Origin: Stegostoma tigrinum
Lineage: Eukaryota
NCBI RefSeq assembly: GCF_030684315.1
Contig: NC_081354.1
Span: 28,948,226-29,012,225, forward strand
Length of the DNA stretch: 64,000 nt
Direction of reading: 5' to 3'
Positions 1 through 64,000 of the stretch are shown piece by piece; positions within the stretch are counted from its first letter, which is position 1, and each line of letters opens with the position of its first letter. Both the position numbers and the translations under genes were made by a program. The notes below the pieces were generated by a model. The model did no database searches. It was not told where the DNA came from and saw only the letters and a list, made by a program, of their open reading frames with translations.

Positions 1-150
1 CGCAAGGAAACTAAAACATGGATGATAAGATTGGAAGGGGTACATGGGGACTTGGTGTAGAAGGCTCTGGACAGAATCGGGAGAAAGGAAAAAGATGCGT
101 CAAAGATTAGAATTGAGAGCTAACCTGGGACAAGTGAGGGGCGAAAATTC

Positions 151-464
151 ATTTGAGTTCGGTTCCACGTTCAAGCGACTGTCTATGTGGCGTTTGCGCA
201 TTCTCCCCATGTCTTCGTGGGTTTCCGCCGGGTGCTCCGGTTTCCCTCCTACAGTCCAAAGATGTGCAGGCTAGGTAGTTTGGCCATGCTAAATTGCCCA
301 TAGTTTTCAGGGATGTGTAGATTAGGTGTGTCAGCCATGGGTAATGTAGGGTTACAGGGAAAGGGTTCGGGGACGGTTCTAGGTGTGATGCTCTTTGGAG
401 GGTCGGTGTGGACATGTTGGGATGAAGGGCCTATTTCCACACTGTAGGTATTCTATCATTCTAT
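151..464 (+). mobile_element. HE1-like V-SINE, 5'-truncated
   Basis: V-domain-like core (gtggcgtttgcgcattctcccc...gtgggtttccgccgggtgctccggtttcc...ccaaagatgtgcagg) and LINE-like tail ending ttctatcattctat; homologous to 7650-7950. Confidence 0.8.
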
Positions 465-1269
465 GGCCCAGAGGAGGAGACATGGCCTCAAAATGCTAAA
501 AATGAAACTTTTAAATTTATCTTTTGAATCACTTCTGGCTTATGAATTGGCTCCTAGAAGTTGGCACTGGCCCCTCATTCAATTCTCAGTTTGAAATTGC
601 AGGTTCAATCCTAATGATATTTTGATCTACACATTTTAAAGTAAGACATACTTCCTTTGTGCTTACATCCTGCTTGCCAGTTTCAAACAGCAGCATATTG
701 AGACATACAACAAAGGTAACAGGATGAGTGAAGGTTACAAAATTATATTGTATAATATTTATATTATATTATAAATGTCCTGTCCTCCAAACTTTTTCCA
801 ACAGGTGGGGGTTAATTAAAAATCAAGACCAAAATGCATCCTTCACAGTCAAAATAGACCTAACTTCAAGTACAGTTGTGAATGGGGAAATGCAATTTTC
901 AATGAAGTACATTTGATGTTAGCATATTTTGCCAGTAAATTATTATCCTAAAATGAACACGGCACATTGACTAGTAATGCTATTTAATAGTGAAATTGGT
1001 CATTCTGAAATTCCTTATAACTTGAGAGCTTTTCGATAAGATTTTGTGAATTGGGGATATTCCAGGTTGTCTGAAGCAAGTTTGAGACATTCTAGGTACT
1101 TTGCAGTATCTTGCCACCTTTACAGGTATGAGGCATTGAGTATGGATTGTTTGAAATAGTTCACTGCCAGCAAATATCCATCTTTGCCTCATTTTGGGCT
1201 TAACTGGTGATTAAAAGGTAGAGGATATACCGCCATCAATTGTCTTTAGACAAAACATTGTTCTTCGAT

Positions 1270-1460
1270 AACAAGCAGTTTCATCAATATCCTTACCTCA
1301 ATCACTAGGTCAGAAATGGGGACGTTTGCTGATGATTGCACAACGTTCATCACCATTCATGACTCCTCAGATAATGAAGCAGTCCACGTTCAAATGCAAC
1401 AAGATCTGGACAATATCCAGGCCTAGGCTGACAAGTAGCAAGTAACATTCACACCACATA
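1270..1460 (+). mobile_element. CR1/L2-group LINE RT fragment
   Basis: ttcatcaat...tttgctgatgattgc (FADD-like) and caagatctggacaatatccaggc. Confidence 0.6.
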
Positions 1461-3029
1461 TTAATCTTCTCATCCTCAACTCTGTCCTTCTTCCATGTGC
1501 AACCAGGCCCAGGTACGATATTCTAGAGGATCTCTGCTCACCAATATGCCCAAACAAAATCTTTGCCTACTTGAACAATTCAGACTAAAGAGTGGTCATT
1601 TTTAATGGTAACTTGTTAGTTTGAAGTAGCAGTGGTAGATCCTGGCTATACTAAAGGTAGCTAACAGTTGTAATAAAGTTTATAATTTAAGATGATCAAA
1701 ATTTGGATTTCAACACAGAGGCAGATGAGTGTTGGTAATGTTTGCGGAGGTTTTTTTTTGTAAGAATGGTAAGGGCCCTTCTGGAACTAAAATGTAAATC
1801 CAGTTGCTGTCGGGATGCAGGCAAGTACAAACTACTGTGGTGTTAAAGGAAAAATATTTATGCTACTGGATTTACAATAGATAGAGTAAACATACAAGGC
1901 TTAGTTTTCAGTTCAAAGTAATCTAGGATAAAGCACGTTTCTCCATTCAGTTCCGAAGACAGCAAGATTGAGTTCAGAATTAAGTTCAGCTCCCCTCTAA
2001 GGTTAGTTCAGGACAACTCTGGGAAACAGTTTACTTCTGCAGAAGGGTTTATTTTGATAAACTTCCAAATCAGGAGAAATGCAGGCTAAAAGAAGTGAAG
2101 ATTAAAATTAAAGAAAATCTGCAATCTCATGCAAATATGTTCAACAAAATAAAACCATATTATCAGATATCTGACTTAGCCAGTAGTATAATCAGTTAGA
2201 ATCACAAAACAACATGTTTATATGAATAGTCAACATAGTATCTATGGAGTCTTACTATCAAATAACGAGCCCACAATATTATTTCATCATTCCTTCTGTG
2301 AAATTCGTACATTTATGCCCAAGAGAAGAATGTAATACCTGCCTTCCTGTTTCCACACAATTAAGTTAATAGGAGGTCATGGATAGCTTTCCCTCCCAGA
2401 CAATAAATGAAGCCCTGCAGTGTGAAGCTAATCCCTCTCAAGATCTTCATCATCCCTCCATGGTGTAAGTCGGATGCCTAACAGGAAGCTCAAAAAGCAA
2501 ACCCTTGATGGATTTGGCTGTAGGTTTCTAGGCATGGGGAGAAGGGTAGAATCTTTCATTCACATTCACTCAGTGATTGCGAAGTGAGACATTGAGAGCT
2601 CCCACCTGCCATGGCATCTAAATTCATTCCTTAATCTCCATTTTGTCCTTGCTTACCTTTGGTGTCAGATCCCTTGCCAAACCTAGGCCTTAGGTGAGTG
2701 CATTACCAGCAGCCACCATTGCTGCCATTGTGATACTGCCCAACAGCTTGATTTCAATTATTGCACTACCTGAGATTACAACAAAAGGACTCTCCTTCTC
2801 AACCTCTCCCCTCACCTGACAAGAAATAATATCTCCAAAAGAAAGTGGAACTATCTATCTTGTCAAGCATGAAGTTAAAATATTAAAATACCTCACCAAA
2901 ATGCAGCTAAGAATTGTTTACATAACATTCTTCCAACCATCAAACATATCCTGCAGCCCCTAACACCACTTCTAGGTATATTAAGCAGTGAAAAATTGGA
3001 TCCTGAAAGTATCCTTTCTTTTTTAAAAA

Positions 3030-3368
3030 CATTACTCATTGATGGGACATGGGTGTTGCTGGCTATGTCAGCACTTTTTGCCAACTGGGAAATGAAGAGT
3101 TAACCACATTTCTGCGCATCTAGAATCACATGTAGGCCCTACCAGATACGGAAGATAGATCTCTTTCCTTAAAAGGAGAGGAACAAACTAAATAGGGTTT
3201 TACAACAATTAAAAGTAGTTATACAGTCTCCATGAGGGTAGCTTCTTATTCTGGATGTTTATTGCACTTGAATTTCACCATTTGCCCTGGTGTGATTCAA
3301 ACCTGTACCCCTGAACATCAGCCAATGTAGATTAGTCATCCAGTGACATTACCACTATGCCAACACTT
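3030..3368 (-). mobile_element. tRNA-headed SINE (non-HE1 family)
   Basis: Minus strand shows A-box TGGCATAGTGG and B-box-like GGTTTGAATC, with core and tail shared with 10888-11076 and 54405-54810. Confidence 0.6.
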
Positions 3369-5579
3369 CCCGTTATTTGTGCAAATGTCGATGCAGTTTT
3401 AGATGCATGCCAGATCAACTAGAAAGCCCATAAATTAAAACAGCATGGAGTCTGCTTCCAGTGGACACAGAGGATCCCCCTTCAAAAATGTGCAAACACA
3501 TACCGGTGACCACAAATTGAACATTGTCCACAGTATCTCCATTAACTTCAAATATGTTAATTTTCAACAGTTACAACCTGCACTACTTGAGATATTAAAG
3601 AAATAATTACTGGATTGTTCATTGAGAAATATTCATTTGAAGGATTATTAAACAATGACAACCACTGAAAAATACTTGAATTAAAATCTCAGTGAACTTG
3701 TCACCATCATTAATTTTATTGTATCATAATACTTTCCCTTCAATCCTAAATCACTCTAGGTCTCATTGGTCCTAGAGCCAGGAGATCATACAAACAACCT
3801 GCTCTCTTGTTTTTCTCAAACAATGTTTGAGCAATTCATGGGAGGGATGACAATGACTCAAGACTAAGGCTTCCTCCTTCACCCCTCGCTCTACAATTCT
3901 TCCAAGAACACAAAAACTTTGTGTAACTTGCAATGTAGCTGCCAGGCCACTTCACACACAGGGGCAAGCATCAATATCATGCATCAGAACAGGATGTATC
4001 TCTTAGGCACATAGTTTAGAACTCACTTTCTGCCACTTGGATATTCATAACATTTCTGCTTAGGCTTCCTTTTTTGGTATATATTACAGCACATTCAGGA
4101 CTCACAGTATCATAGTACCTTTGCCTTTTAATGCAGACACAAAGCTAAGTGGCTCGTCATGTTTGCAAGTAATGATCAGTCAAAAGAGTGGAAATGTTAC
4201 TGTATGGTATTATGGTAACTCTAAGTCACACCTATAGCACGTGCTTACACAGCAAACACACTGCATGTGCTTCAGTCAGACAGCCATGTCAGAGAGCCTC
4301 AGGGATGTAGTCCTGAACTGAATCAGGGGGTTTACCACCAGTCAGGGAATCCTACCACAGTAAGGCAAGGGCATCACTAATATCAGTCAAACCCTTGGGT
4401 TTATGTTGTTTCCAATTTTGAGTGATCAGGAGTGGGGGTTCCACATCATTACAAACCAGGGAGTGAACCACAGTCAGTATGGCAGATTCAGCACAACCAG
4501 TCCAATGAACAGTGGTAAGTCAATTGTGGTGCTACCGAGATTGTCAGTTCAGAGTGTCTGTTCCCTGAAAATCAAGAGGGGTTATCAGGACCACTGCTGT
4601 GGTCAGGCAGTTATGAGAATTAAGTAATCACACTAGAGTCCAGAGAGGATAATAACTGCAAAAAGGAGGGAATGCAGCATAAGGGTTAGAGGTGATAAAG
4701 CACGAGGGGAAAAGGCTACAGTTACCAGTACCCTGGCTTCAGTGGAAGAATAAAATGCATAATTACGTTTGGCATACCTAACCTTATGCAGAGCTAATAG
4801 GATAAATTGGGAAGATAAATACAAGAGTTTGGAGAGGATCAAGAGGATCAGGGTTGATAGGAAAGTCAATGCATCAAGGAACATGAAGGGCTGGGGATTA
4901 CCTAGCTTGACAGATGGAACCTGCAACTCACTGAAGCATTACCCAGGTTGCCTTTCAAATTGAAATCAAAATGGAAAATGTTGCCCTCACATCCAGATGG
5001 ACACAGTAAGTGTTTTCTTTCTTAGAGGGAGCAGGCTTTACTTCCGAGGGCTGAGTCCCTTCAAGGGGCAATAGCATTATACGGACACTCACAATATGCA
5101 TGTTAAAGGTATGATTTGTCTGTGTATGAACCTCAGGCTTTGACCAGCTGTCTAAATGCAAAATCCAGAACACACAAAATATTGACCTTATCATTCAACT
5201 TAAATTAAGCCTTGTAACATCATTGAGATTCAAGAAATGTGTAATATTTCACCTTAATTCCACAATTTACAAACATCTTACAAGTTTTTGTAGCTTAAAC
5301 ACAATTCAGGAGCTGCTCATTTCAAACTTTGGACAATGTAATAACCAAACCACTATCCTATATGCAATATTGCCTTTTTTGAGTTATGGGAGGATTGGGG
5401 GCTGGGGAAAGTACAGTTCAGTTTACAAGTTTTATCTTTTCTGCTTTTCCTGTTGTTTAATTAAAAAGTTAAAGTTATAAACTGATGGAAGCCTTGATGT
5501 TCTGATCTGATGTTCCCTCAATCAGTCAATCATGACAAAAGTGTTGGTGCATCTTTCTTCTTAGCAGATTCACAAAATC

Positions 5580-6310
5580 TTACAGAAGCAGCATTGGTGG
5601 TACTAGTCCAGTACTGTGAGGTGTCTGCTGCAGGCAGTCCACCTCTCAGAGCCATATAGGAGGACAGGAACCACCACAGCTCTAAATCATAGTCTTGGTG
5701 TCAGGTCTGATGATTGTTTCCTTGAACGCCCTTTACTTCAGGCAGGTGAAGGCCATGCTAGAGGCAGTTCTCTCCATCAATAGCTACTTTGGCCAACAGG
5801 GCACGGCCAAAGTGCCGGAAGTTGTCAACATCCTCTAAGGCCTCCCTGTGAGCCTTGATGATTGGGGGTTTGCTCCACAATTGCAGGCCACTGGGGGAGG
5901 ATATCTATCTTGCGGATGTTCGGGGTGAGACCCGTGCTCTCATATGCCTCCATAAAGGTGCTGACAAGCGTCTGGAGTACATCCTCTGACATTGCACATA
6001 TGCTAGCATCATCTCATCATCTGCATACTACAGCTCAACACCAGCATCCTCAACCAGGCTAAAATCCACAGTATCGAGGCACTGACCAGCCTTCATCGAC
6101 TATAGGGGACAGGGCATGTCATCCACACGCTGATACAAGACTCCCCCATGCAGGTACTCCTCTCCCAGCTTTCAAACGGCAGCAAGCCTTAAGCAGACAG
6201 AGGAAACACTTGAGTGATACACTCAAGGCCTCAATGGCGAAGTGCGGCATTCCCACAGACACCTGGGAATCACTGGCCCAAGACCAAAAAATGATAGATA
6301 TCATTCAGAC
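5580..6310. mobile_element. RTE-clade LINE fragments (minus part ~5580-6100, plus part ~6100-6310)
   Basis: Degenerate RT/C-terminal text, e.g. cagaggaaacacttgagtgatacactcaaggcctca...tgcggcattcccacagacacctgggaatcactggcc. Confidence 0.5.
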
Positions 6311-6479
6311 AGGGTATTATGTCAGGTGGCAATAAGGATGGCAAACCCCTCAGCCTTCATTCATGTAACAGTAGATAAACTGACAGTGGAACCTATGAGG
6401 AAAAGTAAACACCCATTTAAAATTGTGATGATGTGGTTAATGAATTATCACCCATGCTATCCGTGCTCAGAATGTTTAG

Positions 6480-7520
6480 ACTTATAGACATGTACTGCAA
6501 AGAAACAGACCCTTTGGTCCAATTCACCCATGCAAACCAGATATCCTCTCAAAATTTAGTCTTATTTGGCAAATATCCCTTGTAAATCCTTTCTATTCAT
6601 ATACCCATCCAGATGCCTTTTAAATGTTGTAATTGTACCGACCTCCACCAGTTCCTCTGATGGCTCATTTCATTCAAATACCACCCTCTGTGTGAAAATG
6701 TTGCCCCTTAGATCCCTTTTAAATCTTTCCCCTCTCACCTTAAAACCTATGCCCTCTAGTTTTGGACTCCCCACACAGGGAAAGCTCCTATTTATTTACT
6801 GTGCCCATGCCCCTCATGACTTTATAGACTTCTATAAAGATTACCTCTCAGCCTCCGACACTCCAGGGAAAATAAACCCCGTCTATTCAGCCTCTCCCTA
6901 TAGCTCAAATCCTCCAGCCCTGGCAATATCCTTGTAAATCTTCGCTGAACCTTCTCAAGCTTCATAACATCCATCCTAAAGCAGGGAGATTAGAATTGAA
7001 TGCAGTATTCCAAAACCAATGTCCTACCAGTGGCAACATGAGCTCCCAAATCCTATGCTCAGTGCCCTGACCAAAAAAGGAAAACATATCAACTGCCTTC
7101 TTCACTATCCTATCGACCTGCAACTTCACTTTTAAGAAACCATGAACCCGCATTCCACAGTCTCTTTGTTCAGCAATAGTTCCCAAGATAATACCATTAC
7201 ATGTATAACTCCTGCCTTGAAATGCCTTTCCAAAATGCAGCACCTCACATTTATCTAAACTAAATTCCATCTGCGACTCCTCAGCTGAACGGCCTTTCTG
7301 ATCAAGGTCCCGTTGTACACTGAGGTAACCTTTTTCATTGTCTGCTCTTCCTCCAATTTTGGTGTCACCTGCAAACTTACTAACCATACCTCCTATGTTC
7401 ACATCCAAGTCACCAATTCTATGGCATTCGGCTGGTCCCAAGCTCTCAGCCTGAAAAGAAACCTTCCACCGTCATCCTCTTTCTTCTGCCTTGGAGCCAG
7501 CTCCGTATCCAAATGGCTTG
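6480..7520 (-). mobile_element. CR1/HER1 LINE 3' fragment
   Basis: ORF 6962-7441 has SKFAGDTKIGG (FADDTK), QRDLD and FSLDKCEVLHFG; typical 3' UTR near 6480. Confidence 0.85.
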
Positions 7521-7649
7521 TTCTCCCTGTATTCCATGTGAAATAACCAGTTTTCTTTTTCTTTTCTTCCCTAAAACTATGCATAGTCTCAGGGTCTGCA
7601 GATGAGTGGTGGGAACCTGCCCTAGAGTGGAGGGTGAAGCCTCAGTGGG

Positions 7650-7950
7650 AGCAGCACAGTGGCTCAGTGGTTGGCACTGCTGCCTCACAGCACCAGGGCC
7701 TGGGTTCGATTCCACTCTCAATTGACTGTGTGGAGATTACACATTCGCCCCACGTCTGCTTGGGTCTCCTCTGGGTGCTCCCATGTCCAAAGATGTGCAG
7801 GTTAGGCAGATTGGCCACACTAAATTGCCCATAGTGTTCAGGGATGTGTAATTAGGTGGGTTATAGGGGGATGGGTCTGGGTGGGATGCTGAGAGACTTG
7901 GTGTGGACTTGTTGGGCAGAAGGGCCAGTCTCCACACCGTGGGGAGTATA
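7650..7950 (+). mobile_element. HE1-like V-SINE, near full length
   Basis: Pol III A-box TGGCTCAGTGG (7660-7670), B-box GGTTCGATTCC (7703-7713), V-domain core, LINE-derived tail. Confidence 0.85.
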
Positions 7951-7964
7951 GATCTAAGTTTTTT

Positions 7965-8240
7965 TCAGATGGGCCCCTTAGCCCTGCCATGTTGCTATTG
8001 GTGCTGAGCACCAATCAATACAGTGATAGAGTGCAGGTCTGCGTAAATCTGATACATAGATTTTAATGCCGGTCCTGGGCCTCTATAGAAGGCATTTACC
8101 TGTGCATGGAGAGAGACCGTTGCAAGCATGCCACAGCCAGTATGGTACAAGGCGCATTGGTGGACTCCTCCAACCTTTGATCCAGTTTCTGAGTGACTTT
8201 GACAAACCTGCCTGGTATTTCATGGGTGTTTCCTCTAAGC
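7965..8240 (-). mobile_element. RTE-like LINE endonuclease-region fragment
   Basis: Degenerate text resembling non-LTR endonuclease 5' region; recognised by pattern only. Confidence 0.35.
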
Positions 8241-8824
8241 TTATACACTAAAAGTAGAATTTCTAACTGACCTAACAGGACAATAGTCCATCCTGCTAAA
8301 TACTAAATACATTAGGCTTCCAAAAATAGCCCAACAAACACTTTTAAAAGAAATCACCATGGCTAAAGAAATACTTAATTAACAACTTCTGACATAGAAA
8401 GCTCATGTGACCAACTCAAAATTCAAAATCCAAAATGAAAATGAATCATATGAAAACTATATATAAATCAAGACAGCTTATATTACACACTCTTCAAGGG
8501 CAAGACTGCGGATACTGTTGCTGTAGCAGCATGACAAAATGAGTTGGACATGTTAAAAAACACTAGTGGCAATGGGAGGCTACACATCATTGAATGTTAA
8601 TGATTTGGTCGCCAGGAACTGGGAAGTCTTGTCATCAACACATGAGGTGCCTCGTACCAATTTTTATATATGTCAATTTAGAGAGATATTACGAAAATCT
8701 CCTTTAGTTAACATTGTTTGGAAAACTTAAATCTTGTAGAGTTGTGGAAAATTGATTTATTTCAAGTTTTCGGAAATGTCACAATTTTTTTGGAAAAGAG
8801 GTCATCAAGTTCACTAAAATGTAA

Positions 8825-9012
8825 CCAAATGCTGGATATCTGTAACAAAAGCACGAAAGTGCTGGAGCAATTCCTCTGGTTTGGCTGCATCAGTGGAGGC
8901 AGAAACAGAGTTAAATTTTTGAATCCAATATGACTTTGCTTCTAAATACTTCAGTTTCTCTCTCCACAGATGATGCCAGGCCTGAATTTCTCCAGCACAT
9001 TGTTTTTCTTTC
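8825..9012. mobile_element. Old Penelope-terminus-derived inverted pair
   Basis: gtgctggagcaattcctctggtttggctgcatcagtggaggcagaaac is imperfectly complementary to gtttctctctccacagatgatgccaggcctgaatttctccagcac; related termini at 18410, 31357 and 59745. Confidence 0.5.
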
Positions 9013-9065
9013 AACAGAAGTACATAGTAGACCTTGGAGATTTTCTTTTAAAAATGGGAGAGAAT

Positions 9066-9293
9066 CCACCTAGCCTGCACATCCCTGGAGACTACAGACA
9101 ATTTACTATGGCCAGTCCATCCAACCTGCACATTTTCAGATTGTGGGAGGAAACCAGAGCACCTAGCAGAAACCCCCACAGGTACAGGGAGAACATGCAA
9201 ACTCCACACGGATAGTTGCCCAAGCTAGAATCAAGTCCAGGTCCCCTGCTACTGTCAGGCAGCAGTGCTAACCACTGAATCACTGTGCCACCC
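9066..9293 (-). mobile_element. HE1-like V-SINE
   Basis: Reverse complement starts GGTGGCACAGTGATTCAGTGGTTAGCACTGCTGCC and continues into the V-domain. Confidence 0.8.
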
Positions 9294-10179
9294 GAAATGC
9301 TGAATAACGAGCAGATCAAGCAAGGGTGGTGGGAGATAATTCTAAACAGGTCTGAGTCCTGATCAGCAGCAGAATCACAAATATTCTCCTATACAATTTC
9401 TTGATCTTTTCTTGTGCTTTCACCTTAAAGAATTCCCCATCTATTAATCTATTCACCAGATTGAGCATCCGCATACAAAACAGGCAGAGCCTCATGATCT
9501 AATGAATAACAGGGGAATAATTCATTCAGAGATTGGAAAATCCTCCTTCATCTGAGATTAATTTAGCCCAGCTGTTTCTCCCAAGTGGATATCTCATTCC
9601 TGCTGCAAGGCGGCAATTTTCTCATATCACATTCCCAATTGGTTCAACACCTGTGGTTTTACCTTATCCCTCTACAGGCCCCAAAGACAATAATTGTCTG
9701 GGCTTTACATTAAATCTCAATGATGCAATTAATAATTTGTTCTCAAATAATTAGGGTTTTTAGTATCCTAAAATGTGTTAATGTTGATCTTTATCTTTGA
9801 CCAGCTGTGCATTGTAATGTGTGCCACAAATCATTTAATGTTCCCAGTTGTCTTAAATGATTCAAAATAGTGCCATATTTTCATCACTTTTTTTAAAATT
9901 TGAAAAACTGACAATCATAATTGAAGTGGTCACTCCCACTAGACGAAGGATAGAAAATGTTACTGAATTTTTTTCAAGGATGGAGTGTGCTCATTATTCT
10001 TTTGGATTTGCTCATTTTTCTTCTCTCATCCTCCATTGATGTCTGCAAGATCCAATTTCACGTATAATAATTGCACTACCATAACACGAACTGTTCAAGA
10101 AACCATTTTCACGTACAAGACTAAAGCTAAATGTTGCTAAGATTCTTCAGCAATGAAGGCCATCATATCTTGACACCAT

Positions 10180-10437
10180 TATACAGTCACACAACATGGA
10201 AACAGACCCTTTGGTCCAACTCATCTATGCAAATCAGATTCTATTTCTTAACTAGTCCCATTGCCTGCATTTGACCCATATCCCTATAAGCCTTTCCTAT
10301 TTATGTACCTTCCCATATGTCTTTTAAATCTTTAAATGTTGTAATTGTACCCATTTCTACCACTTCTACTGGCAGATATGCATCACCCTCTGCGTGAAAA
10401 GGTTGCCCCTCGGGTCCCTTTTAAATCTTGCCCCTCT
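10180..10437 (-). mobile_element. CR1/HER1 3' end fragment
   Basis: Homologous to 6480-6740. Confidence 0.75.
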
Positions 10438-10577
10438 TGAACAGTGTCCGTATGTCTAACACAAAGGCGCAATTTTCCAGTGAACTGTCAACTCATGGCT
10501 TCATAATGCTGTAGTGTGAAACTTCCTTACTGAGTGGAAAGATTAGTGTTTTCCATCAATCTGCTCTGAATTTCTTT

Positions 10578-11103
10578 CTTCATTCTTTTATGGACTGGAG
10601 GCACTGACAAGTCGGCATTTGTTGCCCATCCCTAAGTGGACTTGAGCTGAGTGGCTTGATGGGCTACTTCAGAGAGCAGCTAAGTGCCAACTAAATTGCT
10701 GTGTGCTTGGACTCAAGTGAATATTAGACAGGGTAAGGACAGCAGATATCATTACCTGAAAAGGAGATTATTGTTAAAACCGACTAAAGGTTCTCAAATC
10801 TATGATGGTATTATGGTAACTATTACTGAGACTAGATTTTAATTCCAGATTTTATTATCCAACGTTACCAGAACTTCAGCGTAGTCCTAAAACCCATCTG
10901 GTTCATTAATGTCCTTTAAGGAAGGAAACTGCCATCCTTACCTGGTCCAGCTACATGTGACTCCAGACCAACAGCAATGTGGTTCACTCTGGTCTGCCCT
11001 CTGGGCAATTAGGGATGGACAAGAAATGCTGCCTAGCCAGTGACGCTCTCATCCTGTTACTAAATTTTAAAAAAAACCAGCCTGGTCACATGACCACTAT
11101 GCC
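10578..11103. mobile_element. Nested opposite-orientation copies of the non-HE1 SINE (minus ~10578-10855 plus head ~11078-11103; plus 10888-11076)
   Basis: Core gtcctttaaggaaggaaactgccatccttacctgg...gtgactccagacc...gcaatgtgg and its reverse complement; A-rich tail at 11069-11076. Confidence 0.6.
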
Positions 11104-12343
11104 TCTGGCTCCCTCATTTAATCTATTGCAAAGTAATATCCAAAGTATGTTTTTGTAATTGTAATAGAAACCAATGACTGAAAGAAGAGCCATTGGATAC
11201 TGCATATTGGCAAATTCCATAATAATAAAACTTTATTAATTTTTGATAAAAGATCATTTATGCTTACGTTTCAGTATTGTTTGACTCTGTGTTATTACCC
11301 ACACTTACCTTTCACATACACATTTCCTTAGCCCAAGAAAATATATTTACAAAACATTTGCAAAATCTGTATTTATATTCATACAGAATCAAAGCATTGC
11401 AGAAGTGCATCTTTTCCATATGTGAAAATCCCTGCAGGGATCTGCGCTGGGTCCTCCACATTTTACAATTTGTATCAATTACTGAGACAAAATGCTCAAA
11501 GACATGGAGAAAAAATTTGCAGATGGCATAACATATTTCCTATCTATGTTGTGAAGATGTGCCTCTCATGTTTCAATAGGGAGTGTAGTAGAAATCAAGC
11601 CTTGATATTCCCAAAGTCACGAAAATTAAAGATTTCAAAGGAAATACACTAACTCCCCAAAGTAACTGATTTTTAGACCCAGCTTGACAAACCACCAACC
11701 AGATTTCTGTATTTAACAAGAAATAATATTCACTCTAGGTTATTCTAGCTACAGGTAAATAATTAAACTAAATTAACTTAATGCTACAAAATAAAACCCT
11801 AAAGCTACAATAAACACCATCGTACACAGATACTCAGGCAAAACACAAAATAACACATGGGTACAGGGAAAACAGGGGGAAAATATAGGTCCATAGTATT
11901 TGATGAGATCTGTTGGGTTGGTTCTTATTGTTGCCCATGATTTGGACATTTGGACAACTTTACGTATTAAAACATTACGAAAGCGCTCTTGAACGTGAGG
12001 CGGAAAAAACAGACACTAATCAGTTTGCGCATCAACTTGATTTTATTAACAAACTATTCCTTATTAAAAACACCATGTGAGCATTTCACAAAATTCCACC
12101 GTATTTACTCTCTATCCAGCTACATTTGCATGAAAAAGAATATTATCCACAATGATCCATGTGTTTGACCCAGGCCTTTGGAATATCCTTCCTCTCCAAT
12201 GGAGGGCTGGCTTTCTTCCACAAAAGTGGATCTCCTCCCGTGTCTGAGATAATGGGAACTGCAGATGCTGGAGAATTCCAAGACAACAAAATGTAAGGCT
12301 GGATGAACACAGCAGGCCAAGCAGCATCTCAGGAGCACAAAAG

Positions 12344-12373
12344 CTGACGTTTCGGGCCTAGACCCTTCATCAG
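12344..12373 (-). ncRNA. Minimal hammerhead ribozyme motif (intact core)
   Basis: Minus strand CUGAUGA-A-GGGU CUAG GCCC-GAAAC-GUC-AG. Confidence 0.8.
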
Positions 12374-12897
12374 AGAGGGGGATGGGGAGAGGGAACTGGG
12401 ATAAATAGGGGGAGGCGGACCGAAGATGGAGAGTAAAGAAGATAGGTGGAGAGAGTATAGGTGGGGAGGTAGGGAGGGGATAGGTCAGTCCAGGGAAGGT
12501 CAAGGTGGTGGGATGAGGTTAGTAGGTAGATAGGGGTGCGGCTTGGGGTGGGAGGAAGGGATGGGTGAGAGGAAGAACCGGTTAGGGAGGCAGAGACAGG
12601 TTGGACTGGTTTTGGGATGCAGTGGGTGGGGGGGAAGAGCTGGGCTGGTTGTGTGGTGCAGTGGGGGGAGGGGACGAACTGGGCTGGTTTAGGGATGCAG
12701 TTGGGGAAGGGGAGATTTTGAAACTGGTGAAGTCCACATTGATACCATTAGGCTGCAGGGTTCCCAGGCGGAATATGAGTTGCTGTTCCTGCAACCTTTG
12801 GGTGGCTTCATTGTGGCACTGCAGGAGGCCCATGATGGACATGTCATCTAAAGAATGGGAGGGGGAGTGGAAATGGTTTGCGATATACTAGTCACGA

Positions 12898-15068
12898 TTG
12901 GACATAGAGCAGTTTTTCCGCCGTCTTCGCCTCCATGCCTACTTCTTCAACCGGGAGCCTAACCCTCCCTCCACTGACCCCTTCACCCGCTTCCAACACA
13001 AGTCCTCCTCCTGGACACCACCCCCAGGCCTCCTACCCTCCCTCGACCTCTTCATCTCCAACTGCCGTCGAGACATTAACCGCCTCAACCTCTCCACCCC
13101 TCTCACCCACTCCAACCTCTCCCCCGCAGAACGGGCAGCCCTCCGCTCCAACCCCAACCTCACCATCAAACCCGCAGACAAGGGTGGCGCAGTGGTAGTA
13201 TGGCGCATTGACCTCTACATCACCGAGGCCAGACGCCAACTCTCCGACACCACCTCCTATCACCCCCTCAATCATGACCCCACACCCGAGCACCAAACCA
13301 TCATCTCCAACACCATTCATGACCTCATCACCTCAGGGCACCTCCCACCCACAGCCTCCATTCTCAGTGTTCCCCAACCCCGCACGGCCCGTTTCTATCT
13401 CCTTCCCAAAATCCACAAGCCTGCCTGCCCTGGTCGACACATCGTCTCAGCCTGCTCCTGCCCCACCGAACTCATCTCCACCTATCTAGACTCCATTTTC
13501 TCCCCTTTGGTCCAGGAACTTCCCACCTACGTCCGTGGCACCACCCACGCCCTCCACCTCCTCCAGGACTTCCAATTCCCTGGCCCCCAACACCTCATCT
13601 TCACCATGGATGTCCAGTGCCTATACACCTGCATTCCACATGCAGATGGCCTCAAAGCCCTCCGCTTCTTCCTGTCTCGCAGGCCCGACCAGTCCCCCTC
13701 CACCGACACCCTCATCCGCCTGGCTGAACTCGTCCTCACACTCAACAACTTCTCTTTTGACTCCTCCCACTTCCTATAGACTAAGGGGGTGGCCATGGGC
13801 ACCCGCATGGGCCCCAGCTATGCCTGCCTCTTTGTAGGTTACGTGGAACAGTCCCTCTTCCACACCTACACAGGCCCCAAACCCCACCTCTTCCTCCGGT
13901 ACATTGATGACTGTATCGGCGCCGCCTCTTGCTCCCCACAGGAGCTCGAACAGTTCATCCACTTCACCAACACCTTCCACCCCAACCTTCAGTTCACCTG
14001 GACCATCTCCAGCACATCCCTCACCTTCCTGGACCTCTCAGTCTCCATCTCAGGCAACCAGCTTGTAACTGATGTCCATTTCAAACCCACCGACTCCCAC
14101 AGCTACCTAGAATACACCTCCTCCCACCCACCCTCCTGCAAAAATTCCATCCCCTATTCCCAATTCCTCCGCCTCCGCCGCATCTGCTCCCACGATAAGA
14201 CATCCCACTCCCGCACATCCCAGATGTCCAAGTTCTTCAAGGACCGCAACCTTCCCCCCACAGTGATCGAGAACGCCCTTGACTGCGTCTCCCGTATTTC
14301 CCGCAACACATCCCTCACACCCCGCCCCCGCCACAACCGCCCAAACAGGATCTCCCTCGTTCTCACACACCACCCTACCAACCTCCGGATACAACGCATC
14401 ATCCTCCGACACTTCCGCCATTTACAATCCGACCCCACCACCCAAGACATTTTTCCATCCCCACCCCTGTCTGCTTTCCGGAGAGACCACTCTCTCCGTG
14501 ACTCCCTTGTTCGCTCCACACTGCCCTCCAACCCCACCACACCCGGCACCTTCCCCTGCAACCGCAGGAAATGCTACACTTGCCCCCACACCTCCTCCCT
14601 ACCCCTATCCCAGGCCCCAAGATGACATTCCACATTAAGCAGAGGTTCACCTGCACATCTGCCAATGTGGTATACTGCATCCACTGTACCCGGTGTGGCT
14701 TCCTCTACATTGGGGAAACCAAGCGGAGGCTTGGAGACCGCTTTGCAGAACACCTCCACTCAGTTCGCAACAAACAACTGCACCTCCCAGTCGCAAACCA
14801 TTTCCACTCCCCCTCCCATTCTTTAGATGACATGTCCATCATGGGCCTCCTGCAGTGCCACAATGATGCCACCCGAAGGTTGCAGGAACAGCAACTCATA
14901 TTCCGCCTGGGAACCCTGCAGCCATATGGTATCAATGTGGACTTCACCAGTTTCAAAATCTCCCCTTCCCCAACTGCATCCCTAAACCAGCCCAGTTCGT
15001 CCCCTCCCTCCACTGCACCACACAACCAGCCCAGCTCTTCCCCCCCACCCACTGCATCCCAAAACTAG
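12898..15068 (+). pseudogene. PLE polyprotein (RT, Cys-rich linker, GIY-YIG endonuclease), 5'-truncated, one stop and one frameshift
   Basis: FFRRLRL, IKPADKGGAVVV, FYLLPKIHK, TMDVQCLYT, GVAMGTRMGP, RYIDD, TFLD; PCNRRKCYTCPH linker; NVVYCIHCTRCGFLYIGETKRRLGDRFAEH; TAG at 13777-13779; frameshift near 14600. Confidence 0.93.
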
Positions 15069-15072
15069 TCCA
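14969..15072 (+). repeat. Three ~38-bp tandem units at the end of the PLE ORF
   Basis: Repeating ccactgca(t/c)c...aaccagcccag units encoding PTA..NQPSSSPP; also present at 12600-12705 (minus) and 22857-22960. Confidence 0.8.
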
Positions 15073-15316
15073 ACCTGTCTCTGCCTCCCTAACCGGTTCT
15101 TCCTCTCACCCATCCCTTCCTCCCACCCCAAGCCGCACCCCCATCTACCTACTAACCTCATCCCACCTCCTTGACCTGTCCGTCTTCCCTGGACTGACCT
15201 ATCCCCTCCCTACCTCCCCACCTATACTCTCTCCACCTATCTTCTTTACTCTCCATCTTCGGTCCGCCTCCCCCTCTCTCCCTATTTATTGCAGTTCCCT
15301 CTCCCCATCCCCCTCT

Positions 15317-15346
15317 CTGATGAAGGGTCTAGTTCCGAAACGTCAG
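15317..15346 (+). ncRNA. Minimal hammerhead ribozyme motif (stem II weakened)
   Basis: CTGATGAAGGGTCTAGTTCCGAAACGTCAG. Confidence 0.7.
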
Positions 15347-16213
15347 CTTTTGTGCTCCTGAGATGCTGCTTGGCCTGCTGTGTTCATCCAGCCTCACATT
15401 TTGTTCTCCTCCTGTGTCTTCTTAGATTGCAGCACATCTTCTGCCACAAGTCTTCACTGAGGGGGCGTTTCAGTGTGTGCTTTTACACACATTGCCCCAG
15501 ACCTTCCCAAATGTGTGGTCTTCATCCAATTGAGTCACAAGCTGGGTTGAAAACCTCCAATGCACTCACGCCAACACCCTTAGCTGTTGCTCTGCCAGGA
15601 GATGTAAAGTGCACGTCCTCAGGTGTCAGCTGGAGTCAAGGTGACCAGAAGCATGATTCAAAACTTCTTTAATACACAACCCTTGGGCTGGTTGTAACTG
15701 GTTCCCCCTGAATCTGTGACCTCTTTGACCTTGGTTACCACTGCTCTCTGCAGCCAATGTCTGCTGTTTAATTTAGTTTGGCCAATTTACTGTCAGGCTT
15801 GATTTCTCCAACTGTGGATTAAATAGAACCTTCAATTTTGGGCCCTGTGGTCACTTGACCACACTTTATTTTTTCTGAACGTTTCCATGAGTTTGTAAGA
15901 GGAACATGGTGGCTGGTCCATTTATGAAAGTGGACTTATACAATTGAAACTTACAATTTGCAGCATCTGCTGGAAGAAAAATCAGTTTTCTTCAAGTTTT
16001 CTACTGCGAAGAAAAATTTTGACCGCTGCAAATTTGTTAGTTTATCTTGAAGGTCTGGAAAATTCAGGGGTTCCTCCAGTATCTCAAAGTTTGCTTGACA
16101 TTCTGCTGGTCACACTACTTTTGCTCATCACCAACAGATTAATTGAAGGCACGGCTATCGCAAGTACATTTCTAGTAAATGCCAAACATCCCAAAAAACC
16201 TCATGATTTCACA

Positions 16214-16429
16214 GAGATAATGGGAACTGCAGATGCTGGAGAATTCCAAGATAATAAAATGTGAGGCTGGATGAACACAGCAGGCCAAGCAGCAACTCAG
16301 GAGCACAAAAGCTGACGTTTCGGGCCTAGACCCTTCATCTGATGAAGGGTCTAGGCCCGAAACATCAGCTTTTGTGCTCCTGAGATGCTGCTTGGCCTGC
16401 TGTGTTCATCCAGCCTCACATTTTATTAT
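16214..16429. mobile_element. Palindromic PLE-terminus mini-element with hammerhead
   Basis: Arms 16249-16339 and 16341-16431 (2 mismatches) centred on T16340; plus-strand core CTGATGA...GAAACATC at 16339-16368; TSD CTCATGATTTC(A/T)CA at 16200-16213 and 16430-16443. Confidence 0.9.
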
Positions 16430-17319
16430 CTCATGATTTCTCATTTAGTTTTAAGAACATGGAATTCTAAAATAGTCTTCAGTTTTGCTTGTTGTTATCC
16501 AACAATGTCATAAACTCATCTTCTCTAAATTCTCCAACGTTGTATTAAACAACCCAACTACAATTGATAAAACAGGACTTCAACTTATCCCACATGCTCT
16601 TCCAATATGTCACTACTTAGTACAGCATCATCTAAATAGACCATGCAATTACAAACTCCAACTACTACTTGATTCATAAGCCTCATGGAACGTAGAAGGG
16701 CATTCTTTAAAAAGCTTCACATGATGTGTTACACCAAATGAGTTATACCAAAACTGACATTTCTTTAGCCTTTGGTATTAAAGGCACTTTCCAGTACCAC
16801 ATCAATAGAGGAATCGTTGAAAGGAATGTTGCACTAGCAATGCTACCAATGCAATTGAGTACGAATTGAGTATGCCACATTCACCTCTCTATCATGTATA
16901 CAAAATCTAGTTGATTCATTCTGTTTAAGAACCAACACTACAGATGGACTCTAGCTGCTTTGACTAGGTTCAAATGAGTGATTTTCCAGTATGTTCTGAT
17001 CCTGTTTCCAGTCAAGCTTGTTTTTCTGTGCTTACCCAATAATGTTGTTATGGCTCTCGCATATTTGCATCTAGCTAATCAAGTTGTATCTCCACAGAAT
17101 ACTCTACGTTTCCTTAGTAATCTTAAGATCCCCCAATTACCTTTAACTGTAAGAACACAGTGCCTAGCAATACCAATATTTCACTGTTAGATAGTCAAGC
17201 TGTAGGAGGCTCTCTGAGAACTGTCTACTTGTTCTTCTACCTCACTCTTAACTCCATCATCTTCCAATAAATTCCAGCCTGACATACTCGGTCATTTAAT
17301 GAGGATCATTTCAGAGAAG

Positions 17320-17690
17320 TCAGTTTACTAAAAGGACTAGACGAGTTACATACAAGAAGAATGTTCCTGATAGTGGGGGGAGTCAGAACTGGGGGTCACA
17401 GTTTAAGGATAATGAGTAAACCTTTTGGGACTGAGATGAGAGAAATTTCTTCACCCAGAGAGTGGTGGCCCTGTGGAATTCATGACCACAGAACGTGGTT
17501 GAGGCAAACATTGTGTTTTCAAAAGAAGATGAATATCTTTTGTAGCTAAAGGGATCATGGGATATGGAGGAGCTGGAGATTAGGTTATTAAACTGGAATG
17601 AGCAGCCAAGATCATATTGAATGGCGGGGATGGCTTAAGGGGTTGAATGGCCTCCTCTTGTTCCGATCTTCATTATTTCTAGGTTTCTAG
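17320..17690 (+). mobile_element. CR1 LINE 3' end fragment
   Basis: RTGGHSLRI...MREISSPREW (TRGH/RRNFFS-like) followed by a typical 3' UTR. Confidence 0.75.
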
Positions 17691-17944
17691 CCCTACTAAT
17701 AACTTTACATTAACTTCAGAATTTCACGTTCAGAGGTTCACTTTGTAACATCATTCCCAATATTTCATCTGCTGTTTGAAAACATTCTAGTTTTCTAATT
17801 TTGCTTTCATTTTCTTTCTTGGCTTTTTGTTTTCATTCTCTTATGCTCCAGTCTTTCCAATTGTAATTGAATATCAGCTGCTTCCAATGCTTCATTTCTA
17901 AGGCACCCTCTGCATTTCCTCTAAACCCAAGTGCTATGCTAATA

Positions 17945-18080
17945 GAGATAATAGGAACTGCAGATGCTGGAGAATCCAAGATAACAAAGAGCTTTCTGAT
18001 GAAGGGTCTAGGCCCGAAACGTCAGCTTTTGTGCTCCTGAGATGCTGCTTGGCCTGCTGTGTTCATCCAGCTCCACACTT
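17945..18080 (+). mobile_element. PLE-terminus mini-element with intact hammerhead core (17996-18025) and inverted tail
   Basis: CTGATGAAGGGTCTAGGCCCGAAACGTCAG; perfect TSD TGCTATGCTAATA at 17932-17944 and 18081-18093. Confidence 0.88.
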
Positions 18081-19435
18081 TGCTATGCTAATACCTTGAT
18101 TATTTCTGCCTTTCTGGTTGTCAGGCAGATCTCCTCCAGTTTGATCAGCAAGTCTGTCAATGTGGATTTCGAAAATTCCCTTAAGACTACCACAGAGAAC
18201 TCTGTCACCCACAGGAAAGCTTTTGCAATTTTACTGATATGACTTAAATGCAGTCCGGAACCTGTGTTATTTATTGATACCACACCCAAATCTTCAATGT
18301 CTGTGTTTCTAATCCAATTTAATCCGGGCCACGAGGCCCCAAATTTTGGAAGGACTGTGCAAACTGTTACAGTTCTCTAAATTCTCCCCAGATAGCTGGT
18401 GTCAATTTCTGACATCTGAAACAAAAACAAAGGGCTGGAGAAATTAAGCAGATCTGGCAACAGCTGTGGAGCTAAAAAAGAACAGAGTTCAAGTTTCAAG
18501 TTCAGTGACCCTTCTTCAGAACTGAAAGCAACTGAGAAATGATGGTATTCATGCTGATGACTGAGGCTGGAAACGAGTAAGATGAATAGATGAAGACAGG
18601 GCCCAGAGAAGATAGGCCCAGAGAGGATAAATTAGAACCACACAAAGGGTTGTTTATAGTAAACCATGTGAGAAGTAAATGCTTAATGGGTGATATTGGG
18701 AAGTGTGAGTAGATGATAATGGGTTGTTTGTGCTGAGACCAACCCATATAGAACAGGACCTGGGGTGCAGGGCTGGGTAATGGACATGGGAGGGGGAGAA
18801 AAAGGTCTTCACACTCTGAGATTGTTAAACCCAATGTTAGGTTCTGCGGCCTGTAAAGTACCTAGGCGGAAAATGAGGTGTTCCTCCAGCTTGCATTCAG
18901 CTTTGCTGGAGCACTGCATGGAAATGTTGTCATGGGTACATGGTGGTGTGAGATGGAAATGTTGATGTGGGAACATGGTGGTGCATTGAAGGACCAGGCA
19001 ACTGGAAACCTGGGGTCATTCTTACAGACAGAGCAGAGGTGTTCTGCAAAGCAGTCACCCAGTTTGTGTTTCACCACCCCAGTACAGAGGATTCAACATT
19101 GAGAGCAACAGACTAAATTGAATGAAGTGTAAATAAATCGCTGCTTCATCCAAAGGTATATCTGGGACCTTGGATAGTGAGGAGGGAGAAGGTAAACTAG
19201 CAAGTGTTGCACCTTCTAAAATTGCATGAGGAGGTGACGTGGGGTAGGGGAGGCATCTGGAGTACAGTATGAGGTGGAATCAAGGTATCAGTCTTTGCAG
19301 AATGCTGACAAGGGAAGGAAGGAAACATGCGGCTGGTGATGGCAACTGGGAGGGAGAGGAAATGGCAGTTTATGGTCCTCTAGATGTGGTGGCTGATGTG
19401 GTGGGAAGTGAAGACAAGGGGTACTTATCATTGAT

Positions 19436-19530
19436 AGATAATAAAATGTGAGGCTGGACGAACGCAGCAGGCCAAGCAGCATCTCAGGAGCACAAAAGCT
19501 GACGTTTCGGGCCTAGACCCTTCATCAGAG
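19436..19530 (-). mobile_element. PLE-terminus mini-element with intact hammerhead core (19499-19528)
   Basis: Matches the 12285-12375 terminus and stops just 5' of CUGAUGA. Confidence 0.85.
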
Positions 19531-20163
19531 ATTGTTGTGGAATAGAAGAGCAGGGATAAGGGCCAAAGTGCGGGAAATGGATCAGACACAGCTCATGGTC
19601 ATATTGACTGTGACAGGGGGAATCCATGGTAAAGCAAAAAGGTGGACATTTAAATCCCCTGCAGAAGGTAGCCTGATAAAAACAGATGCAATGAACAGAA
19701 CAGAGAAAGTGAAATGGAGTCCATGCAGGAAGTTGGATGTGAGGATGTACAGCTAAGGTAACTGGAGCCAGTGGGCTTGTAGTTCAAACTGGTAGCCAGC
19801 CTGACCACAGAAGCAAAATCAGGGATGTCAAAGCAGAGAAGGGGGGAGTCAGAGGTGGACTAGGTGAGAAGGACAGAAATTTTGATTGATTTATTGCTGT
19901 CACACGTTCTAAGATACTGTGAAAAAGTGCAGTTTTGCGTGCTGTACAGGCAGATCATAATGTACAAGATGCATCAGGGTAGCACAGCAGAGTGCAGAAT
20001 ACAGTGTTACTGTCGCAGAGACGGTGTAGTGTGCATGAGAGGTCCAAATTAACATTTGAGATGAGTATGCAAAAATCTGATAACAATGGGAAAAAACCAT
20101 TGGAAATTAGAAGAAAAATTGATAAATTTTTCCCAATTCCAGTCAAAAGACAGAAGTAGCACC

Positions 20164-21050
20164 GATAGCAAGGTGTAGAGCTGAATGAACACAGCAGGCC
20201 AGGAGGCATCAGAGGAGTAGGAAAGCTGACGTTTCGGATCTGGACCCTTCTTCAGAAATGGGGGAGGGAAGGGGATTCTAAAATAAATACAGAGACGGGG
20301 GAGGCAGATGGAAGGTGGATAAAGGAGCAGATAGGTGGAGAGGAGACAGACAGGTCAAGGAGGCGGGGATGGAGCCAGTAAAGTTGAGTGTAGGTGGGGA
20401 CTGGCAAGGATGAGGCTGGCAGGTAGGAAGTGGGGGTGGGTGTTGGTCAGTGAGGTGGGAGGAGCGGATAGATGGGAGAAAAGACAGGCAGGTATAGGAG
20501 GCGGGGACAAGCTGGGCTGGTTTTCGGATGAGGTCGAGGGTGGGGAGATTTTGAAGCTTATGAAGTCCACATTGAGACCATTGGGCTGCAGGGTTCCCAA
20601 GCGAAATATGAGGTGCTGTTCCTGCAACCTTTGGGTGGCATCATTGTGGCACTGGAGGAGGCCCAGGATGGACATGTCGACAAGGAGTGGGAGGGTGAGT
20701 CGAAGTGGGTCGTGACAAGGAGGTGCGAATTGGGCATAGGTGTTCCACAAAGCAGTCTCCAAGCCTCTGCGTGGTTTCCCCAATGCAGAGGAGGCCACAT
20801 CAGGAACAATGGATACAATATATCACATTAGCAGATGGGTAGGTGTACATCTGTTTAACGGGTAAGGTTTTCTTGGGGTCTGACACGGGGATGAGAGGGG
20901 AGGTGTAGGGGCAGGTGTAGCACTTCCTGCAGTTGCAGGGAAAAGTGCCAGGGGTGGTGAGGCCTGTGATGCTGCTTGGCCTGCTATGTTCATCCAGCTC
21001 TACACCTTGTTATCTCAGATTCTCCAGCAATGGCAGTTCCTACTATCTCA
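20164..21050 (-). mobile_element. Second PLE subfamily, 3' fragment with inverted tail; hammerhead at 20226-20255
   Basis: DMSILGLLQCHNDATQRLQEQHLIFRLGTLQPNGLN; core CUGAAGA-A-GGGU CCAG AUCC-GAAAC-GUC; inverted piece ~20967-21049; TSD AAGTAGCACCGA(T) at 20154 and 21051. Confidence 0.85.
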
Positions 21051-21689
21051 AAGTAGCACCGATGATGTCATTGATGTACTGCAGAAAGAAACAGTTGTGG
21101 GGAGGTGCATGAGTAGGATTGGAACAAGGAAAAACTTCCAATATCCCACAAAGTGACAGGCATAACTGGGGCCCAAACATGGCCACACCTTTGATCAGAG
21201 GAAAGTGAGAGGAGTTCAAGGAGAAATTGTTCAAAGTGAGGAAGACCTCAGCCAGGTGGAGCAGAGTGACAGTGGATAGGGACAGTTCAGGCTTTCCTTC
21301 AAGGAGAAGCAAAAAGAGTTCCAAGGCCATCCTGATGGAGGTAGATACGTAAAGGAATTACAGTCTATAGTGAACAGGGGAATGTTGATGCCAGCAAACC
21401 GGAAATTCTGAAGCAGATGTAAAGCCTTAGAAGAATGCAAGGAGGGAGAGATAGGAGAAGGGGAGAATAAAAAACAAAGTCGGAAGAAATAAGATTAATG
21501 GGGCAGGAATAGGCTGAAACAATGGGTCTGCTCAGGCAGTCCTATTTGTGAATTTTGGGAAGAAGGGTAAAGTAGAGACTGAGATGTATGCTGTGAATTT
21601 GAGGGGTGGAATTGCAGCGAAGAGAGCTGCCCAAATGAAATAAGGTTAGTGTCAATAACCTGTTGAAGCCTGGTGAACATCAGCTCCAG

Positions 21690-24640
21690 TTGTTGTCTCA
21701 TATGGAGAGGAAAGGAGTTGCTTTTACCATAACTGACTAATCGCTTTTATTTATGTATTATGAAAAGGTACATGTATGGCTTATACATTAGACAATACAC
21801 AAATAACTCAGTTGTTTTCCTGAAAGAACTAGAACCTATTTGTACACCACAAAAGGCCACTAACACTTCCAGAATTATCACAGGATATAAAAGCTAATAC
21901 CCATGCAGAAAAGCTGCTGTGGCTGTGCGGATTGACATTAGCCAGATATCGCCCTCGATGCCATCACATCCTGAAATGAGGGGTGCGCTTCTACTAAAGA
22001 TGATCTCTGGAGTTTTTGCTGGTTGCATGCCCCAAGGGTTATTTTCTTCTTTTTCCTGATCTTTCTCAAGTCATGTTGTCTCTTTCTTATGATTCAGGCT
22101 AATTCAATTATCACATCTTTATCTTATTGGCCCTAGACCAGAGATTTAGGTAGCATTACCTCATTGCTCCTTGTACAAATAAGGCTTTTGCATTGCCTCA
22201 TCTTTCTTACTTTTTTGCAGAACTTCGCTGGCACCAAGTGGTTCTGACCAGCTCTGGCCAGCTCCTAGATTATCCTCAGTTCACAAGCTGCTTCTTTCTT
22301 TATGTCAGCATTTTTTTTTACCTTCAGTATCTCTTGTTAATAATATTCGTGACTGACAGCCCCTATTTTCAACTTTCTCTGCAGCTTCTGGTCAGCATCT
22401 CCCAGGCAGTGATGACAATGGCTGGCATGCCTGCCTCTCTCTCTCCCCCGCTGCAGCCCCTGGCTAACAAGCCAAAACAATAGCTGCTGTTCAATGATGG
22501 AGTCATGGTCCGGGGGAGATAAGAAGCTATGTCCAAGAGCCAGTGAGGATGCATTACACTCAAAATATGAAATCTATTTCTCTCTCCACAGATGCTACCA
22601 GACTTGAGTTTCAGAGCTCCATCATCTGGACTTCTTTGTTTTAGAACATAGAACATTACAGCGCAGCATAGGCCCTTCGGCCCTCAATGTTGCGCCAACC
22701 TGTGAAACCAATCTGAAGCCCATCTAACCTACACAATTCAATTATCAACCAATTGCCACCCGAAGGTTGCAGGAACAGCAACTCATATTCCGCCTGGGAA
22801 CCCTGCAGCCTAATGGTATCAATGTGAACTTCACCAGTTTCAAAATCTCCCCTTCCCCAACTGCATCCCTAAACCAGCCCAGTTCGTCCCCTCCCCCCAC
22901 TGCACCACACAACCAGCCCAGCTCCTCCACTCCACCCACTGCATCCCAAAACCAGTCCAACCTGTCTCCGCCTCCCTAACCGGTTCTTCCTCTCACCCAT
23001 CCCTTCCTCCCACCCCAAGCCGCACCCCCATCTACCTACTAACCTCATCCCACCTCCTTGACCTGTCCGTCTTCCCTGGACTGACCTATCCCCTTCCTAC
23101 CTCCCCACCTATACTCTCTCCACCTATCTTCTTTACTCTCCATCTTCGGTCCGCCTCCCCCTCTCTCCCTAATTATTCCAGAACCCTCACCCCATCCCCC
23201 TCTCTGATGAAGGGTCTAGGCCCGAAACATCAGCTTTTGTGCTCCTGAGATGCTGCTTGGCCTGCTGTATTCATCCAGCCTCACATTTTGTTGTCTTGGA
23301 TTCTCCAGCATCTGCAGTTCCCATTATCTCAATTATCAACCATCTGTTTATCCAATGACCATTTAAATGCCCTTAAAGTTGGCAAGTCTACTACTGTTGC
23401 AGGCAGGGCATCCCACGCCCTTACTCCCGAGTAAAGAATCTACCTCTGACATCTGTCCTATATCTATCACCCCTCAATTTAAAGCTGTGTCCCCTCATGC
23501 TATTAGTTTAGTATTCCATGTCTTCCCCTTCAACTGCTCCATTTGAACCTTATAGTCACATTCTCTCTCGTCATCTTTATAGGTTCATAATCCTGAGAAA
23601 ACTCCTCTAACAACAAAGCATAAATTTCCTATGCTTTACCTATCAATTTACTCATTTGCCTAATTAATTTGAGAATGCCTCCAAATCTTTTTCCTCAAAT
23701 TTAAATGGAGTATTAGCTACCCTAAAATCCGTTTGAAGTATTACTGTGACCTCTGGTGATGGACTTTGTTTAGCCATGGCTCTGGTCACTACTTATGGTG
23801 GATTAACACCTGTAACCTGATCCTCCAAATTGTTCCATCTCCTCAGCCTCAACTTAGCTTTGCATGATTACAGCTCGTATGCAGAGGAAAAGAGTCGCTT
23901 TCACCATAACTGACTAATTGCTTTTATTTACATTTTGTGAAAAGGTACAAGTATGGCTTATACATTAGACAAAACACAAGTAACTCATATGTTTTCCTGA
24001 AAGAACTAGCACCTTGTTGTCTCAGATTCTCCAGCATCTGCAGTCCCTGCTATCTCTGCATCCTGTAGGTTTCGCTTTCAACTTCCAGAATTGTGAATAA
24101 ATACATTGCAAGTTGTTACAATAGAAATGTCTTGGTTTCTAATTTACACCTCCACTCTCAGTATTATCCCTTCCAACCGTAGGAGGGGACATTGAGGTAT
24201 TCCCAGCTATCCATTTCTTACCTTGGTTACTGCCTTCATTTCATTCAATGTACATCCTTTTACATTTGAATGTGAGACAGAATAAAGGATTAGTTTTATT
24301 GTTTAATTCAAACATCAGCTTTTTTTTGTTGCCTATCTACCAACTGCAATCCCTTGGCGCTCAATAAGAGTTCTTATTAAAGAAGGTAGTGTGTTTTTAG
24401 ATTCCTCTAAGAAAATAATCTAAAAACTTCATTGATCATTTCAGTTTCTAATGCTCTTAATTACCTGTTTAACCATTTTGAATTCAGTATAGGTTTCCCC
24501 AGGCTGATTACTTAACTTCTGGAATCTTTGCTTATTTGCCTCAGGCACAAACTCATGTGGCAATAGTTTTGAAAAGCACAAAAATAAAAAGAGACATTGG
24601 TCTATACTGGTCTGCATTCTTGTTATGTGAGCAGGCAAAA
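21690..24640 (-). mobile_element. Decayed Gmr1-like Gypsy internal fragment (gag/protease/integrase region)
   Basis: HEFVPEANKQRFQKL..QPGETYTEF (24441-24638), IIFLEESKNTLP (~24385-24420), VVTRAMAK (~23770-23792). Confidence 0.55.
22752..23330 (+). mobile_element. PLE 3' fragment with tail; hammerhead at 23204-23233
   Basis: Near-identical to 14867-15404 and adds the 3' tail; TSD AATTATCAACCA at 22740-22751 and 23331-23342; inserted into a CR1 3' fragment (~22640-23500, minus). Confidence 0.9.
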
Positions 24641-25519
24641 ATCTAGCAGCTGGAATATAATGTAAAATTATTCACTCTGGCAGGAAGAATAACAAAGCAG
24701 CGAGTTAGTTAAAAGGTAAACGGCTGCAGAATTCTGATGTGCAGAGGACTTTAGGTGCTCTCATTCATGAGTCACAAAGAGGTTGGATGCAAGTATATAT
24801 GCAAGCGATTCAGGCGGCAAATGAAACGTTAACTGTTGTTTTGACAAGAATTGAACATAAGTAAGAATATTATACTGTTGTAAAATATAAGGAGAGAACT
24901 GCCCTGGAAGTCCTCAACATTGACTGCAGACCCTATGATGTCTCATGGCTTCAGGTTAAACATGGGAAAGAAAACCTCCTGCCGATTACCAAATACCATC
25001 CTCCTTCAACTGATGAATCAGTATTCTACGTTGATCAATATTTGGAGGATGCAGGATTTCAAGTTCTACCACCAAAAGTGGCTTGGCAGCAGCATTACAA
25101 ATGGTCAGGACCTAAAGAATGTGGTTGTTAGATTAGGTCTGCAGCAGGTGGTGAGGGATCCAATAAGAGAACGTACGAAGTATCAAAGTAATAAAGTATC
25201 AAGATTTTTTGAAGACGGGTCTAGGCCCAAAACGTCAGCTTTTCGGCTCCTCTGATGCTGCTTGGCCTGCTGTGTTCATCCACCTCTATTCCAAATTTTC
25301 TTACATTCTATAACAGTTCGATTTTGCTGGTTCATATAAAAGTTTATGAATACAGAAATTATTTTTATTAGAAACCTGAACTTAATCTGAGAAAGTTAAA
25401 CACATATCCCAACTGTATCCAAGACGGTGGCTCTGCTGAATAATTTTCTTGACAGATGTGCTGCAATTAGAGAGTTTTTCTGTTATTGTTATGGAATATT
25501 GTTTTGGAATATTGCAGTT

Positions 25520-25798
25520 AAACTTTAAGGTGAGAGGGGAAAGATTTAAAGAGGACCTGAGGGGTAACTTTCTCACAGAGAGGGTGCTGCATATCTGGAA
25601 TGAGCTGCCAGAGGAAGTGGTGAAGGTAGCTAAAATAATGACATTTAAAAGGCATCTGGATGGGTATATGAATGGGAAGGGTTTAGATGGATATGGCCAA
25701 AGCTGGCAAATGGAACTAGGTCAGATTGGGATGTCTAGTTGGCGCAGACAAGTTAGAACAAGGGTTTATTTCCATGCTGTATATCTCTATACTCTATT
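25520..25798 (+). mobile_element. CR1/HER1 3' end fragment
   Basis: FKVRGERFKEDLRGNFLTERVLHIWNELPEEVV. Confidence 0.8.
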
Positions 25799-26320
25799 CA
25801 TTTAGCTTCAACAAACTTCCTTTCTTCCTCTTCTTTTTATTTCCTATTTATAGGGCCTTTAAGTCTGTGAGCTTAATTTAGTGGAAACACTTCAATATCA
25901 ATATCCTTTCATTGCACAATATTCAGAATGTATTCTGCAAATTTATTACATAAACATGTCATTTTATTTACCAGACAGATGGTCACGTTTCTGGATCTGT
26001 GACAGTGAAAAGAAAACTTTTGAAACAGAAGCAGGGTTCCCCCTTCTTTCCCAGTTTTATTTTTGTTCCAAGTTATTAGCTCCAAGGTAAGCCGCATCAT
26101 TATTAGTGCCAACCAGAATTTACACAAGCAGCCTTGGTGACTCTTTCACGATTGAAAGTAAATCACTCAACAGTTATCAGCTCAACACTCTCAGGAGTTT
26201 TCTTCTTCAATATCTCATTTGCAATTGTTTGAATAGCTACTTCAAGTAACTGAGCATAAAAATCTTCTGGATACAAGCAAACCACTACTTCTTGCTAAAG
26301 CAGAGATAGTTTACATTCAA

Positions 26321-26371
26321 GACAACAAAATGTGAGGCTGGATGAACACAGCAGGCCAACACAGGAATCCA
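26321..26371 (-). mobile_element. 51-bp PLE-terminus insertion
   Basis: gacaacaaaatgtgaggctggatgaacacagcaggcc; perfect TSD AGTTTACATTCAA at 26308-26320 and 26372-26384. Confidence 0.85.
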
Positions 26372-27379
26372 AGTTTACATTCAACTTTCTTCAATCCAAA
26401 TCACCCTTTCAGGGTTTCAGAGAAATAGTAAAATGAGAACAGGAGAGGGCCTTTTGGTCCTTAAAATAAAAGGCCGACCATCCTGTTTCACCTTTTACCT
26501 CCAATCTTTTGATTCCTTTAGCACCAAGTCTTAAATCCAACTCTTTCTTGAGATCATATAATGTTTAGCTTCACTGCTTTCTGCAATAGCAAAATTTCAC
26601 ATGCTCATCACTCTTTGGGTGAAGACATTTCTCCTCTGTCCTAATAGTTTACCCTATATCCTCCGATTGTTCCAATCTCATCTTGCCAAATACTGAGAAT
26701 GCCACAAAGCTGAAATTTACTTCCAGATTATCCTCCCTTGAAGTCTGTCCTTCATGTCCAAATGTAGTGATCTGGCAATTGAGTCAATCTTAGATGAACA
26801 TCACAAATTTTCCTGCTTTGCTCCAAGTTTTTTTCCCCATTCTTAGGATTTTGGTGCCACTATTCCTCAACTGTAATTTCCCTTAAGATTTTTGACTGAC
26901 TGTACCCCCCATGGGTTGATATCCCCACACAGTTGTTAGGAAGGGAGTTCTTGGATATGAGTCTTCAACGGAAGTTTCAAAAGAAAAAGAGAAGTGGGTC
27001 ATAATCTGAATGTAAAGCTTTTCAGATATGAAGGGAAAAGGCAGGGACTGGCATTAAGCGAATATTGCCTTCAAAGGTCCTGTGTAATATGCAGAAGTGC
27101 CTCCTCTTCAGTGCTGCAATCACTGTTCACAGTATGTGACAGTAAAATACGAAACAGGGATGGAGACTCAGAGAAGCAAGTGGATATCACCCCATAGAAA
27201 AGCTGTGAAAACAAAAAACACCCAAAAGCATTATTTATTGAGTGAATGGAACAAAGATGCATGTAACGAAAAGTTGGCCATGAACCTGCTGCTGTGTTCC
27301 AAACCATCTCAAGGTCATAGTTTTATTGCTCATAATGCTGATTACTCAGTTATTGGAAAAGATTCTCATGGGTAAGACC

Positions 27380-28232
27380 TATACGCATTTAGAAGCGAAT
27401 GGACTCAGTAACAAACAACATGGTTTTGTGCATGGGAGATCATTCCTCACTAACTTTGAGATTTTTTGAGGTGATGAAGATAATTGATGACAAGAAAAGC
27501 AGTTGATGTTATCCACATGGATTTCAATAAAGCCTTTAACAAGGTCCCTCATGGAAGACTCATACAAAAGATGAAGTCACATGGCATCGGTGATGAGCTG
27601 GCAAGATGGATACAGAATTGGCTAATCGTAGAAGACAGAAGTTAGGGGTGGAAAGATGCCTTTCGGAATGAAGGGTTGTGACTAGTGGTATTCCACAGAG
27701 GTCAGTGCTAGGACCTCTACTGTTCGTGGACTACACAAATGATTTGGAAGAAAACCTGGCTGGTCCAATTAGGAAGTCTGTAGATGATGCAAAGATTGGT
27801 GAAGTTGCAGACAGTGAGAAGGATTGTCAGAGGATACAGCAGGACATAGATCATTTGGAGGCATTGGCAGAAAAATGGCAGATAAAGTTTAATCCAGATA
27901 AAATGTGAGATGACACATTTTGGAAGGTCAAGTACAAGAGAATGGCAGAACCTACAGGAGTATTGATATGCAGAGGGATCTTGATGTGCAGGTCCCCAGA
28001 TCACCAAAGGTGGCAGGACAGCTAGGTAAGGTTAGTTTAAAAAAAGGCCTATGGCATGCTTGCCTTCATTGGAAAGGGCATTAAGCATAAACGATAGGCA
28101 AGTTACGTTGCAGCTGTACGGAACTTTAATTAGGCCACACTTAGAAAATTGTGTACTGTTCTGGTCACCACACTACCAGAAAGAATATGGATGCTTTGGA
28201 CAGGGTACAGTAAAGGTTTACCAGGATGTTAC
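27380..28232 (+). mobile_element. CR1 LINE RT fragment
   Basis: MDFNKAFNKV-like, TSGIPQRSVLGPLLF, VDDAKIG, IRPHLENCVLFWSPH. Confidence 0.85.
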
Positions 28233-28399
28233 CTCTGAACCACCTATCCTGCCATTGGATTTCGAGGTTTTTATACATTTTGCCATTTCTATCTTTATAA
28301 TATTTATCTCGGAATTTGACATGCCTATTCTATATTGATCATATCTGACATATACAAAGTGAAGTTAAATAGTGAAGCCCTGTAGTCCGTAGGCTTGAG

Positions 28400-29130
28400 G
28401 TCTTTGTCATCAAATACTGTTCTCTAGAATACCAAAGATGTGCTGGTAGACTGGAGAAATGTTGAATTTCACAGTTTGCATTTGTCCTCAATGGAAGACA
28501 TCTCTGAAGGTGTGAACATTAATCTATTGCTGTAGCATCCCCATGGATCTTGGGTGGTTGAGTGTTGCACAGTGTGTGCAAGCTAATGGAAGACCTTTAT
28601 CTTTTAGATCTTCAGCCTAAGGTCCAGTCACCAATGATAGTTTAGAGCTCAGCCTCAGCATATGTGCACACAAGTACTATCTCTGTGACAGAGGTTGGAC
28701 TGGTTTTCGTGCTGGATGAAAGGTCACACAGTTTGAACAGTTGTCTCTTGTCCAGCAGAGAAGGTACACTTCAACTGGAGACTTCATGAACATGAGGTGC
28801 ACAGTTCCAGCGAGAAAAATCAAGGAGAGCGTTAATGCAATGACACAACCCTGTTTGACCAAAAACCCACCATCCACACCCCAGCAATGCACATATCTGG
28901 TCTGTGGTGGATCCAATTAAAAGAAATGCAGCTTGCATGCCATCATCTAGCAAGTGGAAAGATTTCCTGACAATTGTGAACTAGTACTGTCCTTAATGAA
29001 AGCCATTCTTTTCTTAGTTCTCTATGGGATAAGTTCTTGGGTGCTTGGACTGTAGAAGGACTTGGCAGTGCTGAAGAATCCACGTATGCTTTTGGGGAAT
29101 ACGGTAACAGAGAGAGCGCACCTACTAGTT
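28400..29130 (-). mobile_element. RTE-clade LINE RT fragment
   Basis: VKQGCVIALTLSLIF (GVKQGC motif). Confidence 0.55.
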
Positions 29131-31580
29131 GAACTGCCCCTGTAAAAGTAGCGAAACCTCACTGCTGCCACAACAGCAGGCTGCACAAATGGTTCAGTCG
29201 CCACGCCCCTCCACCTCTTTCCACACCCACAATGTTGACTATATTTGTACTTAAAGTGTATTCACTCCATCCCCAAACAAAAGTTGTGGCTGGCTCCTAC
29301 TCGTTTCTGGTAGTCTTTCCCTCAGCAAATCATCAAGCTGCTCTCTTTTGAGTCATAAGTCAAGCTCGTTCCCATTGGCAACAGTGGCAGTCACAGCTCC
29401 TCCACAATTATCTTGTGGTTTCTGCACCAATTTTAACCCTCGCTTCTGGTCTCACTTTATAGCCCTGTCCCCCATCTGCATGTTCGTCATCTCTGCATTT
29501 GAACAGCTGTGGTTCAAAATCCCACGTCAAACAAGCAACCATGGTATTCATTAACCAGATTTTCAGTAAACTGGAGCACAAGTAGTCAACAGCTGTAAAA
29601 TGTGTCTGGTAGTTACTCAGGACATTTTGGATCTACTTGAATGGAATTTAGTTTTAGGTTATGTTAATTTATGTGATCTGCTGTTCTTTTTTGCTGGTCA
29701 AGTACATCTTACCCCTGGATTGATGGTGTCAATACCTTTCCACAGAGGGCTCTGGAGGCCAGGTTATTGAGTGTAATTAAGACAGAGATTATTAGTTTCT
29801 TGATTGGTAAGGGGATTAAGGGTTACAGGTAGAAGGCGGGACAATAGAGTTCAGAAACACATCAGTCATGATCAAATGGCAGAAGAGACTCGACAGGCCA
29901 AATGGTTTAATTCTGTTCTTACATCTTAGGGTGATCATTGATTCAGAAAATCAATTTTGCAAGGCAGCTGCAAAAATGGAAATAGATTTGATCCTCAGTA
30001 AGGACAAACTTCAGACAATGACAACATGTTGAGGATAAAAATCCAATTTTTAGTAATACTTGCTAGAAAACAAATCAAAGGAGAGAGAACTTTATAGCCA
30101 TCCAATGAATGGATGCCTCAAGTATCAAAATAAAAATCCAAAGCTCTGATAAATTTTTTGTCAGTCCAAAACAATGAAGGGTTCTTGGTTATGTGACAAG
30201 TTTGAAAACCACCACAGTAGACACATACAGAATTAATGGTTGCTATAATAGCTTCAAGTTTAATTGGGTTCATTAGTCTCTTTCCACAATCCAAAAGTAA
30301 ACTTTACGTGTTGGCATGCCCTGGGAAAAGGCAGCTTATGTAATTACTCACAAGTTGGTGCAATTAAATTCTATATTTTGGCCCCTGGTGGACCAGCCAT
30401 CTGGTTGAGCTACACCATTTAAAAATGCAGCCATTCTTTCAAAAAAGATAGGCTAAGTAATTACACATCAGTCAGCCTAAACTCCATGAAGAGTAAAATT
30501 ATTGAAGACTGGATGAATTGTACAGACTATATGAATTACAGAAAGTCATGAATTAATCAAGGATAGTCAGCACAGACTTAATAATGACAGGACCATGGCT
30601 GACCAGATTGCATTTTTGAGGTAATAAGGAAAGTCATGTGGGCAACACATCTGATGCAGCTCACATTGATTTTAAACAAGGCTTTTGACTAGATTACAGA
30701 GCTGAATGAACCACAAAGTAAAAGTCCATAAAATCTAAGGGAAAGTGGCAAATTTTATTCAAAATTGCTTTAATGACAGAAAGCAAAGGGCAACAATTGA
30801 GTGATGTTTTCTTTTCAGGATTGATAGGCTGTTACCAGTGGAGTTACACTGACTTGTACTCAGTCCCTTGATTTTTAAAAATCAAGTAAGTGTCTCAAAT
30901 CCAGCTATTCATAAGCTGGAGTTTGAAAGTTGGGCACCTTTTTGTATCAATTTTAGTTGAGTTGCAATTCAAAAATATTACTCAACGATTCAGATAGGAG
31001 CTGCACTAGGGCAATGTAGTGCCTGACTAAATATTTGCTTTACAATTTACTGTAACCTCTGCTTCATGCAACACTTGACCCCCATCCAAACAGGCTAATC
31101 CCAAACAACGCAGGGTCTGGCTGTCTCACCAGAAATCCAGTAACATCTTGAAACTAGCATGACCTTGGACTCAAGGCTGTGGGATTAGAGGGTTTGTACA
31201 AATCAAAGACTTTGGCCTGAGTAGAGAGCCTATGAGCCTGCATAATTACAAAAATTTGGCTGAGTGGCTGATCATGAGGGCAAAAAGTTGTAGATTGACA
31301 GAAGATATCGATGGTGAGGTCAGCAAAAGGTCATGGATGGAATTCAAATCAATCATTCTAAAGAAGAGTCAAACTGGACACAAAACATTAACTCTGCTTC
31401 TTTCTCCACAGAGGCACACTGAGTTTTTCCTGTACTTTTTCTTTTGTCTCCATGAATCACCACAACTGATAAAGAGATTGAATTAGTGCTGTTGGCTTTA
31501 TTCTGCACCATGTTCTAATCATCTAGCCAACAGAGCTAACTGACCCTGCAAGGAGAAGGGAAATGCAGTAGTAAGATACT

Positions 31581-31675
31581 GAGATAACACAGTATGAAGC
31601 TGGAGGAACAAAGCAGGCCAGGCAGCATCAGAGGAGCAGGAAAGTTGATGTTTTGAGTCAGAACTCTTCTTCAGA
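31581..31675 (-). mobile_element. PLE-terminus mini-element with degenerate hammerhead (31645-31674)
   Basis: Minus strand CUGAAGA-A-GAGU UCUG ACUC-AAAAC-AUC; flanking repeat AGATACTGAGA at 31574-31584 and 31673-31683. Confidence 0.75.
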
Positions 31676-34244
31676 TACTGAGAAGTGTTGAGGAGCAAAG
31701 AAATCTTGGAGCACATGCTCATTGATGCCTGCTTTCTTAAATTCATTACACACATCCACTGATATTATTTTATTAGCCGAGGCAGTGGTGGTGCAGTAGG
31801 TTAGCAATCCTGCAACCTCAGGCTAATGTTCTGGGGGCATGCATTCAAATCCACACATGTAGTAATGTCCTAGATTAAAGAAACAGGGATTTTTAAAAAT
31901 ACAGATAAAAAAATTGAAGATATCCATATTACTTAAATATGTATTTGTGTTTTCCTCTGCCTTTTTATTGCCGATTTGAACAAAGCTACTTGATCCCCTA
32001 GTGAAATGCTGCAGTACATTGTACTCAACACACACTGTAAGGGTTTATGGCTGAAACACTGTGAAACTGGCAAGGTTAATTTAAAGCAGCAGAAAGGGCT
32101 GGAATTAACATTTTTATAAATAAAAATAACCATTAAATAACCAGAAAAGCAATGTGCAACTCCTGTCAGTGCACATCCAGGCACAAGCAGCGTACTCATC
32201 TTGTAGTTACCTCAAATTTACTTGAATTATGTATTTATTTTTGGCAGAACTGAATAAGCATCTCACCATTCAAGGATGATTAATGATGTTTCATTTAATA
32301 TTTGTCTCAAAACTATATCCTCTACATGCAACACAGTGGCAGGATCAGTTTGTATACCTGACATGTGAGCACAGATCACCATTATACTAGAAGATGCTTA
32401 TAAATGGTCAACATTGACAAAGAATGCAAAACATTTTGGCTTAGCTAACCTCAGAATGGATCAGAAGTTTCTGGGATTATAAAGAACCATGGACAGAACC
32501 TCATTATTAATGCGCAAAAAACACAGCAATTTGCAGAGTACAGGAGGTATACCACGAATTTTGATTCTCTGCAGATTGCTTGATAATTTGTGTTGCTCTA
32601 CTGGTCTCGCTTAAGCTGATGGAAGTCCCAACTCCCTGTGAACCTCCCTATTGACATTAATGACAATCGTAAAATTGCTGGGTTTACAAAGTTAGTACTA
32701 ATTATTCCAACCATAGCACATAAAGCATGGTAATTAACATCACTGGAGACTCTGTTAATAACCTGATTTATGGTCCTGACGTGACAGTCAACCTTGGAGG
32801 CGCAGAAACAGTAAAGCTGTGGCTTCTTCCTGCAGAAGGTAGCAAACTGTTCTGGTGAATGTAAATTCACTAACATCCCCTCTCCCTCCTATCATCTGAT
32901 TTATAGCTATTACAGGATTGTTTGCTGTATCCTCTATAGTGATCACAGATGCAAAATGTGTTTTGTTTGAATCTGCATTTTCTATATCATCTATTAACTC
33001 CCCAGAGGACCAAGACTTACTTCACACTTCTTAAAAACACCTGTACCAAATCTTGATATTATTCTTGCATTTGAAATAGTTATTTTCTCAAAAAGGGGAG
33101 TCAGATCATACAGCATGGAAACAGACTCTGCTGTCCAACTTGTCCGTGCCAATCGGGTAGCTAAGGTTTTCTCTTAAAGCAGGGATATGTAAAAGCTTTT
33201 CCGGTGGTTATTCCTGCATATTCAAGGGAGATCCAGATTCCACCACTAGCCCCCCACCCATCCCCCCACAGGAAGAGTGTATCTCCCTGCATAGTTACAA
33301 GTCATTGACTTTGCACTAAATGAACTAAGGAGAGTCTGAAGGGTTACTGGACTAGCAACACTAACTATGCTTTCTCTCCACTCATGCCACAGGACCTGCT
33401 GAGTTTTGCAGTAATTTCTGTTTCTGTTTCTAATTTTGCCCTACCTGTATATGGGTGTTACATTATTCAAAATACCAAGCACCTATAACATGTGAGATTC
33501 CATTAATCCAATCATCACTAAATTCTATTTAGAACATTTAATTAGTAAATTAACATCAGACAACGCAGATGACAAACTGCTGTGCCTTTAGTCTCATTTT
33601 GAAGGGATACCTAATCCTTAATTTGCTAGAACATTTCATGTGCTATTCCCCCGACGCAAAGGCTTAAAGTCTCAGAATGGCATATCTGGCTTTCTTCTCT
33701 TGAGAATGTAAGGTTATGATTTCAATGAAGTTTTTCTTTATTTATTATTATTTCTTTATTTATTATACTTGCTTTAAAATATCCCCTCAAAATTTTTGCC
33801 GCTGCCTCTCTACTGATCTATCCCTTAGGCTAGTATGCTAGTTCATTTCAGCAAGGTCAACTTCCATGCCCACCAGTTACCCTTATTTAGATTTAAAATA
33901 CTATTCTTAAACCCAAACTAATTTTCAAACTGGATGTAAAATTTAAAATCATATTGTGTCACTGTTACCCGGTAGTGCCTTTAATCTGAAATTAATTAGT
34001 ATTGTGCAATACTAATGAGTGAAAAGATTAAGTCTAGTATAGCCTGCTCTCTAGTTGATTTCAGAATGTATTACTAAGAAACTCTGTCAAAAATATTCTA
34101 TGAACAACTCATCAGGCTACTACCGTCAGTCTGATTTTTCCAGTTTACACGTAGATTAAAATCACCCAAGCTTATTGCCATCTGTCACAAGAACTCAATA
34201 CTTTTCCCACATTGTGGTTACTGTTTGGAGATCCCCAGACCCAC

Positions 34245-34448
34245 TGCACTCCCTCCCCTATTCCTGTAAACCTGCATTTCACGTGACTAATTCACCTAAC
34301 CCGTACATCTTTAAACTGTGAGTGGAAACAGGAGTACGTGGAAGAAACCCACACAGACACAGGGAGAACGTATAAACTCCACACAGACAGTCACCCAAGG
34401 GTGGAATCGAACCAAGGTCCCTGGCTGCAAGGCAGCAGTGCTAACCAT
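34245..34448 (-). mobile_element. HE1-like V-SINE fragment
   Basis: Minus strand GGTTAGCACTGCTGCC...GGTTCGATTCC...GACTGTCTGTGTGGAGTTT. Confidence 0.75.
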
Positions 34449-34759
34449 GAATGGAAAAAGCAGTGGAAACAAATACCTCCCCCTTCCTTGAACTCCATAC
34501 TCACCAAACTCGCAGATTGCACTCAGTTTCTTTAACCGCACCTGTGGCCTTGGCTGCACTAAAGAATTCCATTCATAGCCAGCTGATCTGGACTTGAAGT
34601 AAACCAGATTCAATCAGTTACCTAATTAACTGTTCAGCTTTATCAGCGGGATATGTTTACCCTGTCAACATCATAAGAAAGAAATAAACTGTCTATTTAC
34701 ATAGTACTTTTTTGTTGCTGCTAATTACAGACAAGGTTAGATTTTAAGAATGAAATTTA

Positions 34760-36860
34760 AGAACTTGAAACTAAAAAAGTACTTTTGTGAGTCCTTGCTC
34801 ATTAGTCACTGAAAATGTTAACATTCGTGTACGGCAAACAACTAAGGCCACAATGGCACATTGCCTTTTGTTACAAGCGGATTTGAGTATTGAAGTAAAG
34901 ATGTCTCATTCCAACTGTAGAGCATCTTAGTGAGACTGCACCTGGAGTACTGTGTACAGCTTGGTTTCTCTTACCTTTAGAAACAGGCTTGCCATATGGG
35001 GAATACAATGTAGGTTCACAAAATTAACTCCTGAGATGAATGGATATTCTAAGAGGAAAGAATAAATGGACCTGGTATATATTGTCTGGAGTTTAAAAGA
35101 ATGAGAGGTGATCTCAAACAGCCAGCAGAGCAAACCCTGGGGGTGAACAGATTCAGCGTTTCCTGCTGGAAGTCTGAATGGCAAAGCCCCAATCAAATTC
35201 AGTCTGAGAAGCAGCATGAGTGCTGTGCAGCAGTGTAAACCTTCACTGAATCTAGAGGCAGACCTCAGAGGTGACACCAATGTCCAAAAAGTTGGTGAAA
35301 AATGAAGCAGCTGATTGGATGAGTATGGTCTGCTGAATATATAGCTTAGTCCAGTTAAGGTATCTTCAAGACTAAGTATCTAGAAAAGTTGGCAATGTAA
35401 GTTCAGGTTTGAGATAGCACAGGGAACACAAGTTGACAGGTATGTGTGACCTGTCATATGTGCAAATTCATGGGCCTTATCAGAGTTCAAGATGATGTAT
35501 GCAGGAAGTGATTCCAACTGACAAAATTTAAGCTTCATATTTTGGAGCTCGAGCGATGGCTAGAAACACTGCGACACATCCATAAGGCTGAGAGTTATGT
35601 GGATAGGTCATTTAGTGAGGTGGTCACACTGCAGATAAAAGGAACTAGGGGCGAAAAAAATGGGTGACCACCGGGCAGTCCAAGAGAATCAGGCAGGTAG
35701 TGTATCACTCCACTGTGGATTGCTCACAAATTGGTTTGTATTTTGGAAACAAGTGAGAGATGTGATACCTCAACAAAGTGCAGAAAGAGACAAGCTTCTA
35801 GCACAAGCAGCCTGACTGGACAGGAGGAGAGGAAGAAGAAAGCAGTTGTTTGTTAAGTGACAAAATTGTATTCACTTTAAACCATTACCTCTGGGAGCCT
35901 GTTCCAGACATTCGCCACCTTCCGTGCGAAAAAAATTTGCCCCTGTGCACCCTTTTATACCTCTTCCCCTCTCAACTTAAACCCATGCCCTCTAGTTTTA
36001 GACTGCTCTAACATGGGGAGAAGCTGTTGGCTGTGTCCCTTATCTATGCCTCCCACGATTTTGTAAATCTCTATTAGGTCACCTCTCAGCTTCCTGCGCT
36101 GGGAGGGAAAAATGCCCCAGCCTATCCAGCCTCTTCTTATAACTCAAACCTTCCAGTCCAGATAGCATCCTTGTAAGTCTTTTCTGCACAGTTTCTAATT
36201 TAATATTATCCTTTCTATAGTAGGGTTACCTGAACTGCACACAATACCCCAAATGTGGCCTTGCCATTGCTGCTGTATAGCAGCAACAAGACATCCCAAC
36301 ACCTAAACTCAATGCTTTGGCCGATAAAAGCATGCATGCTAAAAGCTTACTTCACCACCTTGTCTACCTTTGACTCCACTTTCAAGAAGCTGTGAACCTA
36401 TACCTGTAGATCTCTTTGTTCTACAACACTCCCCAGGGCCCTACTATTGACTGTGCAAGTCCTGCCCTGGTTTAAACAACCAAAATGCAACATCTTGCAT
36501 TTATCTCAATTAAACTCCAGCTGCCATTCTGCAGCCAACTGGCCCAGTTGATCAAAATCTCGCTGCATTCCAGATAACCTTCTTCACTATCCACCATATC
36601 ACCAATTTTGGTGTCATTCACAAACTTACTAACCATACCTCCTAAATTCTCAACAAAATAATTTATATGATTGACAAATAACAGTGGACCCAGTACCAAT
36701 CCCTGTGGCACACTGCTGATCACAGGCCTCCAGCCTGGAAAACAACCGTCTAGCACCACTGTATCTTCTATGTTTAAGCTAATTTTGTATCCAATTGGTT
36801 CGCTCTCGCTGAATCCCATGTGAATTAACCTTATTCTACGACCTACCTAGTAGTACCTTA
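34760..36860. mobile_element. Cluster of CR1 fragments (plus RT 3' part ~34760-35120; plus 5'/ORF1 ~35120-35850; minus RT ~35880-36860)
   Basis: VPQGLVLGPLLF...SKFVNDTKIG (36472-36819 minus); degenerate CxxC/leucine-rich ORF1 ~35445-35620. Confidence 0.7.
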
Positions 36861-36899
36861 TCAAATTCACTGGTTAGGGGAACTAATTTCATGCATTTC

Positions 36900-39250
36900 T
36901 ATTCAGGACAGTATTTAACATCAACATGAAGATGGTCCTTCAACGTACAGCGGAGAGCACTGGACCAAATTCTGGGAAACCAAGCCAGACAGGTGTTCAA
37001 GCTGAAAGTGGAGGAGCACTTTGGTGATAGTGACCACAGCATCATATGTTTTAAGTCTGGCATGGAAAAAGAAAAACATAGTCTGCAAAGAAAGGGCTTA
37101 GGATTGGGCAAAGGCAGAATTTACTAAAATAAGGTATGATTTGTTCAAAGTGCGGCTACTTTTGGATAAAATCACAGCACAATAGTGGAAGGCATTCAAA
37201 AGGAACTGGACAAAGTACGGGCCCAAAATGTTTCCTTTAGAGTAAAATGTAAGAACAAAATGCCCAAGGAACCCTAGATGTCTACGAATATTCAGAACCG
37301 GATAAGAAGAAAATGAAAGGCACGTAACACATGCAGCAAGTTGAAATAAACAGAGACCACAGTGGAATATAGAATGTGCAGGAGGATTCTTAAGAAAGCA
37401 ATTACAAGAGGAAAGAGGAGGCATGAGAAACACTAGCGGGCAACATTAGGGAGAATCCTAAAATATCCGACATGTGTAGCAAGGGGGAAGAGAGTAACCA
37501 AAGAACAAAATGGGCCCATTAGCAACCAAGAGGGAAATCTATGCATGGATCGACAGGACTGGTGATAAATAAGTACTTCACAACTGTTTTCACTTTGGAG
37601 GAGGAGGTTCTAAGTACAGTATTCGTGAAGTTGGGCTGTGAGGTTCTTGAGAAGTTTGACACTGAGAGTGAGCAGGTACTGAAGGTTTTCATGGGCTTAC
37701 AACTGGATGAATACCCAGGTCCAGGTGTACTGAATCTTAAGCTGCTACGAGAGACAAAAGGAGGAAATCACGAGTGCCATTACCCAAATTTTTAATTCCT
37801 CGCTGGCCAAGGGGAATTACCGGAGAATTACTTTTAAAGGTTCCACTTTTCAAGAAGGATGATACAAATAAATCAAGGATTTACAGACCAATGAGTTACT
37901 CAGCAGTTGTATGGAAACTATTAGAGAACATTCTGCAGGAACAATTTAATCTCCATTTAGAGACTGGCTTTGTCAGTGAGGCTATGCCTAACAAATTTGG
38001 TTGTATCTTGGGAGAAGGTGGCCAAGCTTGTACTTGAGGGTAGGGCAGTTGATCTAATCTAAATGGATTTCAGCAAAACATTTGACAATATCCAAAATGG
38101 AAGACTGACAGAGAAGGTTAAAAGCACATTGAATCAAAGGAAACTGGCAAGTGAACTCAAAACTGGCTTCTTGATAGGAGAGATGTTGGTGGTAGAAGGC
38201 TGTGTGACTGGAGACCTGTGTCCACTGGCGTACAAAGGCGATCTGTGCTGAGTGCCTGACTGTTCTTGCTATGTATAAACTATGAGAAAATCGATAGTGG
38301 TGGTTGTGGGAGGGTGGGGGTAATAAGTATGTTTACAGATGAAATGATTGGCTGGGTGGCTGACAGTGAAGTCCTAGACAGAGGAAGTCCTAAGTAACAG
38401 GAGACTATAAACTGGTAGGTTACATGCACAGGTCAGTGGCAGGTAAAATTTAACCCTGGTAAATGTGTCTAAGGCGATGCACTTTGGAAGAAGTAACAAG
38501 ACAAGGAAGTACTCAACAAATGGTAGGATATTAGGAAGCTCAGAGGCACAGAGGGGTCTTGGGATGTGTGTCCACAAATCCCTGAAAGTGGAAGGGCAGA
38601 TTAATAGGATAGTTAAGAAAGCATATAGGACACTTTTCTTTGTCAATCAAGGCATAGATTATAAAAGCAGTGAGATCATACTGTAGCTGTACAAGACGTG
38701 AGTTAGACCACAGCTAGAGTGCTGTGTGCAGTTCTGGTCACTGCACTATTGGAAGGATATGATTGCACGTGAAATGGCACAGTCGAAATTCACCAGGATG
38801 TTGCCTTGGATGGAGCACTTTAGGTATGAAGCTATTATTTGATAAACTCAGGTTGTTTTCTTTGGAGCAATAGAGGTTGAAAAAGGAATTGATTGAGGTC
38901 TATATAGATTATGAGAGGCATGCACAGGATGGATAGGAAGTAGCTGTTCCCCTGTGTAAAAGTGTCAATAACAAAGGGGAACACCTTAAGATGTAGGCAA
39001 AATGGAGATTTAGAGGGGAGCTAAGGAAATATCTTTTTGTCCAGAAGGTGGTAGGAATCTCGAGTGCATTGGGAGGGTATTAGGGGTGAGCAACTTCACA
39101 AACTTTAAAAAGTAATTGGATGACATCTTGAAACGTCATAACATTCAAGGCTAGTGCTGCAAAGATGGGCTTGAGTAGAATTAGCATAGATTTGACTGTA
39201 CAAACCCAATGGACCGAATGATCTCTTCTGTACTGTATGATTCTATGATA
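36900..39250 (+). mobile_element. Old CR1 LINE ORF2 (endonuclease end to 3' UTR)
   Basis: HFGDSDH, VPLFKK...YRP, MDFSKTFD, MHFGRSNK; 3' tail tatgattctatga. Confidence 0.85.
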
Positions 39251-39419
39251 CAAAATTCATTGAGGGAACAACACACAAGATAAAGTAAGATGTTTCCCTC
39301 AAAGACTGGGTGTGGTAGGGGAGATTACAGGATGAGGAGGACACAATCTTAAAACAAAGGGGAATACCATATTAGTAATAACTTTTTTACTCTTTTTAAA
39401 TATTGGCAAATAGAGTTGT

Positions 39420-40312
39420 TCAGCACAGAAATAGGCCCTTTGGTCCAACTCATCAGCATCAGACATCCCAATGTGACCTAGTCCCATTTCTCAGCATTTG
39501 ATCTCTATGCCTCTAAACCTTCCCTTCCCACATACCTATCCAGATGCCTTTTAAATGTTGTAATTGTATGCACCTTCATCACTTTCTCAGGCAGCTGGTT
39601 CTATATATGCAGGAAAAAGTTACCTCTCAGGTCCTTTTCAAATCATTCCCCTCTCACCTTAAACCTATGCCTTCTAGTTTTGGACTCTCCCATCCTAGGA
39701 AAATGACATTGACTTTTCATCCCATCCATGGCCCTCATGTTTTTATAAACATCTGAAAGATCACATCTCTGCCACCAACACTCCAAGGAAATAAAGCCCC
39801 AGCCTATTCAGCCTCTCCCTAAAGTTCAAACCCTCCAGTCCCAGTAACATCCTCGTAAATCTTTTCTCGAGTTTAACATCCTTCCTAAAGAAAGGCAACC
39901 AGAATTATATTAAGTATTCTAAAAATGGCCTCACCAATGTCCTGTTCGGCCATAACGCAACTGTATACTCGGTGTACTAACCGATGAAGGCCAGTGTGCC
40001 AAACACCACCTTCATCATCCCAACTACCTGTGACTCTACTTCCAAGGAACTATGCACTTGCATTCCTAAGAGTCTTTGTTCAGCAACACTCTTCAGAACC
40101 TCATCATTAACTATATAAGTGCTGCCCTGGTTTGCCTTACTAAAATGCAACACCTCACATGTAAGTAAATTGACCTCCATCTGCCACCCATTTGCCCATC
40201 TAATCAAGGTCCTGTTGTACTCAGATAATCATCTTCCCTGTCCACTATACCACCTATTCTGGTGTCATCTGAAAACTTACGAACCATACCTCATATATTC
40301 ACATCCAAATCA
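39420..40312 (-). mobile_element. CR1/HER1 3' fragment
   Basis: WANGWQMEVNLLTCEVLHFSK. Confidence 0.8.
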
Positions 40313-40920
40313 ATGAGCATTTTTCAAACATGAGATAGGTTTCTACGTATTAAAAACCTTGACAGATGTGGGGAACAATGTAGGAAAATGCCGCTAAATA
40401 GAATGACCTCACTCAATGGCAAAGTAGGCTCAAAAGGGCTGGGTGGCTTACTTCTGTACCTATTGCTTATGTTGTATGTTCTCTGCCAGCAAGGCTGAAG
40501 GAGGCCAGAAAGTCTGGTCTGGTACAATTCAGTAGAATGTTTTCCTGTTCTACCACAACAATAGGAAGAAAAAATTAAAAGTGATCTTTTGCTTAACACA
40601 ACAGCTCCAAATTCAAATTGAGATGAGAATGAAAATCTGCATATACTCATCATGAAAATTTAACCAAGTACTGCATATCTTTATTACAGCATGAAAACAA
40701 AACACATTTTCACAAAGTATAAAAATGTTACAAATTACTTAAAGAATTATTTAACTGCAGAAAAATATCAAGAAAGACTGAATAAAACAGCAGCAACAGG
40801 ACACAACAATGAGTATGACCATTAGAAAAACAGTCAAACTATCTCTAGGAGCCAGGGCAAACTCTGCAGCAACGAACAACACTATTCCCATTTGTATCTC
40901 ATTCACTATAAAGCACAAAC

Positions 40921-41122
40921 CCATTTGCTTTGAGTACAATCTCTATGCTTGGCTTGAACCCATTGAGCCAATGGGTTCAAGGACACAGGCTCATGATCTT
41001 TCTCCAAGAAGATGTGGAAAGTAGGTGGGCTGTAACTATTGGCAACTGCCTCCAGTGAAAGGTCAATTACTGACAGCATCCCTGGAGGATCATCGTCTGC
41101 AACTGGGCTTTGCAAAGCCTCT
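40921..41122 (-). CDS. Candidate exon of unidentified host gene (EALQSPVADDDPPGMLSVIDLSLE...QSKW)
   Basis: Acceptor ttatttatactacatag, 67 open codons in non-repeat sequence, donor TGG|gtttgt. Confidence 0.5.
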
Positions 41123-42100
41123 CTATGTAGTATAAATAATGGAAGCTGACTTTAGCTACACGTCCTGCACGAGTCTAGATTATGCTAGAGTAGTTGGTGA
41201 AGAATTGACAATATTTAAATCTGGCAATGGTGTAAAAATACTGTTGCAAGCAATTTTTCAACTGCCCAAACAACAAAATTGTTTGTAAGGTAAAAGGTGG
41301 CCATGTTTCATCAGTAAAGAGGGCTCCCTGGGTAATTGAAAAGAGGCTGTCTTTGGTCTCGCACCCTCCAACCCCATGGTGGTACCAAAAATGAACGCTA
41401 CAGTTCCAACCCAACACTGCCTGTCCCATCCTCCTTTAACCACAATAGGAACATCGCCTCCTCATCCTCCTGCTTAGTCACCATATAACTGCCTGGTACA
41501 GCTCCCAATTCTCAAGGGGCTCTGGTCCACTAAACTGAACCAACAAAAGGTTATCAATGTTCAGCATGTTAATTTGCCATCTTTTTGATCTTCACATTCA
41601 ATGCATATAGAAAAAAGGTCATTCAAAAGTGCTCACCTTCAACATGAATATCCACTACGCAGCTGGAAAAGATTTTGAACATGCAGCCACTGAAACACAC
41701 GCATTTCACAGATCTCAAATATCCCTTCCCACTTTGTTATCTTTAAGCATTGACTAATCTCTGGATAAATCAGGGGGATTATATGCTCAAATGGGTTTCA
41801 CCAACAAAGTTCTAACAGCCATAAGGACATCAATACACCACCCTATGGAAACCATGTCAATCTTGCCTTCATGGATGAGAAAATTATTTCAGAAAGAGAG
41901 CATCTGCAGCCATCCGTATGTGTTCTCGTGTAATCTTTTCTGCTTTTTGCTCTGGGTCAAACAAAAATAACAGAGTCACTTAAATTGATTACTCTGTGAA
42001 ACCTCTTTTTCTGCATTCAACTGTTCTCTCCAGCATCTATAAAGCTGTGGCATTCATCTTAATGGAAAGGCTGACTCCCAACGCATTTGAAGTATCTTAC

Positions 42101-42129
42101 TTGTCCTTGGTTCCACTTAGAGCAAACAA
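42101..42129 (-). CDS. Candidate 29-nt exon (LFALSGTKD)
   Basis: Acceptor ttattttgttaatcag, donor CAA|gtaaga; phase 0 to 2 links exon 48677-48775 to exon 40921-41122 in frame. Confidence 0.35.
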
Positions 42130-43989
42130 CTGATTAACAAAATAACCTTATTTCACCAAAAGCAAGAGGTTTATATTTTAGCAAAGGAGTTTTGAATTGA
42201 ATTCTTAATATTCTGCCTTGGTCAGCTCATTTGTAATCGTGTTCTTGCCAATGGAGAATGTTGTGAGGGCCTCTGTCACCACCTGCATGCACTGTGCTTA
42301 TCGTCTAATGAGCTATCATCTTGGAAGTTCCTGACAGCTGCTCACACCTTCACTTCAAGCAGAACACTCCACATCACATCCTTCCTTTGAAGTTCTACAG
42401 ATGCTTTCTAACTTCCTGGGGCATTTGTCTGTGGTAAAGTGTGTTTGCAGAAAACTGTTAATTACCTTTTTACTGCATTGATGAATAAGTTTACTAAATT
42501 ATAGGAAAACATTTTGTCTAATCTTAAAGTTCATTTAAGGTTATTTTAAAAGGTTGCTCACCTCTCAGTGCTGTACTTTAATTGAATTATTACAGCCTTT
42601 TTTACAGTTGCATGTAGTTGTTGAGGAACAAGGCCATTGGATACCATGCTGACAAGGTCTCATTACTGAGATATCACCATAGTGTCCTTCCCAAATGCAA
42701 ACTGTAATCTGAATGGTGAAGTCACAGTTCAATCATCATTGTGCACAATAATTTACATCACATCAAATTTCAGACCAATTAACTTAGACTCACGGGTTGT
42801 GGATGAGACCATTGATCTAATATTACAGAAATCACCAAGTTAAAACTTGAAATATGGATATTGATCAACATTGCTCAAAAAATTTGATCCTAAACATTTC
42901 AATTCCCAATTCTCTGATTTGACTGGTGCTTGATAATTCAATTTATTTAAGTTAATTTGTGAATAGACGATTGATGCTCAGTAAACCCTTGCAAGGATGC
43001 AATACATTAATTTACCCTTTTTGCGTTGATAAATATATACTCAAAACAAATGCACTGCAAAAAAAGCAGGCTGTTTGTTTTTAAGAAGAAATCAATATTT
43101 TCGGGCATATCATGACACACCCTAGGCCTTGAATCAATTGACCCTAAAGTAGAGACATAACCACTGTGCCCCAAGTCAGTTTACTGGTTACAGAATAAAT
43201 CAATGTGGTCTTTCAAACTGCTTTAACATCCCAGCTATATCAATTCTTCACTGTAGTAAAGCAGGAGACAGTCAGGCTAGTCCCAGCCTAATCCTGATAA
43301 TTTCCGGTATTCTTTTGTTACACAATCAACAGAAGCAGTACAAAGGCAGAAGAGGCCATCAACAAGGTCAACTAAAACCAGATAGAAAGTAAATTGGCTT
43401 GCAATTTCAGCAGGAAACCATTGGATGGGAAGCGTCTGGCAGCAAAGCTGGATAAACAATAAATGGAGCTCATTGAGAACTTTTCAGATCTTGCAACATC
43501 CAATGTGAAAATACAATTTTGAGGTAAATGAAAAACAAAATGCTACAAACACACAATGATACAAGAAATTAAATGACTTTTCAGATTTGTGTGGTCTGTT
43601 AGAAATCCTGCTGGTGATTTGAAGGCTTCCACAAAAACAAGTGGCAATTCAGCAATTTACCAGAATATTTGCAGAAATGTTGGTATCCGAACGGTCACTT
43701 CCACTGACAGCATAATCTAGAGGGCCAACTTATCATGGTAAATAATTGTATGCGGACTGTTTGCAATTTGGTTTATTAAAGCCGGCTGCAAAAATAAGAT
43801 TTTGCAAACATTTAAGGGCTGTTTCCTTTGAAATTTTATTCCCATGCTACTAAATTTGTTCAAATTTAGGAACTATTGTTTTTAATTACATTGAACCAGA
43901 TTTAGAAACTATCTTCCATGCATCTGGGCCTTTACAAGAGGTTGACTTTATTTTTAATATCCTGGTAAAGTTCTGACCGTTTTACTCAC

Positions 43990-46820
43990 ACTAAATAGAA
44001 CTGTACAGCATCAAAACAGACCCTTGTTATGCCAACCAAATATCTTAAATTAATGTAGTCCCACTCGCTAGCATTTGGCCCATGTCCCTTCTTATTCATA
44101 TACCCATCCACACGGCTTTTAAATGTTGTAATAGTACCAGCCTCCACAACTTCCTGTGGCAGCTCATTCCACGAACGCACCACCCTCTACATGAAAAAGT
44201 TGCCCCTTAGGTCCCTTTTAAACTGTTCTCCTCTCATTTTAAACCAATGCCCTCTAGTTTTGGATCCACACGCACCCCAGGGAAAAGACCTGACTATTCG
44301 CCCTATCCATGCCGCTCATCATTTTATAAACCTCTATAAAGATCACCGCTAAGCCTCTAATACTCCAGGAAAAATACTTCCTACGTTCACATCTAAATCA
44401 TTTATATAAATGACAAAAAGAAGTGGAGCCAGCACTGATCCTTGTGGCACACCGCTGGTCATTAGCCTCCGGTCTGAAAGCAACCCTCCACCACCACCCT
44501 TTGTCTTCTACCTTCAAGCCAGTTCTGTAACCATATGCCTAATTGTCCCTCTATTCCATGGGATCTAACCTTGCTAACCAGCCTACTATAAGCAGCCTTG
44601 TCTAACGCCTTACTGAGGTCCATACAGATCACTTCCACTACTCTGCTCTCTTCAATATTCTTTGTAACTTCTTCAAACAACATGATCAAGTTTGTGAGAC
44701 ACGATTTCCCACACATAAAGCCATGTTGCCTTTCCAAATACATGTAAATTCTGTCCCTCAGGATCCATTTCAACAACTTGCCCACCAGTCTATAGTTCCC
44801 TGGCTTTTCCTTACCAATTTTCTTAAATAGTGGGACCATATTAGCCAACATCCAGTCTTCTGGCACCTCGCCTGTAGCTATCTATGGTACAAATATCTCA
44901 TCAACAGGCCTAACAATCTCTTCCCTAGCTTCCCACAGGGTTCTAGGGGACACCTAATCAGATCCCAGGAATTTATCCACCGTTATACATTTTAAGACAT
45001 CCAGCACCTCTTCCTTTGTAATATGGACATTTTTCAAGGTATCGCTTATTTACTTTCCCACCTTCTTTATGTTCCATATCTTTCTCTAGAGTAAACACTG
45101 ATGCAAAAAACCTTGTTTAGTATCTTCCTCCTTCTCCTGCAGTCCCACACATGGGTGGCCTTACTGTTCTTTGAGGGGGCCTATTCTTTCCCTGGTCATT
45201 CTTTTGTCCTTAACTACTTGTAGAAACTGAGATAACAAAGTGTGGAGCTGGATGAACACAGCAGGCCAAGGGGCATCTTGTAGAAACCCTTTGGATTCTC
45301 CTTAACTCTATTTGCCAAAACTATCTTGTGTCCCCTTTCTGTCCTCGTGATTTCACTCTTAAATAAACATACTGCCTTTATACTCTTCCAGGGATTCAGT
45401 CAATCCTTGCTGTCTAAACCTGCCATATGCTTTTTATTTTTGACCAAAACCTCAATTTTTCTCGTCATCCAGCATTCTCTACACCTATCGGCCTTACCCT
45501 TCACTCTAACAGGAAGCCATTGTCTATGGACTCTATCTTATTTTTGAAGGCTTCCCATTTTCAAGCCATCCCTTTACCTGCAAGTGTCCATCCCCAATCA
45601 ACTACTGAAAGTTCTTGCCTCATACCGTCAAAATTGGCCTCCCTCCAATTGAAATCTGGTCTTTTAGATCTGGCCTATCCTTTTCCATCACAAAACTAAT
45701 AGAATTATGGTCACTGGCCCCAAAGTGCTCCCTCACTGACACATCAGTCACTTGGCCAGGCTTATTTCCCAAGAGTGGGTCAAGTTTTGCTCCTTCTCTA
45801 ATTGGTACATCCACTTACTGAATCAGAAAATTTTCTTGTACATACTTAACAAATTCATCTCCATCTAAGCCCGTAACACTATGGCAGTCCCAGTCTATAT
45901 TTGGAAGTTAAAATTCCCTACCATAACCACCCTATTAATCTTATAGATAACTGTGATCTCTTTACAATTTGTTTCTCAAATTCAACTGACATTTTGGTGG
46001 GGGAATCTATAGTCCAATCCCAACAAGGTGATCATCCCTTTCTTACTTCTCAGTTCCACACAACTTCTGTGGACATATTCCTAGGAGTATCCTCCCCGAG
46101 TACAGCTGGAATATTGGCAATAATCACAAAAGGCCACTCCCCCTCCTCTCTTGGCCCTCTTTCTATTCTTTATAAAGCATCTATGCCCTGGAACATTAAG
46201 CAGACAGTCCGGTCCATCCCCGAGCCACGTCTCTGTAATTGTTATGATATGCTAGTCCCATGTTCCCAACCATGCCTGAGTTCATTTGCTTTACCTGTTA
46301 GGCCTCTTGCATTGAAATGAATGTAGTTTAATTTATCAGTCATATCTCGTTCTCTGCTTTGATCCTGCTTGCCCTGACTATTTTGACTTCGTCCTGTTCC
46401 CAACTGCACCAGTCTGAGACTGATCTCTTTTCACACAGTCTCCCTGGGTCCCACCATGGCCTCCCCACAACCCCCGCTTCTCCCGAGTGACTCTAGGAAA
46501 TCGCCCCACCAGTATATTAGCCCCTTCCAATTCTCATGCAATCTTTCCTTCTAGTCCAGGTCACTTATATCCCAGAAGATATTTCAATGATCCAAAAATG
46601 TGAATCCTTCTCCCCTGCATCAGTTTCTTAGCCATGCAATCATCAGCTCTATTATCCTACTCCTACCCTCACGAGCTGATAGCACTCAGTGATCCAGATA
46701 TTACCACCCTCCAGCACCTAATTTTTAAAATTTCTGCCTAACTTCCTACATTCTCTCCTTAGAGTCAGGTCCTTTTCTCTTCCTATGTCATTAGCTCCAA
46801 CGTATACAATGACGTGCTGC
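43990..46820 (-). mobile_element. CR1/HER1 LINE, internally deleted (ORF1 esterase end, endonuclease, RT start, 3' end)
   Basis: PEDWMLANMVPLFKK...NYR...QHGFMCGKSCLTNL...DLSKALDK; HFGASDHN; WNELPQEVVEA. Confidence 0.85.
45228..45276 (-). mobile_element. 49-bp PLE-terminus insertion inside CR1
   Basis: gagataacaaagtgtggagctggatgaacacagcaggccaag; TSD CTTGTAGAAAC at 45217-45227 and 45277-45287. Confidence 0.85.
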
Positions 46821-48676
46821 TGTGCTCATATATTGTCTTAAAATAAAACTTTTCTGATACACTTCTTTGAAGACAATCTTATTAAACAGTATTTCATCGT
46901 CAACACAAGCTTTTAGAATATTACTCTTGGATGATTTTGTTAATGGTAACAAAGGCAATCAAGCGTTATGGGGATAAGGCAGGAACAGGATACTGATTGT
47001 GGATGATCAGCCATGATCATAATGAATGGTGGTGCTGGCTCGAAGGGCTGAACGGCCTACTCCAGCACCTATTGTCTATCGTCTATTGTCTATTTATGCT
47101 ATTTCAGGATTCAGATCAAGGCAACAGATTTCTGGCAACTGAACGATTTAAATTCCATGGTATGGTCAAAATCCTATTGTTTCAGTGGGGATTGAATTCA
47201 GTGATTCTGAGAACCATATACAAGTGACTGCTAATTTAACATATCCCTTCAGCTTCATAAAGGAATTTTTCATCTTTTTGCATTTTAAAACCAAGCACAG
47301 ACAACAAAATGCAACATGATACAGGGAGGTAAATCATATTAGCAGGCTCTTACTAACACCATGAACTGACACTAAATGTTGGTGCCAGTTAAAAAATATA
47401 ATTAGAACAAGGATGGGATGCTGGAGTTTACCAGATTGAGGTGGCCAATTACTGTCCATCAATACCATGACAGTCATCCTCAGATTTGACAGAATGGTGC
47501 AAGAAAACCAGACTTAGATTCCAGGGGTCGAATGACAGAAGCTGTAGAATCTCGGACTTGGCAGCATCAGTGTGCAGGTTTTTTGAGATCACTGTAAGCA
47601 TTGCTTTGATAACTTTGACATTCAAACATATTGGTCTCTCAAAATCTGTCACTGACTAGAACACCTACATTTTCTATTGATCATGGAATTTTCAGTCATC
47701 ATTTCCCACCAGTGACCTCACTGAAAAGCTGACAGCCAAAACTTCTGTCAACTCAGCAAGATTTCATCATAAGTGTGGAAACCAAACCCTCATCCACTGT
47801 TCCACAATGCTATTGATTGATTTATCTTCTGAATTTAACTTACAAAGGTTTCCACCAAAATGCAAGCATATTTGACTTAGTGTGTGCAATAAGAACTTGT
47901 GACATAAGAGGTGAACTGGTTTTGCCTGTGTTGGGATTGCATGCTACAATGATGAACTTATTTAAGATACTGATAAAGAAATAAGCGTATACTGTCGGAG
48001 CTCTTTTAGTGATCCGTTCTTTGGATAAACATTAACCCAAGCCTCCAAAAAGCAGCACATTATTTCTAAGCCTATTAGCTAATCACGGATGACGTGGATG
48101 ACAAAATTTGAAACTTCCTCAGGTGTGGCTAAGATAAAAATTGTTAGGTTGATTTAAGCGTGTCAAAAATATTTTTTGGAAATCATTTCTAAAGTTAAAT
48201 TATTTTACCTTGACAGGTGTTACCTTTTTAAAAAATCCAATTTGCATTATTGGAAAAAAATAGACAAATTTGTTGGCCAAGTAGTACTGTCAATGTTTAT
48301 TCAATACATGAAACAGAAACAAAAATATTTAAAATGTCATAAACAGAAAAACAAATATGCAAGGTTAGCAATTTTGTTAAACAGTCATTTTGAAAGTACC
48401 AAAGCCACTAACATTATAGAGAAATTTGCAAACCATCATTCCCTTGTAAAAGCTAAGCATCGATTCTAAACGGAGCTCATCCATGGATTATACAAATAAA
48501 CATTCTACACAACAAAAATCAAAATACAAACATTACCAATTCCCAGTTCTCCATTTTGCAATGAAACAACTCATTAATACTCTACATTTTTCATCAGTGG
48601 CATTTTTAGCAGCACAACAATCAAACCGAAGTTAATTATTCTCGCACCGGGCATTCACACAGATAATCCATCATAC

Positions 48677-48775
48677 CCACTCAGAGCTAAGAAATTTTAC
48701 TGCAGCACTTCTTTCAGAGTTATTGCAGTTCTTGGCTCTCCACAACTGTAATTGATATTTTTTAGCAAAGTGCTC
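48677..48775 (-). CDS. Candidate exon of unidentified host gene (EHFAKKYQLQLWRAKNCNNSERSAAVKFLSSEW)
   Basis: Branch-like gctaat plus acceptor tcatttatttcacag, donor TGG|gtatga, 99 nt, only one frame open, in phase with the upstream exon. Confidence 0.65.
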
Positions 48776-49053
48776 CTGTGAAATAAATGAAGCATTAGCT
48801 GCATCTGGCAACATTCTGTGAACAACATTCATAAAAGACAAAACAGCATTTCCTTTAGATATCTTCTGAGCAAATTTGGGTAAAAAGTAACTATTTTTTT
48901 CAATTATAAAGAAACACACTTTGGACATACATAAATTCACATTCTAGTTTCATTAAAAAATAAAGAATATAAAAACACAATTGCGTATAGTACTGAGGCT
49001 TCAAACTCATCTGCAACTCAAATACATGAATGTGAGGTAAAATGCTACATCAC

Positions 49054-49161
49054 CTCCCACGCTGTTTTTTGCTCTCTGTCATATCCTTTCTCCACTTCCA
49101 CTAACACTTCCATGTCCTGTTGGTCTTCCTTTTGATTGTTATGCTCACAGCATGTACATTG
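49054..49161 (-). CDS. Candidate exon (QCTCCEHNNQKEDQQDMEVLVEVEKGYDREQKTAWE)
   Basis: Acceptor ttgcctag, donor GAG|gtgatg, 108 nt phase 0/0, purine-rich coding-like composition, 278-nt intron to the next exon. Confidence 0.6.
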
Positions 49162-49294
49162 CTAGGCAACCAATCCAAGCATAATTTGCCTTGGCAACAT
49201 TAATTTTGCACAACAGACATCAAAATAAATGTGCATCTCACTGAGAATAACATTTGTATACAAGAAAATACATATCTTAATAGAAATACTGTAC

Positions 49295-49351
49295 CTTGAA
49301 AACATTAAATTTGCCTTCCAAAATATCAGGCTTAAACATATCAGAGATAGT
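49295..49351 (-). CDS. Candidate exon (TISDMFKPDILEGKFNVFK)
   Basis: Donor AAG|gtacag, phase 0/0, 133-nt intron to the next exon; acceptor weak (alternative in-frame acceptor before PDILEG). Confidence 0.4.
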
Positions 49352-51224
49352 CTATTACTCAAATTCATTAGTAGACACATTAAAATTTGAATCGACACAA
49401 TCAAATTTAATCATCATGGTGTGTATTTATTTTTTTCGACAATATTCTTCCCTTTCTTTCTCAACAGCATCAACTTTGCATTCAACAGACAGGAGGGATC
49501 TTTTAGGTCTTCCAAAAACAAGTGTTCATTTGCAAGACTCCACAGAAAAAGTAATCAGGCTATTCAACTGCTAGTGCATCACATGGGAAATCAGCCTGAC
49601 ATGCCATCAGTCAGAATGTATTTCAAGCCAGAGCGACTGGTTACGGATAAGGAATTCTGAACAATCCAAGACCAAAAAGGCAAATATGACACATCTCAAC
49701 CATTGTGCCAGATCTGATCAGCTATTTTGTCTGCATGAGTCAGCTGCCTAAACTCAAATATGGCACTGTAGCAGTATAATTTAAAATGAATACAGCATTG
49801 TATTTCACAAAAAAAGGAAATGCAAAGGGAATTTACCATAAAAATCTAATGTTTGCAGAATATATACATGTAGGAAAAAAAATTCACTTTCTTTTAACTT
49901 TAACGCACAAGTCCAAAGCTGAAGTCTAGTATTCTCTGCATTGTATGGCGGGCAGGCATCTTCAGAGGTGAGTTCTTGTTCTAATACACCAAGAAAGCTC
50001 TCTAATCAAGTCAAATAAACCACTCCAGTGCAGTGTGGCAGGCTTTTCAAAATATCAAGAACCTTGTCACAAATCCTGCCCCACCAGAGGCTGCTGGCCA
50101 GAGACAAGCAGCCAGACAGTGCTGGAAAGCAATGGCTGAAAGCAGTGGAGTTCCAGACTGTGCAGCCATGATAAGCTGTACCAACAAAATGATGAGTTTT
50201 TTTTGAGGGCTGGGGTTTTGCAGAGAAGGTCAAAGGCAAAGCAGGTGTAGCCTTCAATGGCTAACTTCTGGACCCTATCCATGCCATCAATTGCACCCAG
50301 ATGGAGGCCGATCCCAAACTCTTTAGGTAGAATGTCGTAGATTCCCTGTTGGGAAAGTAGCCACCTTTCTCATCTCCGAGGGTGCAAGTAATTAGGCTGG
50401 TGGCAAGTTGAGGTCCTCAAATGACCAATATAATTGCACACTTAAGGGCCTTAAATCAGAGACAAATTAGAAAGGTCACCAGTAGACCAACTGCCCAAAA
50501 GTTTATTGTTGAGGTCACAGGAAGCCATCTCACTAGTTCCCAATTTTTTGCCCTCCTGCCACCTTCTGAGGAGAGAAAAATCCCACAAAGAAACTGAGTT
50601 TCTTGAGACAGACATGACAAGCTTTAATTTTATATCAGTAAGGTCTCCCGATTCCAGTATCGTTGAAAAATTATACAATCTTTCTCTTGTACACAAAAGA
50701 GAATCCAGTTGCTTGCCATGACACTCCATCAGGTGGGAGAAAACAGTACCTACCTACCTTTAAATACTGAGTGCATGCTCATGAATAATATCCTTAACTG
50801 CATTTTATAAAAGAACTTATGAAAATTACCTAAATCAAAATTAGACATGAATGAAACACCATAATTAAAAGTACAAGGGAAAATAAGGGCAAGAAATAAG
50901 GTATACACTAAGCACAGAAGAAAGAATAACAAGGGACACTGCAGAGAGACATGATGGGAAGCCAAAAACCAAAATTAGCAAGACAAATAGGAATAATGAC
51001 ATTAAATTATAAAGGAATGTAAAATAAAAATGTAAGAAATGTTTCATGGGAAAAGGAAAAACACTAAGTCAGTATGGGAGTAAATTCATTAAAGAATGAT
51101 CAGGATAGAACAAATATTAAGTACTTGGCCTCACTGTTTACTGGGGAGGCTGACTAGGTAGACAGGACATTACAAGGTGAGATTAGACATAATATAACCG
51201 TCTTACTTATAATACAACAAATTG

Positions 51225-51830
51225 TTTATTAAATGTCTTTAATGTGATGCAACATTCCAAAACGCTTCACAGGTGCATGATAAAGCACAATATCATAATG
51301 AATCACATAAAGAGTATGTAAGTTAGATGACTTAAAATCTTGACTCAAAAGGTTATATTTTAATTGATTACAGGAGGAAACCATAATAGAGGAGCAGAGA
51401 GAAGTAGGGAAGGTGTGCCAGAGCTTGGGCAACTGCCAATGCAGCCATCAACAGTGGAGCAATTAAAATTGCTGAATAGATAAAGAGGCCAATATTTGAG
51501 GAGAGCAGATATCCTGGAGGGTGAGAGTCTGGTGGAGCTTACTGAGATAAAGGGAGACAAAGTCACGGAGGGATTTGAAAACAAATTGAGAATTTTAAAA
51601 TCAGCACGTTATTTGACTAGGAGCCAAAGTAGGTCAATGAGCCCAGGGTATCGGGGAATAGGACTTGCTGCAAATTAAGATTTGAAACCGAATTTTAAAG
51701 GTCCTCCAGCTTACAAATAGTAATATGTGAAAGACCACACAAGTGAGGTTTTCAACAGAAGCTGTGGCAGAGCAAAGGCCAATTATAACAGAGTTGAAAA
51801 TAAGTAGTTTTAATGACGCCATGAATGTGA
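51225..51830 (-). mobile_element. L2-type LINE 3' fragment
   Basis: Minus-strand tail gtgaagcgttttggaatgttgcatcacattaaagacattt; KILLLVFK-like text. Confidence 0.55.
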
Positions 51831-51849
51831 AAGAAAAGAAATACTAAAT

Positions 51850-53185
51850 CCAAACCAAACTCAGGATAAAACCCCCAATCCTGACAGATTATACGTGCAC
51901 ATCTTAAAAAGATTCTAGGGAAGAGGTACAAAGGCAGTACATTACATAAAAAGTACAGTACACTGCCAAGTGACGAGTGGATAGCTAATTTTATGCATCC
52001 AATTAATTACATGCCCAGCAAACTGTACATTAGTCAGTCTAACATCAATGATAATAATAGTATCCCTGCTGAAGGAGAAAAATGTAAGAAATCAAAAATA
52101 CAATGAAGTGTCAAACATGAATTTGACAAAATCTTGCTAGGTCAACCTCATTGAGTTCTTTCAAGAGACTACAAAGAAACAAAGACAACATACTGAAATC
52201 ATATATCTAGACTGTCATCAGCAGACTAATTAAGGAAGTCAAAGCACATGGACTCAGTGAACAAATATCACAACAGAAAACAGTGCTATAAAGGAATATT
52301 TGGAAACAAGAATCAAAATGCATTACAGGAGAAAGCAAATACTTTCAGGAGTACAAAATACAGAAATGCTTAAAAGCAGTGATATGGGACAACAAGACAG
52401 CCACAAAACAAAGCAAACTGTTGAATTTGTTTCTAGACAGATGGACTTGAAAAGTAAGACTTTCCATTAAACTTGTGTGAAATCTTGGTTAGACCACACC
52501 TGGAGTATTATACACACTTCTGGTCAGAAGGCTGTGGGATAGTGGGATTTACAGGTCCTCATGCATGAATCACAAAATGTTAGTATCCAATTTCAGTGCA
52601 TAACAGGGAAGATAAATGGAATGTTGGCCTTTGTTTAAAAGGGAATAGAGAATACGGAGGATCTTGCTAAAACTATACAAGACATTAGTCAAATCACAGC
52701 TGGAAATATGAATAGTTTTCATCCCTTACACAAGGAAGGATATCCTGACATCAGAGGAAGTTCAGAGAAGATTCACTAGGTTGATTCCGAGTAAGGGATT
52801 TCCTTAAGAAGAGAGATTGTATAAGTTACACCAGTACCCATTTAGAAAAATAGCAGGTGATCTTATGGAAATACAAAAGATTCTTACAGGGCTTGACGGG
52901 GTAGATGCAGAGAGATTGTCTCCCTCGTGGGAGAGTTTAGAACCCAAGGGTATAATCTTAGAGTAAGACGAGATGGGAGATTTTTTCTTCTCAGGGTAGA
53001 CCTTTACTCCAGAAGGCTGCAAAGGCTGGGTTGGTAAGAATATTCAAGGCTGTGATGGTCATATTTTTAATGAGTAAGAGAATCAAGGGGTATGGGCACA
53101 AGGCAGGACAGTGGCATTGATTAAAGACTGACCATGATATTACCAAATGCTGAGAAAGACACAGTGGGCTGAATGGCATACTTAA
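51850..53185 (+). mobile_element. Old CR1 fragments
   Basis: ttggttagaccacacctggagtat (LVRPHLEY), gttcagagaagattcactagg (VQRRFTR), 3' UTR. Confidence 0.7.
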
Positions 53186-54404
53186 ATGATACGATGACTA
53201 TATATGAATATTGACAGAGATCCTGGAGAGGCTGCCACACAAATTGCGTAGTTGATATCGGAAGTGCAGTGTGTGCGCGCCCACGTGCATGTGTGTGCAG
53301 GAGGTGAGGGGGAGGAAGTCAATCTTCTAAAACATGGTGGAAGTATGCCCACTTGTGAGGAATGAGAGGCTATAAACATAAGATCATTGCAAATAAATCA
53401 GGTCAGAAATTTGCAAGAAAAACAGCTTTTACATCAGAGTGTGGCAAGAAAATTGAGAACTTTTTAAAGTGACATGCTATCCTGATCTAGTTGGGCAAAA
53501 TGGACAGTTTCTACACTATCAATAGAATATTACTCATTTTGTAGTATGGAACTACAGTATCACTGAGAAAAAGATTTTTTACAAAACTTTTCATCTTTTA
53601 CACATCAAGATGATTTGCAAGAATTCCAATTGAAGGAAAAATCAACATTAATATGAATTGGAAGGAGACAGTTGATTGGTAGTATTCCTTTCTCAGGACA
53701 ATGCCTAAAATATCCTTTTTATCCTTATTCTATTCACTAGAAATCAGTTTTGAACCAAAAATGCTAAAATGTAAGGTGAGCAAGGTCACAACAGTTTTGA
53801 GGTGATTTACAAAAAAAGGCAAGAATTAACATGATATAACATGATGCTGAAAAGCATCAAGGAAAATTGAATCTTGGAACTAATCCCGTTACAGTGATGA
53901 AACTGACACTAGAACAATAAATGGGGTCATTAAATGTAATTAACTAAGAAGTACACAGCCGAGATACTTAATGGTTGTGATGGAGCACTAACTAAAATAC
54001 AACTAACTTCCTACAGTTATTTATGCTTTCATCAGAAAAAACACACGTGTAATCTTGCTGTACAAAAATTGACATGTATTAAATATATATTGGAAAAGAC
54101 TACAGAGTAGAGATCTTAATTAGTTCAGGAAACTCCACCACAATTAAAGTAATTATAAATTGAGCTGTAGGGGACTTAAATCATTGATGTTTATCCACAT
54201 ATATTGTATATTCTTCTGAATAATTGGAAGGAAACTATGTTTCTCCTGATCAGTTTTTGAAATTGGTATAGGCAACATCTCTGATGAAATCTCCGTTTTA
54301 ACAGAAATATGACAATCAATTTTGGAAGGTGCTCTAGGATCACAAAAATCTTGAAACTTACTTGAAAAATTGTAAAATTTCATTGTGCCTTTCTAAATTA
54401 ATTC

Positions 54405-54810
54405 ATTCACAGAATAAGACCCTTACTAGCTAGGCCAGCAGTCACTGGCCATCCCCAAATACCCAGACAGCAGTTAACAGTCAGCCATATTGTTCTGGGT
54501 TTGGAGTCACATCTAAGCCAGACTAAGAAAGGGAGGTAATTTCCTTCCCGGAAGGGAATTAGTGATCCAGATTGGCTCTGGTCACGCACACATGCCCACT
54601 CCCCACTCACCCCACAGCAGCCCCCCACCCCCACAACAACCCTCCTCCTCCTCATGCCCCCATCCCCCCCCCGAACCCCACAACCCCATGCAATTGACAA
54701 CACATTCATGATCATTAGAGACTTTTAATTCCAGATTTCTATTGAATTCGAAGTTTACTATTTGCCACGGTGGGATTTAAACCTGGGCCCCAGGATCAAC
54801 AGTCCAGCAA
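54405..54810 (-). mobile_element. Non-HE1 tRNA-headed SINE with an internal C-rich tract (~54590-54690)
   Basis: Same core and tail as 10888-11076, in reverse orientation. Confidence 0.6.
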
Positions 54811-55202
54811 TAATGCTAGTAGACCTAATTCTGGGTCAGCTGTTCATTTTAATTAACACAGACTTCGCAGACAGTGAAAAACCAGGAATGCGGTAAATAC
54901 AACTTCTACAGCCTCTGCTTCTGAACTGTCACCCCATCACCCCAATTTAAAAATCACTGCGTCTGTACTGCATTCTCACTGTAACTCCTTGCATTTGTTT
55001 AACTTTCGCTTTAGAAACACAAGTCTACACATAAAACTATACTTGAATAGCAATCTTATAATGTACTTGAAATGTGCTTGAAATGTCATGTACTCAATTA
55101 ATTACAAAGATATTATTTTTGACCAAACCCAAAACAGAGAAAGTAAGATGACAAGAAAGCAAAGGTTGAATAAAGGGTGAATGAACCATCACCTTCACTC
55201 AC

Positions 55203-55243
55203 TCTTTGTTCCGCGCTATCATGGATTCAATCAACCAATTAAT
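55203..55243 (-). CDS. Candidate exon (INWLIESMIARNK)
   Basis: Strong acceptor acttttctttcag and donor GA|gtgagt; frame linkage to neighbours not established. Confidence 0.4.
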
Positions 55244-55544
55244 CTGAAAGAAAAGTTCCTAATCTTCAAGCAAGCCTCTAGAAAATCTAGCCATCCTCAC
55301 TGTTCATAATTTCCCATTATAACTCTGTTATCCTACAAAATACATCTTCTGTCACAGCCCAAGAGCTCAAGAACCATTATTCTTCATGACTGATGATCTC
55401 GGTCTAAGACCAATTACATTTCCTCAAACAACATTTATCTAGCTCTTGTTTGAATGAGTTTAATTAATACATCTGCTTGGAGACAATCTTTACACCACTT
55501 TTTGTGAAGGAAGGCTCAACTTCTGGAATGTTAACTTTAAGAAT

Positions 55545-57325
55545 TTGGAAAGGGAAATTCTGCTGACTCCAGATTCACAGCAATGTGGTTTGTTCTTAAC
55601 TGCCCTCTGAAATGGTCCAGGCAACTCTTTCTTCATTTGCATATCAGCACTACAGTGTCTCATAAAAGGTTTGAAATTTGACAAGTCACATGTCAACCTG
55701 ACAATGGAAACTACAATTTGAAACTTAGCCTTGTTGACTTTCAAAAAAAATTTCCTTACTGATATCTGGGGTTTGTGCAAAAATTGAGAACTGTACCACA
55801 GACTGTTTAAACAACAGTTTAACACAGGCACACAAGGAAATTAGACCTTACAATGTCCGACGCTCCACCACCATCATCATCCCTAGAAATGTTCTGTCAA
55901 ACCAACAGGATAAGCACAGAGGTGGCAGCACAGTTGTATGCAGTCACGAGAGACTTGCCCTTTCAGTCCTCAACTTTGACTCCGAACCCCATGAAATCTC
56001 ATGTCATCAAGTCAAATATGGACAAGGAAATGTCTTGATCATTACCCTTTTCGTAACAACTATGACAATCAGAACTGATGAACGTGTCCATTATCTGAAG
56101 CATGTACAAAGGGTGGCAAGGAAGCAATATACTCGGGGTCTAGTACTTCATCATGATTTGGTATCATATGACTAACTGAACTGGCCATGTCCTCAAAAGG
56201 TCATAGCAGATACATTGGATCTGTGGCATGCAATGAGGGAACCAACAAGACAGAACAAACTACTTGATTTCTCCTTCACCAATCTACTTGTCATTTATGC
56301 ATCTGTCCATGACAATGTTGATAGGAGTGTGCACCACACACTTCTTGTGGAGATGAGGGATATCTTTAACACCAAAGATGACGGGCATGTTGTGTAACAC
56401 TACCACCTTGCTGGATAAATTCAAACAGATCTAACAACTCAAAACTAGGCATCCATGAGGCACTGAGAGCCAACAGCAACATTGGAATCGAAATGAATCA
56501 TTCATGCATAACCTAACACATCTCTCACTCTATTATCACTATCAATCCAGAAGATTAGGCCTAGTTCAAAAAGAGTGTAACAGGGCATGTTATGGGCCCT
56601 GACAACATTCTGGCAATGACTGGTGCTCCAGAACTTGCTGGGCCCTTGGTCAAGTGATTGCAATATAGTTGCAGCTCTGGCATCTATCAGGGCATATGGA
56701 AAATTGTCTAGCTACATTCTATCTAATCCACAAAACCAGGAAAAATACTACCTGGCCGGTTATTGATCCCTCAGTTTATTCCCAACATTAGCAAAGTCTG
56801 GAAAAAAGGTTTTTGACAGTGCTATCAAGCAGTGTTTACTCAACAAAAACTTGCTCACTGATGCTCAGTTTGGGTTTGCCAGGTTTACTCAGACCCTGAC
56901 TTCATTGCAGCCTTGGTTCAAACAGGAACGAAATAGCTGATCTTTCAGGGGCAAGTTGACAGTGACTGCCCTTAGCATTTAGTCAGCACTTGACTAAATG
57001 TGTTGAAGAAAGATAGCAAATCTGGAGGTGATGGGAATCAGGGAAAATTCTCAATTACTTGGAATCATATCTAGCAGAAACAAAACCTGTCATGATTGTT
57101 GGAGGCCAATCATCTGTGCAAGTTCTCTCCAAACTTTATACAGTTATTGCATTTCTGTAACTGCATCAAAATTCTGGAGTTCCCTTTCACAGAACTACAA
57201 ATGTCCCTAAACTCTGGCTGTTGCAGCATTTCAAGAAGGCAGCTCACCACTTTCTTCTCAAGGGCAGTTAGGGATGAATGATAGAGCTTGACCAAGCCAG
57301 CCATGCCTAAATCTCATGAATGTAG
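55545..57325 (+). mobile_element. CR1/L2-group LINE, internally deleted
   Basis: Degenerate APE motifs (RGGxTVVY, TR..LLD, RS.HH), MGPDNI, WKI, QFGF; 5' and 3' ends match the non-HE1 SINE; related fragments at ~24890-25170 and ~59875-60960 (minus). Confidence 0.65.
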
Positions 57326-57722
57326 TTTTTTTTTCCACTGAATCTCAGTTTCTGGACTCTCGATTTTATGATAGCATCTTAGGAAACCTGCTGCCGGCCG
57401 CCTTACTACTTCTGCAAACAAAATGAAAACAAGTTCATTTTTGTGATCTTTGCCTCACAATACAGAGCTGCAAGTTCCATGTTCAATCTCCAGCCTTTCA
57501 ATGAATACAGTCTCCAACTCTTGAATATCCTTCAATAGGAATGACTGTAGATTGACTTAATCATCGAGATACAATATGGCTAGGGTGCCATATATTGTGT
57601 TAGCCCCTGATTATCTACATTAACAATGATAAAAGCTTCCAGTTAAGCTTCAGGATGCAGTCACATTTTGAAGATTCTGAAATAGCAGAAAATTGTAAGT
57701 CACATTAAATAGCTCAAAACTA

Positions 57723-57805
57723 AGATGCTGCTTGGCCTGTTGTGTTTATCCAGCTCCATACTTTGTTATCTCGGATTCTCCAGCATCTGCAGTTCCCATT
57801 ATCTC
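57723..57805 (+). mobile_element. PLE-terminus insertion with tail
   Basis: agatgctgcttggcctg...ggattctccagcatctgcagttcccattatctc; flanks A(G/T)CTCAAAAC at 57711-57720 and 57806-57815. Confidence 0.8.
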
Positions 57806-58240
57806 ATCTCAAAACAATACTGTTGCTTTGCATTATGAAACAGAAGGGAAGACAACTACTTCAACAAACTCAGCATAGCAATTTATGCATCGGCAACCAC
57901 TAAAACAAGGAAAGCAGATGATGTGTAATATGGTAAATGTAAAATATATCTGAAAAAGCAAATATTTCAGAGCTCATAATGTATTACCAAATATGTGGCT
58001 CTCGAAACCTTTAACTAAATTACAAGCCCATGGCCCCAACTTTACATGAAGCATATCATAACATCAAACAGTTATAAATAAAACAGAATGAAACAACTTT
58101 TGCAGTTTTGATGTAAAATAATTTAGAGAAGAAAAGACAAATCAAACATTTTTTCTGGGAGGTGATTTCAGGTTTTCTGCTATCATTAATTTTTGGCTCT
58201 TTTTCATAAAGTTAGACAAACAAAATAATACTGAGTTAAC

Positions 58241-58347
58241 CTTGACGTTTTCTCTGCCGAGTTCTGGATTTCCTACGTATTTTCAATTTGCCTTCCTTTT
58301 CAAAATAGATTGGAGGCTTCTGGACGAAGGAGGACAGTTCAGCCAAG
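58241..58347 (-). CDS. Candidate exon (LAELSSFVQKPPIYFEKEGKLKIRRKSRTRQRKRQ)
   Basis: Acceptor aaattcag, 35 open codons with a basic NLS-like run, donor CAAG|gttaac; splice signals only moderate. Confidence 0.4.
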
Positions 58348-59744
58348 CTGAATTTCATTTCATTATGGCAATGATGAAGTGAAAGGTGAAGAGTTAATGT
58401 AGCATCAACACATCGAGATCAGCCTCAGTTGCTAAACAAATTAAAATGAATAAAATCAAGTTATTCTACAAATAAAATATTCAAACTATAAAACTTGTGT
58501 CTCTTTTCCTTCAAATCTGTTTACTTCACTAACAGGATTGCATTCTGGGTTACAGAGACACTGTTGCCATAGTATAGTATCTTGAAAATTGTATCTTGCG
58601 TACTGAGCAATTCACAACAAAAAGAGCAGTAAAGTGGATTAATAATAGAAAAAGAAATTGTGAAATAGTCATACTAATGACATTTATTTCTCTTTTAATT
58701 TGGTGTCATGCTTCCCCATTCTAGCAACCCATCGCAAGCAGTGGCTAACATATCCACAGATAGCAATAGTTTGTATAAACTAGGGCATTGTGCCCCAGGG
58801 GGCATTCAATTGGGTGTGGAAGTAGCCAAATTTCGCTGATCATCACTTTGTAAACACCCAATAAAAACAGGAGCTGAAACTCTAAATTTATTTTGTTATC
58901 TAATCAACCACTGTGTCATGGGCTTTTGGCTTCAGTCAGCTATTTGTACCTGAAACTTAAGTTGTAGTTTGTACTATAACTTACGTTAGCTCCCGTAACA
59001 GAAAAAGTAGGTGTGTGTAACAGCGCTCAAACATTCAATAGATATTTATTATTGCTCCTATATATAGTCACAAACACATCAGCATCTGGACTAACATTAA
59101 AAAGGTGTTTGGTTACAAACAGGCTTATGAAGCTTGGTAGTGTCATTCTTCAAGTGTCCTGGTGAAGATTATGTCAGAGACCTTTATACCTATTGCCTGA
59201 GAATGCTGAAGCTAATTATATCACTACCTACTTATATTCCAAGCAAAGTCATCCAACTGAAACTAGCACTGTGCTGTACATTGTGGGACACTACTCTGGT
59301 AAATCAATGAAGATACTGAAGACATTTGTGTTGGATCTGGATGGGATACTCTTCGGAGGGTTGGTGTGCACTCGATGGGCCAAATGGCCTGCCTTCACAT
59401 GGGAGGGATTCTATGAACTTCTATGCTTTCCCTGTGCTGATTGAAATGAGGCAACTACAACTGTAACTATACCTGTCACTCAAAATTTTTAAAAAGCTGT
59501 ACATTTTTCAGAAAGATAATGCACTTCAATAACCACTAAATCTACACACAAATACATCAAGACACTCAGGTATACAGGCACAGGTTAAAAAGCTTATGTG
59601 AACAGATACACATCCTCCAAGTAGAATGCTCAGTTTTCACTTCAGACAAGACTGCACTTCCTTCCTGGCCCTAGCTAACTTAAAAGATGATGTTGGATAT
59701 TCTTAAAGTTTTAATTTTATAGTCCCTCTTAGAATATGGGTAAA

Positions 59745-59873
59745 AACAGAAAAAAAAAGCTGCAGATGCTGTAAGTCAGAAGCAGAAATTGCTGGCGAAG
59801 CTCAACAGGTCTGGCAGCATCTGTGGAGAGAAAGCAGGTTTAACGTATTGGGTCGAGTGACCATTCCTCAGAT
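59745..59873 (-). mobile_element. Terminus of a more distant PLE family with degenerate hammerhead
   Basis: Minus strand CUGAGGA-AU-GGUC ACUC GACC-CAAUAC-GUU. Confidence 0.55.
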
Positions 59874-62145
59874 CTGGGATATGGGTGTTGCTTACAGAAT
59901 CAAAATTTGGTGCTGGTTAGGCTCTTCTTTGAACCGTTGTCCCATAGTGCTAGTGAGGAGGGTATTCCAGGATCTTAAATGAGCAAGGTTGAAAAAGTAG
60001 CAGTGTGAGTGGAAGAGAGAGAGAGAGAACAAATGAGAATGCACTCAAGCCAGCAAAAACAAACTGACAAACAAACGGAGAACTGCTGCAGTTCCTGTGT
60101 CAATGGTGTTTACAAGAAAATGCAGCATACAAGGCCCAATAATGAAACGCTGACTGTATTTATAAGTCAGAATGGATGGTGATTAACAAGAGAGAAAACT
60201 ACCTTCCTGCATTCATTGCTGTTTTCTTCTTAGTGGTGGGATGAGTTTATGCTGAGCTAGGAAATACAATCTAAATATGACATTGCTGCAACACGCTTTT
60301 GTAGACAGGAGTACGTAACACTTCCTAATCTTGAACACTTGAACATCAAGTCAAATGCCAAGGTCATAACCAAGCAAACTTGCCATCTTTGAACTTCTTC
60401 CATAATTTACAAGCTTCTTTTTGTAACGAGAATGCACTTGTTCACTCAACTGATGAACACTACATCATATTTCTGACATGTTGATGTTGGAGGCACTCGG
60501 TGGGGTCAGGAGTCAAGGCAATAAATTAGAAACTTCAACTCGAGCATTCACATTGTTGATGACTATTCAGTTACATTTATGATCAATGGTAAGCTCAAGG
60601 ATGTGGATAGTGACAGTTTGAACAAGAGTGGTGGCGTTGAAGATCAGATGGAATTCACCTTGTTTTTTCTTTATAGAAATGATCACTGCCACACATTCGT
60701 CAACCATGAGGTTGGGTGTTACCTACGGGCTATTATGCGATGTTTCACAATTACATGGAGTTGTAAATGGAGCTGAAAATAATGGAAGCAGCAGTGAACA
60801 GTTTCAGCATTGACCTTTACATTGTTAAAGATCTGTAAAACTATTCTGGAGCTGCAATGATTTGTCTCGTGAAATTCTACCTTGATTTCAGAATCCAGCT
60901 ACTCCAGAGTTTCACCTGATCCTCACAAACATCTTATGTTCAGGCACCATAATGTCATTAATTAAAAAGCTGAATGCAGTTAATGCTAGAAAATGGAGGT
61001 TGAAAACATTAAATGCTGGAAATACATGACCAGTCAGGCTGAATCTGTGGAGGCAAAAAGAGAGTAAGCAGTTAAAGGTGAAAGGTGAGCTGAAACAGGG
61101 GGGATGATTTTCTCTTCAGACAAAAGTGAGGTTCCAATTTCCAGACATCTTATTTGAAAAGGCACCCAGGCAGCACTTCACATTCTGCAACTTATGAGTA
61201 TCACTTAACCTCTGGTCAGCACCCCACATAGCCTGGAGATGTTACAGATGAGGCAAAAAGAGGTGCTACAACGCGAAGTTTCCTTAAACATTTTCCAAAA
61301 GACCATTCAGGAAAGACGTTCCACTCCTATGAGGTGACAACAAGAGATCTTCCTGACTGATAACCACAGCCCTAGGAGCTGGCCACAAAGGTCAGCATCT
61401 GAGAGTAGTTTAAGAGAATTTGGCTTCAATGTCATAACAGGAGGAACAATCTGCTGCTGATCTTAGCCAGAGAATTTGTACCTGTCTACTCAATGCTTCA
61501 TGCTCCTCACAGCGAGAGTTAACATTATAAAATTGTTACTGGAAAGAACTATTGGAGATGCCTGGTACCCAAATCAACATCAGATATTTGAAGAGCAATC
61601 AACATCTGTCACTTCATTGCAGCTACCAATTTAACATTACTGGAGCCACAGGTGTTACAGCCTCTCATATCTCTGCCAGGATTCATACCTAAAACATAAA
61701 AGAACCTTCAACACTCAGCAGTACACTCACCATCACAATCACCATCTCTGACCTTTCATCATAACTAGGAGTATGTGCGCATCTGGTAGCTTTCCACCAA
61801 AGGCTTGCATGGGACGGCAACAAGAACAACAAAATAGACTATTTTTTTAAGTGAGCCATTTCTGGTTGCAGCAGCAGCGCGAGCTTGAGCTTGGAGCAGG
61901 AGCCTGTCTTGAATCTTTAAAAACCTCGTGAACAGGCGGAGATACGCTGAGCAGGAGCCAACACGGGACTGGTGAGTGAGTGAGGTAATATATTTGTGTG
62001 GTTGCGTTACCCGAAACACTACCCGGGTAGTGTCTCCCACCCATCCTCCTCCTCTAACCAAAAATAAAGCTTCTGTGTGCCTGATTGGTAAGGTAACAAG
62101 TTTATTTTTTATTCTTTATTTTTTAAGTCTTGGGAATTTAGAATA

Positions 62146-63078
62146 ATGGGAACGGAGGTCAGGGCAGTTGAATGTTCCTCCTGCAGAATGTGGGAGGTAA
62201 GGGTCACCACTAGTGTCCCTGCTGACTACATCTGCGGGAAGTACACCCAACTCCAGCTCCTTGAAAACCACGTTAGGGAACTGGAGCTGGAGCTGGACGA
62301 ACTTCGGATCATTCGGGAGGCAGAGGGGGTTATTGAGAGGAGTTACAGGGAGGTAGTCACTCCTCAAGTACAGGAGAAAAGCAGATGGGTTACGGTCAGG
62401 GGACAGAAAGGGAATCAGCAGGCAGTGCAGGGATCCCCTGTGGCCATTCCCCTCAACAATAAGTAAACCGTTTTGGATACTGTTGGGGGGGGGACTTACC
62501 AGGGGGAAGCAGTGGGGCACAGGTCTCCGGCACAGAGTCCGTCCCAGTAGGGAAGGGGGAAGAGGAGCAGAGCAGTAGTCATTGGGGACTCCATAGTTAG
62601 GGGGACAGATAGGAAGTTCTGTGGGGACGAGAGAGACTCACGGTTGGTGTGTTGCCTCCCAGGTGCCAGGGTGCATGATGTCTCTGATCGTGTTTTTGGG
62701 ATCCTTAAGGGGGAGGGCGAGCAGCCCCAAGTCGTGGTCCACATTGGCACCAACGACATAGGGAGGAAGAGAGATGGGGATTTAAGGCAGAAATTTAGGG
62801 AGCTAGGATGGAAGCTGAGAACTAGGACGAACAGAATTGTTGTCTCTGGTTTGTTGCCCGTGCCAAGTGCTAGTGAGGCGAGGAATAGGGAGAGAGAGGA
62901 GTTGAACACGTGGCTACAGGGATGGTGCAGGAGGGAGGGTTTTGGATTCTTGGATAATTGGGGCTCTTTCTGGGGTAGGTGGGACCTCTACAAGCAAGAT
63001 GGTCTTCACCTGAACCAGAGGGGTACCGATATCCTTGGGGGGAAATTTGCTAAGGCTATTCGGGTGGGTTTAAACTAA
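62146..63078 (+). pseudogene. CR1 ORF1p: zinc-finger/leucine-zipper plus SGNH esterase, disrupted
   Basis: CSSC...CGK(Y) with leucine heptads; VIGDSIVRG (~62578), LPGARVHDV, VVHIGTND, DGLHLN; stops at 62464-62466 and ~62548. Confidence 0.88.
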
Positions 63079-63137
63079 TTCAGCAGGGGGGTGGGAACCA
63101 AAATTGTAGTTCGACTATAGAAAATGTTGAGAGTAGG

Positions 63138-64000
63138 GTGGTCCAAAATAAAGTTTCAGGGAAGCAAGATGGCACCGGCAAGCAAGAAGTTGGTTTGAAG
63201 TATGTCTACTTCAATTGCAGGAGCGTCCGGAATAAGGTGGGAGAACTTGCAGCATGGGTTGGTACCTGGGACTTCCAAGTTGTGGCCACTTCGGAAACAT
63301 GGATAGAACAGGGACAGGAATGGTTGTTGCAGGTTCTGGGATTTAGATGTTTCAGTAAGAACAGAGAAGATGGTAAAAGGGGCGGAGGTGTGGCATTGTT
63401 GGTCAAGGACAGTATTACAGTTGCAGAAAGGATGTTTGGGGACTCGTCAACTGAGGTAGTATGGGCTGAGGTTAGAAACAGGAAAGGAGAGATCACCCTG
63501 TTGGGAGTTTTCTATAGGCCTCTGAACAGTTCCAGAGATGTAGAGGAAAGGATAGCAAAGATGATTCTCGATAGGAGTGAGACAGACAGGGTAGTTGTCA
63601 TGGGGGACTTCAACTTTCCAAATATTGACTGGGAACACTATAGTTCGAGTACTATAGATGGGTCAGTTTTTGTCCAGTGTGTGCAGGAGGGCTTCCTGAC
63701 ACAGTGTGTAGATAGGCCAACAGGGGCAAAGCCACATTAGATTTGGTACAGGGTAATGAGCCCGGCCAGGTGTTAGATTTGGAAGTAGGTGAGCACTTTG
63801 GTGATAGCAATCACAATTCTGTTATGTTTAATTTAGTGATGGAAAGGGATAGGTGTATACCACTGGGCAAGAGTTATAGCTGGGGGAAAGGCAATTACAA
63901 TGAGATTAGGCAAGATTTAGGGAGCATAGGATGGGGAAGGAAACTGCAGGGGATGGACACATTAGAAATGTGGATCCTATTCAAGGAAAAGCTCCTGTGT
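63138..64000 (+). pseudogene. CR1 ORF2 apurinic-like endonuclease domain, frameshifted near 63725
   Basis: YFNCRSVRNK, SETW, GGGVA, GVFYRP, MGDFNFP, then LDL and GDSNH in the next frame. Confidence 0.9.

Follow-up and report, generated by a model that had tools for sequence, protein, structure and literature searches.

The window, a 64-kb stretch of Stegostoma tigrinum DNA, carries hammerhead motifs on both strands within insertions of several sizes. Positions in hammerhead units are counted throughout from the C of CUGAUGA (+1). Sequence inspection re-found the forward motifs given by the first-pass annotation at 15317, 16339, 17996 and 23204, and also the reverse motifs with lower bounds 12344, 19499 and 20226, whose core C lies at 12373, 19528 and 20255, respectively. 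The features are as follows.

12246..12883 (-): inverted arm of a 3.2-kb insertion, with pLTR, hammerhead (core C 12373) and long tail to +128
12884..15408 (+): forward arm of the same insertion, a 5'-truncated, broken Neptune-type PLE (RT, Cys linker, GIY-YIG) with pLTR, hammerhead and short tail (+92)
12233 and 15407: 13-bp TSD of the 3.2-kb insertion
12892..14625 (+): RT region (YIDD motif, CxxxxCxxC linker), interrupted by an in-frame stop at 13777-13779 and frameshifted close to its end
14502..15068 (+): frame of a GIY-YIG endonuclease, CCHH-type residues included (PF01541, E=5e-4, short of the curated cut-off)
15283..15289 (+): TATA-like box TATTTAT, by sequence, 30 nt upstream of the putative start
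15313..15316 (+): 5' strand of stem I, together with the putative transcription start (-3, TCT-type motif), placed by the peak of 5' ends and the added G
15317..15346 (+): hammerhead of the minimal type I, made up of CUGAUGA, A, stem II, GAAA and ACGU; cleavage is predicted to follow +28 (15344)
16214..16429 (no single strand): 216-bp head-to-head mini palindrome centred on the hammerhead 5' edge, one long and one short tail
16200 and 16430: TSD of the 216-bp palindrome, CTCATGATTTC
17945..18081 (+): 137-bp mini, an inverted +84..+127 piece plus a forward arm from about -3/0 to +87; 12-bp TSD 17933/18082
19436..19531 (-): 96-bp mini, -2 to short tail; no TSD found
20166..21051 (-): older-subfamily insertion, a 0.78-kb arm with TATA-like box, Inr-type CCATTTC and hammerhead at 20255, plus a short inverted arm; 11-bp TSD 20155/21052
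22752..23329 (+): 578-bp 5'-truncated copy with pLTR, hammerhead 23204 and long tail; 13-bp TSD 22739/23330
24014..24056 (+): fragment consisting of tail only; TSD not found
25208..25286 (+): degenerate mini that begins with the core
26321..26371 (-): 51-bp mini lacking the hammerhead core; 13-bp TSD 26308/26372
31585..31672 (-): old mini that likewise begins with the core; 11-bp TSD 31574/31673
45228..45276 (-): 49-bp mini, +45 to short tail; 11-bp TSD 45217/45277
57721..57807 (+): 87-bp mini, +45 to long tail; 8-bp TSD 57713/57808
59742..59878 (-): mini of family B, a second, older hammerhead family, starting at -4; approximate bounds, weak 8-bp repeat

Several of the motifs had been placed in tiny insertions of ∼95–220 bp, a description that does not fit four of the seven main motifs: those at 12344 and 15317 mark the opposite ends of a single 3.2-kb head-to-head insertion, and those at 20226 and 23204 lie within insertions of 0.9 and 0.58 kb. 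The window holds six tiny insertions (16339, 17996, 19499, 25209, 31645 and 59845), and the TSDs ascribed to most of them are clear in three (16339, 17996, 31645), reduced to weak 6–8 nt repeats in two, and not found at 19499. Four yet shorter, core-less copies (24014, 26321, 45228, 57721) had been missed, as had the second arm of 16339, which makes that copy the 216-bp palindrome. The degenerate copies at 25209, 31645 and ∼59845 are present but do not form a single family, the last being of the different, older one. The palindromic ACGU of stem III is intact in five of the seven main copies but not at 16339 and 23204, where, as read from the sequence, ACAU is its CpG-decayed form. Stem II is damaged in the copy at 15317.

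The core CUGANGA...GAAA...UH with a paired stem II is present, and stem II differs in sequence among families with its pairing kept. Stem I has 2 bp in the main family and, read by eye, compensatory 3–4 bp versions in families B and C. A descriptor of core plus stem II gave 99 matches in 1.04 Mb of unselected genome versus 3 in reversed sequence, bearing out the identification as the minimal type I PLE hammerhead; the window's hammerheads gave no Rfam match at gathering thresholds.

In the long copy, YIDD and DKG motifs are visible in the RT region, which gave no match against Pfam or PDB, and the C-terminal GIY-YIG domain, with VY..C..C..YIGET visible, scores 20.7 bits against a cut-off of 22.6. 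The linker CNRRKCYTC, in frame 13780-14625, fits CX2-5CxxC, a Neptune feature between RT and EN that is common to Nematis too (PMC8557442). The pLTRs stand in tandem or inverted arrangement with an optional tail, and the long ORF has its first ATG at +167. The Cys linker between RT and C-terminal GIY-YIG agrees with the Neptune-type features first reported. The proposal that this copy is the autonomous partner fails, since it is 5'-truncated and carries a stop and a frameshift; the driver is only the family of this copy, rather than the copy itself.

Abundance, ends and pairing of the short copies

The great abundance claimed for the family was borne out, with 92,385 exact genome-wide matches to a hammerhead 31-mer (control 0). 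An RT-core 31-mer had 8,765, or ∼10 core matches per RT-core match. Terminus-only copies exceed longer ones, as had been supposed, the upstream pLTR being absent in 106 of 177 sampled insertions. The copy-length distribution, set beforehand as part of the refuting test, is not smooth: over 104 unselected 10-kb stretches, coverage decays smoothly upstream of -30, is flat from -30 to -9, and steps from 81 arms at -9 to 138 at +1. Genome-wide, the core plus 12 nt of native sequence was found 51,381 times upstream and 78,807 times downstream, so that ∼35% of copies lose native sequence inside those 12 nt.

The mini 5' ends are concentrated at -5..0, chiefly 3–4 nt upstream of the hammerhead core, where a TCT/Inr motif follows the TATA-like box at a distance of 30 nt (these elements being named by what we take to be their consensus motifs). 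No sampled ends fell at -11..-6 among 300 copies, and 5,672 copies start exactly at -3. The TATA-like box is fixed at -33/-34 in 134 of the 137 copies bearing one. By hand count, a G precedes the -3 start in 85 of the 100 copies listed, and in 29 of 44 without prefixes explicable by an inverted arm, where ∼27% is expected; at +29 it does so in 6 of 26. At full-length L1 junctions an extra G is a sign of capping (PMC11702581), and the G before -3 is likely to be a cap signature. Loose ends of DNA contigs, from one sample that is possibly that of the assembly, have 0, -3 and +3 as top positions, with a G-equivalent at -3 in 2/2 runs. Part of the peak at position 0 is owed to a subfamily whose upstream sequence differs. 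Family B has TATAAA at -32 and Inr A at -3, and 41 of its 96 copies start at -6..0, with none at -15..-9. None of the few read-through copies inspected had a clean start at -3. We infer that the pLTR contains a TATA-TCT/Inr Pol II promoter starting the mRNA at -3; a TATA plus an Inr-like motif has been noted in a rotifer pLTR (PMC8557442, PMC3846280).

The 3' ends fall at two PLE tail sites, +89-95 or +125-128. Minis are often inserted as head-to-head pairs, and in these a long tail goes with a short one in 47 of the 50 unselected pairs that could be called and in 83 of the 86 pairs of a wider set. The two arms belong to the same length class, long or short, in 90 of 95 pairs and are mixed in the other 5. 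TSDs were present in 74 of 98 pairs versus 5 of 489 swapped controls, at 14–15 bp (mostly 13–17 bp) and 64% AT. At least 5,558 palindromes are centred at the 5'-end peak, with central junctions that differ from copy to copy and, where recurrent, fall on short self-complementary words. Within mini pairs, the arm extending further 5' is the short-tail one in 28 cases and the long-tail one in 22. Both arms of a pair come from the same source: rare variants are common to both in 21/282 within pairs versus 0.8% between, and a subfamily marker is concordant within 40 of 43 pairs. Gene conversion between arms could account for some of this sharing.

Minis make up unequal shares of the subfamilies (12/45, 20/31 and 26/34), so the RNA may be drawn from more than one source locus, non-autonomous tandem arrays among them. 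At the three diagnostic sites considered, no well-sampled subfamily variant is confined to one class: each is present in mini and in long copies, in differing proportions.

Origin of the short insertions

The tiny insertions are TSD-bounded copies of the hammerhead-and-tail end of a Neptune-type PLE. With a probability of roughly 0.7, we read them as dead-end run-off cDNAs of the first ∼100–130 nt of the element's own capped mRNA, and not as SINEs. The pLTR promoter would initiate this mRNA at -3, so that it would open with the hammerhead and carry both internal priming sites in its 5' leader. The endonuclease would nick both target strands ∼14–15 bp apart and the two nicks would prime at different tail sites. 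Each cDNA would extend to the RNA 5' end, with the cap copied too, and short microhomology would attach it either to the target or to its partner cDNA. The process would resemble a retroviral strong-stop cDNA integrated immediately, and long copies would require RNA reading through an entire pLTR. Minis lack the TATA box because they start at the putative transcription start, and lacking that promoter they are likely dead.

It is also conceivable, though unlikely, that the 5'-end peaks mark points at which RT stopped, or the cDNA folded back, on long RNA of read-through or antisense origin (the +1..+30 hairpin, an upstream C-rich tract, local palindromes). The hairpin is indeed predicted in the monomer, recurrent junctions do lie on self-complementary words, and antisense-template self-priming has been proposed for head-to-head PLE palindromes (PMC3846280). 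However, this leaves unexplained why an extra G is present at -3 and absent at +29, why two families whose upstream sequences are unrelated have the same 30-nt TATA spacing, and why arm lengths agree in 90/95 pairs. Moreover, snap-back from one cDNA cannot give further-reaching arms of both tail types (28 versus 22), and ACGT at +24, though just as palindromic, serves in only 7 of the 50 loci listed out of 161. We regard as distinctly improbable a source of the RNA mainly in promoter-bearing non-autonomous tandem deletion derivatives (non-LTR retrozymes) that borrow the PLE protein, with minis as by-products. Retrozymes do derive from PLE pLTRs (bioRxiv 10.64898/2026.07.22.740005), the mini share differs by subfamily, and tandem arrays with periods of 166–362 nt are present in the genome; the units inspected join the first 200–400 nt downstream of the core to the last 40–250 nt of the pLTR, and so keep promoter, hammerhead and tail. 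Yet exact matches to one read-through 31-mer number only 1,709, with arrays and full elements counted jointly, and no marker links minis to arrays. Such a source would in any case alter the origin of the RNA and leave the insertion mechanism unchanged. The minis themselves, being single or head-to-head, are not non-LTR retrozymes, which have two or more hammerhead units head-to-tail. MITEs have equal terminal inverted repeats, a short fixed TSD and a fixed interior, and the minis, with unequal arms, TSDs mostly of 13–17 bp and a variable centre, do not belong there.

The first-pass annotation had favoured a SINE-like unit, transcribed and re-copied by the Neptune element and spreading active self-cleaving sites. 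Its very high copy number (the ∼10:1 ratio above), defined ends and own TSDs would suit this, but we consider it very unlikely. Starting 30 nt below the TATA-like box and ending by about +133, minis lack the upstream promoter and probably a re-mobilisation signal of their own, and they stop before the downstream region that is needed for binding in the anole PLE (PMC11167929). Their junctions vary and no mini-only subfamily is seen at the three sites, so that neither a subfamily of their own nor a shared master structure is apparent there. Monomers and palindromes are, in addition, predicted to fold into non-ribozyme structures. The idea that remains, ordinary random 5' truncation of a 3'-anchored retroelement, would fit the smooth decay upstream of -30 and the heavy 5' truncation and inverted copies typical of PLEs (PMC8557442). 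As an account of the minis it is scarcely credible: the sharp -5..0 step, the empty -11..-6 interval, the trough inside the ribozyme and the extra G are all at odds with it. The non-smooth 5' ends refute it for minis, and it holds for the long class.

A minor class of ends lies at or just after the predicted cleavage site, with 2,402 ends at +29 and 371 at +28 in genome-wide counts taken at these two positions. Palindromes centred within the ribozyme number 161 versus 1,802 just downstream, and pair minima fall in +13..+28 in 0 of 67 and in +29..+41 in 10 of 67. Among the rows listed, tandem joints are at exactly +29 in 5/12 and 3/3. However, ∼62 of the 100 +29 ends listed are the palindrome AAAAGCTTTT, which would arise from arms ending at +29, +30 or +31 and makes the class ambiguous; young sampled arm starts (n=257) are 2 at +29, 2 at +31, 3 at +32, 5 at +36 and 5 at +38. 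We lean slightly towards the +29 class being copies of RNA already cut, hence decapped, by the hammerhead. The lowest-energy fold predicted for the monomer is a non-hammerhead hairpin spanning +1..+30, the base of which could stall RT, and for this class the stop or fold-back explanation is live. In the anole, insertion was unaffected by hammerhead mutations and RNA-seq gave no reads terminating at the cleavage site, cleavage being dispensable in this sole reconstituted PLE system (PMC11167929).

The scattering of self-cleaving sites through putative host introns is not supported by this analysis. Besides the monomer hairpin, palindromic copies are predicted to form a ∼90-bp duplex in which the core is hidden, and the predicted two-strand fold differs from the hammerhead dimer; on these models, cleavage of host introns by dispersed copies is unlikely.

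Relation to known systems and implications

Neptune-clade PLEs (PMC8557442, PMC3846280) share with the shark element RT motifs, the Cys linker, C-terminal GIY-YIG and pLTR, an inverted 5'-truncated arm and an optional 30–40 bp tail at one end. Unlike them, the copies here, assigned to the clade by sequence features, are mostly 50–220 bp units bounded by the putative transcription start, and the tail asymmetry is counted (83/86) and tied to two-strand priming. In the Poseidon PLE of Anolis (PAc), the hammerhead likewise lies just upstream of two internal RT start sites defining the tail, both strands are nicked and extended, targets are AT-rich, as are the TSDs here, and for PAc a dimer is predicted; the PAc ORF, in contrast to the shark's, starts within the hammerhead, and the parts of that study consulted mention no cap-bounded minis, per-event start-site split or in vivo sign of cleavage (PMC11167929).

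Minimal type I hammerheads of metazoan PLEs (PMC4209133) have the same core, extra base before stem II, palindromic ACGU and short stem I. They are mostly single dispersed motifs, "probably related to truncated PLEs", with some opposite-strand pairs 100–700 bp apart, and here an origin is proposed for the single motifs. The shark count is about ten times the coelacanth (4,000) and Xenopus (9,000) figures of that study and near the axolotl's 126,247 canonical motifs (PMC7229834). Non-LTR retrozymes (PMC7229834; bioRxiv 10.64898/2026.07.22.740005) are likewise non-coding, pLTR-derived and equipped with a type I hammerhead, and differ from the minis, which lack the promoter and are single or head-to-head instead of head-to-tail. 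L1 twin priming (PMC11702581) also has a second RT primed from the opposite nick, discrete 12–18 bp TSDs, microhomology at internal junctions and an extra G from the cap; here, however, there are two fixed internal priming sites, and the cDNAs overlap by ∼90 nt and give palindromes rather than abutting.

Novelty is limited in that the hammerhead–PLE link, the tails and the inverted copies were already known. The minis bear on how PLEs integrate and on what their hammerheads do; head-to-head palindromes were earlier read as antisense self-priming (PMC3846280). The minis suggest that the genome likely records the PLE transcription start and RT priming sites, and possibly self-cleavage; insertion ends would locate, with an accuracy of a few bases, the start site, the cap, the strand-split priming sites and perhaps where cleavage occurs, and precise expectations for CAGE, 5'-OH sequencing and an in vitro assay follow from this. 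More tentatively, the genome could be a fossil record of the whole PLE RNA cycle, with a TATA-initiated, hammerhead-first mRNA, a protein dimer always giving one priming site per target strand, strong-stop cDNAs, bounded by the cap and integrated directly by the hundred thousand, and insertions in the thousands from germ-line-cleaved RNA. If true, this would be the first in vivo sign of metazoan PLE minimal hammerheads cutting, as a self-decapping switch. The run-off reading itself implies thousands of ∼90-bp perfect hairpins and, where these are transcribed, double-stranded RNA. On the same reading, the single hammerheads scattered through PLE-rich genomes would be explained as by-products, which urges caution in labelling such hammerheads SINEs or MITEs.

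Hammerhead copies and the resident element

The seven main and three degenerate hammerhead motifs reported by the first-pass annotation all lie where it placed them, and the window also holds four shorter copies without the core, which it overlooked. The ACGU palindrome that it described is kept in five of the seven main motifs and has been lost from two by CpG decay. Its picture of tiny insertions fits less well, as four of the seven main motifs sit in insertions of 0.6–3.2 kb. The observation is thus confirmed in part, and its interpretation is likewise only partly supported. The motif is abundant far beyond chance: a hammerhead descriptor gave 99 matches in 1.04 Mb versus 3 in the reversed sequence, and an exact 31-mer of the core gave 92,385 matches in the 3.2-Gb genome, with 0 for the control. 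An Rfam search at the gathering score returned no match to the motifs.

Window 12884–15408 is a Penelope-like element (PLE): it has RT motifs, a linker of the form CxxxxCxxC and a match, though a weak one, to GIY-YIG, and its layout is that of Neptune/Nematis elements (PMC8557442). Searches of Pfam and PDB gave no match to its RT. Together with 12246–12883 it forms one head-to-head insertion inside a 13-bp target-site duplication (TSD), and because it is also 5′-truncated and carries one stop and one frameshift, it is a dead copy. Its family is a young one: identity is 98–100% in the 40 top-scoring matches to the 5′ part. An RT-core 31-mer has 8,765 exact genome matches, about one tenth of the hammerhead count. 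In L127, a longer natural copy outside the window, the order is terminal repeat (pLTR), hammerhead, tail and ORF, with the first ATG at +167 (counting from the C of CUGAUGA as +1; predicted cleavage follows +28).

On the minus strand of L127, a short upstream frame with an ATG at +47, in frame with the main ORF, runs to +130 and stops at a TGA coinciding with the long tail end; it could be a uORF or allow read-through. L127 and two further copies (L125, L132) carry a PTADADGT-type repeat linker of variable length between the N-terminal part of the ORF and the RT. In the pLTR just past the endonuclease frame there are three imperfect 39-nt repeats (window 12586–12713 and 14961–15072).

Copy numbers were estimated from an unselected sample of 104 10-kb stretches (120 requested, 16 nonexistent); a second sample, of 50 contig 1 stretches picked for an exact core, is biased to young copies. 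Of 238 arms in the unselected set, 229 survived filtering by edge and length and gave 177 insertions: 61 single minis (hammerhead and tail end without upstream pLTR) and 60 single long copies, together with 45 head-to-head mini pairs, 7 long pairs and 4 mixed. This extrapolates to roughly half a million insertions in the genome, 60% without upstream pLTR, a rough figure because long-arm chaining is imperfect.

5′ ends of the copies

In the unselected sample, coverage stays level at 81 arms between −30 and −9 and then steps up to 138 at +1. Among 300 copies, no 5′ end fell at −11 to −6 and 53 fell at −5 to 0, position 0 being inflated by a subfamily with different upstream sequence. Genome-wide counts are 51,381 for the core plus 12 native upstream bases and 78,807 for the core plus 12 downstream bases. 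Three subfamilies have a TATA-like box 30 nt above a motif of TCT or Inr type at −3/−4; the box is at −33/−34 in 134 of 137 box-bearing copies, which belong to one family and are not independent. An exact start at −3 is found in 5,672 copies. By hand count it is preceded by G in 85 of 100 listed copies (∼27% expected), and in 49 of the 64 lacking a GAG prefix and 29 of the 44 lacking GAG, AGG and AAG. At full-length L1 junctions an extra G marks the cap (PMC11702581). A search of sequencing runs gave four contig sets from one sample and none of RNA, which does not bear on expression; in DNA contigs from one sample the best-supported loose ends were at 0, −3 and +3.

These patterns suggest that the PLE mRNA begins at −3 and that its 5′ end was copied by run-off to give the minis. 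A splice acceptor is ruled out as the cause of the 5′ edge, as there is no AG in −7 to 0 and upstream flanks are not shared. Hammerhead cleavage is ruled out as the source of the main peak, because that peak precedes the cleavage site by ∼30 nt. Apparent ends at +37 and +45–48 are mostly artefacts of aligning older subfamilies to a young reference and were left out. We put a probability of about 70% on the best explanation from these sequence patterns, that the minis are dead-end run-off cDNAs of the 5′ end of the element's own capped mRNA.

In an older hammerhead family with unrelated upstream sequence (family B), TATAAA lies at −32 and the A of an Inr at −3. Its 5′ ends fall at −6 to 0 in 41 of 96 copies and never at −15 to −9, so that its copies, too, appear to begin at the putative start site. 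Family B has a 4-bp stem I, forms palindromes too, and occurs at window 59742–59878 (minus strand) and in L239, L107 and L090 outside it. A third family (family C; L080, L104, L023, L017, L155, L178) has a long stem II, A-U rather than U-A as the first pair of stem I, and retained upstream sequence in most copies. Other window features are as follows.

Other repeats in the window
18440–18519 and 19028–19062, both minus strand: degenerate family-B-like hammerhead and old GIY-YIG fragment
62092–63740, plus strand: 5′ part of a CR1-like LINE, with SGNH esterase (PF13472) and AP endonuclease (PF03372) frames
6490–7471, 10187–10437, 25440–25805, 35918–36846, 39416–40312 and 44082–44881: degraded fragments of a single LINE family, one of them matching RVT_1

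There is also a minor class of ends at +29. The furthest 5′ end of mini pairs falls at −8 to +12 in 57 of 67, at +13 to +28 in none and at +29 to +41 in 10. Genome-wide, 2,402 exact ends lie at +29 versus 371 at +28, and the +29 ends are not enriched for a preceding G (6 of 26 unambiguous rows). Contig tandem joints fall exactly at +29 in 5 of 12 shown of 131, and in 3 of 3. Palindrome centres number 161 inside the ribozyme versus 1,802 just downstream, the former undercounted, perhaps twofold, since that anchor adjoins a CpG. Several observations count against a cleavage origin. Of 100 listed +29 ends, about 62 consist of one palindrome, which would result equally from arms with their ends at +29, +30 or +31, a further 12 are microhomology fold-backs, and only 2 of 257 young sampled arms start at +29. 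The predicted monomer fold has a hairpin over +1 to +30, which could stall the RT. Co-folding two monomers predicted no hammerhead dimer; Lünse et al. reportedly described hammerhead dimer cleavage. For the anole PLE, RNA-seq showed no cleavage, and cleavage was dispensable in vitro (PMC11167929). On balance, hammerhead cleavage in vivo is slightly favoured as the origin of the +29 class.

Head-to-head pairs and tails

Copies end at +89–95 or +125–128, in the PLE tail. Both correspond to internal RT start sites in the anole PLE, which nicks and extends the two target strands alike and also requires sequence lying downstream of these starts (PMC11167929). The core's 5′ edge forms the centre of at least 5,558 palindromes; their junctions vary widely, which rules out a single palindromic master element. 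Among the 50 callable pairs of the unselected set (56 total), 47 combine a long-tail with a short-tail arm, as do 83 of the 86 callable pairs of the wider set (95 total). TSDs, mostly of 14–15 bp, flank 74 of 98 pairs versus 5 of 489 controls. In 90 of 95 pairs the two arms belong to the same length class, short or long; among long pairs, arm lengths show no significant correlation (rho 0.34, p 0.11, n = 23). Subfamily markers agree between arms in 40 of 43, and rare variants are common to both arms in 21 of 282, versus 0.8% between pairs; gene conversion may contribute to this sharing. Within mini pairs, the arm extending further 5′ is the short-tail one in 28 and the long-tail one in 22, and 9 are ties. 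Since either arm may reach further, two cDNAs are needed, and snap-back from one cDNA is ruled out. Antisense self-priming has been proposed for head-to-head PLE palindromes (PMC3846280); the present data favour sense-RNA priming from both nicks.

Derivatives, host transcripts and meaning

The first-pass annotation took the minis for a SINE-like unit. They lack the promoter and anything beyond about +133, and the well-sampled variants at three diagnostic sites are common to minis and long copies, though in differing proportions (mini share by variant 12/45, 20/31 and 26/34), which speaks against such a unit. True non-autonomous derivatives are instead found as tandem arrays of 166–362-nt units retaining promoter, hammerhead and tail; the inspected units are internal deletion derivatives that also keep the ORF start.

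Head-to-tail arrays
Contig 1 (G000:C1) 49657924–49658678: units within 166–362 nt
Contig 1 104860940–104862286: as above
Contig 1 140329155–140330181: as above
Contig 1 165409523–165411118: as above
L086, L103 and L218, outside the window: units of 440 nt in L086, otherwise as above

These arrays resemble the retrozymes of bioRxiv 10.64898/2026.07.22.740005 and PMC7229834; they are retrozyme-like, dimers could in principle form, and they may supply part of the RNA. The suggestion that minis scatter potential self-cleaving sites through host introns is not supported. Single minis probably do not cleave host transcripts, because single minimal hammerheads failed to cleave in vitro (PMC4209133) and the palindrome at 16214–16431 is predicted to fold into a ∼90-bp duplex (−182 kcal/mol).

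PLE hammerheads, dispersal of single motifs, tails, inverted arms and the pLTR promoter are already published (PMC4209133, PMC8557442, PMC3846280, PMC6765202 and PMC2377424), the Drosophila promoter being TATA-less. Our searches, confined to the main text of papers and preprints, turned up no description of PLE minis that are cap-bounded or palindromic, of a one-long-one-short tail rule backed by counts, or of insertions ending at the cleavage site; elasmobranch motifs or the ends of insertions may be present in the supplementary material of PMC4209133, PMC11167929 and the bioRxiv preprint. Read jointly, and tentatively, the genome might be a fossil record of the PLE RNA cycle, including hammerhead-cleaved RNA in the germ line. 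The value of the minis lies in the insertion mechanism that they expose.

Follow-up and report, generated by a model that had tools for sequence, protein, structure and literature searches.

A palindrome in the genome of Stegostoma tigrinum folds back within the catalytic core of a hammerhead ribozyme motif, which raises the question of what its centre marks: the core itself, the ribozyme cut further downstream or the beginning of the RNA from which it was copied. We addressed this question at the locus, in the window (the whole stretch of 64,000 nucleotides that was analysed) and genome-wide. Element positions are counted from the G of GATGA, which corresponds to G5 of the core CUGAUGA and to window position 16341, and is taken as position 0.

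Structure and insertion site of the palindrome

The two arms (16249–16339 and 16341–16431) have 91 nt each, are 98% complementary and are separated by a 1-nt spacer, in agreement with the preliminary description, whose two arm mismatches could be placed at 16295 and 16316. The left arm (16249–16339, minus strand) comprises element positions 0 to +90, reads the core as CAGAUGA, has a single substitution, at 16295, and is preceded by a 35-bp tail (16214–16248, minus strand), which is present on this arm only and whose outer end presumably corresponds to the outer start site of the reverse transcriptase (RT). The right arm (16338–16431, plus strand) is tail-less and extends from −3 to +90, its final two bases overlapping the target site. 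The arms overlap by 2 nt at the junction TC-T-GA (16338–16342), which is self-complementary except for the central base, and are unequal, since the left one with its tail spans 0 to +125, the difference being the 35-bp tail. The RNA of the palindrome is predicted to form a hairpin of −189 kcal/mol (z −24), for which roles as a Dicer or ADAR substrate, or as a cruciform in the DNA, were suggested as possibilities; a search of sequencing runs listed no RNA run that contains the stretch.

The insert totals 218 bases, derives in both arms from the 3′ end of a common Penelope-like element (PLE) and is flanked by a direct repeat (16200–16213 and 16430–16443, plus strand), the 13/14 target site duplication (TSD) that had been taken to indicate a single insertion event. 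A single event is indeed what the TSD and the empty site of a related species show, as in the latter (three runs from three studies) the left flank joins the right flank directly. Because this species has the empty site, the insertion is lineage-specific and the right-hand repeat represents the ancestral site, with which it is identical; the left-hand repeat differs from the empty-site allele at 16211. The related species also has, relative to the window, an 11-bp insertion at 16160.

Two runs of the same species provided short-read unitigs, none of which bridges the centre of the palindrome, as would be expected of an assembly or library fold-back artefact, but the probability of such an artefact is close to nil: both outer junctions are covered by unitigs (15769–16233 and 16408–17400), and the TSD, the one-sided tail, the two arm mismatches and the clean empty site in the relative all speak against it. 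The palindrome is a genuine insertion, formed by two short copies of the hammerhead-bearing end of a PLE placed head to head, and, taken by itself, the locus is dead and unremarkable.

A minimal form of the inverted PLE architecture

Insertions of EN+ PLEs are described as containing an inverted 5′-truncated copy, a tail of 30–40 bp on one end and a TSD (PMC8557442; PMC3846280), and this inverted architecture is already published. We observed the same organization here, with a pLTR, an inverted 5′-truncated copy and a one-sided tail of 35 bp, and the proposal that the locus is a minimal version of it is supported by the presence of one tailed arm, one tail-less arm and the TSD. The layout is repeated in a long parent copy (12246–15408, plus strand), composed of an inverted 638-bp tailed arm (12246–12883), followed by disrupted RT and GIY-YIG frames and by an end that lacks the tail. 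The 13/14 TSD is also in line with the longest flanking repeats of 81 loci, whose mode is 14–15 bp.

The coding content is that of the parent family of EN+ PLEs: the open reading frames (ORFs) at 12892–15068 belong to an element whose homologues contain PF00078 and, in some cases, also PF01541, the closest named homologues being those of carpet sharks (94% and 70% identity). The window's own GIY-YIG match in Pfam is weak (E 5e-4, below the cut-off) and its RT pieces gave no Pfam match. In one copy, the long ORF of the element seems to begin ~170 nt past the core, and not at stem II.

Other insertions of the same family were identified in the window, namely an asymmetric head-to-head pair (17945–18081), a solo arm starting at −5 (19436–19529) and a 560-bp tailed copy (22755–23330). 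The ORFs at 62551–63740 seem to resemble the esterase-like ORF1 and the start of the endonuclease ORF2 of a CR1-type LINE.

The hammerhead motif in this copy and in the family

Using a descriptor from PMC4209133, we located a minimal type I hammerhead motif at 16339–16369 (plus strand), with a predicted cut at 16366/16367. It had been stated that T16340 is the U of CUGAUGA, the plus strand reading a full core and the minus strand CAGAUGA. The position (U4) and the minus-strand reading are correct, but the plus-strand motif is not intact, as a G>A substitution at 16364 (GAAACGUC to GAAACAUC) disrupts its palindromic stem III; in addition, the other arm takes the place of most of the 5′ side of its stem I. 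Because of this substitution in the plus-strand motif and of U4>A in the minus-strand one, neither motif is intact, and this copy lacks the combination of an intact core and a foldable stem III. It is likely a dead end, since each of its cores carries damage and would be trapped in the predicted 91-bp helix, in which the two motifs lie. A scan of the window against Rfam gave no match up to an E-value of 1.

The family consensus has all the elements of a minimal type I hammerhead: CUGANGA, a bulged base, a paired stem II, GAAA, the palindromic 15.2–16.2 and UH. The bulged base is A in all 146 family motifs inspected, 108 of which contain GAAA-CGTC, and, among the 14 commonest variants, all but one (13) pair at five positions of stem II, three pairs being forced by the search descriptor.

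Palindrome centres concentrate upstream of the core

Junctions were counted genome-wide by means of exact 11-mers on both arms, while several of the counts given among the matches listed were made by eye, from matches nearly all on contig C1. Spacers of 0–8 nt were found at 3,745 loci, which include 1,274 with the exact 1-nt junction observed here, and spacers of 9–18 nt at 6,363, amounting to 10,108 loci that join within 18 nt of the centre. The identical test at upstream positions returned 2 loci at −39 and 5 at ~−120, these controls being blind to overlap joins (as happens with the AGCT joins treated below); the local sample, which is free of that blind spot, has few ends there. In an older subfamily there are 3,004 junctions versus 3 in the reversed control. 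Approximately 131,000 copies of the core match one exact pattern.

Untargeted arm starts (n = 134, in loci that total 1.2 Mb and from which the targeted centres were excluded) are distributed as follows: 39 in −10 to +2, 1 in −29 to −11, 3 in −99 to −30, 35 farther upstream, 54 in +3 to +70 (~9 of which are likely subfamily alignment artefacts) and 2 beyond +70. The density is 3 starts per nt in −10 to +2 against ~0.05 per nt in −11 to −299. Starts at this hot spot account for 39 of 100 core-pattern rows among the matches listed, the mode being at approximately −6 (13 of 44 short arms in the local sample), and a perfect join of two −6 arms was observed at 10 of 50 loci among the matches listed for spacers of 9–18 nt.

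The symmetry centres, whose genome-wide distribution had been proposed as a check, are therefore far from random. Their position does not bear out the view that the centre is special for being inside the catalytic core, since the peak lies a few bases upstream, at ~C-6. The 1-nt-spacer form (1,274 of 10,108) is a subclass trimmed to the TCAGA/TCTGA microhomology, whose overlap with C3–U4 follows from the self-complementarity of TC-T-GA. On the basis of these positions, the centre likely marks the beginning of an RNA, rather than the ribozyme cut 26 nt downstream.

A putative RNA start site at C-6

We noticed that TATTTATT, present ~36 nt upstream of the core in the long parent copy (12246–15408), is found 36–37 nt ahead of position 0 in 46 of 49 long copies, i.e., ~30 nt before C-6, and ~30 nt is the spacing between a TATA box and the transcription start. 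The start of the element near C-6 resembles, we presume, a TCT-type initiator. It is quite probable that a capped RNA would start at ~C-6 under this TATA-like box; box spacing and an extra G, both read as footprints in the DNA, are compatible with a Pol II TATA/initiator promoter. When it is not a templated C, the base before C-6 is G in 67, T in 26 and A in 7 per 100 matches listed, and, in the rows in which the arm is joined to host DNA, G precedes C-6 in 17 of 31 versus 26% expected (p 7e-4), while at other ends it precedes the arm in 17 of 67. Relative to the +38 control (9 of 20) the excess is not significant (p 0.08), the partner strand is G-rich and, in the local sample, G precedes only 14 of 44 hot-spot arms, all start positions considered. 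In L1, an extra G is described as a cap signature of full-length insertions (PMC11702581).

A different origin of the pile-up can be conceived, in which both strands are primed but the RT stalls at the ribozyme edge, or at the pyrimidine tract (G-rich in the cDNA), of a longer RNA, and the extra G results from terminal-transferase activity. Stalling would fit with full-length copies usually crossing −6 seamlessly and with a G excess that is weak against the +38 control; nevertheless, it accounts neither for a TATA-like box at promoter spacing in both subfamilies nor for the lack of G excess at the other ends (17/67), and, of 39 arms extending beyond −10, a single one stops within the following 19 nt, where the pyrimidine tract itself is located. 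We consider it quite unlikely.

The start at C-6 does not extend to most full-length copies. Among 30 copies that continue past the tail only 5 begin at the hot spot; C-6 is therefore not their usual 5′ end, and longer RNAs or strand transfer must also exist. The upstream TATA region is retained in 5 of the 6 copies that have long ORF coverage, so the hot spot as 5′ end of full-length copies was, for the most part, discarded. Many of the copies continuing past the tail (L126–L155) end ~105–125 nt into the downstream reference, at ~+240 to +250, which may represent either a third start site of the RT or a hot spot of self-insertion.

One locus, L065, had been considered as a full-length element that runs from the hot spot and whose arm derives from a different template, and was dropped because its paralogue, L066, ends at the tail; furthermore, a clear TSD is missing at L065, which may have arisen through later recombination. 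The two (G000:C1, ~19.04 and ~19.09 Mb) are inverted paralogous segments whose shared flank ends at the stub palindrome, and in one of them the tailed arm is continued by a full-length element, pointing to a recombination event at the stub.

Composition of the arms and probable priming of both target strands

Of 81 junctions, 79 have the tail on a single arm, 2 have no tail and none has it on both arms. The 1-nt spacer, seen from the tailed side, is A in 25 cases and T in 18. The arms of a pair resemble each other at the sites that distinguish subfamilies, with 3–10 discordant pairs per site versus 12–35 expected, and share 15 private variants, in addition to 145 unshared differences. Arms are discordant at +52 in 5 of 78 pairs, so that a minority requires two templates or later conversion; conversion within the hairpin could also have produced the likeness of the arms. 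Untargeted pairs (n = 34) are short-short in 24 cases, long-long in 10 and mixed in none, with 14 mixed pairs expected. Since the tail is missing at both ends in 3 of the 4 informative long pairs, the strict asymmetry is limited to the stubs.

Shared variants and matched arm lengths would follow directly from a snap-back, in which the tail-primed cDNA reaches the RNA end, folds, copies itself back to ~+90 and joins the other target end, and a snap-back after full-length cDNA synthesis is reported for R2 proteins (PMC11371274). However, the centre is T from the tailed side in 18 of the 43 1-nt junctions, a class of which a tailed cDNA copying itself cannot be the source. Moreover, 1-nt and 0-nt junctions are among the commonest, and a loop of 1 or 0 nt cannot close within a single strand; the stop at ~+90 and the discordant arms are also left unexplained, and we regard the snap-back as unlikely.

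The roughly equal frequency of A and T centres, together with the one-sided tail, favours priming of both strands over a cDNA snap-back, and two-strand priming on one RNA starting at ~C-6 is, in our judgement, the probable explanation of the stub palindromes. The RNA would begin at ~C-6, with the TATA-like box 30 nt upstream; one target strand would be primed at ~+125 and the other at ~+90, and both cDNAs would run to the 5′ end of the RNA. The two cDNA 3′ ends would then pair over TCAGA, leaving an A-A mismatch in the centre; flaps would be trimmed and repair would fix the centre as A or T. Short capped RNAs of the pLTR promoter would likely be the source of the stubs, and full-length copies would result from RNAs of greater length or from strand transfer. 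A Poseidon protein was described in vitro to cut and extend both strands, with a predicted dimer and two start sites a tail apart (PMC11167929); in the same study neither start site showed a strand preference, which counts against this scheme. Two-strand priming leaves unexplained the minority of discordant arms (5/78 at +52) and the tail-less long pairs (3/4 informative).

Palindromes at inverted junctions have been described before and explained by self-priming of an antisense transcript, as suggested for Adineta Penelope elements (PMC3846280). Although this is the published reading of head-to-head junction palindromes, we find it highly improbable here, because the sense strand bears the TATA box as well as the initiator-like start and the extra G, the tail is explained in vitro by start sites on the sense RNA (PMC11167929) and an A/T symmetry at the centre is not predicted by it.

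The high copy number, the TSDs and the very stable hairpin could point instead to a self-propagating MITE-like or hairpin-RNA element, maintained for its dsRNA or ribozyme function. Such an element, or a retrozyme, would descend with fixed ends and a fixed junction, whereas we observed dozens of junction forms, variable short-arm ends and a tail side that bears no relation to the spacer. Each locus has private variants of its own, the cores are decayed here and the related species is without the insertion, which leaves this reading with very little probability. Each stub thus has an independent origin, given that the loci are unlike in their junction forms, short-arm ends and variants.

A possible second peak at the predicted ribozyme cut

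Arms starting at +26, the predicted cut, make up 54 of 100 rows among the matches listed (~3,800 of 7,015), compared with 20 of 100 among the matches listed at +38 (~680) and with ~7,400 at −6 after a base other than C. Most of the +26 arms belong to palindromes centred exactly on the predicted cut, whose halves overlap on AGCT; 43 Mb contained 21 such loci (~1,560 genome-wide). Joins on ACGT, an equally long self-complementary word located 4 nt upstream, are estimated at ~50 (26 of 50 among the matches listed, of 96), and the ~30-fold abundance of AGCT over ACGT joins favours RNA ends at the cut. Arms joined to host DNA have no excess at +26 (3 rows versus 5, ~210 versus ~170). The local sample (1.3 Mb), which is too small for counting junction classes, contains no AGCT join and 2 ACGT pattern matches, one of them a true palindrome, from an older subfamily. 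A comparison of 3,745 hot-spot with 96 cut-site junctions was withdrawn, as the 96-locus control missed the common AGCT-overlap joins. In Anolis, no reads ending at the ribozyme cut site were found (PMC11167929). Ribozyme cutting in vivo may or may not have occurred, with about even chances, and would concern sister copies, not the one described here.

Significance and comparison with known systems

The origin of tandem and inverted PLE structures is still considered undefined in PMC8557442, and our literature search, in which subscription journals were thinly covered, retrieved no article that places a fixed capped start at the edge of the hammerhead or that invokes twin priming for PLEs. We tentatively propose, at somewhat less than even confidence, that the >10,000 palindromes could be the Penelope counterpart of strong-stop DNA, made by a dimeric RT-endonuclease that would prime both strands of the target at two fixed sites on one capped RNA, which would start from a pyrimidine initiator 4 nt before the core, and that ~1,500 further palindromes at the cut site would record ribozyme cutting in the germ line. 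If this were the case, the genome would constitute a base-resolution record of how inverted PLE structures are formed. The fixed start, the one-sided tail and the A/T-symmetric centre lead to specific predictions that concern the PLE system already established in vitro. The insertion itself is common, and it is the palindrome class that is useful, as a mechanistic footprint; with ~10,000 near-perfect 90-bp palindromes per genome, which mimic MITEs, it matters for repeat annotation and is possibly relevant to the dsRNA load.

The palindromes share with the EN+ PLEs described in PMC3846280 and PMC8557442 the head-to-head truncated copy, the tail on one end, the TSD, the junction palindrome and the pLTR hammerhead, and differ from what the available text of these articles describes in having no ORF, arms of only ~95–130 nt, one fixed stop point and >10,000 loci. 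The motif resembles the minimal hammerheads of metazoan PLEs, as presented in PMC4209133, in its conserved boxes, the extra base between 9 and 10.1, G10.1-C11.1, the palindromic 15.2–16.2 and a short helix I. The hammerhead pairs described there are on opposite strands, 100–700 bp apart, whereas the present locus has two damaged motifs, whose overlap lies at the core.

Non-LTR retrozymes (bioRxiv 10.64898/2026.07.22.740005) are described as equally short, non-autonomous, pLTR-derived and hammerhead-bearing, but as head-to-tail tandems of intact ribozymes, while the insertion studied here is a head-to-head one-off. Head-to-tail arrays of ribozyme units do occur in this genome, at G000:C4:89989961-89992578 (nine matches ~309 bp apart) and at L121 (~440-bp units); these are retrozyme-like and, in principle, able to form a dimeric hammerhead.

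The Poseidon PAc element of Anolis (PMC11167929) is similar in its two RT start sites a tail apart, the extension of both target strands, the C-terminal GIY-YIG and a minimal hammerhead near the 5′ end of the ORF region, although neither the formation of inverted junctions nor the RNA start is addressed in the available text of that study. The proposed mechanism is also reminiscent of L1 twin priming, as described in PMC11702581, with a second RT event from the other target strand, a join by microhomology and an extra G at complete 5′ ends; in L1, two different abutting parts of the RNA are copied, resulting in an inversion, whereas here the same part would be copied twice, giving rise to a palindrome.
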